Source of the DNA: Vitrella brassicaformis CCMP3155
Taxonomy: Eukaryota > Protista > Chromerida
Assembly: GCA_001179505.1 (NCBI GenBank)
Contig: CDMY01000459.1
Coordinates: forward strand, 8,222 to 72,221
Length of the DNA: 64,000 bases
Reading direction: 5' to 3'
In this document: piece by piece, positions 1-64,000 of the stretch
Position numbering within the stretch: the stretch's first letter is position 1
How the letters are laid out: the number at the start of each line of letters is the position of its first letter
Notes under the pieces: model-generated
What the model was told of the DNA's origin: nothing
Seen by the model: only the letters and a program-made list of their open reading frames with translations
Database searches by the model: none
Translations under genes and position numbers: made by a program

Positions 1-607
1 ATCTGCTGACTGATGAAGAGAGCGAGGTTCTGCCCCGGCCAGAGCGGCTCCGAGCGTCCTTTCGGCTGCGTTTCTGTCCGCCGCATTACGGTGCCCGGCG
101 AATGGCTGAGCAGGCGCAACAGACCCCGCGAGTACGATTGGGGTGTCATGTTGTTTGCTGTCCCCATCGGAGCACAGACTGGCTATGTGCCGATCGGAAG
201 CGCCTGCAAGCGGCGGCTCTTCACGCCCAAGATCACCGTATGGATGCTCTCCTACCCGGGGTTCGACGACCGCTCAGACCGCCGACGGGTCTTCTTCGAG
301 AAGCGAGGTGGGCAGGCAGGCAGGCAGGCACACACATGCTCATGAATGCGTGCCTTTCTCAATTGACTGTGTGCTCGAACCAACAGATGACTTCAACTTC
401 CGGTGCAGGCAGAAGGTGAATCACAAATTTGACACGAATGGCGGAGCAAGCGGCGCCGGCATGACCGAGTTCCGCAACGGCTACTGGTGGCTGCGGGCAG
501 TACACAACTCTGCGCCCCGTGGCCGATGCCGATCCAACACTGCTGCCAAGATGACCGGCAGAAATTCGAACCAGGCCAGAGAAATTATCGCAGAGCAGTC
601 GTCGTGA
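1..607 (+). CDS. Trypsin-fold (V8/glutamyl-endopeptidase-like) serine protease, 3' part only (5' end outside window)
   Basis: Exon ...EYDWGVMLFAVPIGAQTGY...LSYPGFDD...EKR joins through GT-AG intron 308-386 in frame to DDFNFRCRQKVNHKFDTNGGASGAGM (G-x-S-G nucleophile motif; DWG before it as the likely catalytic Asp); stop at 605-607. Confidence 0.75.
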
Positions 608-1833
608 ATATGGGCGGGCGGGCGGGGAGACGGGCAGCCAATGTGCATGTGAGAGGGGCGATGTACAGATGTCCAGACAGAGGCCAACTTTTTGCTTGCC
701 TGCTTTTGTCTCGCATATATACTGACCCCACATGCGTTGACATCTGTACTTGCCCTCTCTGTCAGCGAGAGAGGAGACCCCTTGTGTGAGGCTGGCTGCT
801 GTGCTGTGCTGTCCTGTGTGTGCTGCGGCTGACGGGCTGACTGACTGACTGGCTGACTGGTTGCCTACTTGCAGCACACACGTGTATGTCTGTCTGAGGA
901 GCGAAAGGGGAACGGACGATTGTCATCGCACGTACATACTTGGGTCAGCGGGGGGCTCTCTGTCTGCCAGAGAGACACCTCCTTATGTCTGGCTGGCTGT
1001 CAATTTTGGTGGTTACTGCTTTGTTGAGATTGGCGAACGATGGTCGGCGCACCTGTGCTCTAATCTGATGTTGCCTACATGGATGGAGGCGCTGCACGTT
1101 CCCGCTCATGCATGCCTCCCTGTGTGGTGCGATGTAATGCACGGAAAAATTTTTCCTTCGCCTCCGCGGCATATGTCATTCATTCATGCGCACACCCTGA
1201 TGGACTGACTGGGTGGTGGTTTGGCTGGCTTTATGGATGGAAAGATAGATGAATAGACACATCCATGCATCATATGGCCGCTTGTCTGTTTAGCCCATTT
1301 GTCGCAGTCTCGTATCTATCGGAGACTTGACATGTTCGTAGGTTTGTGGAGTCACATAGGTGGTTAGATTGCCACCCTTTGTCGCCACCCTGTCTATCCC
1401 CCACTTTGTCGCATATGTCTTCTTTCTGTCAATTGCTTGCGTCGTCTCTCTCGACACCGGAGATCTGACACCTTATGTGTGCATTCTCTCGTACTGTATA
1501 TAGAAACACAGCAGTGTACTGTTTGTCTATATTTGTGTGCGTGAGGATCGGATCATACGAGGCGAACGAACGCGCGTCTCCGCATCGGAAATTGCCATAT
1601 AGACACTGTATCATGCACTGCATGCAGTTGAAGCACCCCTTCCGTCGGAATCCTTAGTCGCAGCCGAAAGAAAGCACACCCTTCCCACGGTGACACCCCA
1701 TCGGTTGGTTGGTTGGCTGGTTATTGTGTTTAACGAGACTCGTGTCTGCCATCGGACCGCTTATGTCACCTCGGGCCGTGCTACTATTGTGCACTAATTC
1801 GGAGCAGATCTGCGTGCTGTTTGCAAATCATCG

Positions 1834-4061
1834 ATGTTCCGCTCTTGGTCTGTCGCGCGCACTCGTCATGGGATGGGAGCATCAGTAAGAGAATGCCGCT
1901 GCTACGTGTGGAGGGCGTCATCTTCACACTCGAAGCGCACTGCCAGGTGGCCACGGCAGGAGAGGCGGGCGTTCGAGAAGCGCACTGCCAGGTGGATGCG
2001 CTGCGGCGTCATGGGCGCTTTGCCCATCTTCATGACGACAGCTGCAAGCGAAGAAGGTCCGCAGATCCGCACGCAGACGCAGAGAAGGCATCTCAGGTCG
2101 TTTGTAGTTTGCGCCTGTGTTTGCATCTCTCTGTCTGCTTGTGTGTTTGTGGTTGCAGCATCACCTTCAAGTGAAGACGGTGACGCGTGGAGGAGTGAAG
2201 ATGCTGAGGCTGATCAGGGCGAGGACACTCACGATGACTCAGATGCGTCAGAGGTCGGTGACGATGAGGATGCCGATGCCCTCACAGCCAACGACGAGAC
2301 GGCCACGCCGCCCGAGAAGGCGGCGCCTCCCCACCAAGCCGATAAGGCTCCCCCGCCCGCAGACGCTGCACCACCGACCAAGCCAGCAGAGGGGGACAAG
2401 GACACAACTCTCTCTGAGCTGGAGACCGACAAGCTTCGATCAGCAGACGAGGCGCCAGCCGCCCCTCCTGCCGATGATGTGGCGGTGCCTCCCCCTCCCC
2501 CGTCTGAGCCATCTGTGATCACCGGCGGGGCCATCCAGAGCTACTCGGAGCTGTACCTGCCGACGGTGATGATCCACGCGCCGTCCAGCCGTCCGTATGT
2601 GCAGGGGTCTGGGGTGATCGTGTACTCGGGGGAGGCGCCCAAGCCGGCGGCGACGGGCAAGAAGGGCAAGGGTTCTGGTGGTGGTGGTGGTGGTGACGCC
2701 GAGGCTGCACACGGGGATGAGGAGGCCAGATATGCCACCTACATACTCACGAACCATCATGTTATCAAGGTAGGTGGGTGGGTGGGCAGGGAGAGGCATG
2801 GAATGGAATGTGGCACGAAGCGGCGGAAAGAATGTTCTTGTTCGGTTTGTCAGGACTGCATCCACTACGAGCATGAGTGGGACCCGATCAAGAGAGGTGG
2901 GTCGCTGCACTGCACTTACTGACAGACAGGCAGACAGGCGGCGGGCTGTAGATACCTCTGTGTGTTTTCAGCCGACAGGAAGGTTGAGAAGAAGGTGTCA
3001 GTGGAGGTCATCATCCCGCAGCACCTGTCGACCTACAAGATCATCGGCAAGATGACCATCACCGCCGACATCGTCGCATACTGGCCCGGATCGGAAAAGA
3101 AACAGTACTCGAGGTGATGAGTGAGCATGGAAACGCAGACAGGGGTGCACCCCTGTATGTGGCGCTTTACATCCCTGCCGGTGTGTGTGCGTGTGTGTGC
3201 CTGAAGGGACCTAGCCTTGTTGCGGCTGCGTGACACGGACCACCAGTACATAGCGGCCTATCTGCTGCCCAAAGACGCACCCGACAAGCCAGCAGTAAGC
3301 ACCGACCCATCCATCCACCCGTCTGTTGTTGATGCTTTTTGTCCTTTTGCCCCTGTGTCACTCACTGACTCACTCAGCCGTTGGACCAGGTGCAGGCGGT
3401 CGGCTTCCCCGGCGGTGTGGGGCCGATATTGACAGAGGGATACATGTCACGGTACTGGACGGATGAGTACAACTACGACTGGTGGACGTACTCCGCCATG
3501 ACAACACGGGGAAACAGGTGAGTGAGGTGGGCGGGCAGAGAGGCTGCCCCCATAGCTGTCTGTCTGCATATCGGTGTGGGTGGTGCGTCTCAGTGGTGGC
3601 GGAGTGTTTCGTTGGTCGTCTACCCGAGGCCACTGGGAGTTGGTGGCCCTGTCGGCTCTCGTGTATGCCGTGCCCGGCAACCCTTCACACATAGGCCATG
3701 CCATTCCGATCACCAGGTGGGAGAATCGGGCCCATTCCACCCATATATATGTGTGTCTGTGGCTGGCTTGCTGTACTGTATCATGGCATCTTGGTCAATC
3801 AGGGCGTATGATCTGATGCGGATCCACGGCCTGTCATTCATATATGAGAAACCAAGGTACGTCCACCCAGACAGACGTGACCACGGGGGTGGCTCGTGTA
3901 TGGTGCTTATTTCCCCTTTTGCTCACATGGATGCAGTGGCCAGACGTGGGAGCAGGTCTCAGGGTCAGCATGAGAGACGAGGGTCAGACAAGCAGTCAGA
4001 CAAGCAAAGCCGGTGGAGTGGGGTCGGGAGGGAGGGAGAGGTAATTCAGCGGCTTGTCTGA
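1834..4061 (+). CDS. Trypsin-like (S1, HtrA/Trypsin_2-type) serine protease with N-terminal hydrophobic anchor and acidic/Pro-rich linker
   Basis: Spliced triad motifs GSGV..., LTNHHV (His), RDLALL (Asp), VGFP, GN|SGGGVF (Ser, split by a phase-2 intron at ~3518-3591). All core introns are GT-AG and frame-consistent. Start codon and last exon uncertain (stop ~3973 or 4061). Confidence 0.85.
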
Positions 4062-4471
4062 GTGAGTGGCAGTGGCAGTGCATGCATGTGAGGCAGGGGT
4101 CTGTACGTATACAGCGTTACATACATACATATGTTTACAGCATCCTGTGGCCCTCGACAGGGCCGGTCGACAGGTCACTTGTATGTATAGCAGTCCCTAT
4201 GTGTCTTTGGGTTGGTTGGCATCGCATTTCGTTCTCTGATGCTTGCATGTTCAAGTTGTTGACGAGTGAGGGATGAAGACCATCTGAGTAGTAGACAGAT
4301 TTAAGCATTCAATCGATGCATGCACTCAGGGCCTATCGCAGCTCAACCTCGGCTCCCATTTGGTTAGTGCAGATCTGCAGAGGGGATTGAGGCCCATCGG
4401 CATTTGCCATTCTAAACTTGCAGATCCACACCGATCTCCCCCTCTCCCCACCAATGCTTCCCTCCAGATCT

Positions 4472-7400
4472 ATGACAGGAGGTTGTCAGCTGCTGGCCGC
4501 TGCCCTCCTACTGGCCGTCACGGCAGTCCGTGCACAGGTCAGTGATGTGTGCGAGTTGCTCGAGTCAGGCAGCAAGGAGCTGACCCTCAACAAGACCAAC
4601 GTGCATTGGGGCTTCTTCGACAACACCCTCGAGCCCAAATTGTGCGTCAAGAAAGCGAAAAAGCACGGCATGTGTTGATCTCGTGTGTGTGTGTCTGTGC
4701 GTCAGGTACGTCAAGAGTGGGGATGAGGTGACGATAGAGATGGCCACACACCAGGCGTGTGATGACTGGGACAAAATGATCGGTACGTACAGCACTCTTC
4801 CCGTGGGACACGGCAGCGAGATCTGGCGCTCATGTGGGTGTGCATGCAGGCGATGACGAGGGTCTACGATCTATCTATGACTGGGAGACCGGCATTCCCT
4901 TTGCCGACCGGTTCGCCACGCACATCCTCACCGGGCCCATTGCCGTCTGCGGCGCAGAGCCAGGCGATGTCCTGCAGGTACCGCAACTCAGTCGCCGTCA
5001 TATCGACAAACGTGCTGACGTGGCTGTTGGTAACATGTTGTGTGCAGGTGGAGATCATGGATCTGCAGCCAAGGCCAGGCCCCAACGGCACATCTTATGG
5101 CAGCAACATGGGCGGGTACGAATCACTCACTACCATGAGTGAAAGACTACGGCAAACTGGACAAGCTCAGGGAGATTGCTTGCCGCTCACATTATTCAGA
5201 TTTTGGGGCTACCAGTACCGTGTGTTGAATCGTGAAGGAGAAGTCTGGAAGGCCGGCGAGAGGACAGGGCACGAAGACGAGCCTGATGAAGAGTTCATCG
5301 CCATTTGGTACACCCATCCACCCACCCTTTCACCCACCCACCGCACACGTGTGAGAGTCTCGTGTATGTATCTTATGTGTTTGTGTGCAGGAGGCTGAGC
5401 GAGGAGAACGGCACTTGGTTCGGGGAGCTGGACTACATGTTCGACTACCCATCAATCATTGACCCGACAGGGCGGGTCTCCACCTTCCGAGTCAAGCCGG
5501 GCAGCTGCGTCGCTCACACATATGAGGGCTTCTCTGCCGTGGTGCGCATGCACTGCACGGACGTACTTTCATGGATGGATGGACTGATGTCCGTGTGTGT
5601 GTGTGTGTGTGCGTCAGCCGCAAGAGATGGGTTTTGACACGGTGGCCCCGATCAACTACACCAAGGACGCACCCCCATTCAGGATCAAACTCAATCCGCA
5701 CATCGGTAGGTTGCCCAGCCACCCAAGACGCCCCACCAACACCAACACATGGCTGCCTGTCTGTCTGTCTGTCTGTCTGCGCACAGGCAACATGGGCCTG
5801 GCGCCTGACTATGAGGGTAAGGTCAACTCAGTGCCGCCGATGGCCTCGGGGGGGAATCTCGATGACAAACGCATCGGTCCCGGCACCACCATGTACTATC
5901 GAGTGGAGGTGCCTGGCGCCCTGCTCTCGCTCGGGGATGCACACGCGGCACAGGTACTCTCATCAACCACATGTGCCAGAGAGAATGAGAGCCGCATGCA
6001 CTTGTGTGGGTGGCTTGGTATGGTGTCTGCCAGGGCGATTCTGAGCTTGACGGGACCGGGGTCGAGACGAGCATGACGGCAAAGCTCAAGATCACGCTGC
6101 TCAAGCAAAGTGAGGGTCGATACTTTTGACGCCATTCGGTCGGTGGTCGCGGTGGACCGTGTGTATGTGTATATGTGCATGTGTATGTGTATGTGTGTGT
6201 AGATGAGCTGCCCTTGTGGCTGGTCAACATGGAGCAGCCGATCGGGGAGACAGCCGACGAGTACATCATCCACTCATTCACGCGCAGGAACTTCCTTACC
6301 GAACTGGAAGACCCCAACACTGACGTCTTCCAGTAAGCAGGGGCACGTGTGTGTAGATATATATGTGTGTCTCTGGTGACCCCTCCTCCCGCCCCGTCTC
6401 TGTCCCTTTCTCTGTGTCGTGTGCAGAGTGTCCAACTTTGACGACGTCATGGCCAACACCCTGCTCACGGTCCGTAATTTTCTGATGGACCGGTACGGTG
6501 TCGCCGAGCACGAGGCGCCCGACATCATCTCGCTCGGTGTGAACTTCGGCGTCACCCAAGTGGTCGACGGCAACTGGGGCGGCCACGCACTGGTCCCCAA
6601 GAGCATCTTCCCGCCGTATGAGGGCTTCAAGGGCTTCACAATCCCCGAGCAGGAGCCCGGCGGTGAGTGAGCCACCACCCACCGACCCACCCACCCACAC
6701 ACACACACCCCGACACATCCGTCGTGAGAACAATCTTCTGTCTGTGTGTTTTCCTTCCCATCAGCCGGCCTTGAGCCAGTGGTGGTTGGCCCTGTTGACG
6801 CCGATACAGCCGAGGAGGGCTGTGCGGTGCCGCGCGGCTACAAGGAGCTGCCTCTCACATTCGACAGTGTGGGTGCCTTCGGGTTCTGGAGCAAGAACAT
6901 CAAGCCCCGTCTGTATGTGCACAGTGGGGACATGGTGCGCTTCGAGACGGCGACCCCCCTCGGCTGCAGCGATTGGGACCACGTGAGCATACGCACACAC
7001 ACCCACGCGCTAGTGGCTGGCTGTGATCAAGCGGATTTCTGTGCGTGCAGATCTCTAAGGGCGACCCGCCGATGGAGGCCATCTTCAAGCGTGACGGTGA
7101 TGGCACCCCGCCCCTGCAGAAGGACGGCCGCATGTTCCCGGAACACCTTGGGCACGTCCTCACTGGGCCCATTTACATCTGCGACGTGGCGCCTGGGGAC
7201 ATCGTCAAGGTGAGAGCGAATCATGACAGATTGACAAACAGACAGACCGCTACACTGCACACCAATGTGTGTGCGTGCGTGTGTGTGTGCGTGTGTGTGT
7301 GTTGTGTGTGTAGGTTGAGTATCTCGACATGAGGCCGCGCGTGAACCCTGCGGGCAGGATGTTCGGACTCTCCGACGGGGTGTTCATCGGCTACCAGTTC

Positions 7401-8982
7401 CGCATCCCCACGCGTGACGGCCGCACCCTGGTCTGGCCGCCAACAGCCGAGCTGAGGTCCGACTCTTGGGGCAGTCTCTGGTCAGCACTGCGCCTATGCA
7501 CAAACACTTTGTGCGACGATCGGGCCACGTGTGTGTCAGGGAGATGAAGCGAGACGAGAGCGGCGGCTACTACGCCGAGCCCGAGCACTTTTATCAGTAC
7601 GAGGTGGTCACGTCGCCCACCAACCAGACTTTGTATGATTTCGAGTGGTGGTGCACTCCACACAACTACCCCAACAGCAGCGGAGACGTCCAGTCGTGGT
7701 CAGCAAAGGCGAAGCATACACACGAGGAGGGAAACTTCTCTGTTTATGTGCGTGTCTGTGTGTGTGAAATGCCGATGTGTGTGCAGGGGCTGGTCCTCGA
7801 AAGAGCTGGAGTACCTCCCTCCCTCCGTCAAAGTGAGTGCACACCAATCACTGCACCCACACATGAACACGCGACCCGGGGTGTCTGTCTGTCTGTGTTG
7901 CGTCCTCAGGTGCGCATTCCCCTCCTGCCGCACTTCGGTTGCTTCGGCCTGGCCCCCGAGACCTACCCCGAAGGCGACGACAAGATCAACAGCATCGCGC
8001 CCATCGGCCGTGTCGGGGGCAACATGGACGAGAGGCTGTGGACCGTCAACACCACCGTCTACCTGAAGGCAGAGGTGCCGGGGGGCCTCTTCTCGGCTGG
8101 GGATGGCCACGCTGTGCAGGTGGGTCGGTGAGTGAATGAGTGAGGCAACCAGGGAGGGAGGGAGGGAGGCAGGGGTGAGAGATCTCTCGGCCATGTCTGT
8201 ATGTGTGTGTCGGGATGGATGCATCAGGGTGCGTCTGAGTTGGACGGTACTGGCCTGGAGGTGTCCCTTGACGGCACCGCCATCTTCACCGTCATCAAAC
8301 AAGGTACGTACGTCATGTATGTAATCGAAGAGAGAGAGGGAAAGTCTATTAGAGAGAGAGGACACTAAACAGCTGCGTGTGCTGCCCTCTCTGCAGGCAC
8401 CCCTGAGTATGACAAGGCTATGGAGTCCCTCGATGCCCCACTCGGCGAGACCGACACACACTGGATTTCCCTGGGCCTCTCTGTGGAAAACTACCTCGGT
8501 CGGTAATCAAACAGGCAGAGGCACGCACAAATGTCCCCTAAAGTGTGTTAGTCTAATCGGTCGGTTGGCTCATCAGAGCACTTTGCTGCCAACGGCGAGG
8601 GGGCCGACCCTTTTGCTGCGCTGGCTGCCGTGACTGGGTACAAGCCTGACGAGCCCGACGGCGGGCTGGAGGACGGCAGTGGGCCGGAGGGCAGATATGG
8701 CGCAGTCAGGAACACCTACATCAACGCACGCAACTTCGTCATGGTGAGGGACGGAGGGGGAAACAAAGGAGGAGAGACAGTGACACAGGGCTCTCTCTGT
8801 GCGTCTGTCTGTCTGCCTGTGTGTGTCAGGACAAGTACAACCTGAGTGAGAAGGAGGCCCTGGCTGCTCTGACGGTGGCGGGCGACATAGCTCTGACCGA
8901 GGTGGTCGACACAAATATGGCCATGCACTACAAGATCGACAAAGGCATCTTCGACGGCATCGTGCAGCAGAGGCGGCAGTAG
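4472..8982 (+). CDS. Secreted acetamidase/formamidase-family (FmdA_AmdA) protein with two tandem catalytic domains, ~21 exons
   Basis: Signal peptide MTGGCQLLAAALLLAVTAVRA. Domain 1 motifs: HWGFF, HILTGP, GAEPGD, GGNLD, GDAHAAQ|GDSELDG, TQVVDGNWG. Domain 2 motifs: FGFW, HVLTGP, APGD, GGNMD, GDGHAVQ|GASELDG, TEVVDTNM. TAG at 8980-8982. Confidence 0.95.
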
Positions 8983-9581
8983 ATGAACATATGGATGGAC
9001 ATATCTCTGTGCGCTCGTTGAGTCGCGCCGGCTGCGAGCGAACGACTGACTGACTCGTGTGTTGAGTGCTGCATTGCCTGCCTGCCTGCCTGCCTGCCTG
9101 TGAGAGCATGTCTACAGCTGTCTGTGTGTTTGTTGCCTATTTGCCTATCTATTGCTCATGCCGTGTGTGTGTGCGGTTTATGTAAGTATACGTGTACGTG
9201 CGTGGATGGCCATGGTGCACTCATGTGCCTGTCTGCTCGTTTTGACCACGCACTGCCTGCCTGCCTGCACTGGATGGATGGACTGGACGAGGGAGGACAG
9301 ACATCGCAGCTATCGTAGCACACACAGGTCGGTCAGGTGTGTGTCTTTGTACACACACTGACCTGTATGTGTGCCTTGTGCGACGTGATGCATGACGTGA
9401 TGTATCTGACAATGAGTGAATGAATGCCTCCCTCCCTCGCTCCCTTTTTGCACCCCGTGCATGAGCGATGTGTGTCAGCATATATGTGTGTGTGTGGATG
9501 GATGGATAGATGGATGGATGGATGGATAGTGATGAGTGATTGACCTGTTTTGTTTTGTTTATGTCCGGGGTATGTCGAGCC

Positions 9582-11428
9582 ATGAATGCCGAGGCAGACG
9601 GGTCCGGGAGAGGTGAGACAGAGAACAGCCAGGCGCTGAGGCTCGTCATGCGTGCTGCTCTGAGTGAGTAGGGAATCCGTAAAACTGAGTGCCTCCCACC
9701 CAAGCAAGATCTTTCACTCGTAAGCAACAAGCAACCAAGGTTCCTGCGATCGTTCTGTGTCAAGCCCCACCTGGACAACCACAACACCTGACCAATGGGA
9801 TTCCACAGCCAGGCGTTCCGCCAAAGAAACGTGCTGGTCTACGACACCTCGTACGACGGTAACACACGAGAGGGCCTGAACGGACAGCCACCCCCCCGCA
9901 TGTGTGAGCCTTTTCTGTGTGTGGGGGATGGGTGTTCAGGGACTTTCGTGGGGGAAGATGGTCGAGCAAGTGCGTCCAGCTTTTCCATGGGGGATGGGTC
10001 ACGTACCCAGATATTCAGACGGCAATGGCCCAGGGGCCCCCCCATGCCATGAAGCAGCGCTCGTACAACTCCAAAGTCGAGGTTCTCCACTCATTCAAAG
10101 GTGGGAGGGAGGGGATAGATAGACTGAGCACTGGCAGAGTCTGACCCCCTCCCCTCCCACACAAACACACACAACACAAGCACTGCTTCATTTGTCTCTC
10201 CCTCCCCCGCCCTCCCCCTCACTAAACAGGTCAATCGTTCTGCCTGGCCTTCACCAGCGAGCCAAGTAGGCTGCTTCTGAATCACAGTTTCGCCAGAGAG
10301 GCAAGGAGGGCCAGTGAGTGTCACACTTATTTCTCTTGGTCTCGCCAGATCTGCCCAAGCTCGTGTTCGCGTTTGGGACGGAAAAGGCGATGAACGAGGC
10401 CCTCATCCGCGAAGTGGACTATCAACAGGGACTCATGGAGATGATGAACCCTCGCGGCTATGACCGCAGCACTGACACGTAAGGCAGAACCTCTCCCTCC
10501 CCCTCCCCACTGCCGTCACTCACACACACTCCTTGGATCTGCATGTGGGTCTCTTTCTGTGATGGATGGATGGATGGATAGGTACAACAACTCCTTGGCT
10601 TCGGGTTTGACCTCGCCCCGCTCCAATAAGACGACGCTCGTGATGCGCCCTGTCGAGCCCAGCCTCGACAAGAGCCCCAGCGGTGCGGCGGCAACGGCGG
10701 CTGCAGCGGGCAGTGTTGCCGACGACGTCAAGCAAGAGAAGGAGGAGAAGCCGGTCGGCGAGTCCAAGGACACGCAGACGGAGGCCGTCAAGACTGGGCC
10801 CACCGTCAAGGAAGCCACATAGGAGATGATCAAGGGAGACGATGAGAAGCAATACGTCAAGAAGGCCGACATCGACAGTGAGTGACACGCAGGAGAAACG
10901 GCACAAAGACAATCTGATCACATCACTTGTCTTCTCGCTTGCCCCTTCTCCTTTTTTCCTTCAGATCTGAAGAAGCTGAGTGGTGAGTTGACGAAGTGCA
11001 TCGCGGCCATCGTGAAGACACCGGCCGTCACGGCAACCCCGACACTGCCCAAGTCGATCTGGACGGACATCACCAACAAACCCACCACCACCACAACAGC
11101 CACCACTTCCACCACCGCCACCAAGGGCGCTCGTCGACCGCCACTGCTCCTGCTGCTGCTGCCGCCGCCCGGGCCCAAGAGGGACCTGCCCCTGCTGCCG
11201 CTTCGGCGACGAGCACCACCACCACCACCACCGGCCGCCAGGTTCGATTTCCTTATCAAGTGCCTTATCAAGTGGAATCTGTGGGGTGAAGCGCGGCCCC
11301 AGCCAGTCGGAGGGGGGGCTGGGGATGTGTCTGTTGGGATCGGGCCACAAGTGAGTCAATCAAGAGTGGCCGGCACGAACGAATCTTTTTCTGTCTGGCT
11401 GCCTGCCTGCCTGTATGGTCCTGTGTGA
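9582..11428 (+). CDS. Hypothetical protein with a divergent PH-like domain; in-frame TAG at 10820-10822
   Basis: Frame-consistent GT-AG splicing gives KRAGLRHLVRRDFRGGRWSSKCVQLFHGGWVTY...QSFCLAF...LVFAFGTEKAMNEALIREV, which resembles a PH strand/helix pattern. A coding-like frame continues past the TAG. Confidence 0.55.
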
Positions 11429-12293
11429 TTGATACTGATCGATGTGATGGCTGAATGTGTGTGGTTGGCTGGCGTGCCATGCTGTGCTTTGCTGGGCGGT
11501 GGGAGAGTGTGGTGATGGCATTGTCAGTTGGTGTGTAAAGGCGCTATAGCTACCATAGCGATAGGGAGTACGGTACAGAAGCAGTCAGTACAGTGCAGCA
11601 CTTTTGCCCGACCCATCAACGGTTCAGCCAACGAATCAGTCAGTCAGTCAGTCGGCAGTTTTTGAGTGGGTGAGGGAGTGAGAGCCTTTGAGGCAAGCCA
11701 TCGGTTGCGTGCTGAGGGCCTCTCACTTCACCTGTGTGGATGGATGGATGGATGGATTCGACAGGTACCTTCTTGAACGTGCGTGAGTATGGATGTTATC
11801 TGCTGTTCTCCAGGGCCTGTGTGTTTTTTGGTTCATCGTCTGGCTGTCCACCGGCCTGTCTGTCTGCCTGCCTGCCTGGCTGCTTGCCTGGCTGCCTGTC
11901 TGTCTGCCGCTAGTCAGAGTTGCTCTCTCCTGTGCGCACATCCGTCCGTCGGCCGCAAGGAAGGAAGAAAGAAGAAAAGAGCACAACGGACGGCAGCTCA
12001 GAACAGAACAAAACAGAACACACACAGAGTCAGAATGAGGCAGAGTGACAACGATCGTCGGACGAGTGAGTGAACAACCAGACTCAGACTCGATCTCGAT
12101 CTCTCTCTCTCTCGAGAGGACTTTTTCGTTATGGCAATCGATGGCCATGCCCATAAGTAAGGTCATCAATCATCACATTACACACGCCACACACACACAT
12201 ACACGGCGTCTGACGCATCGATCCGGCAGCAGTTCTTACACAAAAATAATCGGGGAGGGTCCGTCCGTCCTTTCTGCCTTGGCTGATCAATAG

Positions 12294-13203
12294 TCACAGT
12301 CGATACGCGATGTGGCCGGCCCGTGTGCTGTATATCGGCAGCCCTTGTAGGGCTGGTAGCTCACCGATGGATGACAGCTCCAAAGTGTCCAACTGCACAC
12401 ACGAACCACAGCACACACACATGGATGACGCCCTGTGTGTGTGGCTCGGGTGGCTGACCTTGATGCAAGATATGGCCCAGCCCTTGACCGAAAACGACAC
12501 ATCAGTCGCACACACGCACACACATTAATGACACAAACACATTGAGGATAAATTTATTGATCAACACACAGATGGGTGGATGGTAACCTACTTGAGCTCC
12601 TGGGGCGCGACGCTGCCGTAGTAAGCTGCCCTCCTTAGCGCCGTCATAGGTCAGCTGATGGATGGATGGATGGATGGACAGACATGCCATGCATTCATTC
12701 ATCGGCGGGTGGATGTGTGTGCCGGTTTACCCTTCCCTCAGCATAGTGGGACGGCGGCTGCTGGTCGGAACTCAGCTTGGGGATGCTCCACAGTGAAGGG
12801 ACATACCTGCACACACACACACGCCTATCTCTGCCAACCTGCCAGCGATTTCCGTCTGCCTGTCTGTCTGTCTGTCTGTCTGTCAGGCCAGCCCCTCTCG
12901 GCATGGGTCTGCAACAGATCCAGGAAAGGATCACAGACGGAGCGGCCGATGCGGCCTTGGAAGTGCTTCTCGACGATCCCCTCTCGGCATGGGTCTGCAA
13001 CAGATCCAGGAAAGGATCACAGACGGAGCGGCCGATGCGGCCTTGGAAGTGCTTCTCGACGATGAGACTCCTGCACAGATACAACAAAGCAGATGGCGTG
13101 TGTGTGTGCCATGAATGAGATCTCTCTTGTCTATCTTGTCACGGCCGTTGCGTATCTTGTCACTCACTCACCCAGCGTCGTTGAGTATGAATAGGGCGTC
13201 CAT
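12294..13203 (-). pseudogene. AP3M: AP-3 complex mu subunit (clathrin adaptor medium chain) remnant, internally deleted
   Basis: N-term MDALFILNDAG|SLIVEKHFQGRIGRSVCDPF matches the AP3M start pattern (LFxIN..G....EKH....xRSVCDxF). C-term SLWSIPKL..., DVSFSVKGWAISCIK|LDTLEL, PYKGCRY, TRAGHIAYRL* match the AP3M end. The middle ~300 codons are absent, there is an 86-bp duplication, and one acceptor lacks its AG. Confidence 0.8.
12892..13063. repeat. Perfect direct tandem duplication, 2 x 86 bp
   Basis: cccctctcggcatggg...cttctcgacgat at 12892-12977 and again at 12978-13063. Confidence 0.97.
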
Positions 13204-13369
13204 TTGCACACACCACCCTCCCGCCCTTCCCGGCTTCCTGGCGGCGGCTTCTCCGATCGCCTCGTATGCGAGCTTAAAAGACGACGAGAATGGAGCAGTG
13301 GTATCAGGTTGTGAAGAGATCTGGCTGAGGTGCGAATAAGAAGACGGAGTCGAGCCTCAAGAGAGAGGA

Positions 13370-14776
13370 ATGAGGCTGGAAGCAACGGCTGAGGCTGAAG
13401 GCATGAACCCAACATGCGTCCGTGTCGCTCCTCCTGCCCCGACTGATCCCCCAGACGTCCTCAGACAATCAGCTTCTAAAATAGGCGTTCCAACGAGAAG
13501 GTCAGCGGAGTCATCGAAGCATCCATCGGAGGCTGAAGGAGATGGGGAAAGCGGCGCTCGGCTCTCAGATATTCCCACCACCGCCTCGACACCGGTCTCC
13601 ACCCCTGCAGTGGACGGCCGAGTTTCAGTTGACGCGGGAGGTGCTCTGCTGCAGGGTGATCTGTGGGGCTTTCTGGAGCTGGAGATTGGCTGTATGACCT
13701 TTCCGCTGACGGACTATCCCCGGAGGCATTTCCTTGTCGTCATCGGCCTCGTCCTGATCTATGCAGTTTACTGGTCGGGGGGCCTCATCCACCTTATCCT
13801 TGCCAGTTCCCTCGGGGACGAATACTCATTCGCGGTGCTTGTGATTCCAATTGCAGCACCGTCGTCTGCGATGGCCCTCGTTGGATTGGGAAGTCTCTGC
13901 GCATCGCCTTTTTGGTGCCTCACTCGATGCGTCATATACTTATCGATCTTTCTCACCATTTTCCTATCCTGGATCATGTTGTTAAGCGTGGTGGGTCTTT
14001 TCAAGCTCGACACTCTCGACTTCGTAGTTACTTCCGCTCCCGACAGCCTCGGCTGGCGCGTTGGCACAATGACGTGGGTGGCCGGTGCGGTGCTTCTGCA
14101 GTTCACCCTGTTCATCGTCGTCTCGGAGCCTCGAGTCGTCCGTGCATCGGCCACACCGACGGGTGGAAGGAAACTGGACGTCGACTACGACCGAATCTCA
14201 TGCTGCGGCCGTCGGGCAAGGTGGAAACCGTCGGCGACGGCCGAGCGGATAGCCAAGGCGCGGCAAACAGAGCCCTTTCTGTACCGATCGGTGGTCAATC
14301 GGTGGCTCAAGTGGATGGATTATCTTACGTTCATTCGCTTGTACAAAATGCTGGCCGTTGTCGCGATGGCCACCGACTTTATGACTGACGCGGCGGTGGG
14401 AGTGGAATTCATCACCTGGTCGACGGAGGACAGTCACGAAAGAGACGCGCAAGGCTTAGAAGGAGAAGCTCAGCGCATCCGAGCTGTCGGCTTTGTCATC
14501 CTTGGGCTATCGTTGGGTGACGTCGTGTCGGTCTTTATTCACTATGTCATCCGCGGCACTCCATCGCTATGGCAACACCTCTGCATCGTAGCCTTCGCCC
14601 TGCTGGAAGTGCCCATCTTGGTGCTGACGATTGTGTGGGCGACGGAGGGTATCAATTTGGCACTGGTCATTGTGTCTGTCTTCTTTACTTCTATAACGAT
14701 TCTTTATCGAGTCGGGTCGTTCGCATGGAGCATGTATATGCGGCACAGAGACGAAATGTCGAAAAATGATCAATGA
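13370..14776 (+). CDS. Intronless multi-pass membrane protein (468 aa), unknown function
   Basis: Single uninterrupted ORF free of microsatellites, with roughly 8-9 hydrophobic segments in two clusters separated by a basic loop. Confidence 0.8.
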   Translation: MRLEATAEAEGMNPTCVRVAPPAPTDPPDVLRQSASKIGVPTRRSAESSKHPSEAEGDGESGARLSDIPTTASTPVSTPAVDGRVSVDAGGALLQGDLWGFLELEIGCMTFPLTDYPRRHFLVVIGLVLIYAVYWSGGLIHLILASSLGDEYSFAVLVIPIAAPSSAMALVGLGSLCASPFWCLTRCVIYLSIFLTIFLSWIMLLSVVGLFKLDTLDFVVTSAPDSLGWRVGTMTWVAGAVLLQFTLFIVVSEPRVVRASATPTGGRKLDVDYDRISCCGRRARWKPSATAERIAKARQTEPFLYRSVVNRWLKWMDYLTFIRLYKMLAVVAMATDFMTDAAVGVEFITWSTEDSHERDAQGLEGEAQRIRAVGFVILGLSLGDVVSVFIHYVIRGTPSLWQHLCIVAFALLEVPILVLTIVWATEGINLALVIVSVFFTSITILYRVGSFAWSMYMRHRDEMSKNDQ

Positions 14777-15381
14777 GGTGAGAAAACAAGGGCAAGGGGG
14801 GACTGAGAGACAGATCTCTGTAGAATGTGTCATCTTGCTCATGTGTGATGTCAGCGAAAGCCATCAGTGGTGTGATGGCGCACTCTTTACATATGGAGGT
14901 ATTTTCTTCGTGTCCCAGTCAATCGTCCTTTTATGCCATGAGATGCAGCGTACGGTATGGACGTAGGTTAGGTGTGTTCGGTTGAGTTTTTTTTGTAGTC
15001 CAACAGTGTGTAGTTCCATGCCCTTCAGCTGGTTTTAGACGTGCTGTCACATTCTTGCTGCTGTGGATCGATACTGTGTTCCTGGACCGACGGGGCGTTA
15101 CGGATCTTTCGCATACACTCTGTGCAACCTCAATCTGTTACTGGGCCTCACACTGCACACAAGTTGAGCGAAGCCATCCAACACAGCAGTCATCGGTCGC
15201 ACATGAAGGCACGGTACGCACCCACGCAGACACACGACACGAGCATCCAGAGCCACACACATCATCCCACATCCCCACCTCCGCCCCCACCGTTGGGTCT
15301 GCCGAACGACAGACGGCACACCGACATAGAGCTGGCCAAGGCGCTAGTGAACCAACTGCTGCTGGCACCCCGCTTGCCCCT

Positions 15382-18230
15382 TCACTGGCTGTCCTGCGTC
15401 TGCCTCAGCCTCCTTGCCTTGCCCTTGGGATAGTGCCTGACGCCCACACACCAACCAACACACAGCACCCCCCATCACAGACACCTTCACCCACCGATCG
15501 ATCCCTCCATCCGCCCACACATCCGTCTGCCCACCTTGTCTCGATGGGGTCAAACCCCTTCTCTTGCGCGCCCCGCACGGCCCATTGTGGAGTGGGAGCG
15601 CAGTAGTCGAGAGCACCGAACAGCTCGCCACTCGTGGCCTGATACATAGATTGACGGATGGATGGATGGAGCCACCAATCACTGATTCTCTTGAGCGTCG
15701 GTGTGTCCCTGGCTGAGGTCTTACCAGCTGGTGGAATCTATCGTAATCGATCCACGTGTGCCACACGCCGTCGATCTTGAAGCTGCATACGCCACAGAAG
15801 CAAGACCAGAGCGTCTGTGGCTGTGTGGGTGTACATGGTGCCTTCGCACGGCTTTATCGTACCTTTTTTTCGCAATGACGACGCAGTTGGAGTGCTCGTG
15901 CTCACAGGCCAGCTCGTACTCATCGGCCAACTCAGCCGAGGACGATATGATGGCGTCAGCAAAGTTCAACACCTACACACACACAGGCACACACAAAGAC
16001 AGCTGTGGGCCTGCACTCCTACCACGGTAGAGTGTGTTGGTGGTCCTCAAGTCACCTCCTGGTGGTATGGGACGTGTTTGATGGTGAGATGTGACGCTGT
16101 CGATGTGCCGCAGTAGGTGACCGACTTGATCTCGATGAAGTCGGGACGACCCAACGACACCAAACGGCCGTACTCACACGCATCCTGACACACACACACA
16201 CACACACACAGGATGCCAAGAGATACACGTGTTTGTGCTGATGGATCGATCAGTGCACTGTGTACCTGCATGTTGTGTTGTTTGACGAGTGTGAGGCGGT
16301 AGACGGTGCGCTGACGCCGCTCACGCAACGCCGTCAGGGAATCGACGAAGCGGTCCCAATAGTCCCCGAACAGAGGACGATCTGACGCACACGGAAATGC
16401 ACTCTTCTCTCCGTCTTCGTCTTGTTATGGTCTCATCTTACCGACGGCCTTGAGTGTTTCCGGCGTGGCTGCATCGACGGACACATACAGCTGAGTGACG
16501 GGCTTCAGATTGCGGATGGCCTCAGGGAACTGGGCGTTGGTCACCTGCACACACGCACATTAGCGGGCGGATACATCCACAGGATGGCTGCTGTGCTGTG
16601 CTGTGGGGTGTTGGGCCGTGGTGTGTGCGTACCAGGAAGGTGGAAATGTGTCTTTCGTGCAGCATGGCGATGAGCTCGTTGATGTGTGGGTACATGATAG
16701 GCTCGCCAACCAGACTCAACGCGCAGTGCCGGATCTTCATTGCCGCCTCCAACCTGTGTGTGTCGCCACATCCACACACGAGGCAGACGCTCGTTTGGCG
16801 GGTCTGTCTGTCTGTCTGTCTGTCTGCAATGCTGTCTGGCTGTCTGTATCTGTGGGGTCGGTCACCTACCGTTCTGGTATGACTCCGGGCATGCCTTTGA
16901 GCGTTTTGACGAGCTGTCTGTGGTTGTCGATGGTCTGCTGCACTATCATCTCGGGAGGGTCCAACGCCCAGCGCCACTCCTTGCCCACCTGTGGAACACA
17001 CACACCCAACACACACACACACACACACACAATGGCGCAATGGCACTTGCCCTGTCTAAATGAGAGAGGGGCGGCAGTCTTACAGGGTTCTTGTGGTGGC
17101 GCCAGCAGAAGACGCACTTGTTGGCGCATGCCAGGGATGGCGTGGCCTCCATGCAGGCATAGCTCTCGATCCCATAGAAAGAATGCTTGTAGCAGCCCCC
17201 ACGACCGCGCAGCTGATGCTTCGTCCACCTGCACACACACACGGCGCCACAACACCACCCACAACACCGAGTGAGTGCGTTGCCTTGGTTTTCTCCCTCT
17301 CCCTCCCCCCCTCTGTCTGCCCACCTGCAGAGCTTGACGGCCGAGTGGCTGCCGACAATGCGATAGCCCTCTTTGGTCAGCGCCGCCCTCTGCCGTGACG
17401 TCACCATCTCCCTCGCCGTCTCTCTCGCACTGCTGCCCTCACCAGAGGGCTTCCCACCCACAATGTCCTCCACATCGTCCGCCTCGGCCTCACCGCCACC
17501 CTCCTGCCCATCGTCAGACGCACTCCCATCGCTCTCAACATCGCTCTCATGGTCAGCCTCAGCAGCAGCAGCAGCAGCAGCGTGGATCTCTGGTGGGTCT
17601 GGTGAGCCCGTCATGGCTGCATGGACGAGAGGGAAGAGCCGTGTCAGCCATGGTGTGAGCTGAGGGGGGATGTCGGCCGTGTCGGTGAGAGTGCAGGTGG
17701 GCAGGATGCGGTGAGCGGAGAGCGAGTGGAGCAGCCGGTCGAGTGTGTGCGCCGCCCGGCAGAACTGCTCGCCGTACTCGTGGCTGCCGAGACCAACGAT
17801 GGCGTACCTGCAGACAGCCACACACAGATACACACACACACACACACACGTGCACCCCTTCCTCCCCTCCCCCCCTCCCTCCCTCCAGCCGTCACCTTAG
17901 CTGCGCAAGTGCCGCCTTGTCAACCCGAAAGTCATTCCTCCAGTCCTCGAGCATAGCGAAGAAGGAAGTCCCAGCAGGGGGAGGCAGACCGTCAGTGTAG
18001 GTCGAGATCACGACTATGACGCACCTCTCGCTCGTCAGGTCATCGATGTTGTAGTCGCTCATGCTGCTGACGGCCACATGCGCTCTGCTGAGGAGGTAGA
18101 GGCGGAGTTGGGACACCAGCTGCCTCGCTTCGGCTTTGGCGGTGCCTCCCAGCGAAGCAAAGAGCACCAGCACCCTCTCGCCCCTTGACGAGCCGCGACG
18201 GAGATCAGGGCGTCCAAGAGATGACCACAT
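15382..18230 (-). CDS. TYW1: tRNA wybutosine-synthesizing protein 1 (flavodoxin + radical SAM)
   Basis: Flavodoxin part FASLGGTAK...STYTDG...GLGSHEYG; GYRIVGSHSAVKLCR|WTK; GGCYKHSFYGI; CANKCVFCWR (CxxxCxxC); SLVGEP; TNAQFP; LYVSVDA; RTVYRLTL; FIEIKSVTYCG; WHTWIDY; GFDP. Confidence 0.97.
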
Positions 18231-18372
18231 AACCTCACCTTCTGTCCCTTTCGCTTTTTTCCTTGCGAAAGCTTCTTGCCTTCCTGCACCTGCGAGCTTA
18301 GCTACGGATTTACCTGTGGCGAGGCGCTTGGAGCCATCCCCTCTGATCTAAAGATGCGGAGCCCTCGACAGA

Positions 18373-21300
18373 ATGTCCGACGCCAAGGGCTCAGGGAGAG
18401 CAGGAACGAGCGCTGAGGACAGAATGGCCATCATCCTCCAGTGCAAGAACTCTCTGCCGCCCTTTCTCCTCTACGCCTTACTCATCCTCCATGCTGCCCA
18501 TGCTGCCGCGTCAGCGCGCTCTGTGGCCGTCCGAGCAGTGCACGCTCATCAGCATCCACACGCCAACTTCACCCTGCTGACCAGCGTCGAGGCCCTCCCA
18601 GCCGGCCCTTCATTCGACAGCAAAAAGGCTCAGGACATTGCCGAAGCGGAGGCGGCGAGGACAGAGCAGCTCTTCCACGGCCTTCTCGGCGAGCGTGAGG
18701 TGGCCATCGAGGGCTCTGTGCTGCAGCCGGCAGCCAAGTCGGCACCGCAGCGTGTGGCGGCGGCTGACAAGGCGACCCGTGAGGCGGCCACACTCGCCCA
18801 GGCAGAGGCTGCAGAGGCTCAGCAGGCGGCCAGAGAGTTCGATGAGTCGCTGCGGCAGGACCGATTGGCCCGACAATGGGGAGGCGGCGGTGGCCGGGGG
18901 CGGTGGAGGGACCGTGAGATTCAGGTGCTGTCTGCCGGCACGACCAGGGACGTCTTCAACCCCGCTCTCGTCTCCCTCAGTGACCTGTCGGCGGCTGACG
19001 TGCAGTCGCTTGTGGGTGCCGCAGGGGGGGCGGGAGCGGCGTCGGACGGCAAAAAGGCAGCGTATGTGGTGGCGCTGCGGTCGCAGCTTTTTAACCGGAA
19101 TGTCTGGTGTGACTCTCATGTCGTTGTCGGCTTCCTCGATGAGTCCTCCGACAGATCGGTGACCTTCAGGTGAGAAGAAGAAATGATGTGCATGATCGAC
19201 TGACATGGTGCCTGCCTGCCTTTTGTTTGTGTCTGCAGGTGCTGTCTGATGACGATTTCTGGGGCCCTGATTTGCCCTACGACTGCGCCGAGACCAAGCG
19301 GATCACGATGACAGGCCCTGACGACCCTCGCCTCATTCTGCTCTCCAAGCGCCTCACAGCAAGGAATAACACAGAGGAGGGGAAGGATTTGTGGCTGCTG
19401 TTTTTCGGCCGCGAGCACCACCGCACCCCCAATGTGCCGTGTGGCGAGCATGGCCAGCAGCCGTACCTGGTGAGGCTCTTGGTGGAGGCCTCGGCTGTGC
19501 CTCAGTGGCCTGCAAGGATAGCGGTGGACAGCAAGAGCATGATGGCACTCAAATACGACAAAGCCACGCCGGTAGCCGCAAAGAAAATGGCAGGGGACAG
19601 GGGGGAATATCTTGCCTTCTTGTCTATTGTGTGCAGGTTGAGAAGAATTGGAGCCCCTTCGAATATCCTCCGCCCCTCCCGGCCCACAGCCTCCCACCCA
19701 TCTCTCTCTCTGCGTCGGCGTCCCGGCTGCTGACAGTCTACAGCATCGAGCCCCACATCGTCTTGCAGATCGACCCACACACAGGCACCACCACCGCATT
19801 CGCCAACTCGTCCCATCCCTTTCTCCACCAGTGGGCCAACGCCGCGAGAAAGTACCAGGACGTCAGCTCCTTCGTGGTCCACGGCGGTGCCGGGGTGGCC
19901 TTTGTCGCACCATCCGCAGCCGACGACCCCTATTTCCTCAGTGTGTTCCACGTGCTGACGAGCGGGGCCAACCCACTGGAGGGCGGCGCCATGGAGACCA
20001 TCTATCAGTCGTTCTTATACAAGTTCCGCGCCACGCCTCCTTTCGACATCCTTGCCATCAGCCAGGAGCTGCCGCTCCACCGATCTCAGTGCGGGTGGGG
20101 CGCATGGGAGGCCTTTCCCGTGTCGATCAGTGTGCGGCGTGGCGACAAAGGCGACAAAGGGGACAAAGGGGACAAAGGGGAAGGTCCTCGTGTGTGGATA
20201 TCGTATGGGAGCGGCGACAAGCAGAACAGGGTGTTTGATGTGGGACTGGAGGAGTTGGAGTCGCACTTCTTCCAGGAGCCGGTCGACATCGGCGGACCGC
20301 CACAGCTCGTCGGCACCGCCATGGGAAGTAAGCACACCGAAATGTGTCCTGAAAAATGCCGCTATCTATGTTGCGTCTCTTCTCTGCTGCACATACAAAA
20401 AGGCGAGTGGCGCTTCCCAGCCCCCGCAGTGCCACCACCGAGATCAGCACAGCAGCCGCAGCCACCGTCGCAGCCCCACACAACGAGACACAGGCGGCCA
20501 CAGCCACCGTCGATGCGCTCGACAGCATCTACAGCGACACCCACACCATCTACATGGGGGTCCCCAATTACCAGCCCGGCCAGAAGAGCATCAGCAAGAG
20601 CCTCAAACTGCTGCAGAGAAAGAGACAGAGACAGAGACAGAGGGGTGGGGGTGGGGGTGGGGAGAAGGTGACGGTTGTGATGATGGCCCATTTGCGTGCG
20701 AGGCTGCCCGTGGTGCTGGACGTGCTCGACCGGTACAGACAAATGCCGCACCTCTTTGGAGAGATCCTACTCGGTGAGATAAAGAGGGGGGGAGGGAGTT
20801 GCGAGCATCGAGGCAGCAACCCCCCCCCCCTCTTCACTTTTGTGTGTCCGTGTGTGTGTCAGTATGGAACAACCAGACGGACCGGCCTCTGAGTGACACC
20901 CAGGACCCGTTTGGGCGGCACTTTGGCGATATTCAAAGGACGGAGGGCTCCGTGCCTATCAGACTGATCAACGCAGAGAAGAACTCCATGAACGTGGGCA
21001 GGCAGCCAGCCCGGCAGACCCACAGCCACTACACCCACACACTAAGGTGTCTCTTCTCTTTTCTGGCAGAACCGATTTGCCGTGTGGCCGCTAATCAAGA
21101 CACCAGGCGTCCTCATACAGGCTAGATGGATGGATGGATGGATGGATGGAGGACGAAGGCCATGTCGTGGTCTGAGAATGTGAGCATGTTTGCCCTTGTT
21201 TGGCAGGACGATGACATGTGGCTGGAGGAGGCCGACCTGCGCTGCCTGGTGGACGCCTGGTGGGTGAAGATGAAGATGCATGGCTCTCGACGCTGGCTGC

Positions 21301-22114
21301 TCTGTGAATCCGATGCTTGTCAGGCGGGCACACCCTGACCAGCTGATTGGGGCCTTCATCGAACGTCTCGACATCAACAAAGGTGGCTTACTTGATGAGA
21401 GAGGAGACACCTCTCTCTGTGCCTCTCTGTGTGGTGAGTGCGTGCAGACATGGACGAGATGGCACTGCATTGGGACGAGTGTGCGGCGGAGGAGAGGCCC
21501 GTGTGCCTCATGGGCAGGAGCTACTCGATGCTCCTGCCGCACCCTTGGCTCATCAAGACACAATACCTCCACGAATATACCAACCACCCGTAACACCCCC
21601 CCTCCACCCCCCAACAGACAGACAGACAGACAGACGGACAGACAGAGAGAGACACGGATGCCCTCCCTTCTTCCCTCCCTCCCTCCCTCCCTTTGTCTGT
21701 CTGTGTGTGTGTCTGCTCAGCGCCATGACCAGTCTGGTAGACTCGCTCTTCAACTGCGACGACCTCTACACCAACGCCCTCGTCACCTACGCCACCTCCC
21801 TCCCACCTCTCGCCGTCAACGTCACTGTCCACCGCTCACCCCTATGGGCACAGACACAAGGAGGGGCCATGTGGGTGCTCGACACTCGATGGAGGGAGCA
21901 TCGCCGGCAGTGCATTCAGAAAATCAACGACTATTTCTTGTCAAAGCCTGTGTTGGCGAGTGTGGGCAAAGCGGCGGCTCAGAGGCCAGTGGTGCTGCAT
22001 GGTGGTGATGGTGGTGGTGGTGGTGTGGTTGTTGACACTGGGACGGTGTTCAAGCGGTGGAGCCGTGTGGTGGAGTGTGCTGGGGGGAGGGAGCCGCAGA
22101 CGCCCGTTGGCTAG
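18373..22114 (+). CDS. Secretory-pathway fusion: five-bladed beta-propeller (GT91 beta-mannosyltransferase/GH130-like) + C-terminal GT64 (EXT/EXTL-type) glycosyltransferase
   Basis: Hydrophobic N-term segment. Propeller motifs FNP, GPDDPRL, EKNWSPF, VHGG, VFH, YQSFLYKF...PPF, AFP, SYGSGD. GT64 motifs EILLVWNN, NSMN|NRF, IQ|DDD, AWRAHPDQLIG, YSML, NCDD, HRRQC. All junctions splice in frame. Confidence 0.9.
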
Positions 22115-22637
22115 AGACGTTGATTGACTGACTTAGCGACACAGACAGACAGACAGACAGACAGAGACTTATGCGAATCGCAGAAGGTGCGTGTGCGTGT
22201 GTGTGATTAGTGTATGTCTTGCGTGTTGTTGAACAGCGGCTCTTTCTGTGCGCACGCACCAGGGGAAAGGTGCAGCGAGCCACCCCGACTTCACTTCAAC
22301 GTGCCATATCCTATGATCTCGCCTCACGGATTGAAAAGGAGCACACACACACACACACATGGAGACACGCACACTCACGGAAGGAAGGCCTCACAGAGCC
22401 CTGTCCGTCGTCAGTCACATCACTCCACCCATCCCACCTCACCACCAATTTGTCCGCCGCCTTCATCGCATCACGCACAGACACACGAAGCTCCGCCCAC
22501 TCACCCATCCAGCCACCCACCCACCACCAAAACACCACATCCACACACGCAGGCAACACCATCCATATGTGTGAGTGTGTGTGTGTGTGTGTGTCGGTGG
22601 GGCAGGCGGCGGTGCATGGCTGGTTGTTGGTTGTGGC

Positions 22638-23462
22638 TTAGTCCTTCTCCTTGCCCTTGCCACCGCGGAGCAGACCCGTGCGGCGCGCCGCGATGAGACC
22701 GACCTGCACACACAGATGAACAGTCGCACACACACAGGCAGACAGACAGACCGACAGACAGACAGGGAGGTGCATGGAGCTTTGGTGTGGGTGTGGGTGT
22801 GGGTGCTCGGCGGCTGGCTGACCTTCTGCCCCGGTGGAGCCATGCGCGACATGGTGGTGGGATGACCCACGTGCTGATGGTTGCCTGCACGCATCGCATC
22901 ATTATAGAGAGGGAGGGATGGAGGAGGGGGGGCTGGGTGTGTATGTGCTGTCCTGTGCTGTCCTGTGTTGTTGGTGTGCACCGCGTACCTCCTCCGTGTG
23001 GGTGTTCCACGGGGTTCATGGCCACACCGCGCACCTTGGGCCAGCAGTTGCGCTTCGCCTTATACTTGTGGTAGCTATTCCCTGAGCAACAACACCGCAA
23101 CACACACAATTGCATTGCACACCACGCTCAGACCGTCTGTGTGTGCGCGTGCCCAAGTCACGGCTCACTCAGTCAGTCACTCACCGGCCTTGAGCATCGG
23201 TTTGTCAATCCGCTGTCCGCCCGACATGATGCCGACGATGCCGCGGCAGGTGCTGGGGAGCGTCTTGCGTGAGCCCGACGGCAAGCGGACGCGGGTCTTC
23301 TTGCCGTCCTCCGAGTGGCCGGTGACCGTCGCGTAGACGCCTCCCGTCTTGGCGAGTTTGCCGCGGTCGCCGGCCTTCTCCTCCACAGACGACACCACCG
23401 TCCCCTCGGGCATCCTGCCCACCGGCAGGATGTTGCCCACACACAGGTGAGCTGACACACAC

Positions 23463-23499
<37 letters not shown>

Positions 23500-24269
23500 A
23501 GTGCGTCGTAGGGTGACGGAGGGAGGGAGGGAGGGAGGGAGGGAGGGGGAGGAATGTGAGTCTACCTACCGTTTTTGCCGGCGTAGACGAATTGTCCGGT
23601 GTGGAGTCCCTCGACGGCGGGCATGAGCTCCTTCTTGATGCCGTAGCGAGTGCTGTCGCGGAACACAACCTACACAACACACCACAGCACACCACACACA
23701 CACAGTGGTGAAAGGTTGTTGTTATTCTGTCTGTGTGTCTGTCTGTCGCGCGTACCTCGGCGAGCGGTGCGCCACGGCCGGGGTCGTGAATAATCGACTT
23801 GACGATGCCCTTGGTGTACCTAACGACACACACGACACGGCACGGCAACACATCAGCCAGCATACAGTCTTCCCTCCCTCCCTCCCTCCCTCCCTGTCAA
23901 GGTGTAGGTACGATCGACTCACTCACCCCTGCCTCTCGGCGTAGTCGAGCACCCGCATCTTGGCGGGTCCCTTGCGGTGGTGGGTGTGGGACTTGAACAC
24001 CGACCCACGACCCTTACGCTGGGCTGCACACACACACACACACACACGGACACAGACAGACAGACACAGACACAGACAGACACGTGTGTGAGGGGGACGC
24101 ATCGCGCCAGTGAGGTGTGGAGGCCATCGAGGCCTCTCGTGTGCACCCCATTCCTCCTGGCTGTGCGTGTGTGCGTGAGGGGGGGTCCTGCGGCTGCCTG
24201 GCTCGCTGTGAGTGAGAGATCTCTCTGTTGTTTCCTGTCTATCGCCTTACATCTGATAACGCGCCCCAT
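22638..24269 (-). CDS. RPL8: 60S ribosomal protein L8 (uL2)
   Basis: MGRVIR|[67 protein letters not shown]|[10 protein letters not shown]. Confidence 0.99.
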
Positions 24270-24398
24270 GGGGTGTGCTGCAGCGGAAAAGGGCCGCTTC
24301 ACACTCTGCGACTGCGAGCTATGGAGTTAGGGCTCTGTTTAACTGAACGGTAAACTCTCTCAGGAAACAGAGTGTTTGGACACGCGAGAGGAGATCCC

Positions 24399-24714
24399 AT
24401 GAGCATGGAAATGTCGATAAAGCAGAAGGGACAAGGCCCCCCCACCGAACAGCACCACTCCAGCAACCTCAAGAAGCGAACACACTCGGAGGCCTGCGGG
24501 GAGGACCAGGGTGGTGAGCCTGGTGGTGCCGTCAGTCATGCCCGGCTGGCTGAGCAGCCCTCTGACGCCAATATTGAGGCGAAGATACGTGTCTTGGTGC
24601 GAAACACCTCCCTTGAGCAGCTTTCCATCAAGAGAATACGGTGAATGCCGTGGGGGTGGTGGGGATGGACACTCTATCTAGAGTCTCAGCGACGTGGGCC
24701 CTTTTCCTGTGGTA

Positions 24715-24758
<44 letters not shown>

Positions 24759-25180
24759 TGTGTGTGTCAGTGACCAGCTGACCGAGTATTTCGGCACTGA
24801 CATGAGCGACAAGAAGGAGCTGATTCGCTCGACGGTGGACAGGGTGCTGGAGGAGATGGCCGACGAGCCTCCCGACCAGGACCAGCAGCCGGCTGCGGAC
24901 GAGGCAGGGGAGGACATCAATCAAGACGACGAAAATGAAGTTGAAGAAGACGACTCTGGAGACGAGGAGGGGGATGATGAAGGTAAGGAAATGGACTCTC
25001 TCTCTCTCTGTGTGTGTGTGTGTGTTTACTCTCTGTCTGTGCGTGTGTGTGTGTGTGTTGGGTGCAGACGAGGAGGAAGAGGATGACGAAGGTGACAATG
25101 AGGATGACAATGAGGACGAGGAAGCGGCGCGGCCCACAGCAGCCGTGACGCACGCAAGCACCACGGACGGGGAGCAGTAG
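24399..25180 (+). CDS. Small acidic protein with a DEK-C-type helical domain (chromatin-associated)
   Basis: SDANIEAKIRVLVRNTSLEQLSIKRIR|DQLTEYFGTDMSDKKELIRSTV fits the DEK_C pattern; Asp/Glu-rich tail; 3 exons. Confidence 0.75.
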
Positions 25181-25618
25181 TGCAGCATGCGCTGATCACC
25201 TTCCTATGCCCGCACACACACACACAAACTGGACTCTCTCCCCATCCCCCCGTTTGCTTCTCGCGTTCCCATCTGTCTGTCTGCTGGTTGTCACTGGACT
25301 GACTGACTGGCTGGCTGATCGATTTTCCACTGTGCTGATGTGGCTGTATGCTGTGTCTGTCTGCCTGACTGAATGAGGGACGTAAGACATCCATATGACC
25401 GCACGCACAGGGACTCAAGTAAATGCCATTTCCGTCTTTGTTAAACCGAGTGAGCCCCCCCCATCCCCCGTCCGCCATTCGTCCATCCATCCATCCAGCC
25501 ATTGGCCGTCTGATCCACCCACAGATAAAGGGCCAACGGGACAGGTGACGTCGATATCTCAGAAACACCAGCCACACACGCACACACACAGCCACAAGCA
25601 CATCCCTCCCTCCTTCCC

Positions 25619-27510
25619 TCATATCGGCTCGATGACCTGCTGGAGGCCCAGCTTGCGGTTCCACCAGATGTACGACTTAGCGCCGAAGAAGTTGTTGCCA
25701 TACCGCAGCGCCGCGATGGCGCTCCGCAGACAGCCGTTCTGAAAGGGGTCCTTCTCGCTCAACAGACGAGCCAGAGACAACTCCAGACCCTCACACAAGT
25801 GAAACCTGCACCAATCGACAGACAGACACCATGCGACAGATCTCTCTCTCTCTCTGTCTCTCTCTCTCTGCTTGCCTGGGGTTGCTGTTGAAGGCCATGA
25901 AGGTGGCCCATCCGAAGGTGCCGCCCCACAGTGGGGGCAGTTCCACATTTGACGCCCGCCCGGTGAGGCGCTCGCGGAGGCCAACCAGCCCGAGCGTCAG
26001 ACCGTACCCTGAGACGCCGCACGAGGTGCCGATCAGCAGGTACTGACCCGCCGTGTTGACCAGGGAGCCCAGCCGCTCGGCGACAGAGAACGGGCCGGAG
26101 ATGAACATGTGGCTGGGCAGCTTGTCGGCCCACTTGCTGTACGCCCTCATGGCGCCGGCCAGAGCGCCCTTCACCCCCCGCACAGGGGCAGTCGTCGAGC
26201 CGGCGGCAGCGGCCGCACCACCCTGACAAACACACACATCACATCCACACACACATGAGGGAATGGGGAAGAGGGGCAGAGGGGTGGGAGAGGGAAGGTG
26301 CTGACCGATATGAGAAGGGCGTCTTGTGGCCGTTTGAGCAGGTGGGCGGTGGAGAACCGTGGCGCTAGCAGCCACACGAAGGCGCCCTCGACAATGAGGC
26401 CGGGCAGCAGGTGGCCCATGACGTAGTCGATCTCCTTGAAAAAGTTCTTGCCGCGCGTCTGAATCTCAGCTGCACACACAGACAGCACAGCGCACTTACT
26501 GCAGCAGCGGGCGGTTTGTCTGTGCGTGTGTCGTGTGGTGTGGTTCCTTCTCCCTTCGCACCCACCCAGCAGCGCTGTGCCATTGCCTATCGCCTGCTGG
26601 ATCCAAAACTTGTACCTGCGACCAACGAACAGACAGACAGACAGACCCACTTGAAAACACATCTATGGTCCTTCCTCCATGTCAGTCAGCTCACTCACCA
26701 AAACTGCGGGTCAGCGAGAACCCGCTCATAGAGGGGTCTGACCCTGGACAGCACCCCGCCCAGCCCGACAATCTGTGCGATGCCCAGCCACCGCTCGAAC
26801 TGCGACTCGGTCAGCAGCCCCTTGTCCGCCGCCACCCAGATGTCACGCGGCAGCCTCGACCGATCCATACCGCGAGATGCTGACCAGACAACACACACAC
26901 TCACTCATGAGTGGTGGGGTGGATGTGATGCCGTTCTCTCTCTGTCACATCACATGCACCCACCCAGCCTCGAGACGATGGCGTCGAGTCCGATCGGTGG
27001 ATCGGCCGTGCTGCCGGCAGCCGCTCCGCCAGTGGGACCGTCTGCTGGCGGTTCTGATGGCGGCTGCCCTCCATTGCCGCTGAGGCCGATATCGTCCGAG
27101 GTGACTGGATAGACAGCAGACGCCTTCTGATGAGCGGACCAGGGGACCTGAACGCGCCGAACACACACACACACGCGCACAGACACGCACAGAGTAATCA
27201 ACATAACCGACCGCCGAGAAGCATCCCATGCAGAGTCACCCACCGTTGGTCTGTTCTGCACGGCCCTCCTGCGTGCAGCCGTGTGCCGCAACCCCGTGAG
27301 CAGATCTCCTACCGACAGGAATGCACTCCCACTCCCACCACCGCCGCCGTCATGATGAGCAGTCCGCCTCAGTGGTGTTGTGAGAGGCCTTGGAGCCATG
27401 GCCATCCCATGCAGCACTTCCCCACCGACGAGCATGAGCACCAGCAGCAGTGGCAGAGGTCTGACGAGCGGCGCAGGTGGCGGCGTCTGCCTGGTGGGAC
27501 GTTGACTCAT
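25619..27510 (-). CDS. RETICULATA-related (DUF3411) plastid inner-envelope protein with bipartite leader
   Basis: Signal-like LPLLLVLMLVGGEVLHG, then a transit-like region and Gly-rich linker. Motifs ERVLADPQF, EIQTRGKNFFKEIDYV, LPSHMF..GPFS..ER, WATFMAFNSNPR, RYGNNFFG. Confidence 0.9.
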
Positions 27511-27648
27511 GGATTCGCGGATCTGCGGGGCGGTGGTGACTCCACATTCCATCAATGGTATGCTGCTCAGGAAAAAGGGGGAGGGCGAATCGGCTAAGCT
27601 TGCAGATCTCGGCGATCCCCGTTTTGGAGGGACTGCAGAGCCAGGAGG

Positions 27649-29298
27649 ATGCTAGCGTTTCTGCAGCAGTGCGCTATCTTCTCGTGCACCCTGGTGGGGT
27701 CTATCGTGCTGATCAGATGGTTCCTGTTCACTGCCGTGCCGTCCCTGATGGCGCTGTCGACGCCCAAGCGGAAGCTGAGGTCGCTGGGCGAGTGGGCGGT
27801 GGTCACGGGCGCAACGGACGGCATCGGACGGGCCATGGCTATCGAAATCGCCAGGAAGGGACTCAACGTGCTCCTCATGGTAATGCTACACACGGACGGG
27901 GCGATCAGGTTGACCAGATCTGTGTGTGGATCCGATCCGCGTGTGTGTGTGCAGGCCCGCAATGAAGAGAAGCTCACCGACACCAAGACAGAGGTGCCCA
28001 GAGGGGGAGGATGGTCAGGCAGCTGTAGCATGCCATGCCATGGCATGGCATGATGTATGTGCGTCGGTGTGTGTGATGTTGTGCGTCACGTAGATTGAGT
28101 CGTTGCCCGGGTTCAAGGGAAAGGGCGAGGTCCGCACGGTGCAGGTGGACTTCAGCGGGCAGCCGTCGAGCGGCCTGTATGCCACCATCGAGCAGGCCAT
28201 CAGGGGCCTCGATATCGGTGTCCTCGTCAACAACGTCGGACTCAGCTACCCACATGCCATGGTCTCAACAGGACACAGGGGGTGGTGGGGGGGAGAGAGA
28301 GAGAGAGAGAGAGAGAGAGGGATGAGCAGCAAGCACATTACACGCTCGCTGCCCGTGTGCCCCTCCCTCTATCTATCATCAGTTCTACAACGAGGTGGAG
28401 TCTTCCTTTGTGGACACACTGATAGAGGTCAACGTGCGGTCGGCCCTGCGGCTGACGCACCTCATCTACCCTGGCATGGTGGAGCGCAAGAGGGGCGCCA
28501 TCGTCATGGTCGGCTCGGCCGGCTCAAAGCTGCCCTCCTACCCGCTGTACGCCGCCTATGCCGCCACCAAGGCCTGCTCCGACGCCTTTGCACAGGCCCT
28601 CCAGGCGGAGTGCGAGCACAAGAACATCATTGTGAGACAGAGAGACAGAGAGAGGGGGGAGCGAGTAGCATGTCGGTTGGTCGGTCATTATCGTGTGTGG
28701 TGTGGTGTGGTTGTGGTTGTGTGCGTGTGCAGGTCCAGTGTCACGTGCCCCTGTTGGTGCAGACCAAGATGGCCAAGATCCGCAAGGCGTCGCTCACCGT
28801 GCCGTCACCTGAGCGGTATGCTGGGACGCACACGGGCATACAGACAGAGAGACAACCACGCGACGCGCACCGTTGTGTGTTTGGTGTGTGTGTGTTTGGT
28901 GTGCGTGGCGTGATGACACAGGTACGCCAAGTCGGCCATCAGTGCAGTGGAGAACGGCGACAGCCAGACGCAGCCAACACTCTCGCCATACCTCTGGCAC
29001 CAAGTCATGGTGGGCGGCACATGCTCAGCAGCTGAGCATTACACGTACGGGCGCGTGTGTGTGTGTGTGTGTGGTCTTTTCTACCATTTCTTTAAGTTTT
29101 CGATCATCGGTCTGTTCCCCTACAGCCTCTGGACCAAGTGAGTGACCTCCCCCCACTGTACTGCAATGTGTGGTGCACTGATGGCAATGATAATGCTGCA
29201 CTCGTTGATCAATCAGGTATCAGCTGCCCCAGAACATGAAGATCCGCTCCAAGGCCCTCAAGAAGAAGGCAGAGGAAGAAACGGTCAGACGGGATTGA
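27649..29298 (+). CDS. Very-long-chain 3-oxoacyl-CoA reductase / HSD17B12-like SDR (KCR)
   Basis: N-term TM; [12 protein letters not shown]; ARNEEKL; LVNNVG; YAATK (YxxxK); VQTKM; basic KK-rich C-terminus. Confidence 0.93.
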
Positions 29299-29975
29299 CG
29301 GAAGGGCAGGCCACACACCACACCGGGGGCGTCACGCGTCACGAAAGGAGCTTCATCCTGTCCATCTGTGCCTGTGTGTGCTGTGCCTGCAGAACAAGAA
29401 GGCCTGAAGCATAACACGTGTGAGCGCGACGGCGTGAGGTCGACGATCGGTCGATCGGCAGGGAGGCCTTTGTGTCGCGTGGGTTGCGTGTGTGGTGCAT
29501 GGCCTTCTTATCCACGTACCTTGGCATGGGCGGTGTCTTCCATTGCATATGTGTATGTGTGAAAGAGAGCAGCCAACGATTTTTGCCTACGCCCAAGCGG
29601 CGGCGTCTTCACGAAGTTCAGAGCTGGATGGATGGATGGATGGATGGATGAATGGATGGATGGACAAGTGTCCGTCCATGGTGCATGGGTCGTACCAGCA
29701 TTTATTTGCTGATGAGAGAGTTTTTTTTTCCTTGTGCGTGGAGGCGACCTCTCTGTCTTCCTCTCCGTTGTGGGAGAGATCATGACGGATGCTGACGCGA
29801 CTGACACGAGTCGGCGCCTGCTCTGACCTCTTCTTGAGAAAAAAGGCCGATCAACCAAACGATCAGCCGTTCCTGGCCGTTGCGGCCAGCATCATACACC
29901 GTACAGCCGAGGAGGCATTTTTGTGTCATTTTTCGTCTTTCCACGCAGCAGCACCTTCCAAAGACCACTGTCAAG

Positions 29976-32013
29976 ATGCTCCCCGCTGCCACAGCCCTCC
30001 TGCTTGCCTGCCTGCTGCTGGCGCTGCCAATTTTGTGTCCTTCTTACCCGGCAGCAAAAGCGACCAGCAGCAGCAGCAGCAGCAGCAGTGACCATGATGA
30101 TGATGAGTCGGTCACTGAGGTGCTGTCCGACCTGCTTGACTTCCTGCAGACCACTACAGACGAGAGGGATGGCACTGCGGGACAGAGTGAGGGCAGCGTG
30201 AAGCGCCTGTGCCGCCCGATAAAGGCGGTGGAGCCCTTCCTCAACTCAAGCGAGACCGTCGAGGTGACGCTGGACCTCGACGCATACGTCTTCAGGTACC
30301 TGGAACACACTCAGCCCGTTCGTTCGTTCTGTGTGAGAAGTGTGGTTGTCGTGTCGTGTTGGTGCAGAGGTCTGCTTCCGGAACCTTTCGCCGCCCTTGG
30401 CGATGACGCGTTCAGGGGAGGGACGGTGCTGATCGGGGAGCCGCACATCGACTATCGCTCCTATGCCCCTCTCGCCCACCGGATGACGGCACGAGGGGTC
30501 GAAATTCGGGTACGTACGTACGTGCTAACGACGATGGCTGCAGACAGACAATGCCCCTCTCTGCTTATGTGTGTGTGGGCAGGGAGGTGTCCCCGTTGGC
30601 CCGACCCTCATCATTCTGCCGCCCTGCACACCGTGTCTGGACAGGCAGTCGTATAAGAAGGCGCCTTTGCCCTGCCAGGCGTGTGCCGGGCTCATTGTGG
30701 AGCTGCTCAACAGATATGAGCTCGACACCTGGGCGCTAATCGGTGTGGGGGAGGGGGCACTCGCCGCGTCCATCTTCGCCGAGACCCACCATCCACGAGT
30801 CAAGGCAAGCGCGATATGTCGGTTGAGACGTTTGCTCTGTTGCTGCGTCGATTCAGGGCCTGTCGCTTATCGCGGGCTATCCGGACAAGAGTGTCGATCT
30901 GGTGGCCAAGAACATCCTGGTCCAGGTGTTTGCGGGCGACGACGACGAGGTGTACCCGGCCAGAGAGATCGCCAAGAGGCTGGATGGGCTCCCACTGGTC
31001 AGCTTTAGATGGCTGCAAGGACAGACAGACAACCCGCCCGCGCCCTGTCTGTGTTGTGTGTGCAGGAGACGCTGTTTGAGAGTTTCGCCAACACCACGCA
31101 CGAAGACTTCTCATGGTCAGAGGTGCCCTGCGATCCCGAAGAGAGAGACGTCCCGCTGCTGCTGGCCAAAGACAAAGCCGAGTTCGCCCCCAACGCCCGG
31201 CTCGCCACTCGCGACAACATCACCCACACCATGATCCTGGGGACCTTCTCCACCACCTTCTACCACAACATCGTTGCTTTGGAGTTCGCCGAGGCCAGTC
31301 TGATGATCCACGAGAACCTTGCAGTGGAATACGACTCATTCCCCCACTCTCGACTCGTGGACCCTGCCCCTGCTGAGGGCGACGCGTCTGTGTCACCGGA
31401 GTGCATTCTCTACTGCCCAGGGCCAAAGATATGGGTTGCGGGGCTGTCAGCGATGATCTTTGGCTTGTACTACGCCGAAGTGACGGTGCCTGGGCGGGAT
31501 TGGCTGAACGATGAGTCTTCTCTGAACGAGGGAGACGGCGTGACGACGAGGTTTGATGAGGAGTTCAGCTGGTGGGTCTATGAGGGGCCGAAGCCTTACA
31601 AGGCCGGGCTCATCTTCTTTATCGGGGCTCATGTGCCGCCTGAAGCTTACGCCGTCCTGCTCAGGTCGGGCTGCGCACACAGATGTNNNNNNNNNNNNNN
31701 NNNNNNNNNNNNNNNNNNNNNNNNNNNNNNNNNNNNNNNNNNNNNNNNNNNNNNNNNNNNNNNNNNNNNNNNNNNNNNNNNNNNNNNNNNNNNNNNNNNN
31801 NNNNNNNNNNNNNNNNNNNNNNNNNNNNNNNNNNNNNNNNNNNNNNNNNNNNNNNNNNNNNNNNNNNNNNNNNNNNNNNNNNNNNNNNNNNNNNNNNNNN
31901 NNNNNNNNNNNNNNNNNNNNNNNNNNNNNNNNNNNNNNNNNNNNNNNNNNNNNNNNNNNNNNNNNNNNNNNNNNNNNNNNNNNNNNCCCCCTCTCCCCCT
32001 CTCTCTCTCCCCA

Positions 32014-32051
<38 letters not shown>

Positions 32052-32889
32052 TGTGTGGCAGGCGTGTTGCTCGTCTGGGATACTTCATCGTCAGTCCTTA
32101 CCACCCCATTCTCCTGTCTCCACTGAACGCCAACGAGGCGGGCACCATAGTGCTGAAGGAGCTCGGCGAAACCGTCGACGACTGGTTCGCCGTCGGGTGA
32201 GTAAGCAAATGCTCATCATGATCAGACCGACGGCCGCATCGCACGGTGACTCATCCCCCTCGCTGCGCGTGTGTGTGTGTCTGTGCAGGCACTCAGCTGG
32301 TGGCGTGTCAGTGGGAGACTTCTGTGAGGCCAACACGGCCCTCGCCATCCCTGGGGCCGAACCGCCACGATTGCTCGGCGGCATCATCCTGTCGGGGGTG
32401 TTTGGGTTCAGCAACTTCACCCAGCTGGCCGAGGATGGCGACAAGGGGGCGGAAGCGCTCAGGTTCCTCACTGTGGTCGGCACACGGGACTTTGCCAACG
32501 TCCTGCAGCCTGAAGACCCTGTGAGTGCAGTGAGGTCGAGTCGATGGTTGGACAGCTGGATGGATGGATGTTTGTGTGTGTTGGTTGCAGGACCGAGTGG
32601 TGAGTCGGATAGAGGCGAGCATGAAGACGGTGATACCTGAGGGCAACCTGAGAGACGAGTACATCACCGACGGCACGCACTACCAGGCAAGCCGACCACC
32701 CAGCCGACCACCCACACACACATTGCCCGACACCACACCCTTGGTCTGTGTGCTGTGCTGCAGTTTGGTGCTTACGGCTACCAGCCTCCCTTCAAGACGG
32801 AGCGCATCTGTGACGCCGATCAGCAGCAGCAGGGGGTCGAATTGATGGACAGCTTCATGACGGATGTCCTGGCTGAGCGGGCCAACTGA
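29976..32889 (+). CDS. Secreted protein with two tandem alpha/beta-hydrolase (Abhydrolase_5-like) domains; spans an assembly gap
   Basis: Signal peptide. Domain 2: GLIFFIGAHVPPEAY, GHSAGG, GTRD, GTHYQ|FGAYGYQ. Domain 1: GTVLIGEPHIDYRSYAPLA, GVGEG, LIAGYP, GDDD, THEDF. Confidence 0.85.
31687..31986. other. Assembly gap (300 N) inside an intron of the hydrolase gene
   Basis: Run of N. Confidence 1.
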
Positions 32890-33730
32890 TGAGACACGAG
32901 GACTGACTATGGTGGATGGATGGATGGATGGACACCGATCCGATGACACACAAGTGTCACGGGGACGTGACCGCGTGTTTGAAGGTAGCTCGCCAGCTGC
33001 GTGTGTGCGTGTGGGTGGACGAGTGCGTTCCTGCGGTTGGTTTAATTGGCCTGGCTCAAACCGGCTCGGCTCGATGTGATGGGCGTTTTGCTGTTGGTCA
33101 GCTGGCTTGGCTTGGCTGGCTCTTCTGATGTCCCATGGACGGATGGATGGATGGATGGATGGCCAAAGGGTGATTGATGGGATCAATGGGACTGGGTGGG
33201 GGGTGTCTGTCTGTCTGTCTGCCTTCTTGCTAAGACCTTCTCGTGGCTCTCTCTGCTGGTTTTTGCGTCACTCCATTCCATGCCATTGGAGACAGACAGA
33301 CAGACAGACATGACGCTCACTGACGCAGCCAACCATGTCATGTGTCCCGCATTGTCTGTCTGATGTGGTGATGATGGTTTTGTGGCGAAATATACGCCGA
33401 GATGGTGAACGGAACCTTCAAATAAGCAATGTGTGGTGTGGCGTGGCATGTCCCAAACGAGAATCCAAAAATCGTCCTACGGCAATCAGCACATCACACA
33501 ATGGAACACGCACGAGAGAGAGCGAGAGCGAGAGGGCAGCCAGCCGTCATCAACCAAGATGCATGGTGTGGGGTGTGGGGTGTGGGGTGTGGGGTGTGGT
33601 CGGCCAGCAAAAGAATGGGTAGGTGGCTGGGTGGACGGAACACACACGCACACACATGCACCGCACCCCCGTGTGTGTCGTCTACTCTGCTCACACAGGG
33701 TCGTTTCTCCTTCCCCCCCCCCCCCCCCCC

Positions 33731-34030
33731 NNNNNNNNNNNNNNNNNNNNNNNNNNNNNNNNNNNNNNNNNNNNNNNNNNNNNNNNNNNNNNNNNNNNNN
33801 NNNNNNNNNNNNNNNNNNNNNNNNNNNNNNNNNNNNNNNNNNNNNNNNNNNNNNNNNNNNNNNNNNNNNNNNNNNNNNNNNNNNNNNNNNNNNNNNNNNN
33901 NNNNNNNNNNNNNNNNNNNNNNNNNNNNNNNNNNNNNNNNNNNNNNNNNNNNNNNNNNNNNNNNNNNNNNNNNNNNNNNNNNNNNNNNNNNNNNNNNNNN
34001 NNNNNNNNNNNNNNNNNNNNNNNNNNNNNN
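33731..34030. other. Assembly gap (300 N) flanked by poly-C
   Basis: Run of N between C homopolymers. Confidence 1.
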
Positions 34031-34103
34031 CCTTCCCCCCCCCCCCCCCCCCCTGTCGAAGCTGTCCCGCTATCTGGTGAATTAGAATTATTTCAGTCGT
34101 ATT

Positions 34104-35788
34104 CTAAGGCAGCATTCTCGTACATCTCAGCCCCTCGCAGGTGCACTTGTTCTTGACCCACACACACCGGGAGGTGGACTCCTGGCCTTTCTCGTAGGCT
34201 TCGAATACCGTGTCGAGGTACACATCCTCCTTGCACGCCACCCCCGTGTCCTTGGCCTTCTTGCAGGTCTCCTTGCTCTCGAACTGGTTGCACGGGTCAT
34301 AAGCTGCAACCAAACAGACGTGCTCATGTGGTGGTGCCCCCCTGGCTGGGAGGGCTGCTATAGCAGTGCTTACCTCTGGTCTGCTGCGTGTGTTGGATGA
34401 ATCCGCCCGGCCCGCCTTTGTCGGCTCCGATGTTGGCCATGAGGGTCTGCCCCATCTGTCGGTTGGCGGCCTCGATGGAGTTGAGGGCCTCCTCGTGTGT
34501 GGCGATGGCCGCCCGGTGCGTCGCTATGGCGGCCCTGTGGAACGCCTTGCCTCGCGCCAGCTGCTGCTGGACGGCGGCGAGCGACACCTGCAGATGGGCG
34601 CCAGACGCCAAGTCAGCAGAGGAACCTGCACACATCATGCGGACGAGCCCCCAAGGCATACACACACAAAGGGACAGACAGATGGACAGATATCCACTTG
34701 TTCTCTCCCTTTGCTGAGGTCGTGTGTACCAGTCTCCGCAAAGGAGGGTGTCTCCCGGGGAGGGGGCTTCCACTCGCCATGGCCTGTTGTGCGTACACAC
34801 ACACACACACACACACACGTGTGTGCAGTGCATTGGACACATGGGAATCGCTATTGGCTCTTGCGATGTGTCCATTGCATGTGTCGCCTTGTCACGTACC
34901 AAGGAAGACGAAAGCATGTTTCTCCTTGTCGCTGTAGGTAATCTCGACTTTGCCGTCCGCCCCGCGCATATCGCTACTCTCGACCCGTATCAGCTGCACC
35001 AACCAACACGCAAACACACCAAGAGCGCGCCACTGGACTGACGTATATATACACATCCTGTCATCGTCATGGGAGCAACTGACCGCATCTGTTCTGATGC
35101 AGTATTTGTATTCCTCGACAGGCCTCGTGGCCCTTCCCAGACAGTACAACTCCGCTATGTCGCGCCCGAGCGTGTATCGGCCATGCAGTCGCCGTAGCCT
35201 GACGCACGGGCATCGGCACGCAGTTCCGGAGGAGCACGGGGCCTTTCTGTCTGTCTGTGCTGTTAAGCCCTTACCTTTTGCAACCTGGCCTGACGCCGCG
35301 AGCCCTGACTCCTCCGGCATGTAAGAAGCCTCGAGATATATCAAGTTCACCACACACACCGCTTCGGACGTGCTGCATTTCTCCTGGATGTGGCCGACGG
35401 CGTCGTAATAGTGGTAGTGGACTTGTCCGAGGATCTCAGAGTGCACCGGGTTCAGCCTCACCCCACACTCTGTGTGCACACACAACACACACATACATGT
35501 GCCATGCGGCGCCACGACAGCTCTGCATCCATCGTGGATCTGCCATCCATCCATCCATCCATCCATCCCTTCACTCACCGTCGGAGTCGTGCGAGTCCTC
35601 GGCGTAGAGGTTCTTGCCGTAGGTGAGCGGAAGGGCCAACATCCCCACGGCCAACAAACCCACCACCAGCTTCCAGATGAACGACGCCATCCTCCTGATG
35701 ATTAGAATGCGCTCAACGGTAACGAGGGCACTAACGTGTTGTCGGACGCTCTATCGTTTTCCTTCCTTGCCTTGCCCCCGGCCTCCAT
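34104..35788 (-). CDS. Multi-exon hypothetical protein with a coiled-coil segment and a Cys-rich C-terminal exon
   Basis: Exons EDGVVHL...HDSD|ECGVRL..., HGRYTLGRDIAELY..., VSLAAVQQQL...TR|AYDPCNQF...CTRMLP* join in frame where checked. 5' end and several middle junctions uncertain. Confidence 0.55.
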
Positions 35789-35840
35789 GTAGATTTGGGA
35801 ACAAATTTACGGAGGCGCGGGCCGCTCTCCTCGGCCTTCG

Positions 35841-38704
35841 ATGGAGGAGGCATCATCATCATCAGCAGCAGCAGTGGATGTCCTCCAAGCCGACCATTTG
35901 GAGCATTCATCAGTGTCAGATCTCCACCCTCGCCAGACGTCCGATGGCATGACGATGGTCCCGCCGTCCCCCGGGCCCTCCCCTTCTCGTTGCGCAGCTC
36001 GGATGGCCGACCGTCTGAGGCTCCCCCGTGCCGGCGGCACCCCCTCCCCTCCCCTCAACACGCGCTCGCCCTTCCACCTCAACTATCGCATCCTGGCAGA
36101 GGCCGCCTCGGCCTTCCCCTCCTGCCCGCCCCCGCCATTCCCCCCTCCAGTCACCTCCTCAAAGCAGTCTACACACGATGCGGGTCAGCAGCAGCAGCAC
36201 TGCAGCTGGGTTGATGCGGCGGCCGAGGGTGGATGCGTCGGCCAGCCTCTCTGCGGTGGTGGTGGCGCTGGAGATGGAGATGGAGATGGTGGTGCGGCGT
36301 ACGAGTATTTTGGCGGGGATGTGGGTCAGTGGGAGGGCATCATGACGGCCGCTGGCGACGGCGAGGGAGGGGGATGGGACCACGGGCAGCAGGGGCAGGG
36401 GTACGGGCCGTACGGCATATCGTATTGTGGTCATCACGGTGATGATAGCATGGGTAGCATGGGTAGTGGCGTTGTCGTGGCCGGGGAAAGTATTGCTGTT
36501 GGTGTTGGCGTTGGTGTTGACGTGGGCAACTCTTGCGAGTATGAGGAGGCCCTTTGCAATGATGATGTGCAGACTACCGCTATGGTAAGACCACTCCACT
36601 GCTTACAAGAGATGAAGAGAAGAGCAGAAGAGCCCTCTCGCGCAACACGCCATCTCATCTGTCTGCTCATTCTTTCTTTATTGTGTCGATCTGTCTGTCT
36701 GTTCAGGAGGAGGCGTCGACCGCCGAGCAGCCCTCTCGCAGTCTCTCCCAGCTCGTGACCAACATCCTCACCGCTCACGGCCAAGAGGAACATCCGCACC
36801 AACAAACACACCCACACCCACAGCAGCAGGAGCAGCAGCAGCAGCACTCCGTGTCGCACCAGCACCAGCAGCAGCACCAGCAGACGGACCCCTCCCTCCC
36901 CCTCACCTCCACCCCTCCCCCCTTCCACAAACAGACTACTCCCAGGTCGTCGCTCGGCCTCTCAGACCGATCAGACACACCTGTCGGACTGACCGGCGGC
37001 AGCAACACCACCACCACCACCACCCAGCCCAAGACCATAACCTTCAGCCCCACACCCACCCCCACCGCCACAGCAACAGCAACAGATGAAGATCGCAGCA
37101 AAGGTGGTCAGGAGGATCCGCTCCCCGCGTGCTTTGAGGAGCGGTTCGTCGAGTGGTTCGACCTGGGCCGCGTCGGTGGGTACACGATGGAGGATCTGGG
37201 CGGTGAGGAGCGGGGGTTGGTGCAGCGGGTGGTGGGGCTGGTGGAGCGGGGAAAACCCGACCTCTGTGTGACCAATGTCGAGATGCACGTCAACGCCGTG
37301 CGGGGCGAGGAGGGCGGGGGCGGGGGCGCAGATGGGGCCACTGACGTGCTGGTAAGGAAAGGAAGGATCGATGGGGTCGGTCCCGTTGTGGTCGACTCGT
37401 GACCGAATGATGCCTGTCCGTCCGTGTCTGTGTCTGTAATCAGGTGATTTTCCGTGCCGAGGGTCTCCTCTCCTCGCAGACACCGAAATGGACGCCCCCC
37501 ATACTGCAGAGTGAGTACAATCCACACCACCACACACACACACTCTCTCTCTCTATACATGTGTCCTTGGTTTTCCCCCCTCCTCATCTCTGTCCACCCC
37601 TCAATCCATCCATCAGGCGTCCACACCATCCTGACAGCGGCCGGTCTCTCGGCGCACCTCTCCCCCACCCACCTCACCGTCACCGTCGGCAGCCCCCCTT
37701 CACTGAGCATCATCCTGCGCTTCGCCCCAGCCATCCACCCCCCATGGCGCGCCGCCACCTGCACCAACACACTGCCCAACATCCAAGAGGAAGAGGCCCG
37801 CGAGGGAGGGGGAGAGAATGAGAACGGCAAGGCGGGTGCTGGGGTGGTGGGGCCAGTTGGGGCGGTGTCATCGGACCCCTCTCCATCCCCTCACCACCGT
37901 GCTGTCGAGAGCCCCCTGCTGTCGTCGGGCGACATGCCGTCCTCGCCCAAGTCCACCCCCACGCCCACCCCCACTCCATCGCACCCAGCGGCGGATGCAG
38001 AGGCGAGACAGCCGTCGCCGGAGGCCGATCGCAGGACGTCAAAGCCGGCGGCCCGTGCAGCAGCGGCAGTGCGGCCATTCAGCGAGGTGGGGCGGGCCAT
38101 GCCGGTGCCGTACACACAGCAGAAAGAGAGAGAGAGGGAGAAGGAGAAGAGCTGGCACGATCATCAGCAGGAGCAGACAAGGGGCGGCGGTGTGGATGCG
38201 GGTGTGGGTGTGGGTGTGGGTGGCCACGTCTACACCCCCCAGACCCACTCCCACTCTCAGATAGAGACTCATTCCCAGCCACAGTCCTCCCTCTTCCAGC
38301 CGCAGCCGGCCCGTGTGTACACGCCGCAGCATTTGTATCAGCAGCAGTACCCCCTCTTCGTCCAGAGGGCCGCCCCCGAGCGCCACGCATTCTACCCCTC
38401 ACGCCACCCGCCACACCCCCCTCCCCCGTACGAGGACAACAACCACCCCCAGCAGCAGCAGCAGGAGACACACAAGACGTCCCCCACCCCAACCCGCACC
38501 ACAACACACAAGAGCGCGGCGCGTGTGTTCGTGCCATCGTCGGGTTTTTCCCACGGCAACAACCACCACCACCAGCAGCGGCAGCAGCAGCAGCAGCAGC
38601 AGCAGAGGGGCGCGGGCGGCGCTCGTACGTACTATCAGCCGGCACAGTGTTATGTGCCGGTGGGCAGCAGGGTTAAGGGGGATAGGGGGGGCGGGGGCAA
38701 GTGA
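35841..38704 (+). CDS. Low-complexity (Pro/Gln/Gly/His-rich) protein with a small central globular segment
   Basis: Four long GC3-rich exons with GT-AG junctions (e.g. 37354, 37510). Central segment PACFEERFVEWFDLG...VIFRAEG...LSIILRF. Confidence 0.7.
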
Positions 38705-39855
38705 CACATACACACACTCAGAGACAGACAGACAGACAGACTGATGTGGTTAGGTATTAAGGAAAGGCGCCGAGGGAGGGAGGGAGGGAGGGAGGGAGGA
38801 GGAAGAGAGAGAGAGGGGGTAGCTCAACAAGGGCGGCTGATTGATCTTCTCTGGCGAGGATCTGTCTTACCGTGTTGATGTGATGGCCGGCCCGCCACGA
38901 GCCGCCCACCTTCCTATGTATGGTAGGTAGGCATTATTCTCACATACGATGCATGCCATGAAGCGAAGCACCAAAGGTGACCGACATTTTCGGCTGATTG
39001 ACCTGACCGATACGCTTGCAGTCCGCGTACTCTCTGCCTCTCTGCCTCTCTCTCAGAAAGAAGAATAAGATAGTGTTTTGCCCCAGCCAGCCAGACAGAC
39101 AGCCAGCCAGCCCCCTGTCTGTATGTCTGTCTGTCTGTCTCTGAGTGGGCATCAGCAATAACGCAGCGGCTGACATGTGTGTTTGGATCGATGGATGGAT
39201 GGATGGATAGGCTAGACGGAGACCAAGGCATGGCATGGCATGGCATGGACTCGCAACCCCGACAGCAACACAACATACATACGTCAAGTCACTCGCAACA
39301 CCAATGCCTGCCTGCCATGTAATTGATGTGCACTGATCGGTCTCTCTCAAGTCAAGTCGTCGTCACATGTGTGTATGTTTCTGTTCGGTGTCCCTTGTCG
39401 CAGTGGTGTGTCCCCCAGCGCTGGCAGTGCGGTGCACCCTCCCTGTGCCAACAGGCAGGAAACAGACCAATGCCACCGCAGAGGAACACCACCTCCTGCG
39501 AATATTCAACACCGGCAACGATTGGATGCAGTCTCAACACGCACCCAGCCACCATACCATCCGTCTGGCCAACACTGCCCAGCCACGAACAAACACGTTA
39601 GCCGTCTGTCTGTCTGTCTGCCTGTCATTCCAATGCGCCGCTCGGACAGCGGGACGATCATGCGGCGAGAGAGTCGCCACATGACCCCACCACTACACTC
39701 GCGGCTCAATGAAACACCAGACAGACAGACAGCAGGCCGCCCAAAGAGAGACAAGGAAAGAAAGAACCTCACTCACTGCACAATCTAACGATCAGTAGCA
39801 GCAGCACCAGCACCAGGGGCACGGAAAGCACCGCTCGCTCACACCATCCATCCAT

Positions 39856-40254
39856 CTACGCGTCAGTCCTCCTCCTCTTGCCCTGCGGGCTCTCGACTGC
39901 CGCAGAAGACGACGCACCGCTGCTGTTGCTGCCGCTGCTGCTACTGCTGGTAGACGAGCCATCGCCTGAAGGTCCGCTCTGATCATCGGCAGCAGCAGCA
40001 GCAGGAGGGGTGGCGGTGAGGAGGGGTGGGAGGGGCTGGTGGTGTGGCGGGGCCGCCGCTGCCGTGCTGATCTTGCGGCACTCGAAGGAGCCAGTGTGGT
40101 CGTTGGAGAAGAGGATGTTGCCGTCTCGCTCCTGGATCCATGTGCCCTTCATGAAGAGGCCCGACGGGGCCACCACCGCCGAGCAGATGTTGGTCCACTC
40201 GTCGTCGTCGTTCCTGTCCCGCCCTCGCTGATGAGTCACGAAACTGTTGCCATG

Positions 40255-40292
<38 letters not shown>

Positions 40293-40933
40293 AGAGAGAG
40301 AATAAGTGGCCCGTCAGCCTCAGGCGGTGGAGGAGTGTCGGCGTGAGTGAGTCGGCTGACTGACCAGTTTGCCAGTGATCTCGAAGATCCATGGTTCGGT
40401 CGCCGTGCCGGTCACCCACTTGCCGTGTTGGCTGAGCCGCATGTCGTACTCGTAAGCCCCCGAAGAGTCGTAGCAGCCCTTCACGCGCCAGTACCCTGCA
40501 CACACAACACACACACACACGCACACACACACACACCTCTGTGCAGGTGACATCTGCCGATCATTTGCCGCAAGCACCTGTAAGGCTGAGTGTGCAGATC
40601 TCCCTGACAAGGGAGCGATAGCACGGCGGCGCCGCGGGCTCGCTGTCCGGGTCACAGTAGTGACACAGCCGCCTGAAATGATCACACACACACACACACA
40701 CACATCCTCAAACTCATTGCGGCCGTCCTTCTGGCGTACGCACGGTGGCGCACCCACCTGTGGATGGGCTTCCAGACTTTGGTGTCGGCTGCTGGTGAGG
40801 TGACGGCATCCCTCAGCCTCCTGCAGGTCCTTGCGGCCCGCCCGAGAGCCCTCACATCCAGGTATTCGAGCAGGATCAGCAGTAGGTCGTCCTCCAACTC
40901 AATCTCGAGAGCAGACTGCTCCGCCATCATCAC
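39856..40933 (-). CDS. F-box protein with a C-terminal all-beta domain
   Basis: LEDDLLLILLEYLDVRALGRAARTCRRLR (F-box). In-frame exons RLCHYCD...LTG|YWRVKG...EITGKL|HGNSF...KGTW...GSFEC. Confidence 0.8.
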
Positions 40934-41135
40934 CGTTCATCACCCAAGGCTTTTTGGATCCGAAGAAGCGAGCTTTTCTTTGTGCTGCGAGCTTTGTGTT
41001 GGAGAAGGCACCCGTCACTTTGAGGGAGTTTTGAGCTCACGTACGAACAGCCGGAGGCACCGCCGTCGAGTTTTTGTGTGTTTTGAGGACAGATCGGGAT
41101 TGGTGCACCTCACTAGGCGTGTTGCGGTTGTGAGG

Positions 41136-41378
41136 ATGATGCTGCAAGTGGCGTCAGTCATGTCGGGTGAGAGCGGTGGCCTGGTGTCCCGGATGGACAG
41201 CGACTCCCTCCTCGTCGACCTGTAAGCACCACCACAAACCAACCAACGCCGACAGAGCAGACAGACAGACAGACACATAGACAGACAGACAGGAGGGAGG
41301 AGAGAGGAAGGCCAGATCTGCAGCAGCAGCAGACAAGGGCAGATTGATGTGCCTGCATGTCGATGTCATATTGTTTGA

Positions 41379-41414
<36 letters not shown>

Positions 41415-42850
41415 TGCGCGACCCATCAGCGACTACACGACGACTCGCGAGCGTCAGGAGCAGAGCGACGCCTCTCTGGCCAAGAAGTGGGAGTCCGAGG
41501 GCGACCTCCTACAGGCCGCCCTCACCACCGACCCCAACACCAACAAGAAGAGATGGCGCTGGCGGGGCGCACACAAGAAGCCCACCAAGCCGCAGGCCAC
41601 CCTCAACGGCCTGCCCCTGCCCGTGCCGCCCGACGGCCTGGCCACACAGGTCGAGGACGTCCCCGAGAACGAGCTCGAGATGGTCCTCTCCAAACTCAGC
41701 TTCCAGACGGGCCAGCCATACATCGAAGGGCAGGGCTACCACGGCGGCAAGACCGCCCCGTCCACACACACAGGAGGGGGCAAGGTGGGCAAGGTGGGTG
41801 AGGATCTGGCGGCCAAGGTGCTGAAGAAGCCTCGCCGAAAACAGGCGAAGCGCAAGACCTTCTCGTCGCTGCTTGGGAGCCTCCTGGACTGCCTGCCCTG
41901 CCACGCACTCACAGCGCGGCTCGGCCTGGATCACGACGACGTCGATGACGGTGCGAGGGAGGCGCCGTTCAAGCCGGCGGCGTACAGTGCTGCGAGTTTG
42001 CTGCGGCTGCTGAGCCAGGCCGAGCAGCATGCCGATGACTTGGTGCAGGGGGCGGTGGCCAAGAAGCAGGCCATGCAGAAGAGACTCAAGGAGGAGGTCG
42101 ACCAGGAAGTGGCGGCATACAGGTGTGTGGCAAAGAGGGAGAGAGGGAGGGAGGGAGAGGTTTCCAGCTGTGGATGTCTGTCTGTCTGTCTGTGTGTTCG
42201 TCTGTGTGTGTGCAGGGGTGCTCTCGAGAAGGAGTATCAGCAGGCCCTCCAGGCGGTGAGTGAGTCGCTCGTAGAGAGAGGCCAGACACAGGAGTCGCTG
42301 CATTTCTCCCCTCGTATCTATCTATTATGTGTGTCTTCCCGCCATTTAGGCGCAGCAGGACAGGAACGGCAGCCAATCTGAGAGCGAAGATGCATCCACA
42401 CAACCGCCAAGTGAGCACCCAACCGACCAGGCCGGCGACAGAAGCCAAAACACACGTGTGTGTGTGTGCTGTGCCTGTGTGTGTGATGGCTGGTAGGTAC
42501 TGGATCGGTGTCTCGTGCGTCGACCAACGAGGAAGCTGCTGCCGACCATGTCGACACCAAATGCATCACCGACGCCGTCGCCATGGCCATCCGTAAGACA
42601 CGCACACACACACACACACACGTGCACGTGTGATCTCTTCATCATTCATCGCGACTCCCCTCTCCCTCTCCCTCCCCCTCTCCCTCTGTGTGTGTCAGAT
42701 CATGTGACGAATGTGCCGTGTGAGGTAGACGCGACCACTCGGCAGTACCTGCGGCTGCCCAAGGGCATGATCACCACTGGCGGCCCTCTCAAGCACAAGG
42801 ACACACACATACAGACCGACCCGCCACACACGCGCAGGGGGTGGCTCTGA
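41136..42850 (+). CDS. Protein with a long unique N-terminus and a C-terminal V-ATPase subunit G-like region
   Basis: SLLRLLSQAEQHADDLVQGAVAKKQAMQKRLKEEVDQEVAAYR|GALEKEY and AVAMAI|HHVTNV resemble the subunit-G N- and C-terminal helices; exons join in frame. Confidence 0.6.
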
Positions 42851-44215
42851 AGCCAATCTGGTGTGGCACCCACCACTCATAGAACGGGGTGGTGGGAGTG
42901 GGGCGGGGCGGCGTGTTGTGTTTCCTTGGCCGTGATCTGTCTGTCTGCCTGTCTGTCTGTGTGTCTGTGTTGTGTTTGGGCTGGTTGGGCCGCCTCGCTC
43001 ACCTTTTTGGAGCGGGGCGGGGGCGCTGAACGGCACGCCCGATGGATGGTTTTTGCGGGCGGGCTGGCGGGCGAGCGGGCGGGCTGCGCACGTGGGCGGC
43101 CGAGTGCTGCCTGCCTGTCTGTCTGTCTGTGTGACATAAATCCTGCCTGGCATCCTTGCTTACTGCTTACTTGTCGTCAGTGTGTGCATGTGCATACAAA
43201 ACTCTACACACACGAGGAGAGGAGAGGGGGCAACCTTGACACAGGCAGCGACACGGGCATGGAGCGGGTCTCTCTCTTCCTCTCCCGTCGACTGACATTT
43301 TTGCCGCTCGACGCGGTGCGTGCGGCTGATGGGATGGATGGATGACACTGAGACAGATAGAACGAAAAGGAGAATTTTGATTCAGAGTGTCTGCTGCGAG
43401 TTAGTCTGTCTGTCTGAGTGTCCGAGTGTCTTTATGTGTGTCGTGTCAGTCAGTCAGTCAGTCAGTCGGGGGCAATTCGTTCGTTGGTTCGTGGCGTCTT
43501 TGGTAATAATTGGTCCATACCACACCGTACATGTAGCTCGTCTGTCTCGGATGAGCTGTGTGGCTAACGCTGCAGTCAGTCATCGCATTCATTGCATAGC
43601 ATAAGGAGGTGGGGAGGATAGTGTGTGCATTTGTGTGGGCAAGGAAGGACTGTGTGGGCGGTTCGGATCGTGTGTCGCGTGCAGGTGTGTGTGTGGGGGT
43701 GTGGGCGCATCCGTGAGGATGGCGTAATGTGTAAGGAAGGCTTTATCGGAACACAATGAGCATGCCATTCCCTGTCCACTGTCGCCCTTCCTGCCTGCCT
43801 GTCTGCCTGCCTTTATCCAGCCATCGTCCTCTCTCTCTCTCTCTCGCTCCCATCACACACACACACAGAGACACCATGGATGTACCTGCCAAGCGGCAGA
43901 CAACTGTTTTCTGGTTGAGTGATCGATCCATGATGCATACCTACGGGAATCCCGTGCTGTGTCTGCTGAAGCGACCTCTGACTCTTCCATTCTTCCACTC
44001 ATTCCTGTGCAATGATGGCCTCGGTGAATCCGGCGTGCTGTTGCGACTCCTCCGCAATGACGCGGATCGATTTGCAATTGCCCGACGGGTTGACTGACTC
44101 ATCATGGCACGGAAAGAGAGACCCGCTGCTGATCATTCAGGGAAGCCCGAAGGGACGGACTACCTGTCTGTCTGAGTGTGAAGAATTGATGCGTGTGTCC
44201 TGTTGTGTCGTGTCG

Positions 44216-44247
<32 letters not shown>

Positions 44248-44716
44248 ACTCTGACTCTGATGCGCGTGACTGGTGACTGACTCTCTCTCTTGCCCAGTCG
44301 AATTCAGGATGGATGGATGGATGGATGGATGGATGGAGTGCGTGTGCGCTTCTCTCATCGTCGTCGTCACGCCATTCATCCCATTGATTCGCTCACTCAA
44401 CAGGGTGCAAGCACTGCACCATGACATCACACCCACAGCCACTCGCTGCCCCAGCCAAATGGCATGGGTTCAACCCCAGCCTCTCCAACCCGCGATCCAC
44501 TGCCACGGAGTTCGGGAAAACGGGAAAAGGGAAAAGCGGATGAGAGGAAAAGGAATAGGATGCTTGTGGAGAGAGAGAGTGACCCCCGTATTCTCCCGCT
44601 CTCTTCGATCTTTCCGTCGCCTTCCCGCCATTTTTCGGCAACTCCCTCCTGGTGAGTGAGTGACTCCTTCGCTTCCTTCGGCCTGCCTTACTGCTGACTG
44701 AAAGCGCTGCATCAGA

Positions 44717-47390
44717 ATGGTGGTCATCAGGCGTCCTCCCGTCACCCTGCTCTTCTTCATCGCAGCTGCCGGCCTCAGTATCGCAGTTGACCAAACCGTG
44801 GACTACATCAACACACTCTCAGCTAGCAGTAGCAGTAGCAGCAGCATCGTCAGCCATGCCGCTTCGATGCCTGCCTTCCCCCTGCAGCACTCCGTGCCCA
44901 TCCAGGCGGCATGGTTCTCGTGCAGAGAGCCCCGGATCTCTGGCGAGAAGAGGGCTAACACCACTGCCGCTGACGGGGAGCGGCGTTCTGCGCAGCGCAA
45001 CAAGAGCGGAAAGAAGAAGAACACTAAGGGGCAGCAACAGCAGCAGCAAGGGCCACGTGCTGCAGAAGCGGACGCCACTGCTGTGGCTGCACGTGACTTT
45101 GCCCGGGCGCTGTCCTACATGGGCAGCTCCGTTGCCGACCACACATGGGAGGTTATCGAGGTAGGTACACAGACAGGTATGGATGGAGGGATGGATGGAT
45201 GGATGGATGGAGGCGATCGTCGTCTTTCCAGCCAGAGATAGTGATTGGTCTGCACGTCATGTGTGTGTCTGTGTGTGTGTCTGTCAGGAGTTTGGGACGC
45301 GGATGCTGCTGCTCCTGTTGGCCCTTGGGGTGATCGGGACAATGGCCTTTCCGGCCGTGGCGTGGGTGGCAGATGGTTTGAGAAACAAGTGAGCGAACCA
45401 TACGCACACACGCAATTGTGGACTAGGCAGCGATATAGTGATGCGAGCGACTGCCCATGTGTGTGTGTGTGTGTGTATGTGTTTGTGCGCGTGTGTGTGT
45501 GTGTGTGAGTGCAGCCCCGAGCAGGTGACTTTTGATAATTTCTGCGCAGCCGTCTACGACATCTGGTACGACTTCGTCTGTGTCAAGCCCTACCGCATCG
45601 CCAGACGGCTCCTACTCGCTGTCCTTCACATCTTCCTGGCACTCGTCGAGGGCGCCGCGTGGCTAATCGGCTTCGTGTGCAAGCCCGTCCACACGTGGGT
45701 GTCGGCCAAGCGGGCCGAGATGATTGAGAACGACCTCATCAACGAGCAGCGGCAGGAAGCCGCCGGCATCGTGGGAAGGGAGCTGTCGTCGAAGGACAAG
45801 TACGTGAAGCGCCGACGAGAGCAGAAGAAACGACGCAGACAGCGAAAGCATCTGGAGAAGCTGGCGGCCGTCCAATCGGCGCCACCCAAGCGATCGCCGG
45901 CGCCTTACGTGCCGATCACGCCCGACGACCACGTCATGACTGACGATGGGGCGGTGGTGGTGCTACGTCAGGACCACATCGACCACGAGCACATTGACGA
46001 CGGCGAGTGGAGCCGAGTGGGGGCCAAGGGCAAGAAGGTCAAGCAGCAGCCGGCCCTCAGCAATGCTGCCACGACACCTGAGTCAGACCTGCCCAGCCAC
46101 GGCGAGCCTGGTCATAGGGAACAAGGCGGCATGACGGTGGCGGCCGAGAAGCCGCACCTTGTCAAGGGAGCGGCGCATGAGCCCTCTAGCGACCGTCCTA
46201 TCATCCCCTACCCCACCCCCACCCTGCCCCCCGCACCACCTGCGCCACCAGTACAACCACCAGTCGCCCCGGCCCCCGTGGAGCCTCCCGTCACGTGGAC
46301 GCCGCCGGCCGACATGCCCCCTGTCCCCATGCCACCCAAGGCCCCCAAGGAGCCTGTCGCGCCGGTTCCAGTGACCAGGAAGAAGGCACCCAAGGCACAG
46401 CCGCAGCCACCGCAGAAGCAGCGGGGCAATTTGCAGCAGGGCGCGTTTCGCGACACCCCACCGGCACCACCCGTGCCGCCGCAGCCGCAGCCGCAGCCAC
46501 AGCCACAGCCACAGCCGCAGCCGCAGCCCGCGTCGCAGCGTTCGGGTATGGGCATGGGCGGGGGGCATGTCGACGAGGGGCAAAAGCAGAGCGGGCCCAA
46601 ACCAGCAGCAGCAGCAGCAGCAGCGGAGGGAGAGGGCGACATCGACGAGTTTGCCGAGTTGGAGGAGGCATGGAGGAGCGGTGCTGGCGGTGGCGGTAAG
46701 CTGCCATCGAGTACACCGAAGCCGCAGAGACCCAGGGGTGAGCGTACGCCCAACAAGCCACAGACCTCTTCACTGGCGGCCAAGGAGTCTCCCAAACAGC
46801 ACAGCACGGCCAAGAAAGGCTGGCGGCCCGCACTGCGTCCAGCTCAGCAGAAAGGTGGTAGTGGCGCATCCGGTCACGTCACGGGCAGCCCCTCTTCGTC
46901 GGCTGTGGGGTCGGTGTCCCATGTGGCTGGTGAGGGGGCCGCCAGTGTGCAAGGGGAGGGGGCGGGTGTGGGTGGGGGGAGTGGGGCGGCTAGTTTGACG
47001 ACGACGACCACGAACCACGAGAATGCTGCAGAGGGTGAGAGGGGCACACGGGATGGATGGATGGATGGGCTCCCCCACTGTGTTTGCGTCTTGTGTCAGG
47101 TGAGGTGTTCTCATGGCAGTGCAAGGTGTGTTACTCCAAGCAGGCGACGTGCCTGTTTATTCCCTGCAAGCATCAGCTGGCATGCGACGACTGTGCCAGG
47201 GTCAGCGACCGCACCGTACCGCACCAACGCCCTACCCCCCTCTCTCTGATGTGTGTGTGTCTCTCTCTCTGTGTGTGTGTGTGTGTGTGTGTGAGGGTCT
47301 TTTCAGGACCTGGAGGCGAACTGCAGCCCGTGTCCTTATTGCCGCGAGCCTATAGCGCAGTTCATATACGGTATCATCATTCCTGGCTAG
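44717..47390 (+). CDS. Membrane-anchored RING-HC E3 ubiquitin ligase-like protein
   Basis: Signal peptide, two hydrophobic segments, Pro-rich tract, C-terminal CKVC...PCKHQLACDDCAR|...CPYCREPI; TAG at 47388-47390. Confidence 0.85.
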
Positions 47391-47396
47391 ATCACA

Positions 47397-47696
47397 NNNN
47401 NNNNNNNNNNNNNNNNNNNNNNNNNNNNNNNNNNNNNNNNNNNNNNNNNNNNNNNNNNNNNNNNNNNNNNNNNNNNNNNNNNNNNNNNNNNNNNNNNNNN
47501 NNNNNNNNNNNNNNNNNNNNNNNNNNNNNNNNNNNNNNNNNNNNNNNNNNNNNNNNNNNNNNNNNNNNNNNNNNNNNNNNNNNNNNNNNNNNNNNNNNNN
47601 NNNNNNNNNNNNNNNNNNNNNNNNNNNNNNNNNNNNNNNNNNNNNNNNNNNNNNNNNNNNNNNNNNNNNNNNNNNNNNNNNNNNNNNNNNNNNNNN
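47397..47696. other. Assembly gap (300 N)
   Basis: Run of N. Confidence 1.
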
Positions 47697-48297
47697 GTGT
47701 CGATATGTGTGTGTCCATCTGTGCGTGTCCATGAGCAATTCAGAAGAAGCCTTTTTGCGTCTGTACAGCTGCTGGCCAGACAGTGGCTCTGACTGCCTAG
47801 GTCCTGACGTACTTGATGTCTGTGTATGCGGTAGTCGGCCTGTGTGGGGGGAGCCGGCCTGCCTGCCTGAGCGTTGCAGTGAGGTTCCCAATACGAGTGA
47901 CGGCGACGTGCTGCTCTGTCGTTGCGTACTGTATTGGGAGATTCCTTCGTGGTTGCTGAGCAGTGTCATCTTGTCATCAACCAGCGGACGGAGAGCGCTT
48001 TTCCGGCACGTTGATTAGCATGTGTGAGATGCGGTTACCGTCGGCTGAGTGATGACAGCACGACACGACACAGACATTCGGCGAGAGAAAGACACGATCC
48101 ATATTACGACTCGATGTCTGTCGACCACACTCTTTTTGGTGTGTTTGATGAATGACATGACATAGTGGGAGTGTCGATGCATCAAACATTGCGTCACGGG
48201 CCCACGGACACCGACATGGACTCAACACGGTCTCCTACCGAAGTTCATCCATCAAATCATTCAACCCAGCCCAAGCTGCCATCTATCGGCTAGCTCC

Positions 48298-49103
48298 TCA
48301 ACAGGAGCCGCTGGCACCGCTCATCGACCCCCGCCCGCTGCTGTCCACTACCCCCGCCCCGACCCCTCCAGCCATCAACCGCCTCTCCACGTCAGACATG
48401 CCCTCCTGCTGCAGCTCACGCACCTCCAGCAACGCATGAGCGCTCGCCAAGCTGCTCCGCATGACGGCCGTCGTGCGGTCCGCCTGCTGCAGCACAGAGG
48501 GCACCAACGCCGCCAGGGAGTCTATCAGATCCGGGGCGGGGAGGGAGGCTGGTGGCTGCGTGTTGTTGAGGGAAGGGGAGGCCGCTGCGGCATCGCTTTG
48601 CTGCCCCTGCCCCTCCTTCATGGCCTCCATTGCAGTGTGCACGTCGTGGCTGATGCGGCGCATGGCGTCGTGCTGCAGCGACGAGAAATGGCCCTGCAGC
48701 TGAGATACCTGCAGAACACACACACGCACACGCTTTTTATCCATCCATCCATCAGTCCGTCCATCCATCCATCCGTCCATCCTGGCTGGATGGCTGGCTG
48801 GCTTGCCTGGTGCATCAACTCGTCCCGTGCTTTCTCCTTCTCCCGCACCCGCCCCTCCCCACCGCCATCACCATCACCATCGTGCCCTGCCTTGGCCCCC
48901 TCAGACGGACTGCTGCTCTGTTTTGCCGCCATGAGGGCCTCCATGTGCGGCTGCAGATGGGTGTGGAGGTCGGCGAGGAGAGTCCCGGCCGCTGCGATGT
49001 TGTCCGGGTGTTTGAGGCTCTTGGGGATCAGATCTGCGGCAGATTTCTGCAGCTCGTCTTGGAAGCACTGAAGACAGCCGACAAGAACAGTGTTCGACGC
49101 CAT
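48298..49103 (-). CDS. Hypothetical helical protein (2 exons)
   Basis: MASNTVLVG...ELMHQ and VSQLQGHF...SGSC* are separated by a microsatellite intron; codon usage is GC3-rich. Confidence 0.5.
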
Positions 49104-49587
49104 TTGTGCTCCAGATCTTGCAAGCTCTGTGGTCAAAATAATGGACCCCTCCTCGGCGGCTCTAAGCTCGCAAACCCTAGACCCCAACCCTAATATTCTG
49201 GGGGAAATAATGGGACACTTTTCCCATTATTCACCATCTTGCGAACAGCCCCGTCGTATGGTGGACTTGAGCTCATCAAGGGACCAACAAAAGTGCCGCA
49301 ACTGCCCAGGGCGACGACAGGCGGTCGGCGCGGAGTCGTGGCAAGCGGAGCGCGCAGATTCGACGAGGTTTGCGGGGCCGCCCACAGGACGGGGCCGCGA
49401 GCGAGGATGGGGTGCGTGACGACAAAGGAGCCTCAAGAGGAGCCTGGCGAGCAGCCCAGGACGTCCGGGCCCCCCCGCGTCACACAAATCACCACCAAGC
49501 AAGGTGAGGAGGGAAGGGGCCCGTACAGAGGCAGAAATGATGCCGCATGCGAACTGAGGGTTGTGTGCGCGTGGCACTGGTGTGAGC

Positions 49588-50203
49588 ATGGTTCAGACTT
49601 TGAGGAGCAGGTCAAGAAGGCCGAGGCCTCCAAGTTGGTCGTAGTCGATTTCTTCGTCCACCATGCAAGCACATCTCGCCGAAGGTTGAAGCAATGAGTG
49701 GCGAGTTCACGGACGTACTCTTCTTCAAAGGTACACACTGACACACCGCACACGGCATGCCTTGCAGTGTGTCGTGTGTGTCGTGTGTGTTGTGTATGCA
49801 GTTGACGTGGACGAGGTTGCGGACCTGGCAGAGCACCTCGGGATAAATTCCATGCCGGTACGTTTGGAGAGATGGGAGGGGAACAAGGAGTGAGGGAGAC
49901 AGGTGCGGTCGTTCACTCATGCATGAGGCTCTGCTCTTTGTGTTGTCTTGTTGCAATGCATCTGCCTCAGACATTCCAATTCTGGAAGGTGAGCTCATGG
50001 ACTAAACACGAGCGCCGTGCAGTATGGCATGTGTGTGTGTGTGTATTTGTGTGTGGTCACTCACTCATGCAGAGCGGCCAGAAGCTTAAGAAGGCGGAGT
50101 TCTCGGGCGCCAACGAGAAGAAGCTGCGGTAAGGGATGCCTGAGCCAGTGCCTCACCTGCCGCCATGTGTGTTTGCAGGAAGTTGATTCAAGACAACAAG
50201 TGA
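49588..50203 (+). pseudogene. TRX: Thioredoxin with two frameshifting deletions, one removing the active-site Trp
   Basis: DFEEQVKKAEASKLVVVDFF / CPPCKHISPKVEAMSGEFTDVLFFK|VDVDEVADLAEHLGINSMP|TFQFWK|SGQKL..FSGANEKKL|RKLIQDNK*. Reading frame breaks at 49591-49596 and 49656-49657. Confidence 0.85.
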
Positions 50204-50672
50204 CCCATGGGCCGGATGCGGTCTGCCTATGCTGATTGATTCGGATCGTTTTTCGGGTCTGGCTGAGTTCGAAATTGTAATGGATGGATGAGTCAGTCAT
50301 TTGTGTGTGTATGGCTCACAAAATCAGGGTGTGGTGTGTTCGGAAAGGGCCGGTGTGGCTGTTGCCTGCACTGCAATTTAGAGGTGCGGGGCTGAACTAG
50401 GGTATGTATGGGTCATAAGGAAGGGTGAGGGCAGTCAGTCAGTAATAAGACAGCAAGCGGCATGGTGTGGCTGGACTGCTTTGTTCGTTGTCTGCCCGTG
50501 CACATGTTGCACGGACAAGTCCAGACTGCCCACAAAACAATGCCTTCGTAAGAGGTGGACCGGATGAACGCAGTGTGAGACACACCCACCGGACATCACA
50601 CACCGGACATCAGACACATACTACACAAATCCAAGGACCGAAACACCCCAGACCACAGATCCAACAGTGTGG

Positions 50673-53031
50673 CTAGTTTTGCTCTCCCATGTCCCTTTCA
50701 GACTGTTCACCCTCGCCCTCCGTTGGCTGTCGCCTTGCCCCAGCCATGACTGGCAGGTTGGCGAGCGGGGACGGTAGCGACGGCCCAGCAATACACGTCG
50801 ATTGGTATACGGTCATCGTCCTCTGGATTCGCGAGAAATCCGACGCGCAATCCCCGCTAAGAGGCGTTACAGACGGGGGAGCCGCTGAGGAAGAGGAGAC
50901 ACGTGAGCACGCATATGTAGTTAGCGTTATCTTTGTGCCGCTCGTACGTGTCATGTTGGTTGAGGTTGATTCAGAAGAGTCCTCCTCCCTCTCTTGGACC
51001 TCTTTGTGCCTGTGTATCCTTCCCTCCTTCCGTCTGCTTTTTCTGTGGCCACTATGTGTAGACTCGAGCATCATCGATCCGCCCACGTGAGCGCGTCTCC
51101 GTCGGCTTCTCTGCTCGCTCCGCTGTTCAGTCAGAGCTGAGGGCGGTACAGGAGGAGGCCAGCTGACGGTATATGCCTCGATGCCGCTGGAGGATGATGG
51201 CCTGTCGTTGCCCTCCTGAGGTAGCTTGTCTCCTGTATCGTTGCTGTTTGGTTCGTCTTGGTCGCCGTCGTTTGACGCGGATGGCTTACTGACATCCTCT
51301 GTCGACGGATTCTCGTCTGCAGAGTGTGTCCAACCTGAGGATGATATGCACATGGCACGATCTGTGGTGGCTCACCAGCCTCCGATTCGTTCAGTCGTTG
51401 AAGGGCGGCGTGTCGCTGTAGCAACTCCTCCTTGCCCAGCTCATCATCTGGATTAGTCGGCGGGATAATCTGGTTGGCCTTCGAAGCAGCAGAAGCCTTC
51501 GCGTTCTTGCGCTGGTGGGCGTTGAATGCTGCAGCCAAGCACAAATATACACTGCCCGAGGGTGTGTGTTGCGAGAACTGGCTTACTGATGTATATGTTG
51601 TCGCCATGCCTAATAGCCACGGAAGAGTCCGGCCGGGGGTGTTTTGGCCGCGGCTTTGGTTTGGGCGGCGGCGACCCCTCCTGGGGCTGCTGATCTTCAT
51701 CCGTCTCGTCTTCTGCGGGTGGTGCTGGTGGCTGTGGGGTTTCTTCGTCTTCAGCTTCCGGCTCCTGCTCGATCTTCATCAGGTCCGTCAAGGAATGCTG
51801 CACGCACACGAAATGTTCACACGTAACGCGATAAAGAGCATGGTGTCTCTCGTTCTCACTGGTATGGGTTGCGTCGCCTTCTTGTGGGCGCCTTTCTTGT
51901 GATGGCTTTCTTGTCCCTTCTTCTTGTGATGCGAAGCTTTCTTGTGGGGTTTGTGAGACGGCTTCGCCGCAGGAGTGAGGCGGCTCTGTTGCAGATGGGA
52001 CGAAGCCCCTCTGGTCGCGTCCTGCTTGTCTTGGTCATCAATGGGTGCATCGTCCACTGGATCGGGCGGCTGCTCGTCAGAGACCTCTTTATCAGCAGCC
52101 TGACATGCACATTCACGTAGACGAGGGACCGACACAACGCAGGCACACACACGCATACGGAACGACGGCTGCGATGCACCTGATCTGCATTGGTCGATTC
52201 TTCCCCCTCGGCCTCTTCCCTGTCATCAGCATCATCAGCAGCAGCAGCCGAGTGTTCATCTTCACCGCCGGTGCTGTCATCTTGGTCGCCGCTTGGTAGC
52301 ACAGGTTCTCGCCGCCTTGCCCCTTGCAAATGCGAGGAAGGAGCAGAGCGCTGCGACGGCGGGTCACGGGCGACAATCGCGCCTTCAATGGCGGCCAGCT
52401 TCCTCAGCACCTGCATTCACCACACCCCACACCATCCCACAAACAGCGTCCCATGCAATCGCTGGTGTCTCCCTCACCGACCGCATCTTCGTTGGGGTCA
52501 TCATCAGAACTTGCGCCGTTGTCGTTGTTGTCCTCTTGGCCGCTGTCACTCTGGGAGCTCTCTCCTTCTGTGTCGCTGCCATCAGGACCGCCCTGTGCTG
52601 GCTTGGTGGAGCCTGGCGGAGGAGCCTTCGCTGAGTGTGCGTTGTCAAAGAGATTGTACCACTGCAAAGAGAGGCGCATTTAAGGAGAAAGGAGAGATGT
52701 GTGGAAATGCCTGGATCCGGAGCTTTCATGCACGTACCTTGTGCGAATGTGTTTGTGACGGGCCTGACACACAGAGGTCGCATTGCGACTCAACACTCTC
52801 TCCCCTCCCTCCCCTCGTTTGCCCACCGTCTGTTTTCTTCACATCTTCATCGCCTGCAATGCCGGCATGAGCCCCAAGGCCCGGCCTGGCCCTTTGCACC
52901 TCCCCCAGATGGTCGACCACAGCCTGGGGCGCTTCGTCATTCCTTCGTGTTTCCTGCTGCGGCAGACTGAGTGCAGAAGCACTCATCAAGAGAGCCCAGA
53001 GCAGCACTCTAGCAGACCAACTCATGAGCAT
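50673..53031 (-). CDS. Secreted low-complexity acidic protein with a His/Lys-rich tract
   Basis: Signal peptide MSWSARVLLWALLMSASALS; D/E/Q/P-rich exons; KPSHKPHKKASHHKKK tract. 3' exon structure uncertain. Confidence 0.55.
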
Positions 53032-53057
53032 CCAGACTTCACATGATCGCCTTGCTT

Positions 53058-53070
53058 GCTAAGCTCGCAG
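53058..53070 (+). promoter_or_regulatory. Example of the recurrent upstream motif GCTAAGCTCGCAG; other copies at 13267-13276(-), 18290-18302(-), 24312-24321(-), 27593-27605(+), 40985-40995(-), 49162-49172(+), 63652-63661(+)
   Basis: The same core AGCT(C/T)GCA is seen directly in eight divergent intergenic spacers. Function is inferred. Confidence 0.65.
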
Positions 53071-53099
53071 ATGCCCGAAGAGATCTCCTTCTTTTCGGC

Positions 53100-54429
53100 A
53101 TGAATTCCTTTTGCAGCGGCGTGCGCAGCCTTGCTGGGGGCATGGCTGCCACGAGCTCTTGCGTCGCATCGCCGTCGGTACCCATGGCCCTCGAGCCGGC
53201 AGTGTATCCCTGTCTGATGATGCAGCAGCGCTTCAAGAGGAAGAAAAAGCGCAAGAGGGAGAGGCCGCACCCCACCGAGGAGCAAATCGAGACTAAAGCG
53301 AGGTGTGTCAGACGAGAGATGAGCCTTATGACTGACTGACGGGCGTGTGAATGATCTGTCTGTTGTGGATGGGTGAAGGGTGACTCCGATACGGCTGGAG
53401 GATCACCTTGGCAACCCTGAGCCTCCCTATTCTATTGCCAAGAACATCCGGCGGTCGATAGCTCGAATGGCGGCCGGCTGGAAGAGGCGGAGCGATTTCA
53501 GACGAATGAACCGATACAGGGTAATTAAGTACATAGACAACGGCCACGCTCCCCTGATGCGATGCCTTACTTTTGTGGTTGGTGCACTGCACTGCACAGG
53601 TGCTGAGTGCAGTGGGTCTGACGCACGACGATCCCGAGGAGAAGGTCAGCCGGGAGGGCTTCGTGACGCCTCTCACCCAGCTGCAGCACAACGCCCACCT
53701 TCCCAGATCCACACGTACGCACGTGTAGTGTGCGGTGCGGCTGACCTGACCACACGGCAGAAGCGAACAGGTCAGACAACCGACGGTTGTTCTCTGTCGT
53801 GTCGTGTGTTGGCCGGGCAGTGCATGCGAGGTTCCGTTTCCCCCACACACTGCACTACAAGGCTCGGTGGGGCCCTCCAGTGACGGAGAAGGAGCCTCAT
53901 GTGTACCAGTGTGTGGCATCCATGAGGCTCGACGACCTCAACCTCACGGAGAGGTGGGTGGCATCGCGATCATCGTAACCACACACTCGTAGACGTTGTC
54001 TGTGTGTATGTGTGTTGATCTCATTTGTGTTGTGTGTCGGTGCAGGCAGGAGAAGAGGATGCTGGACATACTGGGACCGCTGCGGTGAGTGAGTGAGTGA
54101 GTGAGTGAGTGAGTGACGAGAGAGAATGATATCACACATCGGTAGAGATGGCTGGCTGTATGTATGTATGTATGTATGTGTGTATGTTTTTATGTGTGGA
54201 TGTGTGTTATGTGTGTGTGCAGGTATGACCCCGCCACTCGTATGGTGATTCTGGAGGCTGACGCATTCCCGGACAGGAACCACAACGCCGCCTATCTAGG
54301 TGGGTGGCTGTTGCACCAACACCACGGTGGTACTTCGGCACAGCCTTCATCCGTCACGTCGTGTGTGTTGTGCTGTGTGTGTCAGGTGATATCCTGGAGG
54401 TGCTGATGAGAAAGGCCAAGAAGGCGTGA
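53100..54429 (+). CDS. MRPS35: Mitochondrial small-subunit ribosomal protein mS35 (MRP-S28 domain, Rsm24-like)
   Basis: ARFRFPHTL...MRLDDLNLTE|RQEKRMLDILGPL|RYDPATRMVILEADAFPDRNHNAAYL|GDILEVLMRKAKKA*. All 7 exons join in frame. Start at 53100 preferred over 53043. Confidence 0.85.
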
Positions 54430-54785
54430 GATCTGAGCTGATCAGTCATTCATTCTTGTCTGCATTCGTGAATGGCCCCTGACGGAACGCCGCAGGCTGG
54501 TTGGTGCGGTACGTCGCAGGCCATGGCGAGCGCTGAGCGGGGATAGATTGGATGGAGTGTGGTGGGGTATCGGGTGTGTACATGTAATATCGCACTTAGC
54601 TGGACGGGAAAGGCCGACTGTTTGTCTGTCGGCAAGTACTCATCATCGCTTTTGATGGTCGGATGAGCTCCTGCCAGTGGGTCTCACTGCGTTGCGTAAA
54701 TTGGGGGCAACGCGGGGGCGTTGGCAACTGCAAGTTTTCGTGGATGTTCAAGAGTTCTTCCTCACCGTGAAATGAGGCTCCCAGG

Positions 54786-57700
54786 ATGCCAGACGTCCTT
54801 CTCTTGGCCCTCATCGTCAGTCAGCACATCATGGAAGGCAAGTGCCGTCACGAAATTCAGCCGTTACGGCTCCACACCGCACCTCGTTGCTTCCCCTCTG
54901 AGTCAGGCGTCCAGATGGGCGCTCTTGCGGCAACTCCGCGCCCCGACACATGCCTCACCGACCGTGCTTAGCGAGTGAGGCACACATCTCCAATACAAGC
55001 CTGCACCTGCCAGTCTGAAGAATGTCTGTTTTTTTGCAGGTCAGGGCCGACAGTAATGAGATTGAGCAAAGTGCTGGACTTCTATTCGCGGATGCCAATC
55101 TGACTGATTCGCCCACCAGCGAGGAACCCAATGATGCCTTTCACCGTTACACACAGAAACTCAAAGCCGCAGTCACACTGGTCAGTGACGAGGCAGGACC
55201 TCATCTTTGGCAGCGCTGGAATTGCGAGCGCCTATGTCGTGTGCAGGCAAGTATGGCAAAACAGAAGCGAGAGAAGATACACGAGGGCCGTCCGTGGCTA
55301 TCAGCGTCGACTGGGGAAGGCAATGAGGATGGCGGACCGGGTGAGGTCTCTGGCCTGACACGAGACATTGTCTGCTCCCTGATTAAGGTACGTATGTAAT
55401 CGGAGCACCGCTCTGTTGACAAGGATCTACGAAGGACAACATTTCTTGGCTGTCAGATGTACCAGATGCGCGTCTAAAACCGATTTGAGCAGCCAGTGCG
55501 TTCATCGGAAGTTCTCCTGTCGGCCGAGGCGGTCAAAGAGGCCGTCGAGGCAGTTGAGAGCGCAGGAGGCTTTGCTCTGTCTGCGGGGCGGGAGGGCGTA
55601 GAAATGTTCGATCTGGTGACCGAGATCACCCGATCCACGATGGAGACATGGAAGCCCCAGGACTCGCTCAATGACCTGACGACTGATGCGACTGCCGGTC
55701 TCGCCAAACTCAAGCAAGAAGAGAGCAGGACGATGCGCCAGGCTGCACGAAGGACGCTGGCCACTGCCTCGTCCCTCGTGAGGCAGGTCGGCGGGCTGTC
55801 AGCCAGGGCCGCTCGAAACGAGACCGTCCAGCTGATTGGCGAAATTGTTGCGTCGACGAGGCAGGTTGCCGACTCGTATCTGCACTTCTTAGGAGACGCA
55901 AAGACATCCCTACACCTGTCAGGAGAGTAAGTGAAATGAAGGTTGTCATGAGTGCTTCAGTGGAGGACTATGTACTGCAGTACGGTGGACATGGCGCTGC
56001 GAGTCCTCAGTAACTCATCGAGCTTTGCCCTCGACATTGCCTCCAAGAATGTGTCAGTGGCTATATCAAGCGTGACGATCGACAATCCCGGCGGATCTAC
56101 TCAATGTAATTCGAGTGCGGTCTCTGTGCCGACGGGGCAGCTGATTTGGTGGCAAGAAGGGCTGTACTCGGACGCCAGGCGGAACGATACAGCAGTCGTG
56201 GAGGCAACTGTTAAGACATGCTGGATATGCCGGAGAGGGAAATGGAGACCACCACATGGGAGGGCAAGGGCGGCACTCTTACTGCTTCTGTAAGGACACA
56301 AAGAAAGCATCATGAAAGGTGCATACGGGCCTGTGTCACCCTTGCAGGTGCGTTACTGTAATCATGATGTGCCTTTGCAGCTTAACAGGACGGATGCCCC
56401 CATTGTTCTGCACATCCCTATTCCCGAGACCGACAGCGACGACCCTCATGGCCTCTTCGGTGATGAATACGGGATTGTCGAGATCGACGGCAAGCTGAAG
56501 GCGATGAACACGACAGAAGCAGTGAGGCACGGTCGTCACTTCATTGTGAGGAGACAGCTGACGTGTGGATACTTTGGCTATATGACGCAGCAGTGGAGCA
56601 CAGAAGGTATGTAAGTGGCAATTTTCACATCAGCCTTTCAGCTTCTGGTGCTCTCTCTCTCTCTGTCGATCTGTTAGGCTGTTATCACAACACAACGCTC
56701 ACGACCGATGAGACGATCGTGTGCCACTGCTTCCACCTTTCGGAGTTTGGGGTGATATTCAGGCAAGCCATCGACTGTGTGTGTCATCACACCACAACGC
56801 GACGCGCCGACTTATGTCTCTGTCCGTAAAGGTCCGCGGTCCAGGATAGCACTTTCGGAGAAGTCATTCAAGACACACAAGATTCCACAACCCGCCTGAA
56901 GGACATTCGCGAGTGGGAGAGGAATGTGGCTGCTCGCTTTGTTGCCGGAGAGATAGGGTTGTCTTGGTTCTCCTCATCCTTGCAGCCTGGTGGGACCGCA
57001 GATACAAGTAGGCACAGAAGAAAAGGCATGTGGCCGGCCACGATTGGCAGTGTGTGCCCATTTATCTCCTCGTAGGGTGTCAGAAACGGATCTGCTCGAC
57101 ACCTGGATGACCGACCCCTTGTTAGACAGTCGGTACCAGTCATACAAGTGGATGCTCCAGCAGCGGAAGCGATGGCTGCGATCGTTCCATTGGTGCTGCG
57201 GAGGTCTGCCTTGTCGGGAGTTCCAACGGCTGTGCAACCGCCTCTCTGGTCGGCAACCCACCATTCATGTGACCGAGCTAAAAGCAATCAGGTCAGTGAC
57301 GGACTGAAGCCAACCACGCCAGATCAGATGAGTGATGTCTCTCTTCACGTGTCTGCAGGCGTATACGAGAGCAGGTCATTTTAAGCTTAAGAAAAGGGAC
57401 GACTTGCACGTCATTCGCGGCAGTCCTGAAGCAGCCGTCCTTGAGGCCCTCGCCGCTTCGCCGGTATACAACCGCTCTCCCATACTACCAAATGGCTCCT
57501 CACTTCGAGGCAGCATTTCAGAAATGGCTTCCTCATTCAACTCCCAGACTCGTACAATACTCTCGCCGCGGAACACTCTTGAGAAAAGAGCTAAAGCCTC
57601 TCTATCTCTGTCACAAAGGGACGATGGAAGTGAACACAACCGAAGACATACCAATGTCTCGACAAGCGTCGTCGGTGGCAGCAGCAGGAGAAAGCGCAGA

Positions 57701-60700
57701 CGGAATGTGTACAAAGTGCCGATGCTGTTCAAGCCATCTCGGTCGGGAGGTACGGTCGAGCTCATCACGTAAGCAATGACACTGGCAGGTGCAATCAAAC
57801 AACTATATATCATTCTGTTCTCCTGGCAGCTCGGGGATCCTTCGCGATGTGGTACGAAGCTGCCTCCTCGTCCGAGTGCGACGGCAGCAAGGAGCGGCGG
57901 TGACGGTGCAGCGATGGTGGAGAAAGACCCTTGCCGATCGTTCGCCGTTTCGTGGTTCATCGTCGTTCTCGAATGGCCAGTCATCTGAGGACGCAACGAT
58001 TCTGTCACCGAATACGCAATCCGGCCCCCCACCGCTATACTCTCTGGCAGCTCCCTGGTCTCCATTTTGAAGTCGCCCCGGTCACCAGTGGTTTTACAGC
58101 TTGAAGACCAGGGGATCGATGACGAGGCAGATGCTGCTGCAGAGCCCGCGACAGCACAAGAACTTAACTCTCCGAGGCAAGAGATCGCCGTCAAGCATCA
58201 TGGGGGTCCACAAAACATGGAGAACAGCAGCATGGAAAGAACACACACAGCAGAAAACACGAGAAAGCCTCTGAACCGGAGGATGTCCGTAAGCTTTTGC
58301 GCTCGAGATGAGACGGGGATGGCTGCGTCGCGTGATGATGATAACGATTCGGTCAAGACCCCGAAGGTCGACGCCCCACATAGACTAAGGCGAAAGAAGT
58401 CCTCTTTGGAGCTGTGGGCTGAGGTGAGAAACTTCGACAGGGAAAGCAACCATTCCATGGCGAGTTTTTGTTGTCGTTCAGGTGCACAACGAGGTGGAAA
58501 CAATCTTGGACAGAAGCATGAGGCGGCTGGAATGTAAGCGGGAGAGATCGATTCAATTGTCAAAATCAAGTCCTGTAACCCGCTATAGACATCGAGTGGA
58601 GCCGCCAAAGGATATTCTTGACGGTGTTGCGCCGACATCATCCGCTCCTCAGGTAGCAACAGGTCTGAGCGACGTGAAGACACGTCGCTTGTCTCCCCGT
58701 ATTGACGCGTGTCCCCATTGACCGTGTTGTGTCCATTGACGTGTGGCTCAGTTTGTTCATTCACAACCCAGTCCTGACAGGTACGCAGAGACCTGTCACT
58801 TGTCTTTCTGCTCTTTCTGTTCTTTCTGTCCTTTCTGTTTCGTTCAAATTACGTGTAACAGGAGGTTTGGATTGATGTGTTTCTGTGTATGTATGCAGCT
58901 GTGCAGAGGTGTTTAATCGGCGGCGCAGTTCTCTTAGGGCTGCTGATGGTGACGGCAGCCCTTTTTAACTATGACACTAACGAGGTGGACAGTGATTCTT
59001 ATGAAGATGTATCCAATAAGCATCCGGACGACTGCCTTCTCAATTGTGGGGGCGAGCTGGGCGACTGGGAGATCACTGCGAGGCGTAGGTGTCCTTACGG
59101 GGACGTATACAGATACAAGCCATGTGGTTGCTGTCTTATTGTGCAGAGCTAGCCGTGTTCTTTTGGGCTATGATCATCGCGAAGCCTGTGAGAGCGAAAG
59201 AAAACTCTCACTCTGCCCAGTTTTGTGCATCCACTATGCCCTGCTTGTTATCCTGTAGGTTCCATTTTGTATCTACTTGCTCTTCCGAAAAGACGTACCA
59301 GTGATCGCCCCTGCTACTGTGAAGCGACGTCGTGACAGCACTTCCAGTCTTACATCATCAATGGCCCACCCCCAAGCACCAGCGCCAAATAGTCTCAGCA
59401 GCCTCTTTCAGCCATTCTACGCCGCTTCTGAGCACACGCATAGGGAAAACCTAAAGCACATGAAGAGCTCTACAATCAGGGGAATATCAAAGATCGGGGC
59501 GACAGGGCGACATTCGGGGATCTTTCCGCTTGAGATGGTGCGCACGACAACACATTTCAGCGCTCCATGTGGCCCTTTTCCTTGTTTGTCTCTGCAGAAA
59601 CTGGATCGGTTGGAGAAGTGGCACAGGAAGGAGCGGCTTGGCTTCTTGCTTGCCTTTCTGTGGTGGACCTGGTGCATCTACTTTGCACTTACGTTCGTTC
59701 TCTCGCCGAGGCTCGCCGGTACCTTCATTCGTGTGTAAAGCTGGTCGACAATGCAGATTTCTTGCTATGCATGCAGATATGGCCGAGTGGCCGATTTATC
59801 GGGACTTCGTCGTGACGGCCCTCATCGACCTGATCGGACACCTGCTCCTGCAGCCGCTGATTAACTTTTTCATCGTCACGTGTCTCATCGGAAGTGTGAC
59901 GAAAACCGGCCTGCTGGACGGCTTTGTTGCTGCCTTTCCACGTTATCTGGACTTCACCTTCAGTGGGACCCGCTCGGTCCAGGAGCTGGCGGTGCAGCTG
60001 CACGTCATTCGGGACGCAAACATCGGCCGGCGTGCCGTATTGGATGCGGAGTGGGCGCAAGATGAGGGCCTTAAGATCGCCCTCACGGCCGTCAAGCTGC
60101 TCTGCCATGGCCATCCAATTATAGTTGAGGAGCGGCACAGCCCGGTGAACGACCTCCTTGATATCAGTGCTGAATCCCAACGTGATGAGAATGCCCTGGA
60201 GTCAGCCAAAGAGGCACCGGAGGCATATATCAGGTCGACGCGCAAAAGGGAAATATTGCGATCACTTCCACCCTCTTATCGCTCATACGATACATATGGT
60301 GACAAGCTGACTGACCGCGGTCTAACGTCTCTTCCCAACGAAGCGACGAATGCCAATTCGCAACCGGCAGCCGATTGCGGCAGTGCTCCCCTACAGCCCC
60401 CCCTTCCTCGGCCCCGCCCCTTGGCATACCCACCTCCCCGGCCAATCCCTCTTACAGCCACTATAACTTGGCCGCACCCCATAGCACGCCCACAGCCAAT
60501 AAAGAGAGAATCTGATGGAGTCGCATATATGGCAGAGGGTCGAGGATGGGGAACGCACTCCCAGTACCCAGGTCATCGATCTAATCCTGAAGCTCAAGTC
60601 TTGTCTGGACTTGAGCTTGGCAGCAACGAGAGCCCGCTGAGCAAAACGACAGCGGCTATAGTAACGGATCTCCGTATGTCTCCCGTCTCCGCCCCTCTGC

Positions 60701-60744
60701 AGAGAGACCAAAATGAAGGGAAGCTTGTGATTCAGTTGTTTTGA
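54786..60744 (+). CDS. Polycystin-1-like protein: helical/GAIN region, GPS autoproteolysis motif and several TMs; apparent frameshifts (possible pseudogene)
   Basis: TCGYF...QWSTEG|CYH...CHCFHL/SEFG (GPS); TM VVLVLLILAAWWD; RCLIGGAVLLGLLMVTAALF; WAMIIAKPV; GFLLAFLWWTWCIYF; LIGHLLLQPL. Frame breaks near 55930-55975, 56205-56220 and 56955-56960. Confidence 0.75.
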
Positions 60745-61516
60745 CACCCTTGTGTGCAACGTCACTTGATTGGCGCCGCAAGTTTCATGGCGGGGTGTGA
60801 TGGGTGTGCTGTGATGCATCGTAGAATTGATTCGATAGCCGAGGGGTAGTTTTGAGTACTTCTGCTACCGTAGTTGATTCGGCACAGGAAGGGCATTGGT
60901 AGTCTCCGCTACAAAGGAAGCCTGCTGCTGTTTTTATGTAGAGGTGAATGACTATGTATGTCTTCACTGCACTCGCGATAAAGCTCATAACCTGCACATT
61001 GCTTCATGCACTGGCGCCAATGCGCGAGCAGGCCCTGTCTCGATCGACGAACTGACCGAAGCATGGTTCTCTCTCTCTCTCTCTCTCTCTCTCTCGCGTG
61101 TGTGTGTGTGTGTGTGTGCCGGGTGGGTGGAGGGTGCCATGGGGAAGATATGTGTATGTGTATGTGTATGTGTGTGTGTGTGTGTGGCCTGGGGAGCGCG
61201 CCTTTCGACGGGGTGGACATGGATAAGGCAAGGATAAGGGGTCGGGTGTGCCTGAGTCTGTCCATGAGCCTGCGTGTGTTTTTTTGAAGGGACAAGCCTT
61301 CTTCTTCGTTGTTGATGAGGCATGCATGCGACGTACAATGCCTCACAAAGACAAGATCCATTTGCTCACTGACATTTCGATGTCGCGGCAGAGGCAGCCA
61401 TGAAAATGTATCAGCCATCCATGTCAGCACACACATATACACCCCACACACATCGATGCCGCACGAACACACAGTACAGGTCAGTGAATCAATGAATGTG
61501 TGAAGCAATGAGTGAA

Positions 61517-63456
61517 TCAATGAAGCAGAGCAGAACTCACCAGCTCGTCATTGGTGAGGAACGATGCGTTGGTCAGCCTGCACCGGTCGTTGCTGTAGTC
61601 GATGGCGCGTGCTGCCCTCCCCCCTATCAGCGCTGCCGATGCAGCCGCCAACGCCCCACGCCACAGTCTTCTTCTCCGACGGCCCCTCTCGGCCCAGGAA
61701 CTCCGAGTACTCGTCGCTACCTGATCAACACACACACACACACACACACACAAACAGACAGACTGACAGATCGACAAGAGCCAGGGGTCTGTGCAGTGTT
61801 GTGTTGCGTACCTCCGTTGCCCTCTTGTCCGTCGTTGGGATCCATATCATCGTCATCGTCATCGCCGCCACCAACGTCTCCATCTGCACCATCCATCCAC
61901 GTGTGTGTGTGTGTGTGTGTGTTGCTCTCTCCCCACCGTCATCGTCGCCATAGTCGTCACCCTCACTCTCATCAACCCCGTCCTCATCTACACCACACAG
62001 ACAGAGAGGGAAGGCACATCCATCCATCCATCCATGTGTGTGTCCCTCCCTCTATCCCTCCCTCTGTCTTCCGTACCATCGTCGTCACTGTCGTCGCCCC
62101 CCTGCTGCTGGGGCTGTGGCTGTGGCTGCTGCGGCGGCTGTTGTCCGTCGAACACGTGAGGCCCCACAGCCTCCAGCACCACACGAGCCAGGGCGGTCGT
62201 CTGGGGGAAGCGGTCCTTGAAGGCACCACCCTCACCAGACACAGGCGCCTCGGTCGTCCACACACTCACCTCCACTGCAGACACACAAGGAAGAGAATGT
62301 TAGTGGCACGTGACCAGCAGAGCTGCCTGTCTGTCTGTCAGCTTGACCGATGTTTGCGTAGTCGCCGAGGTGAATCCATGCGACGAAGTTGTGGGTGCTC
62401 TTGGTGAGCACCAGGTATCGCAGAGGACGACCGTGCTGGCGGCTGAACGTGGTGCTGCATCCCGCCACCGGTGTGTGTGGCGACTGGCTGAGGAGGGCAT
62501 CCAGACGGCCGCCGCCAACATACCTGAACCAACCACACCAGACGCGCACACAATCAGACACGCACCCCTCTCAAACACAGTGCCATCGGTGGGTTTACCT
62601 GTCGAGGAGTCTCCATGTGCGATAGGTCTTGTGAGTGTGGTCGAAGTGGTCGAGGATCAAACGCTTGGCGCACGACGACACCGACGCATCGGTGAATCGC
62701 CCCCCACTCCGCCATATGCCGCAGCGCTCCCAGTAGTGGATGTGGCTACGCACTGGCGGGTCGTCCTGTAGTCGGTGTTGCCGGTACGGGTGGTCGGGGA
62801 AGAGGGGCGGGTCGACCTCCAGGTCGAAGTCGGGCTCGTCATTGATGGCCCGCACCTCGTGGCCATGGCGGAACAGCTCCAGCCGGCTGCTGTCAGCGAA
62901 GTCCACATGACGCCCCACCACCATCAGCTGCGTTACCACACGGGGAAGCGACATATACGCCTACACACACGACAATACACACAGATGAGCAAATGAGGCC
63001 CTTTCTTGCCCTTCCTCCCTCCCGCCCTGTGAGTCCCACCGTCTTGTCGGCGTGTTTGTTGATGTCGGCAGCAGTGAGGTTGACGGGCAGCGTGCAGCGT
63101 CCACAGTGGCTGGCCCACCGCAGCACCTCAGCCACCTCCTCCCACCTCTGCTGCTCCACCATCCACATGGCCGCCAGCAGCAGCCGCGCCTCGGTCACCG
63201 ACTGCGGGTCGAAGGCCAGCACGGTGTCCAGCGGGGTCCCATCGGCGAGCCGAATGCGATGGAGTGACCAATTGAGTCGGCTGCGGAGCGTCTGGGAGTG
63301 GTCATTGCCGACGTAGAGCGCTGCAGTCCTGAGGCGGCCGATGTCCTTGGCCTCGTCGTAGAGCTGATATCTGTCGTCGCGGTGAATGAAGTCAAGGCAC
63401 TGGCCGTGGACGGACGGCGAGGCCTCGTCGCTGGTCTTCCGCGAGACGTTGCCCAT
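61517..63456 (-). CDS. Member of an expanded lineage-specific family resembling Vitrella unknown proteins; MG N-terminus
   Basis: Block HTPVAGCSTT...RYLVLT...FVAWIHL...VWTTEAP...FKDRFPQTTALAR...HVFD is recalled from chromerid hypothetical proteins, not database-checked. 3' exons uncertain. Confidence 0.65.
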
Positions 63457-63767
63457 CGCCCTCACTGAAAGGCTACTCAAGTGTCTGCATGATCACACAG
63501 ACACAACAAGATGCTGTTTGCCATGTGATGGTTCGAGGATGGATTTGGTGTGGAAGGCACCTGACCTACCTATGTATCGTGATGAGACGGATCCGTCTTC
63601 ATGCTCATGATCCCCTTCTCGCCAGCCCAACCTGCTGATCGCCTCGGAGTTGAGCTCGCAGTCCTAGCGAAGAGGAGAAAGGTAGAGGGGAAACGGATGA
63701 GGAGAAAGGAAGAGGGGAAAGGAGAGAGGAAGTGGAAGGAGACCTGCAGCCACTCTGCATCGTCCTG

Positions 63768-64000
63768 ATGCCCAGCGACTTCACTGGAGAGCGCTCGAAT
63801 GAATGGAGTAGCCTTCAATATCAGACACACGCCGGGTTCGTCCCGAAGCTCGGCGCGCCTCTGCTGAATGACCTCAGCCCTCAGAAAGGCGAGCGCATCT
63901 TAGATCTCGGTAAGAGCGACGAAAGAAAGTGACCGAACGCAGCGCATCTGATTCAATCATTGCAATGTGTTTGTCGCTCTCAGGGTGTGGCGATGGGGTC
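63768..64000 (+). CDS. Class I SAM-dependent methyltransferase (Tam/trans-aconitate MTase-like), 5' part
   Basis: WSSLQYQTHAGFVPKLG...LSPQKGERILDLG|CGDG (motif I); intron 63910-63983; runs off the window. Confidence 0.85.

Follow-up and report, generated by a model that had tools for sequence, protein, structure and literature searches.

Short spacers between divergently transcribed genes of the chromerid Vitrella brassicaformis CCMP3155 share a short sequence word, and the question raised by this locus is what the word does there: whether it acts in the DNA to start or organise transcription, acts in the mRNA, or marks a splice site. We analysed both strands of a 64-kb stretch of contig CDMY01000459.1, referred to below as the window.

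A recurrent 12-nt motif

The 8-mer AGCTCGCA has exactly seven matches in the window, at 13267(−), 18291(−), 24313(−), 40986(−), 49165(+), 53062(+) and 63653(+). A degenerate search with AGCTYGCA gave two further matches, 27597(+) and 49119(−). The positions listed in the first-pass annotation (the seven exact 8-mers, the copy that contains 27597(+), and 4412(+)) are all correct, and 49119(−) is additional to them. The true unit is the 12-mer YTAAGCTYGCAG, present in the window as eight strong copies and two weak variants. In a position weight matrix scan of the window the strong copies scored at least 16.6 bits, the two variants 13.5 and 12.2 bits, and noise at most 10.9 bits, so that a clean gap in score separates the three groups. 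The ten copies are as follows, with gene starts identified as NCBI calls, as open reading frames from spliced RNA, or as our own reading.

4412..4423, plus strand: weak variant CTAAACTTGCAG, 13.5 bits, with the first in-frame ATG of a secreted formamidase gene 30 nt downstream (own reading); appears to lie in a tandem (head-to-tail) promoter
13266..13277, minus strand: strong copy TTAAGCTCGCAT, in the AP3M / g13370 head-to-head spacer 13204-13369; 62 nt from the AP3M ATG (13203, NCBI call) and 92 nt from the partner ORF ATG (13370)
18290..18301, minus strand: strong copy CTAAGCTCGCAG, in the TYW1 / glycosyltransferase-fusion spacer 18231-18372; ATGs 59 nt and 71 nt away (NCBI starts 18230(−) and 18373(+))
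24312..24323, minus strand: strong copy CATAGCTCGCAG, in the RPL8 / DEK_C spacer 24270-24398 (NCBI starts 24269(−) and 24399(+))
27594..27605, plus strand: strong copy CTAAGCTTGCAG, in the RETICULATA-like / KCR spacer 27511-27648 (NCBI starts 27510(−) and 27649(+))
40985..40996, minus strand: strong copy CAAAGCTCGCAG, 5′ of an F-box gene with ATG at 40930 (own reading); a GT donor follows the ATG (41136) of a probable divergent partner (own reading)
49118..49129, minus strand: weak variant CAGAGCTTGCAA, 12.2 bits, 14 nt upstream of the gene A ATG; its similarity to the motif may be fortuitous
49162..49173, plus strand: strong copy CTAAGCTCGCAA, in the gene A / thioredoxin (TRX) spacer 49104-49406 (ORFs from spliced RNA)
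53059..53070, plus strand: strong copy, again CTAAGCTCGCAG, in the gene C / mS35 spacer 53032-53099 (ORFs from spliced RNA)
63650..63661, plus strand: strong copy TTGAGCTCGCAG, 106 nt 5′ of a methyltransferase-like ATG at 63768 (own reading); the ATG of a probable divergent partner is at 63456 (own reading), and this candidate ORF, 62896-63456, has no called protein on record

When the copies were aligned, information content beyond the 12 nt was at background. The 12-mer is therefore not a repeat or transposon end, and a dispersed repeat or transposon terminus was rejected as its origin, similarity being confined to the 12 nt. The motif is asymmetric and has no GCATGC core. A pyrimidine-purine step, C-A, is invariant at motif positions 10-11 (10/10 copies); the 3′ end is CAG in seven copies and CAA or CAT in the other three. 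Pyrimidine-rich sequence stands before some copies. The spacers are enriched in another word as well, AGATCT, which lies directly 3′ of the copy at 27594..27605.

Location of the motif relative to genes

Gene models independent of the motif were available for 27.5 kb, from NCBI calls over 12638-34269 (where the locus is identical to the window) and from RNA splice joints over 48500-54400. Within these 27.5 kb the six head-to-head spacers, together 947 nt, hold all seven AGCTYGCA matches (0.06 expected; Poisson P = 6.7e-13), and every one of the six, annotated independently of the motif, contains a copy. Two more occupied head-to-head spacers are defined by gene starts of our own reading. Neither of the two tandem promoters checked, those of Abhydrolase (29976) and a polycystin-like gene (54786), has a copy, and eight of the nine motif-bearing promoters are head-to-head. 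The motif is enriched in head-to-head relative to other promoters, in what is a small sample (6/6 plus the two of own reading, against 0/2 tandem). The spacers span 68-311 nt between ATGs and hold about one strong copy each, placed between the two divergent transcripts, an arrangement absent from the first-pass annotation. Gene bodies and introns contain no copies of AGCTYGCA, compared with about 5.6 per window from shuffles.

Counted over the whole window without regard to location, the bare 8-mer is only mildly more frequent than in shuffled sequence (7 vs 2.8; AGCTYGCA, 9 vs 5.6). The extended word CTAAGCTYGCA, allowing at most one mismatch, gave 7 matches against 1.16 expected, a number reached in none of 100 shuffles.

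A same-strand ATG lies no more than 120 nt downstream of six of the seven copies in the 27.5 kb (binomial P = 3.5e-9), and for six of the eight strong copies the sense ATG is 29-62 nt downstream. Distances to start codons reported earlier hold to within a few nt for AP3M, TYW1, RPL8, KCR, F-box, mS35, formamidase and the methyltransferase; for TRX, whose ORF starts at 49407 according to the RNA joints, the distance is 233 nt and not 416. The earlier description of the motif as oriented towards start codons was overstated: the sense ATG is indeed the nearer one in six to seven of the eight strong copies, but the bias is not significant in the window. Orientation is weak as evidence because a head-to-head spacer has a gene in both directions, as is the case for eight of the nine promoters, and the sole tandem case is the weak variant at 4412.

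The three assembly gaps in the window are 1.4-6.1 kb from the nearest motif copy, and no claim made here needs continuity across them. The motif is not tied to small-RNA genes, as scanning the window for Rfam families and tRNAs gave no hits. Strand maps from splice-donor words were too noisy, and codon-usage maps of coding potential too weak, to yield gene models. A search for relatives of the ORF at 45438-47249 returned none, an Atlas search with the g13694 membrane protein gave no usable family, a repeat search of positions 1-4600 found nothing relevant, and a global scan of the window for over-represented 8-mers was uninformative. A bacterial promoter scan was discarded as irrelevant here.

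Transcript ends around the motif

Transcript 5′ ends were taken from the ends of contigs assembled from three RNA runs, and are lower bounds on the extent of the transcripts; two spacers, within 48500-54400, were covered, and among the sense starts that of mS35 alone had good cover. At the gene C / mS35 spacer the mS35 contig (X7 record 15) starts at 53076, 5-6 nt past the 12-mer and 7 nt past the A of GCA, and on the minus strand the gene C contig (X7 record 14) extends as far as 53041, which leaves 18 nt to the 5′ edge of the motif. The copy at 53059 thus falls in a 34-nt stretch without RNA contig cover. At the other spacer the gene A contig (X1 record 1) reaches 49139 and stops 23 nt short of the 5′ edge of the copy at 49162 (22 nt between), and the TRX contig starts at 49235, leaving this copy outside both contigs. 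In both spacers with RNA, therefore, the motif lies between the divergent transcript ends (53041/53076 and 49139/49235). The contigs of gene C (depth 162) and mS35 (depth 71) are not joined across the motif. A DNA-like run, X6, assembles straight through both spacers (52964-53535 at mS35), and the break in the RNA contigs at the motif is therefore not an assembly problem. Where genes B and C overlap at their 3′ ends the assembler merged them, and the same RNA stretch yielded 14 ordinary GT..AG introns.

These data favour the reading of YTAAGCTYGCAG as a DNA-level promoter element that sits at the centre of very short head-to-head spacers and marks RNA polymerase II starts in both directions, to which we assign a probability of about 0.7. 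The earlier suggestion of a core-promoter or initiator element, or a transcription-factor site, is supported by the restriction of copies to 5′ intergenic spacers and by the RNA contig ends close by. In the two spacers with RNA the divergent contigs stop from a few to about 20 nt from the element and leave it uncovered. Several observations point the other way, among them the non-significant orientation bias and the lack of a copy upstream of T. gondii RPL8. The weak variant at 49118(−) is transcribed, lying within the gene A 5′ leader where the RNA contig covers it and continues to 49139; and TRX, if started at the 49162 copy, would have a 233-nt leader with two upstream ATGs.

In the proposed mechanism, a sequence-specific factor or the basal machinery would bind the element and nucleate two close, diverging initiation complexes. 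The element would be TSS-proximal and possibly initiator-like, with the sense start at or just past the invariant C-A of its 3′ end. The antisense start would lie some 10-25 nt upstream of the motif 5′ edge, and 5′ leaders of about 30-60 nt would result for most of these genes. A stronger form of the proposal is that a single 12-nt element constitutes the complete shared core of ultra-compact bidirectional promoters, with both starts within about 25 nt and a start-to-start distance of about 35-45 nt, and that it is also the dominant promoter code of free-living Vitrella, one that a lineage-specific factor reads and that the parasitic apicomplexans have lost or replaced. We put this forward tentatively, as a possibility that may well go too far. 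The start-to-start distance that it entails is much tighter than the spacing of nucleosome-free-region edges in yeast, human or Toxoplasma.

Other explanations of the motif

The motif could be the site of a general regulatory or boundary factor, of the Reb1/Abf1 type in yeast, that keeps the spacer nucleosome-free or insulates the genes while the starts are set by other sequence. One roughly central copy is found per head-to-head spacer whatever the function of the genes (RPL8, TYW1, AP3M, KCR, mS35, F-box), as would be expected of such a factor; the orientation bias is weak, and the spacer-enriched AGATCT could be the real start-site signal. The contig 5′ ends, however, are 5-23 nt from the motif on both sides, compared with about 80-100 nt typical for such factors, and the Toxoplasma motif gCATGCa, about 82 nt upstream of starts (PMC7854901), is likewise much farther away than is the case here. 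As the conserved 3′ C-A also fits a start site, we consider a boundary factor rather unlikely. A smaller likelihood attaches to a transcribed 5′-leader element acting on the mRNA, in translation, stability or localisation, with the true starts upstream of the motif. The directionality of the motif, its position 29-62 nt before six of eight sense start codons and the variant inside the gene A leader agree with this, but if transcription began upstream of the motif in a head-to-head spacer of 68-166 nt, the paired mRNAs would share sequence and would have been assembled into one contig, as happened at the 3′ ends of genes B and C. At the best-covered copy the mS35 contig begins past the motif and stays unjoined to its partner where DNA contigs cross, and the 49162 copy too is outside both RNA contigs. 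A role in the leader is accordingly improbable.

Resemblance of the motif to a branch point followed by AG had led the first-pass annotation to suggest a 5′-UTR or trans-splice acceptor. As a splice acceptor the motif would either receive a spliced leader in trans or close an intron in the 5′ UTR, with CTAA as branch point and CAG as acceptor. Dinoflagellates and perkinsids, which are related alveolates, trans-splice, and the CAG ending of 7/10 copies and the pyrimidine-rich sequence before some of them are in keeping with an acceptor. Against it, the mS35 contig carries no leader, and the three RNA runs showed no loose ends or unmatched leader sequence at any of the four transcript 5′ ends (53076, 49235, 53041 and 49139). 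Splice junctions ending at the motif AG were looked for and none was found among the RNA joints, despite the 14 introns recovered, and CAA or CAT replaces CAG at three of the ten copy ends. Lacking a common leader and an invariant AG, the splice acceptor is largely refuted and now highly improbable. Chance, compositional coincidence or the remnant of a dispersed repeat might be invoked from the whole-window 8-mer count, which only modestly exceeds that of shuffles; the location statistics, the extended 11-mer, the gap in matrix scores and the dissimilar flanks refute this within the window, and we give it practically no weight.

Comparison with known promoter elements

The motif is most likely a promoter element, not previously described, that starts transcription in both directions. 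A literature search found no paper describing the motif or pairing the word with Vitrella or chromerids, and the bare 8-mer retrieved primers only; promoters, upstream motifs and start sites are not among the subjects of the Vitrella genome paper. Chromerids are the photosynthetic sister lineage of apicomplexan parasites, and their nuclear promoter architecture appears to be unpublished. If the motif marks gene starts, start sites could be placed from sequence only and 5′ gene models in Vitrella corrected. Such a word would, moreover, define minimal bidirectional promoters of about 70-170 nt, of use in building transfection tools, which chromerids do not yet have, serve as bait for the binding factor (ApiAP2, Myb or other), and allow comparison with Toxoplasma and Plasmodium, whose promoters are laid out very differently. 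Should the starts lie about 40 nt apart around one site, it may be asked how two initiation complexes share so little DNA.

Human bidirectional promoters offer a parallel in the GABP/ETS and Staf/ZNF143 sites, each a single short motif that is over-represented in the head-to-head arrangement, lies between divergent starts and is tied to two-way transcription. The sequences are unrelated, and the Vitrella element is known from sequence and RNA contigs; it may act like an ETS (CCGGAAGTG) or Staf site but was rejected as a member of either class. The Vitrella spacers, at 68-311 nt between ATGs, are far shorter than human bidirectional promoters, and the transcript ends are about 35-45 nt apart, as against hundreds in human.

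Drosophila Ohler Motif 1 (bound by M1BP) and DRE are long, specific and directional words near +1 in TATA-less housekeeping promoters, served by dedicated factors and not by TBP. The Vitrella motif shares with them its length and specificity and, probably, its proximity to the TSS; its sequence and lineage are unrelated, and we know of no link between these Drosophila elements and head-to-head pairs this tight.

Initiators form a further point of comparison. At Toxoplasma start sites C-A is the −1/+1 pair, and GCAGAAA and GCAGTTT are frequent words (PMC2920756); the piroplasm initiator consensus is given as TYAYWWW where it is quoted in PMC4761415. Like the Toxoplasma tgINR and TYAYWWW, the Vitrella motif is TSS-proximal, is associated with TATA-less promoters and has an invariant pyrimidine-purine C-A. 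Classical initiators, however, are degenerate and 6-7 nt long, whereas the Vitrella motif is 12 nt, G+C-rich and of high information, with its conservation mostly upstream of the putative +1 and its occurrence mainly at head-to-head promoters.

In the related lineage of Toxoplasma the widespread promoter motif gCATGCa (RY/ApiAP2-like) occurs in 44% of TSS windows, however the gene is regulated, with a peak about 82 nt upstream (PMC7854901). That motif is palindromic and of different sequence, whereas the Vitrella motif is asymmetric and lies about 5-23 nt from transcript ends. Membership of the ApiAP2 or RY type (TGCATGCA) was rejected on the same distance and on the absence of a palindromic GCATGC core. 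The one T. gondii region inspected, upstream of RPL8, has no AAGCTCGCA-like word (n = 1). In Chromera, the RPL8 RNA contigs begin 2 nt before the ATG.

Gene models and start codons

The Vitrella window is nuclear DNA of 50-63% G+C, gene-dense and rich in introns. An RPL8 exon taken from it matches best the RPL8 of Vitrella brassicaformis CCMP3155, for which the sole locus on record is contig CDMY01000459.1 of GCA_001179505.1. Gene starts were picked independently of the motif from two sources: NCBI gene calls over 12638-34269, where the annotated locus, reverse-complemented, is identical to the window (0 mismatches in 21,632 nt), and splice joints in RNA contigs over 48500-54400, from which four mRNAs were rebuilt. 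Three further start codons, at the 40985, 63650 and 4412 motif copies, are our own reading of the sequence and lie outside both sources. Assembly gaps (31687-31986, 33731-34030 and 47397-47696) are 1.4-6.1 kb from any motif copy and fall in no spacer used.

Gene starts and their sources
13203, -, AP3M, NCBI call
18230, -, TYW1, NCBI call
18373, +, glycosyltransferase fusion, NCBI call
24269, -, RPL8, NCBI call
24399, +, DEK_C, NCBI call
27510, -, RETICULATA-like, NCBI call
27649, +, KCR, NCBI call
29976, +, alpha/beta hydrolase, NCBI call
49103, -, gene A (divergent partner of thioredoxin) ATG, RNA joints
49407, +, thioredoxin ATG, RNA joints
53031, -, gene C (divergent partner of mS35) ATG, RNA joints
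53100, +, mS35 ATG, RNA joints
Downstream of the 40985- copy, F-box ORF; probable divergent first exon from 41136; own reading
Downstream of the 63650+ copy, methyltransferase-like ORF; probable divergent ORF from 63456; own reading
Downstream of the 4412+ variant, formamidase signal peptide; apparently tandem arrangement; own reading

A 12-nt motif in head-to-head spacers

The first-pass annotation had placed the 8-mer AGCTCGCA at 13267-, 18291-, 24313-, 40986-, 49165+, 53062+ and 63653+, and all of these coordinates are correct. AGCTYGCA, searched on both strands, also occurs as AGCTTGCA at 27597+ and in a further copy at 49119-, absent from that list; a variant, CTAAACTTGCAG, lies at 4412+. 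Over the whole window there is only a mild excess of the bare 8-mer (7 against 2.8 expected) and of AGCTYGCA (9 against 5.6 expected from shuffles), and CTAAGCTYGCA with at most one mismatch gave 7 matches against 1.16 expected, a level reached by 0 of 100 shuffles. Alignment of the copies defined a 12-nt unit, YTAAGCTYGCAG. The positions directly flanking these 12 nt carry no more than background information, and a repeat family or transposon end was therefore rejected. A weight-matrix scan found eight strong copies (16.6-20.5 bits) and, below them, two weak variants (4412+, 13.5 bits; 49118-, 12.2 bits), with noise at or below 10.9 bits and the top noise match, at 44818, within coding sequence.

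Within the 27.5 kb of independent gene models, all seven AGCTYGCA copies lie in the six head-to-head spacers, the gaps between divergent gene pairs, and each of the six holds a copy. These spacers add up to 947 nt, for which the expected count is 0.06 (Poisson P = 6.7e-13). Six of the seven copies are no more than 120 nt upstream of a same-strand ATG (P = 3.5e-9). Gene bodies and introns contained no copy, though shuffles predict about 5.6 AGCTYGCA across the window, and neither of the two tandem promoters checked (29976+ and 54786+) had one.

Distances from the strong copies to start codons (sense ATG, the one the copy points at, from the motif 3′ end; partner ATG, that of the divergent gene, from the 5′ end)
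13266-, sense 62 nt, partner 92 nt
18290-, sense 59 nt, partner 71 nt
24312-, sense 42 nt, partner 75 nt
27594+, sense 43 nt, partner 83 nt
40985-, sense 54 nt, partner 139 nt
49162+, sense 233 nt, partner 58 nt
53059+, sense 29 nt, partner 27 nt
63650+, sense 106 nt, partner 193 nt

The distance to thioredoxin, previously put at 416 nt, is corrected to 233 nt by the spliced ORF, which starts at 49407. It had also been claimed that all copies are directed at a start codon; in a head-to-head spacer either orientation would be. The nearer ATG is the sense one in 6/8 strong copies, with one near tie. Orientation toward the nearer ATG is thus a tendency among eight strong copies in one window, not a demonstrated rule.

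RNA contig ends flank the motif

Assembled contigs from sequencing runs X1, X7, X8 and X6 were aligned to 48500-54400, a region with two spacers and three motif copies. X1, X7 and X8 are RNA-like, their contigs skipping 14 GT..AG introns, and X6 is DNA-like, with introns present and no joints. The gene C contig (X7 record 14, depth 162) ends exactly at 53041 and the mS35 contig (X7 record 15, depth 71) begins exactly at 53076, neither end carrying unmatched letters; the 12-mer (53059-53070) lies inside the 34-nt interval separating them. This gap is not an assembly break, because DNA-like X6 crosses the spacer unbroken in one contig (52964-53535), and because the assembler merges overlapping transcripts, as at the convergent 3′ ends of thioredoxin and gene C. 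That these 3′ ends overlap follows from X7 record 14, a single RNA contig with a plus-strand GT..AG intron (50127-50178) and then eight minus-strand introns. The divergent transcripts cannot overlap much at the motif.

At the other spacer, X1 record 1, the contig of gene A, stops at 49139, which puts it 23 nt short of the 5′ edge of the strong copy at 49162; the thioredoxin contig starts, at low depth, at 49235. The geometry recurs: the partner transcript stops 18-23 nt short of the motif on its 5′ side, and the start of the sense transcript is within a few nucleotides of the motif 3′ end. Because these 5′ ends were taken from contigs, they are lower bounds on transcript ends, and true starts may be slightly nearer the motif.

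Nature of the motif

The motif is best read as a DNA-level promoter element at the heart of highly compact bidirectional promoters, lying between the two start sites and within about 5-25 nt of each. The first-pass annotation had offered a core-promoter, initiator or transcription-factor site as one option, and we prefer it since the copies occupy only 5′ intergenic spacers and RNA contig ends flank the motif within about 5-25 nt. The main rival gives it a looser role: a factor would bind there and open or insulate the spacer, and the start sites would be set by other sequence. An element acting in the mRNA is disfavoured because the best-covered transcript begins past the motif. The alternative proposal of a trans-splice acceptor is not supported, nor is a cis-splice acceptor: RNA contigs over 48500-54400 showed neither leader nor joint at the motif, although they yielded ordinary introns all along the region, and the AG is missing from three copies.

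Within the promoter reading, the 3′ end of the motif is plausibly initiator-like: positions 10-11 are invariably C-A, the pair that Toxoplasma start sites have at -1/+1, and the most frequent words at those start sites include GCAGAAA and GCAGTTT (PMC2920756). It differs from classical initiators in length, G+C content and information content. The Toxoplasma gCATGCa motif is set apart by its palindromy and by its position, which peaks about 82 nt before the start site (PMC7854901). The Vitrella word may work like the GABP/ETS and Staf/ZNF143 (PMC3082894) sites of bidirectional promoters but is not a member, having no sequence similarity to them and a start-site spacing an order of magnitude tighter. 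We regard it as a lineage-specific promoter element. In the one Toxoplasma gene compared, T. gondii RPL8, nothing related to the word occurs upstream. Promoters, upstream motifs, start sites and trans-splicing receive no text in the chromerid genome paper, and a literature search that combined Vitrella or chromerids with the word, in forward or reverse-complement form, found nothing relevant. In Chromera velia, RNA contigs of RPL8 from two separate runs share AGATGGG as their first letters, so that only 2 nt precede the start codon; either the leader is extremely short or the assembly breaks here consistently.

Companion words

The palindrome AGATCT has 26 sites in the window, where base composition predicts about 10.5. 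Among spacer words it ranks second in enrichment, about 10-fold in promoter spacers (12 against 1.25, both strands counted), and may be a second promoter word or part of the promoter signal. Sites in or adjoining spacers are at 4371, 4466, 13317, 27604, 49113 and 53081. AGATCT directly adjoins T-variant motif copies, as GCAGATCT at 27602 and GCAAGATCT at 49118-; the related GCAGATCC is at 4420.

GATCGCC begins 14 nt upstream of the first base of the 53059 copy (53045-53051) and 13 nt upstream of that of the 63650 copy (63637-63643); near the 13266 copy it occurs at 13255, immediately downstream and on the opposite strand. It may be an element that accompanies the motif, or its placement may be chance. 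Two telomere-repeat-like AACCCTA words directly follow the 49162 copy (49173-49192), recalling the telo-boxes of plant promoters and 5′ leaders.

Other genes in the window

Thioredoxin (49235-49640) has an RNA joint from 49501 to 49595, upstream ATGs within a leader no shorter than 172 nt, and an ORF beginning MGCV at 49407, which is myristoylation-like. One X7 contig has 255 unmatched nt before 49595, the last 30 letters resembling, yet differing from, the end of exon 1; the contig may derive from a paralogue or from use of an alternative first exon.

The ORF at 45438-47249 (+) is a plausible coding sequence of 603 codons. A search of 1.84 billion representative proteins gave it no relative, the sole match (E = 3e-4) being confined to the Cys/Val-rich start, where the sequence is probably low-complexity. 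It is either an orphan or not an annotated protein.

At 18373-22114 (+), NCBI has two separate calls, a protein of 854 aa and, at 21725-22114, a GT64 fragment of 129 aa in a single exon. Neither a promoter-like spacer nor a motif lies between them, and the two calls are probably one gene.

Follow-up and report, generated by a model that had tools for sequence, protein, structure and literature searches.

Described propeller and GT64 glycosyltransferases

To our knowledge, the β-propeller glycosyltransferase fold has been recognized in only two small CAZy families, GT108 of Leishmania and GT91 of yeasts; the GH130 phosphorylases are relatives of these propellers. The GT91 Bmt proteins are membrane-anchored GDP-Man transferases of the Golgi lumen, and phosphate or Man-1-P chemistry would not be expected in that compartment. 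The GT64 domain is a GT-A enzyme with a DXD motif, and its characterized relatives add α-HexNAc or hexose from UDP- or GDP-sugars; one of the plant enzymes that carries this domain, GINT1, is the GIPC glucosamine transferase. In the exostosins a single type II polypeptide contains a pair of transferase modules (PMC9178029), a concept that the protist fusion discussed below has in common with them.

The locus described here lies in Vitrella brassicaformis contig CDMY01000459.1, within a 64,000 nucleotide stretch (the window, whose numbering is used throughout). Its predicted propeller resembles GT91 (Candida albicans Bmt1-9, Komagataella Bmt1-4), the best reviewed structural match, in having an EDPR-type Asp motif, an EKNWxPF-type motif and sub-threshold matches at about positions 245–300 of the BMT profile; unlike the Bmt proteins, which are single-module fungal enzymes, it is followed by a GT64 domain and occurs in protists. 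The same five-bladed propeller is present in GH130 (Teth514_1788, Lin0857, Uhgb_MS, RaMP1) and in Leishmania GT108 (MTP1-4), and the NP, EDPR and YGxxD motifs align with theirs, but large insertions and a pair of conserved Cys residues set the protist family apart, and it is predicted to be membrane-anchored and luminal, whereas those enzymes are soluble and cytosolic or bacterial. Plant GINT1 (PF24793 plus PF09258) is likewise a two-module protein of similar length (about 730–780 aa) with a C-terminal GT64, but the protist N-terminal module is not detectably GINT1_N (profile and neighbour searches). Finally, the GT64 part is homologous to that of EXT1, EXT2 and EXTL3 (GT47 plus GT64) and of EXTL2 (GT64 alone), and its DXD and NCDD motifs align with theirs, but its partner is a propeller and not a GT-B type GT47; GT47 (PF03016) matched no homologue and no piece of the window.

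Gene structure at the Vitrella locus

The gene lies on the + strand and runs from an ATG at 18373 to a stop codon at 22112–22114. Its splicing is known from X4, an RNA-like read set that gave the sole spliced RNA assembly (k-mer depth about 10), in which RNA coverage is unbroken from 18262 to about 22164. This RNA indicates a single transcription unit that contains nine introns, including one of the GC-AG type. The features are as follows.

18354..18416, + strand, upstream ORF of 20 codons, in a different frame from the main ATG and overlapping it (sequence and translation)
18373..19169, + strand, exon 1: start codon, signal anchor, stalk, first propeller strands with FNPAL (18955–18969)
19170..19238, + strand, intron 1, RNA form: 69 nt, CAG|GTGAGA...CAG|GTG; X4 joint 19166>19236, cut +3
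19239..19571, + strand, exon 2: propeller blades with DC, GPDDPRL (19314–19334, catalytic-Asp motif) and VPC
19572..19636, + strand, intron 2: 65 nt, GTAGCC..CAG, in frame; X4 joint
19637..20327, + strand, exon 3: remaining propeller with VEKNWSPF (19637–19660) and YGSGD (20204–20218)
20328..20402, + strand, intron 3, RNA form: 75 nt, GAA|GTAAGC...AAAAAG|G; X4 joint
20403..20773, + strand, exon 4: Ala/Thr-rich linker, basic/Gly run, first GT64 strand KVTVVMMAH (20665–20691)
20774..20862, + strand, intron 4: 89 nt, GT-AG, phase 1; X4 joint
20863..20993, + strand, exon 5: GT64, VWNNQ ... NSMN; X4 contigs, tblastn
20994..21069, + strand, intron 5: 76 nt, GT-AG; X4 joint
21070..21120, + strand, exon 6: GT64, NRFAVWPLIKTPGVLIQ; tblastn
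21121..21206, + strand, intron 6: 86 nt, GC-AG, CAG|GCTAGA...GGCAG|GAC; carries a (GGAT)n repeat
21207..21259, + strand, exon 7: GT64 DXD motif, DDDMWLEEADLRCLVDAW; tblastn
21260..21323, + strand, intron 7: 64 nt, GT-AG; X4 joint
21324..21382, + strand, exon 8: GT64, RAHPDQLIGAF...
21383..21447, + strand, intron 8: 65 nt, GT-AG; X4 joint
21448..21589, + strand, exon 9: GT64, ...YSMLLPHPWLIKTQYLHEYTNHP; X4 contigs, tblastn
21590..21720, + strand, intron 9: 131 nt, GT-AG; (CAGA)n and CT-rich repeats
21721..22114, + strand, exon 10: end of GT64 with FNCDDLY (21749–21769), Gly-rich tail, stop codon 22112–22114

The upstream ORF is included in an X4 contig that spans 18262–18865. In exon 1 a hydrophobic segment, the putative signal anchor, occupies amino acids 28–48 (bp 18454–18516) and is followed by an Ala/Glu-rich stalk of helical character, at the equivalent site of which a homologue model has a helical hairpin; the exon 1 frame aligns with homologues P0011 and P0003 as far as 19170 (tblastn). 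Exon 2 aligns with P0001, P0002, P0003, P0005 and P0011 (tblastn and multiple alignment). Exon 3 carries the further motifs EPH, HGGAG, LSVFH, YxxFLYKF, PPF and LPL, as well as a (GDK)4 insertion (20141–20179) derived from a 9-nt tandem repeat, and the basic/Gly run of exon 4 is encoded by a low-complexity repeat (20608–20675). Removal of intron 4 builds the V codon of LLVWNN. The GC-AG intron 6 lies where homologues read ...GVIIQDDDMW without a break (tblastn), and by length accounting the joint 21120|21207 is the sole fit to the X4 contig 18 "side" values 97/44/55, with 21114–21160 masked as repeat. For intron 9, positions 21589 and 21721 are adjacent within the same contig. The motifs FNPAL, GPDDPRL, VEKNWSPF, YGSGD, QDDDMW and FNCDDLY are all present, among them those named in an earlier sequence-only reading of this DNA, which had also noted the replacement of E by D in GPDDPRL; the Ala/Thr-rich stalk that it placed between the two domains is the linker in exon 4.

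The N-terminal propeller domain

Exon 3 alone finds 95 relatives, with E values down to 1e-36 (phmmer). Structural work was carried out on the homologues P0011 and P0005 and not on the window's own protein. An AlphaFold2 model of residues 150–560 of P0011, the closest full-length homologue, is a five-bladed propeller (pLDDT 89.3, pTM 0.90). When it was compared with the PDB (VIA-align), the top 21 entries were all GH130 (Z 21.4–24.6), followed by the GT108 proteins MTP1/2/4 (Z 19.4–20.6) and then GH43/GH32 (at most 18.4); the GH130 and GT108 structures align over 260–302 residues with rmsd 3.3–4.1 and 10–14% identity. The best Foldseek matches in the PDB are β-1,2-mannoside phosphorylases (E about 2e-8 to 1e-5), and those in Swiss-Prot are Candida and Komagataella Bmt1-9, Bmt8, Bmt6, Bmt3 and Bmt2 among them (E 2e-8 to 3e-6, TM by query about 0.5, with both sides predicted models). 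Among solved and reviewed proteins of this fold, those that match best make or break β-mannosides.

The Pfam BMT profile (PF12141, cut-off 28.3 bits) gave no match to pieces of the window and only sub-threshold matches to seven of 27 family members (best E 0.0011; at most 11.3 bits in members scanned singly), and the GH130 profile (PF04041, cut-off 26 bits) matched three of the 27 at no more than 14.8 bits, none above the cut-off. A profile of the protist family found GH130 chains among the PDB sequences only at E 0.07–1. Because the Pfam BMT and GH130 matches are sub-threshold, the propeller is best regarded as a separate family of the GH130/GT108/GT91 fold.

The Asp adjacent to E136 of Uhgb_MS (D137 by our own count) we take to be the GH130 catalytic residue. 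The family motif GPEDPRL aligns with GIEDCRV of Uhgb_MS and with GCEDPRV of 4onz; although weak, these HMM alignments are consistent with the fold comparison. At least 90% of the rows in the family alignment retain the EDPR-motif Asp, as does GPDDPRL of the window, and throughout the propeller family the catalytic Asp and the residues of the pocket are near-invariant, so the catalytic Asp that the sequence-only reading had put forward for checking has not been lost. The Glu that precedes it in the family corresponds to E136 in the GIEDCRV segment of Uhgb_MS, which has been named as a β-1,2 determinant, and so matches the β-1,2-type signature (PMC12814180). Taken on the homologue model, the fold matches and the retained Asp bear out the earlier description of a BMT/GH130-like propeller, and the supported model-based assignment of the N-terminal domain is to a GH130/GT108/GT91-type propeller with five blades.

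The C-terminal GT64 domain

Exon 10 by itself matches PF09258 (E 5e-7, 29.6 bits; cut-off 21.3), the fused homologues match it with 90–136 bits, and a local GT64 HMM spans amino acids 696–1001 of the window protein model. The DXD motif (GVLIQDDDMW) is encoded at 21106–21221 across exons 6 and 7, and the NCDD motif (FNCDDLY) lies at 21749–21769; in P0011 the corresponding segments align with MVDDDTLI and NCDDIAMN of EXTL2. The relatives found are EXTL2 (E 5e-12), EXTL3 (1e-11), EXT2 (4e-8) and also EXT1. By sequence homology the C-terminal domain is a GT64, as had been proposed.

A conserved two-domain architecture

Both domains are carried by 21 database proteins, which places the two in one polypeptide as the sequence-only reading had it. 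In P0001 the fusion is an MMETSP transcript, and in P0099 it is an intronless 1010-aa ORF found on several metagenome contigs, with a TPT/UAA gene adjoining it. Homologues are found in a dinoflagellate (Polarella glacialis) and a haptophyte (Prymnesium parvum). A nucleotide-sugar transporter is carried as well by some of the proteins with both domains, fusions to TPT/EamA nucleotide-sugar transporters or ricin-B lectin domains are seen among relatives, and in some lineages two or three propellers and a nucleotide-sugar transporter share one polypeptide. The full-length model of P0005 has a pTM of 0.86, and it suggests that this fusion may be a rigid two-domain body. The joining of propeller and GT64 in one polypeptide is therefore supported as a conserved architecture. 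None of the roughly 20 fused proteins has a functional name, and in the literature searched no paper that pairs GT64 with GH130 or GT91 was found; each module is already known on its own.

Splicing and the reading frame

The RNA-supported introns do not all preserve the frame. X4 removes 19170–19238 (69 nt) and 20328–20402 (75 nt), which leaves the message one base short of frame at each joint, so that three separate ORFs result (289, 407 and 349 aa); with the RNA form of intron 3 the propeller frame continues to a stop at 20669–20671. The dominant assembled isoform at the locus thus appears to be unproductive. Assembled contigs drop minor isoforms, however, and a missing junction does not mean that an isoform is absent. 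The remaining seven junctions are in frame; six of them are visible as X4 contig joints, and the seventh is that of the GC-AG intron (21121–21206). The earlier claim of one in-frame spliced ORF accordingly holds for a nine-intron single unit with seven junctions in frame, but not for introns 1 and 3 as the RNA has them.

An uninterrupted 1008-aa ORF is obtained only with the donors 19159 (TCG|GTGACC) and 20344 (AAT|GTGTCC), neither of which is supported in any read set examined. Donor 19159 gives an 80-nt intron 1, ends exon 1 at 19158 and restores the frame with deletion of VTFR, which shortens a stretch that in most homologues has a constant length of 20 residues (tblastn, alignment); the conserved spacing LDxxxxxxRPLxVLxSxDFF would require removal of 68 nt and no other length. 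Donor 20344 gives a 59-nt intron 3, extends exon 3 to 20343 and enters the GT64 frame. In exon 4 the codon-usage log-odds are +25 bits in the GT64 frame and −21 bits in the propeller frame, from the first codon onward. The RNA-used donors 19170 and 20328 are closer to the textbook splice-donor consensus than the frame-restoring ones, but the latter are no weaker than other donors that the gene uses (GTAGCC, GTGGCT, GTAACA and GCTAGA). No indels were found between the window and four independent read sets, and the loss of frame therefore does not stem from misassembly. The 1008 codons contain no in-exon stops or frameshifts, and 49 of the 51 invariant positions (end of the propeller and GT64) and 36 of the 37 conserved propeller positions are retained; the coding sequence is therefore not decayed.

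Alternative interpretations

It is possible, although we consider it the less probable case, that the locus is a recently disabled but still transcribed pseudogene, or makes a constitutively unproductive transcript, so that no full-length fusion is produced here; the family finding would stand in either event. The two frame-breaking joints (69 and 75 nt) of X4 contig 17 are what such a locus would show, the need for a 68-nt removal resembles a one-base loss at the intron 1 donor, RNA depth is low (about 10, compared with 195 in the neighbouring gene) as expected under nonsense-mediated decay, and the protein collections searched contain no annotated self-match. These points have to be set against the intact codons and retained residues just described, the strong codon bias of exon 4 in the productive frame, and the presence of adequate frame-restoring GT donors only 11 and 16 nt away, in an assembly that may have missed an in-frame isoform. 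That two adjacent genes, one for a propeller and one for GT64, have been wrongly merged is very improbable. The stop of the RNA-supported propeller frame (at 20671) and a 349-aa GT64 ORF that begins with an ATG at 20554 could be read in this way, but exon 4 is common to the linker and the first GT64 strand, a GT64 protein that starts at 20554 would lack a signal or anchor, and the same fusion is present in 21 relatives, once as an intronless ORF. Contig 17 of X4 extends to about 20641 and contig 18 begins near 20667, so that contigs from the two sides end about 25 nt apart within exon 4, at the low-complexity repeat; with RNA coverage continuous, no pair of separate transcripts, which would have refuted the sequence-only reading, was seen.

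Other alternatives concern what the propeller does. It could resemble GH130 in being a phosphorylase or hydrolase, with a role in trimming or recycling a β-mannoside, or it could be a non-catalytic carbohydrate-binding module that presents the acceptor to GT64, which would leave GT64 as the sole transferase. The nearest solved structures are indeed phosphorylases, lectin domains are found fused to other propellers of the family, and GH130 β-1,2 phosphorylases have only weak glycosyltransferase activity (PMC12814180). We nevertheless think this unlikely, as the predicted type II luminal topology fits the GT91 Bmt proteins better than cytosolic phosphorylases and the transporter fusions point to nucleotide-sugar donors, while near-invariance of the catalytic Asp and pocket residues family-wide argues against a binding module. 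Less probable still is a protist counterpart of plant GINT1 that glycosylates glycosyl-inositol-phosphoryl-ceramide and whose N-terminal domain is a diverged GINT1_N and not a second catalyst. Length and domain order are similar, and the Atlas clusters nearest to full-length P0005 are plant GINT1 (score 0.90–0.91, 179–182 shared language-model features), with the GT64-only EXTL2 cluster lower (0.80). Against it, PF24793 is unmatched in 27 propeller sequences (E≤1) and in full-length homologues (E≤0.01), assuming that the Pfam set includes it; GINT1 is missing among the 100 named Atlas neighbours of the isolated propeller, and neither the 99 shapes closest to the propeller model nor the 30 Swiss-Prot structural matches listed include it. 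In superposition the GINT1 cluster covers just 280 residues of the P0005 model (within 349–778 of P0005), which correspond to the GT64 half, with TM 0.32–0.34, although a different domain orientation would look identical. The parallel in layout with GINT1 drawn in the sequence-only reading is thus apt, and by these searches the N-terminal domain belongs to a different family.

Proposed function

The reading that we favour, and think probable, is that the gene product belongs to a conserved but unnamed family of protist glycosyltransferases, which have two modules, are membrane-anchored and belong to the secretory pathway, and that it is made productively through alternative donors. The protein would consist of a signal anchor, a helical stalk, a five-bladed β-propeller, a linker and GT64, and at this locus its full-length form would arise through the weaker alternative donors 19159 and 20344. 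A luminal site and a nucleotide-sugar donor are predicted because of the N-terminal hydrophobic anchor, the transporter and lectin fusions and the TPT/UAA neighbour of P0099; the GT64 part has no anchor of its own unless fused. Both modules would then be active transferases in the Golgi or ER lumen. By analogy with GT91 and GT108, the propeller may carry out an inverting β-mannosyl-type transfer from GDP-Man, after which GT64 would add a second sugar, so that two successive residues might be placed on one acceptor, which could be a glycoprotein, a wall polymer or the head group of a glycolipid.

The protist proteins form a third, sequence-distinct branch of the propeller fold, widespread in marine protists (dinoflagellate, haptophyte, MMETSP and metagenomes), in which the propeller is fixed to GT64 and at times to a nucleotide-sugar transporter or lectin domain. 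The branch offers a concrete handle on undescribed glycan and glycolipid pathways of these organisms, and a natural test case of two unrelated catalytic folds cooperating in a single chain, as in the exostosins. The co-polymerase making an alternating Man/HexNAc glycan that the sequence-only reading envisaged is a proposal. A wider version, in which the family is a self-contained, single-chain marine-protist glycan synthase whose GT91/GT108-like β-mannosyl-type propeller and α-transferring GT64 alternate on the same chain to build an alternating polymer or a glycolipid head group of a new kind, we regard as a long shot; if it were true, sugar import and synthesis would be combined in one protein in some lineages.

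Gene structure and transcription

The gene under study lies on the + strand (18373-22114) and comprises ten exons separated by short introns in GC-rich surroundings. Four public read runs were compared with window positions 18000-22400; three are DNA-like, with collinear contigs, and the fourth (X4) is RNA-like, with spliced contigs. The window shows zero base differences and zero indels relative to all four over this span, so its sequence is reliable. Eight introns are directly backed by X4, and a ninth is placed by homologue continuity and the X4 contig 18 "side" values:

19170-19238 (+), intron, directly backed by X4
19572-19636 (+), intron, directly backed by X4
20328-20402 (+), intron, directly backed by X4
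20774-20862 (+), intron, directly backed by X4
20994-21069 (+), intron, directly backed by X4
21121-21206 (+), ninth intron, GC-AG, with a (GGAT)n microsatellite
21260-21323 (+), intron, directly backed by X4
21383-21447 (+), intron, directly backed by X4
21590-21720 (+), intron, directly backed by X4

The motif GV(I/L)IQDDDMW is unbroken in homologues across intron 21121-21206 (tblastn), and the contig 18 "side" values (97/44/55) fit its removal; the (GGAT)n repeat (21114-21160) is masked there. X4 RNA coverage spans ∼18262 to ∼22164, and its contigs 17 and 18 end ∼25 nt apart at a low-complexity repeat. Both ends lie within the single exon 4, which favors one transcription unit over two; as the sequence-only reading supposed, there is no sign of two transcripts. 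Read-based contigs are also broken by (GT)n and (CAGA)n repeats, which occur in introns 4 and 9 and in the 3′ flank. The transcribed 5′ region also holds a 20-codon upstream ORF (18354-18416, +; MRSPRQNV...) that begins 19 nt 5′ of the main ATG and runs across it in a different frame.

Domains of the encoded protein

A Pfam scan of the raw ORF pieces matched only the last GT64 exon (PF09258, above threshold); assigning the domains therefore called for homologues and structural models. All GT64 exons are covered by homologues (tblastn), whose own PF09258 scores are 90-136 bits. Among solved structures the closest relatives are EXTL2 (E 5e-12), EXTL3 and EXT1/2, and the alignment matches up the DDD and NCDD segments. 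The C-terminal module is GT64, in agreement with the initial assignment.

For the N-terminal module, exon 3 alone finds 95 relatives among 1.8 billion representatives (best E 1e-36). Motifs common to the family are NP(S/A), C, GPEDPRL, C, EKNWSPF, PH, HGG and LSxxH, together with Y..Y.F...PPF, LPL and YGxGD..SR. Family sequences match Pfam BMT (at the EKNW region) and GH130 (at the EDPR region) only below threshold, and they therefore form a separate family by sequence. An AF2 model was built for the propeller of P0011 (residues 150-560, 72-row alignment), the closest full-length homologue rather than the window's own protein; it has pLDDT 89.3 and pTM 0.90. In VIA-align the 21 best PDB entries for this model are all GH130 (Z 21.4-24.6), followed by Leishmania GT108 (Z 19.4-20.6) and then by GH43 and GH32 propellers (Z ≤ 18.4). 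Foldseek places beta-1,2-mannoside phosphorylases on top in the PDB, and Candida and Komagataella Bmt proteins (GT91) on top among the Swiss-Prot models. The proposal of a BMT/GH130-like propeller is thus upheld by the homologue model, which matches the GH130, GT108 and GT91 folds.

HMM alignments place the family's E-D pair on E136-D137 of Uhgb_MS, where the Asp adjacent to E136 is the GH130 catalytic residue; the equivalent window residues are D-D (GPDDPRL). E136 of Uhgb_MS is a beta-1,2 determinant, and beta-1,2-specific GH130 enzymes, like GT108, also use GDP-Man (PMC12814180). A 9-nt tandem repeat of four copies (20141-20179, +) encodes (GDK)4 in a propeller loop and is absent from homologues; it drew spurious low-complexity matches (P0044, P0074, P0095) in the protein search.

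The fusion as a family trait

PF09258 lies C-terminal to the propeller in seven long homologues, and local HMMs find both modules in 21 retrieved proteins. P0001, of MMETSP transcript origin, has three tandem propellers and a GT64, and P0099 (1010 aa) shares the window protein's layout and is encoded by a single ORF without introns, present on metagenome contigs of several samples. The propeller-GT64 pairing first read from this one locus is thereby borne out at the family level; the fusion is firmly established at that level, as are the domain calls. In the propeller-domain tree, the window protein falls in a clade (SH-aLRT 96) with the homologues P0011, P0109, P0003 and P0053 and the Prymnesium protein P0006, and the remaining GT64-fused forms occupy a neighboring clade. 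The full-length model of another homologue, P0005 (pTM 0.86), suggests that the two modules may hold a fixed mutual arrangement.

Other partners of the propeller include TPT/EamA-type nucleotide-sugar transporters. P0002 joins two propellers to GT64 and TPT in one chain, P0128 has GT64 and TPT in one chain, and P0025/P0124 (Polarella glacialis CAE8686648.1, in a cluster that includes an MMETSP transcript) has propeller and TPT without GT64; such linkage of enzyme and transporter seems unusual. In P0018, P0031 and P0048, members of the same propeller family, a ricin-B lectin domain takes the place of GT64. All of these other partners fit a role in building glycans from nucleotide sugars in the lumen.

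The 1802-aa MMETSP protein (P0001/P0097) carries, besides its three propellers and one GT64, ∼400 extra C-terminal residues. An aquaporin (MIP) gene lies immediately 3′ of the orthologue-like P0099 gene on all contigs shown (L001-L003 and a 26-kb ENA contig). The 26-kb contig also carries a gene for a TPT/UAA nucleotide-sugar transporter, in opposite orientation and ∼4.3 kb upstream.

The reading frame

The sequence-only reading also held that the two modules are encoded in one in-frame message, and at this locus that claim stands in part: alternative donors give a continuous ORF, but the X4-supported joints break the frame of the message at exon 1/2 and again at exon 3/4, leaving it one base short each time. 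The X4-spliced message contains three ORFs:

ORF 1 (+), 289 aa: anchor and stalk with the first propeller strands, ending in a shifted tail
ORF 2 (+), 407 aa: remaining propeller, then a shifted tail, with a stop at 20671
ORF 3 (+), 349 aa, from ATG 20554: GT64 without anchor

GT64 translated alone would have no route into the secretory pathway. The segment LDxxxxxxRPLxVLxSxDFF has a fixed length of 20 residues in homologues, and this spacing is met in the window (LDESSDRSVTFRVLSDDDFW) only by removal of 68 nt, as against the 69 removed. Donors at 19159 (TCG|GTGACC) and 20344 (AAT|GTGTCC), in place of those at 19170 and 20328, yield the continuous 1008-aa ORF. They are weaker than both donor sites shown by the X4 RNA contig and no weaker than GTAGCC, GTGGCT, GTAACA and GCTAGA, which are demonstrably used in the same gene. 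X4 consists of assembled contigs, and read contigs hide minor isoforms. The genome's own annotated protein gave no self-hit in two protein collections (searches with exon 3 at any length, exon 3 at 234-745 aa, and the GT64 region at 555-1765 aa), so these offer neither an outside gene model nor evidence on isoforms; they likewise contained no transcript-derived ORF from the source organism, and a gapped-pattern scan of JGI metagenome contigs found no spliced exon 1/2 joint.

The 1008 codons contain no in-exon stop or frameshift, the window retains 36 of the 37 propeller positions under strong conservation and 49 of the 51 sites that are identical in seven fused homologues, and exon 4 codon usage favors the GT64 frame from the first codon (log-odds +25 bits, versus -21 for the propeller frame). 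Together these points speak for selection on the coding sequence as a single protein, either now or until very recently. The frames could also be rejoined by the downstream acceptors 20452/55/61/73; donor 20344 is judged the likelier route, since the GT64 frame of exon 4 scores as coding right from the first codon. Length polymorphism of the repeat at 20608-20675 as a frame switch is ruled out, as it is 68 letters long in read sets X1, X3 and X5 alike, and so is programmed ribosomal frameshifting, for which a -1 shift would be needed at both joints and a slippery heptamer is present at neither.

Comparison with plant GINT1 and possible function

Plant GINT1 (GINT1_N plus GT64) is the closest Atlas neighbor of the whole protein, a likeness anticipated by the sequence-only reading. 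However, its PF24793 is matched by no homologue examined, it is missing among the propeller's neighbors in the structure and Atlas comparisons, and its superposition covers only the GT64 half. Its layout is therefore, as far as tested, analogous to that of the fusion, with an N-module of another family by Pfam and Atlas-cluster comparison. GT64-based protein searches for GINT1 returned the protist family alone, and GINT1_N was compared indirectly only. In exostosins the partner of GT64 is GT47, a domain that the family here lacks. No relevant paper emerged from literature searches that combined GT64 with GH130, GT91 or "propeller", and within the reach of these searches the pairing is undescribed at the family level.

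One anchored chain carries two folds with intact active-site motifs. For the function of the fusion protein we hypothesize a luminal bifunctional transferase, in which the GT91/GT108-like propeller would perform an inverting beta-mannosyl-type transfer from GDP-Man and GT64 would add the second residue. The outcome could be polymerization, as in the co-polymerase first proposed, or two sugars added in sequence.

Flanking genes

Inside the gene itself, the minus-strand ORFs 18613-19206, 19119-19799 and 21045-21614 were considered as genes and rejected; they have no Pfam match and look like GC-rich artifacts. The neighboring genes lie on the opposite strand:

17895-18230 (-), flavodoxin-domain exon, X4 RNA depth ∼195
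23180-23863 (-), ribosomal protein L2/L8 C-terminal exon

The flavodoxin-domain exon, together with ORF 16525-17046, is presumably TYW1-like.
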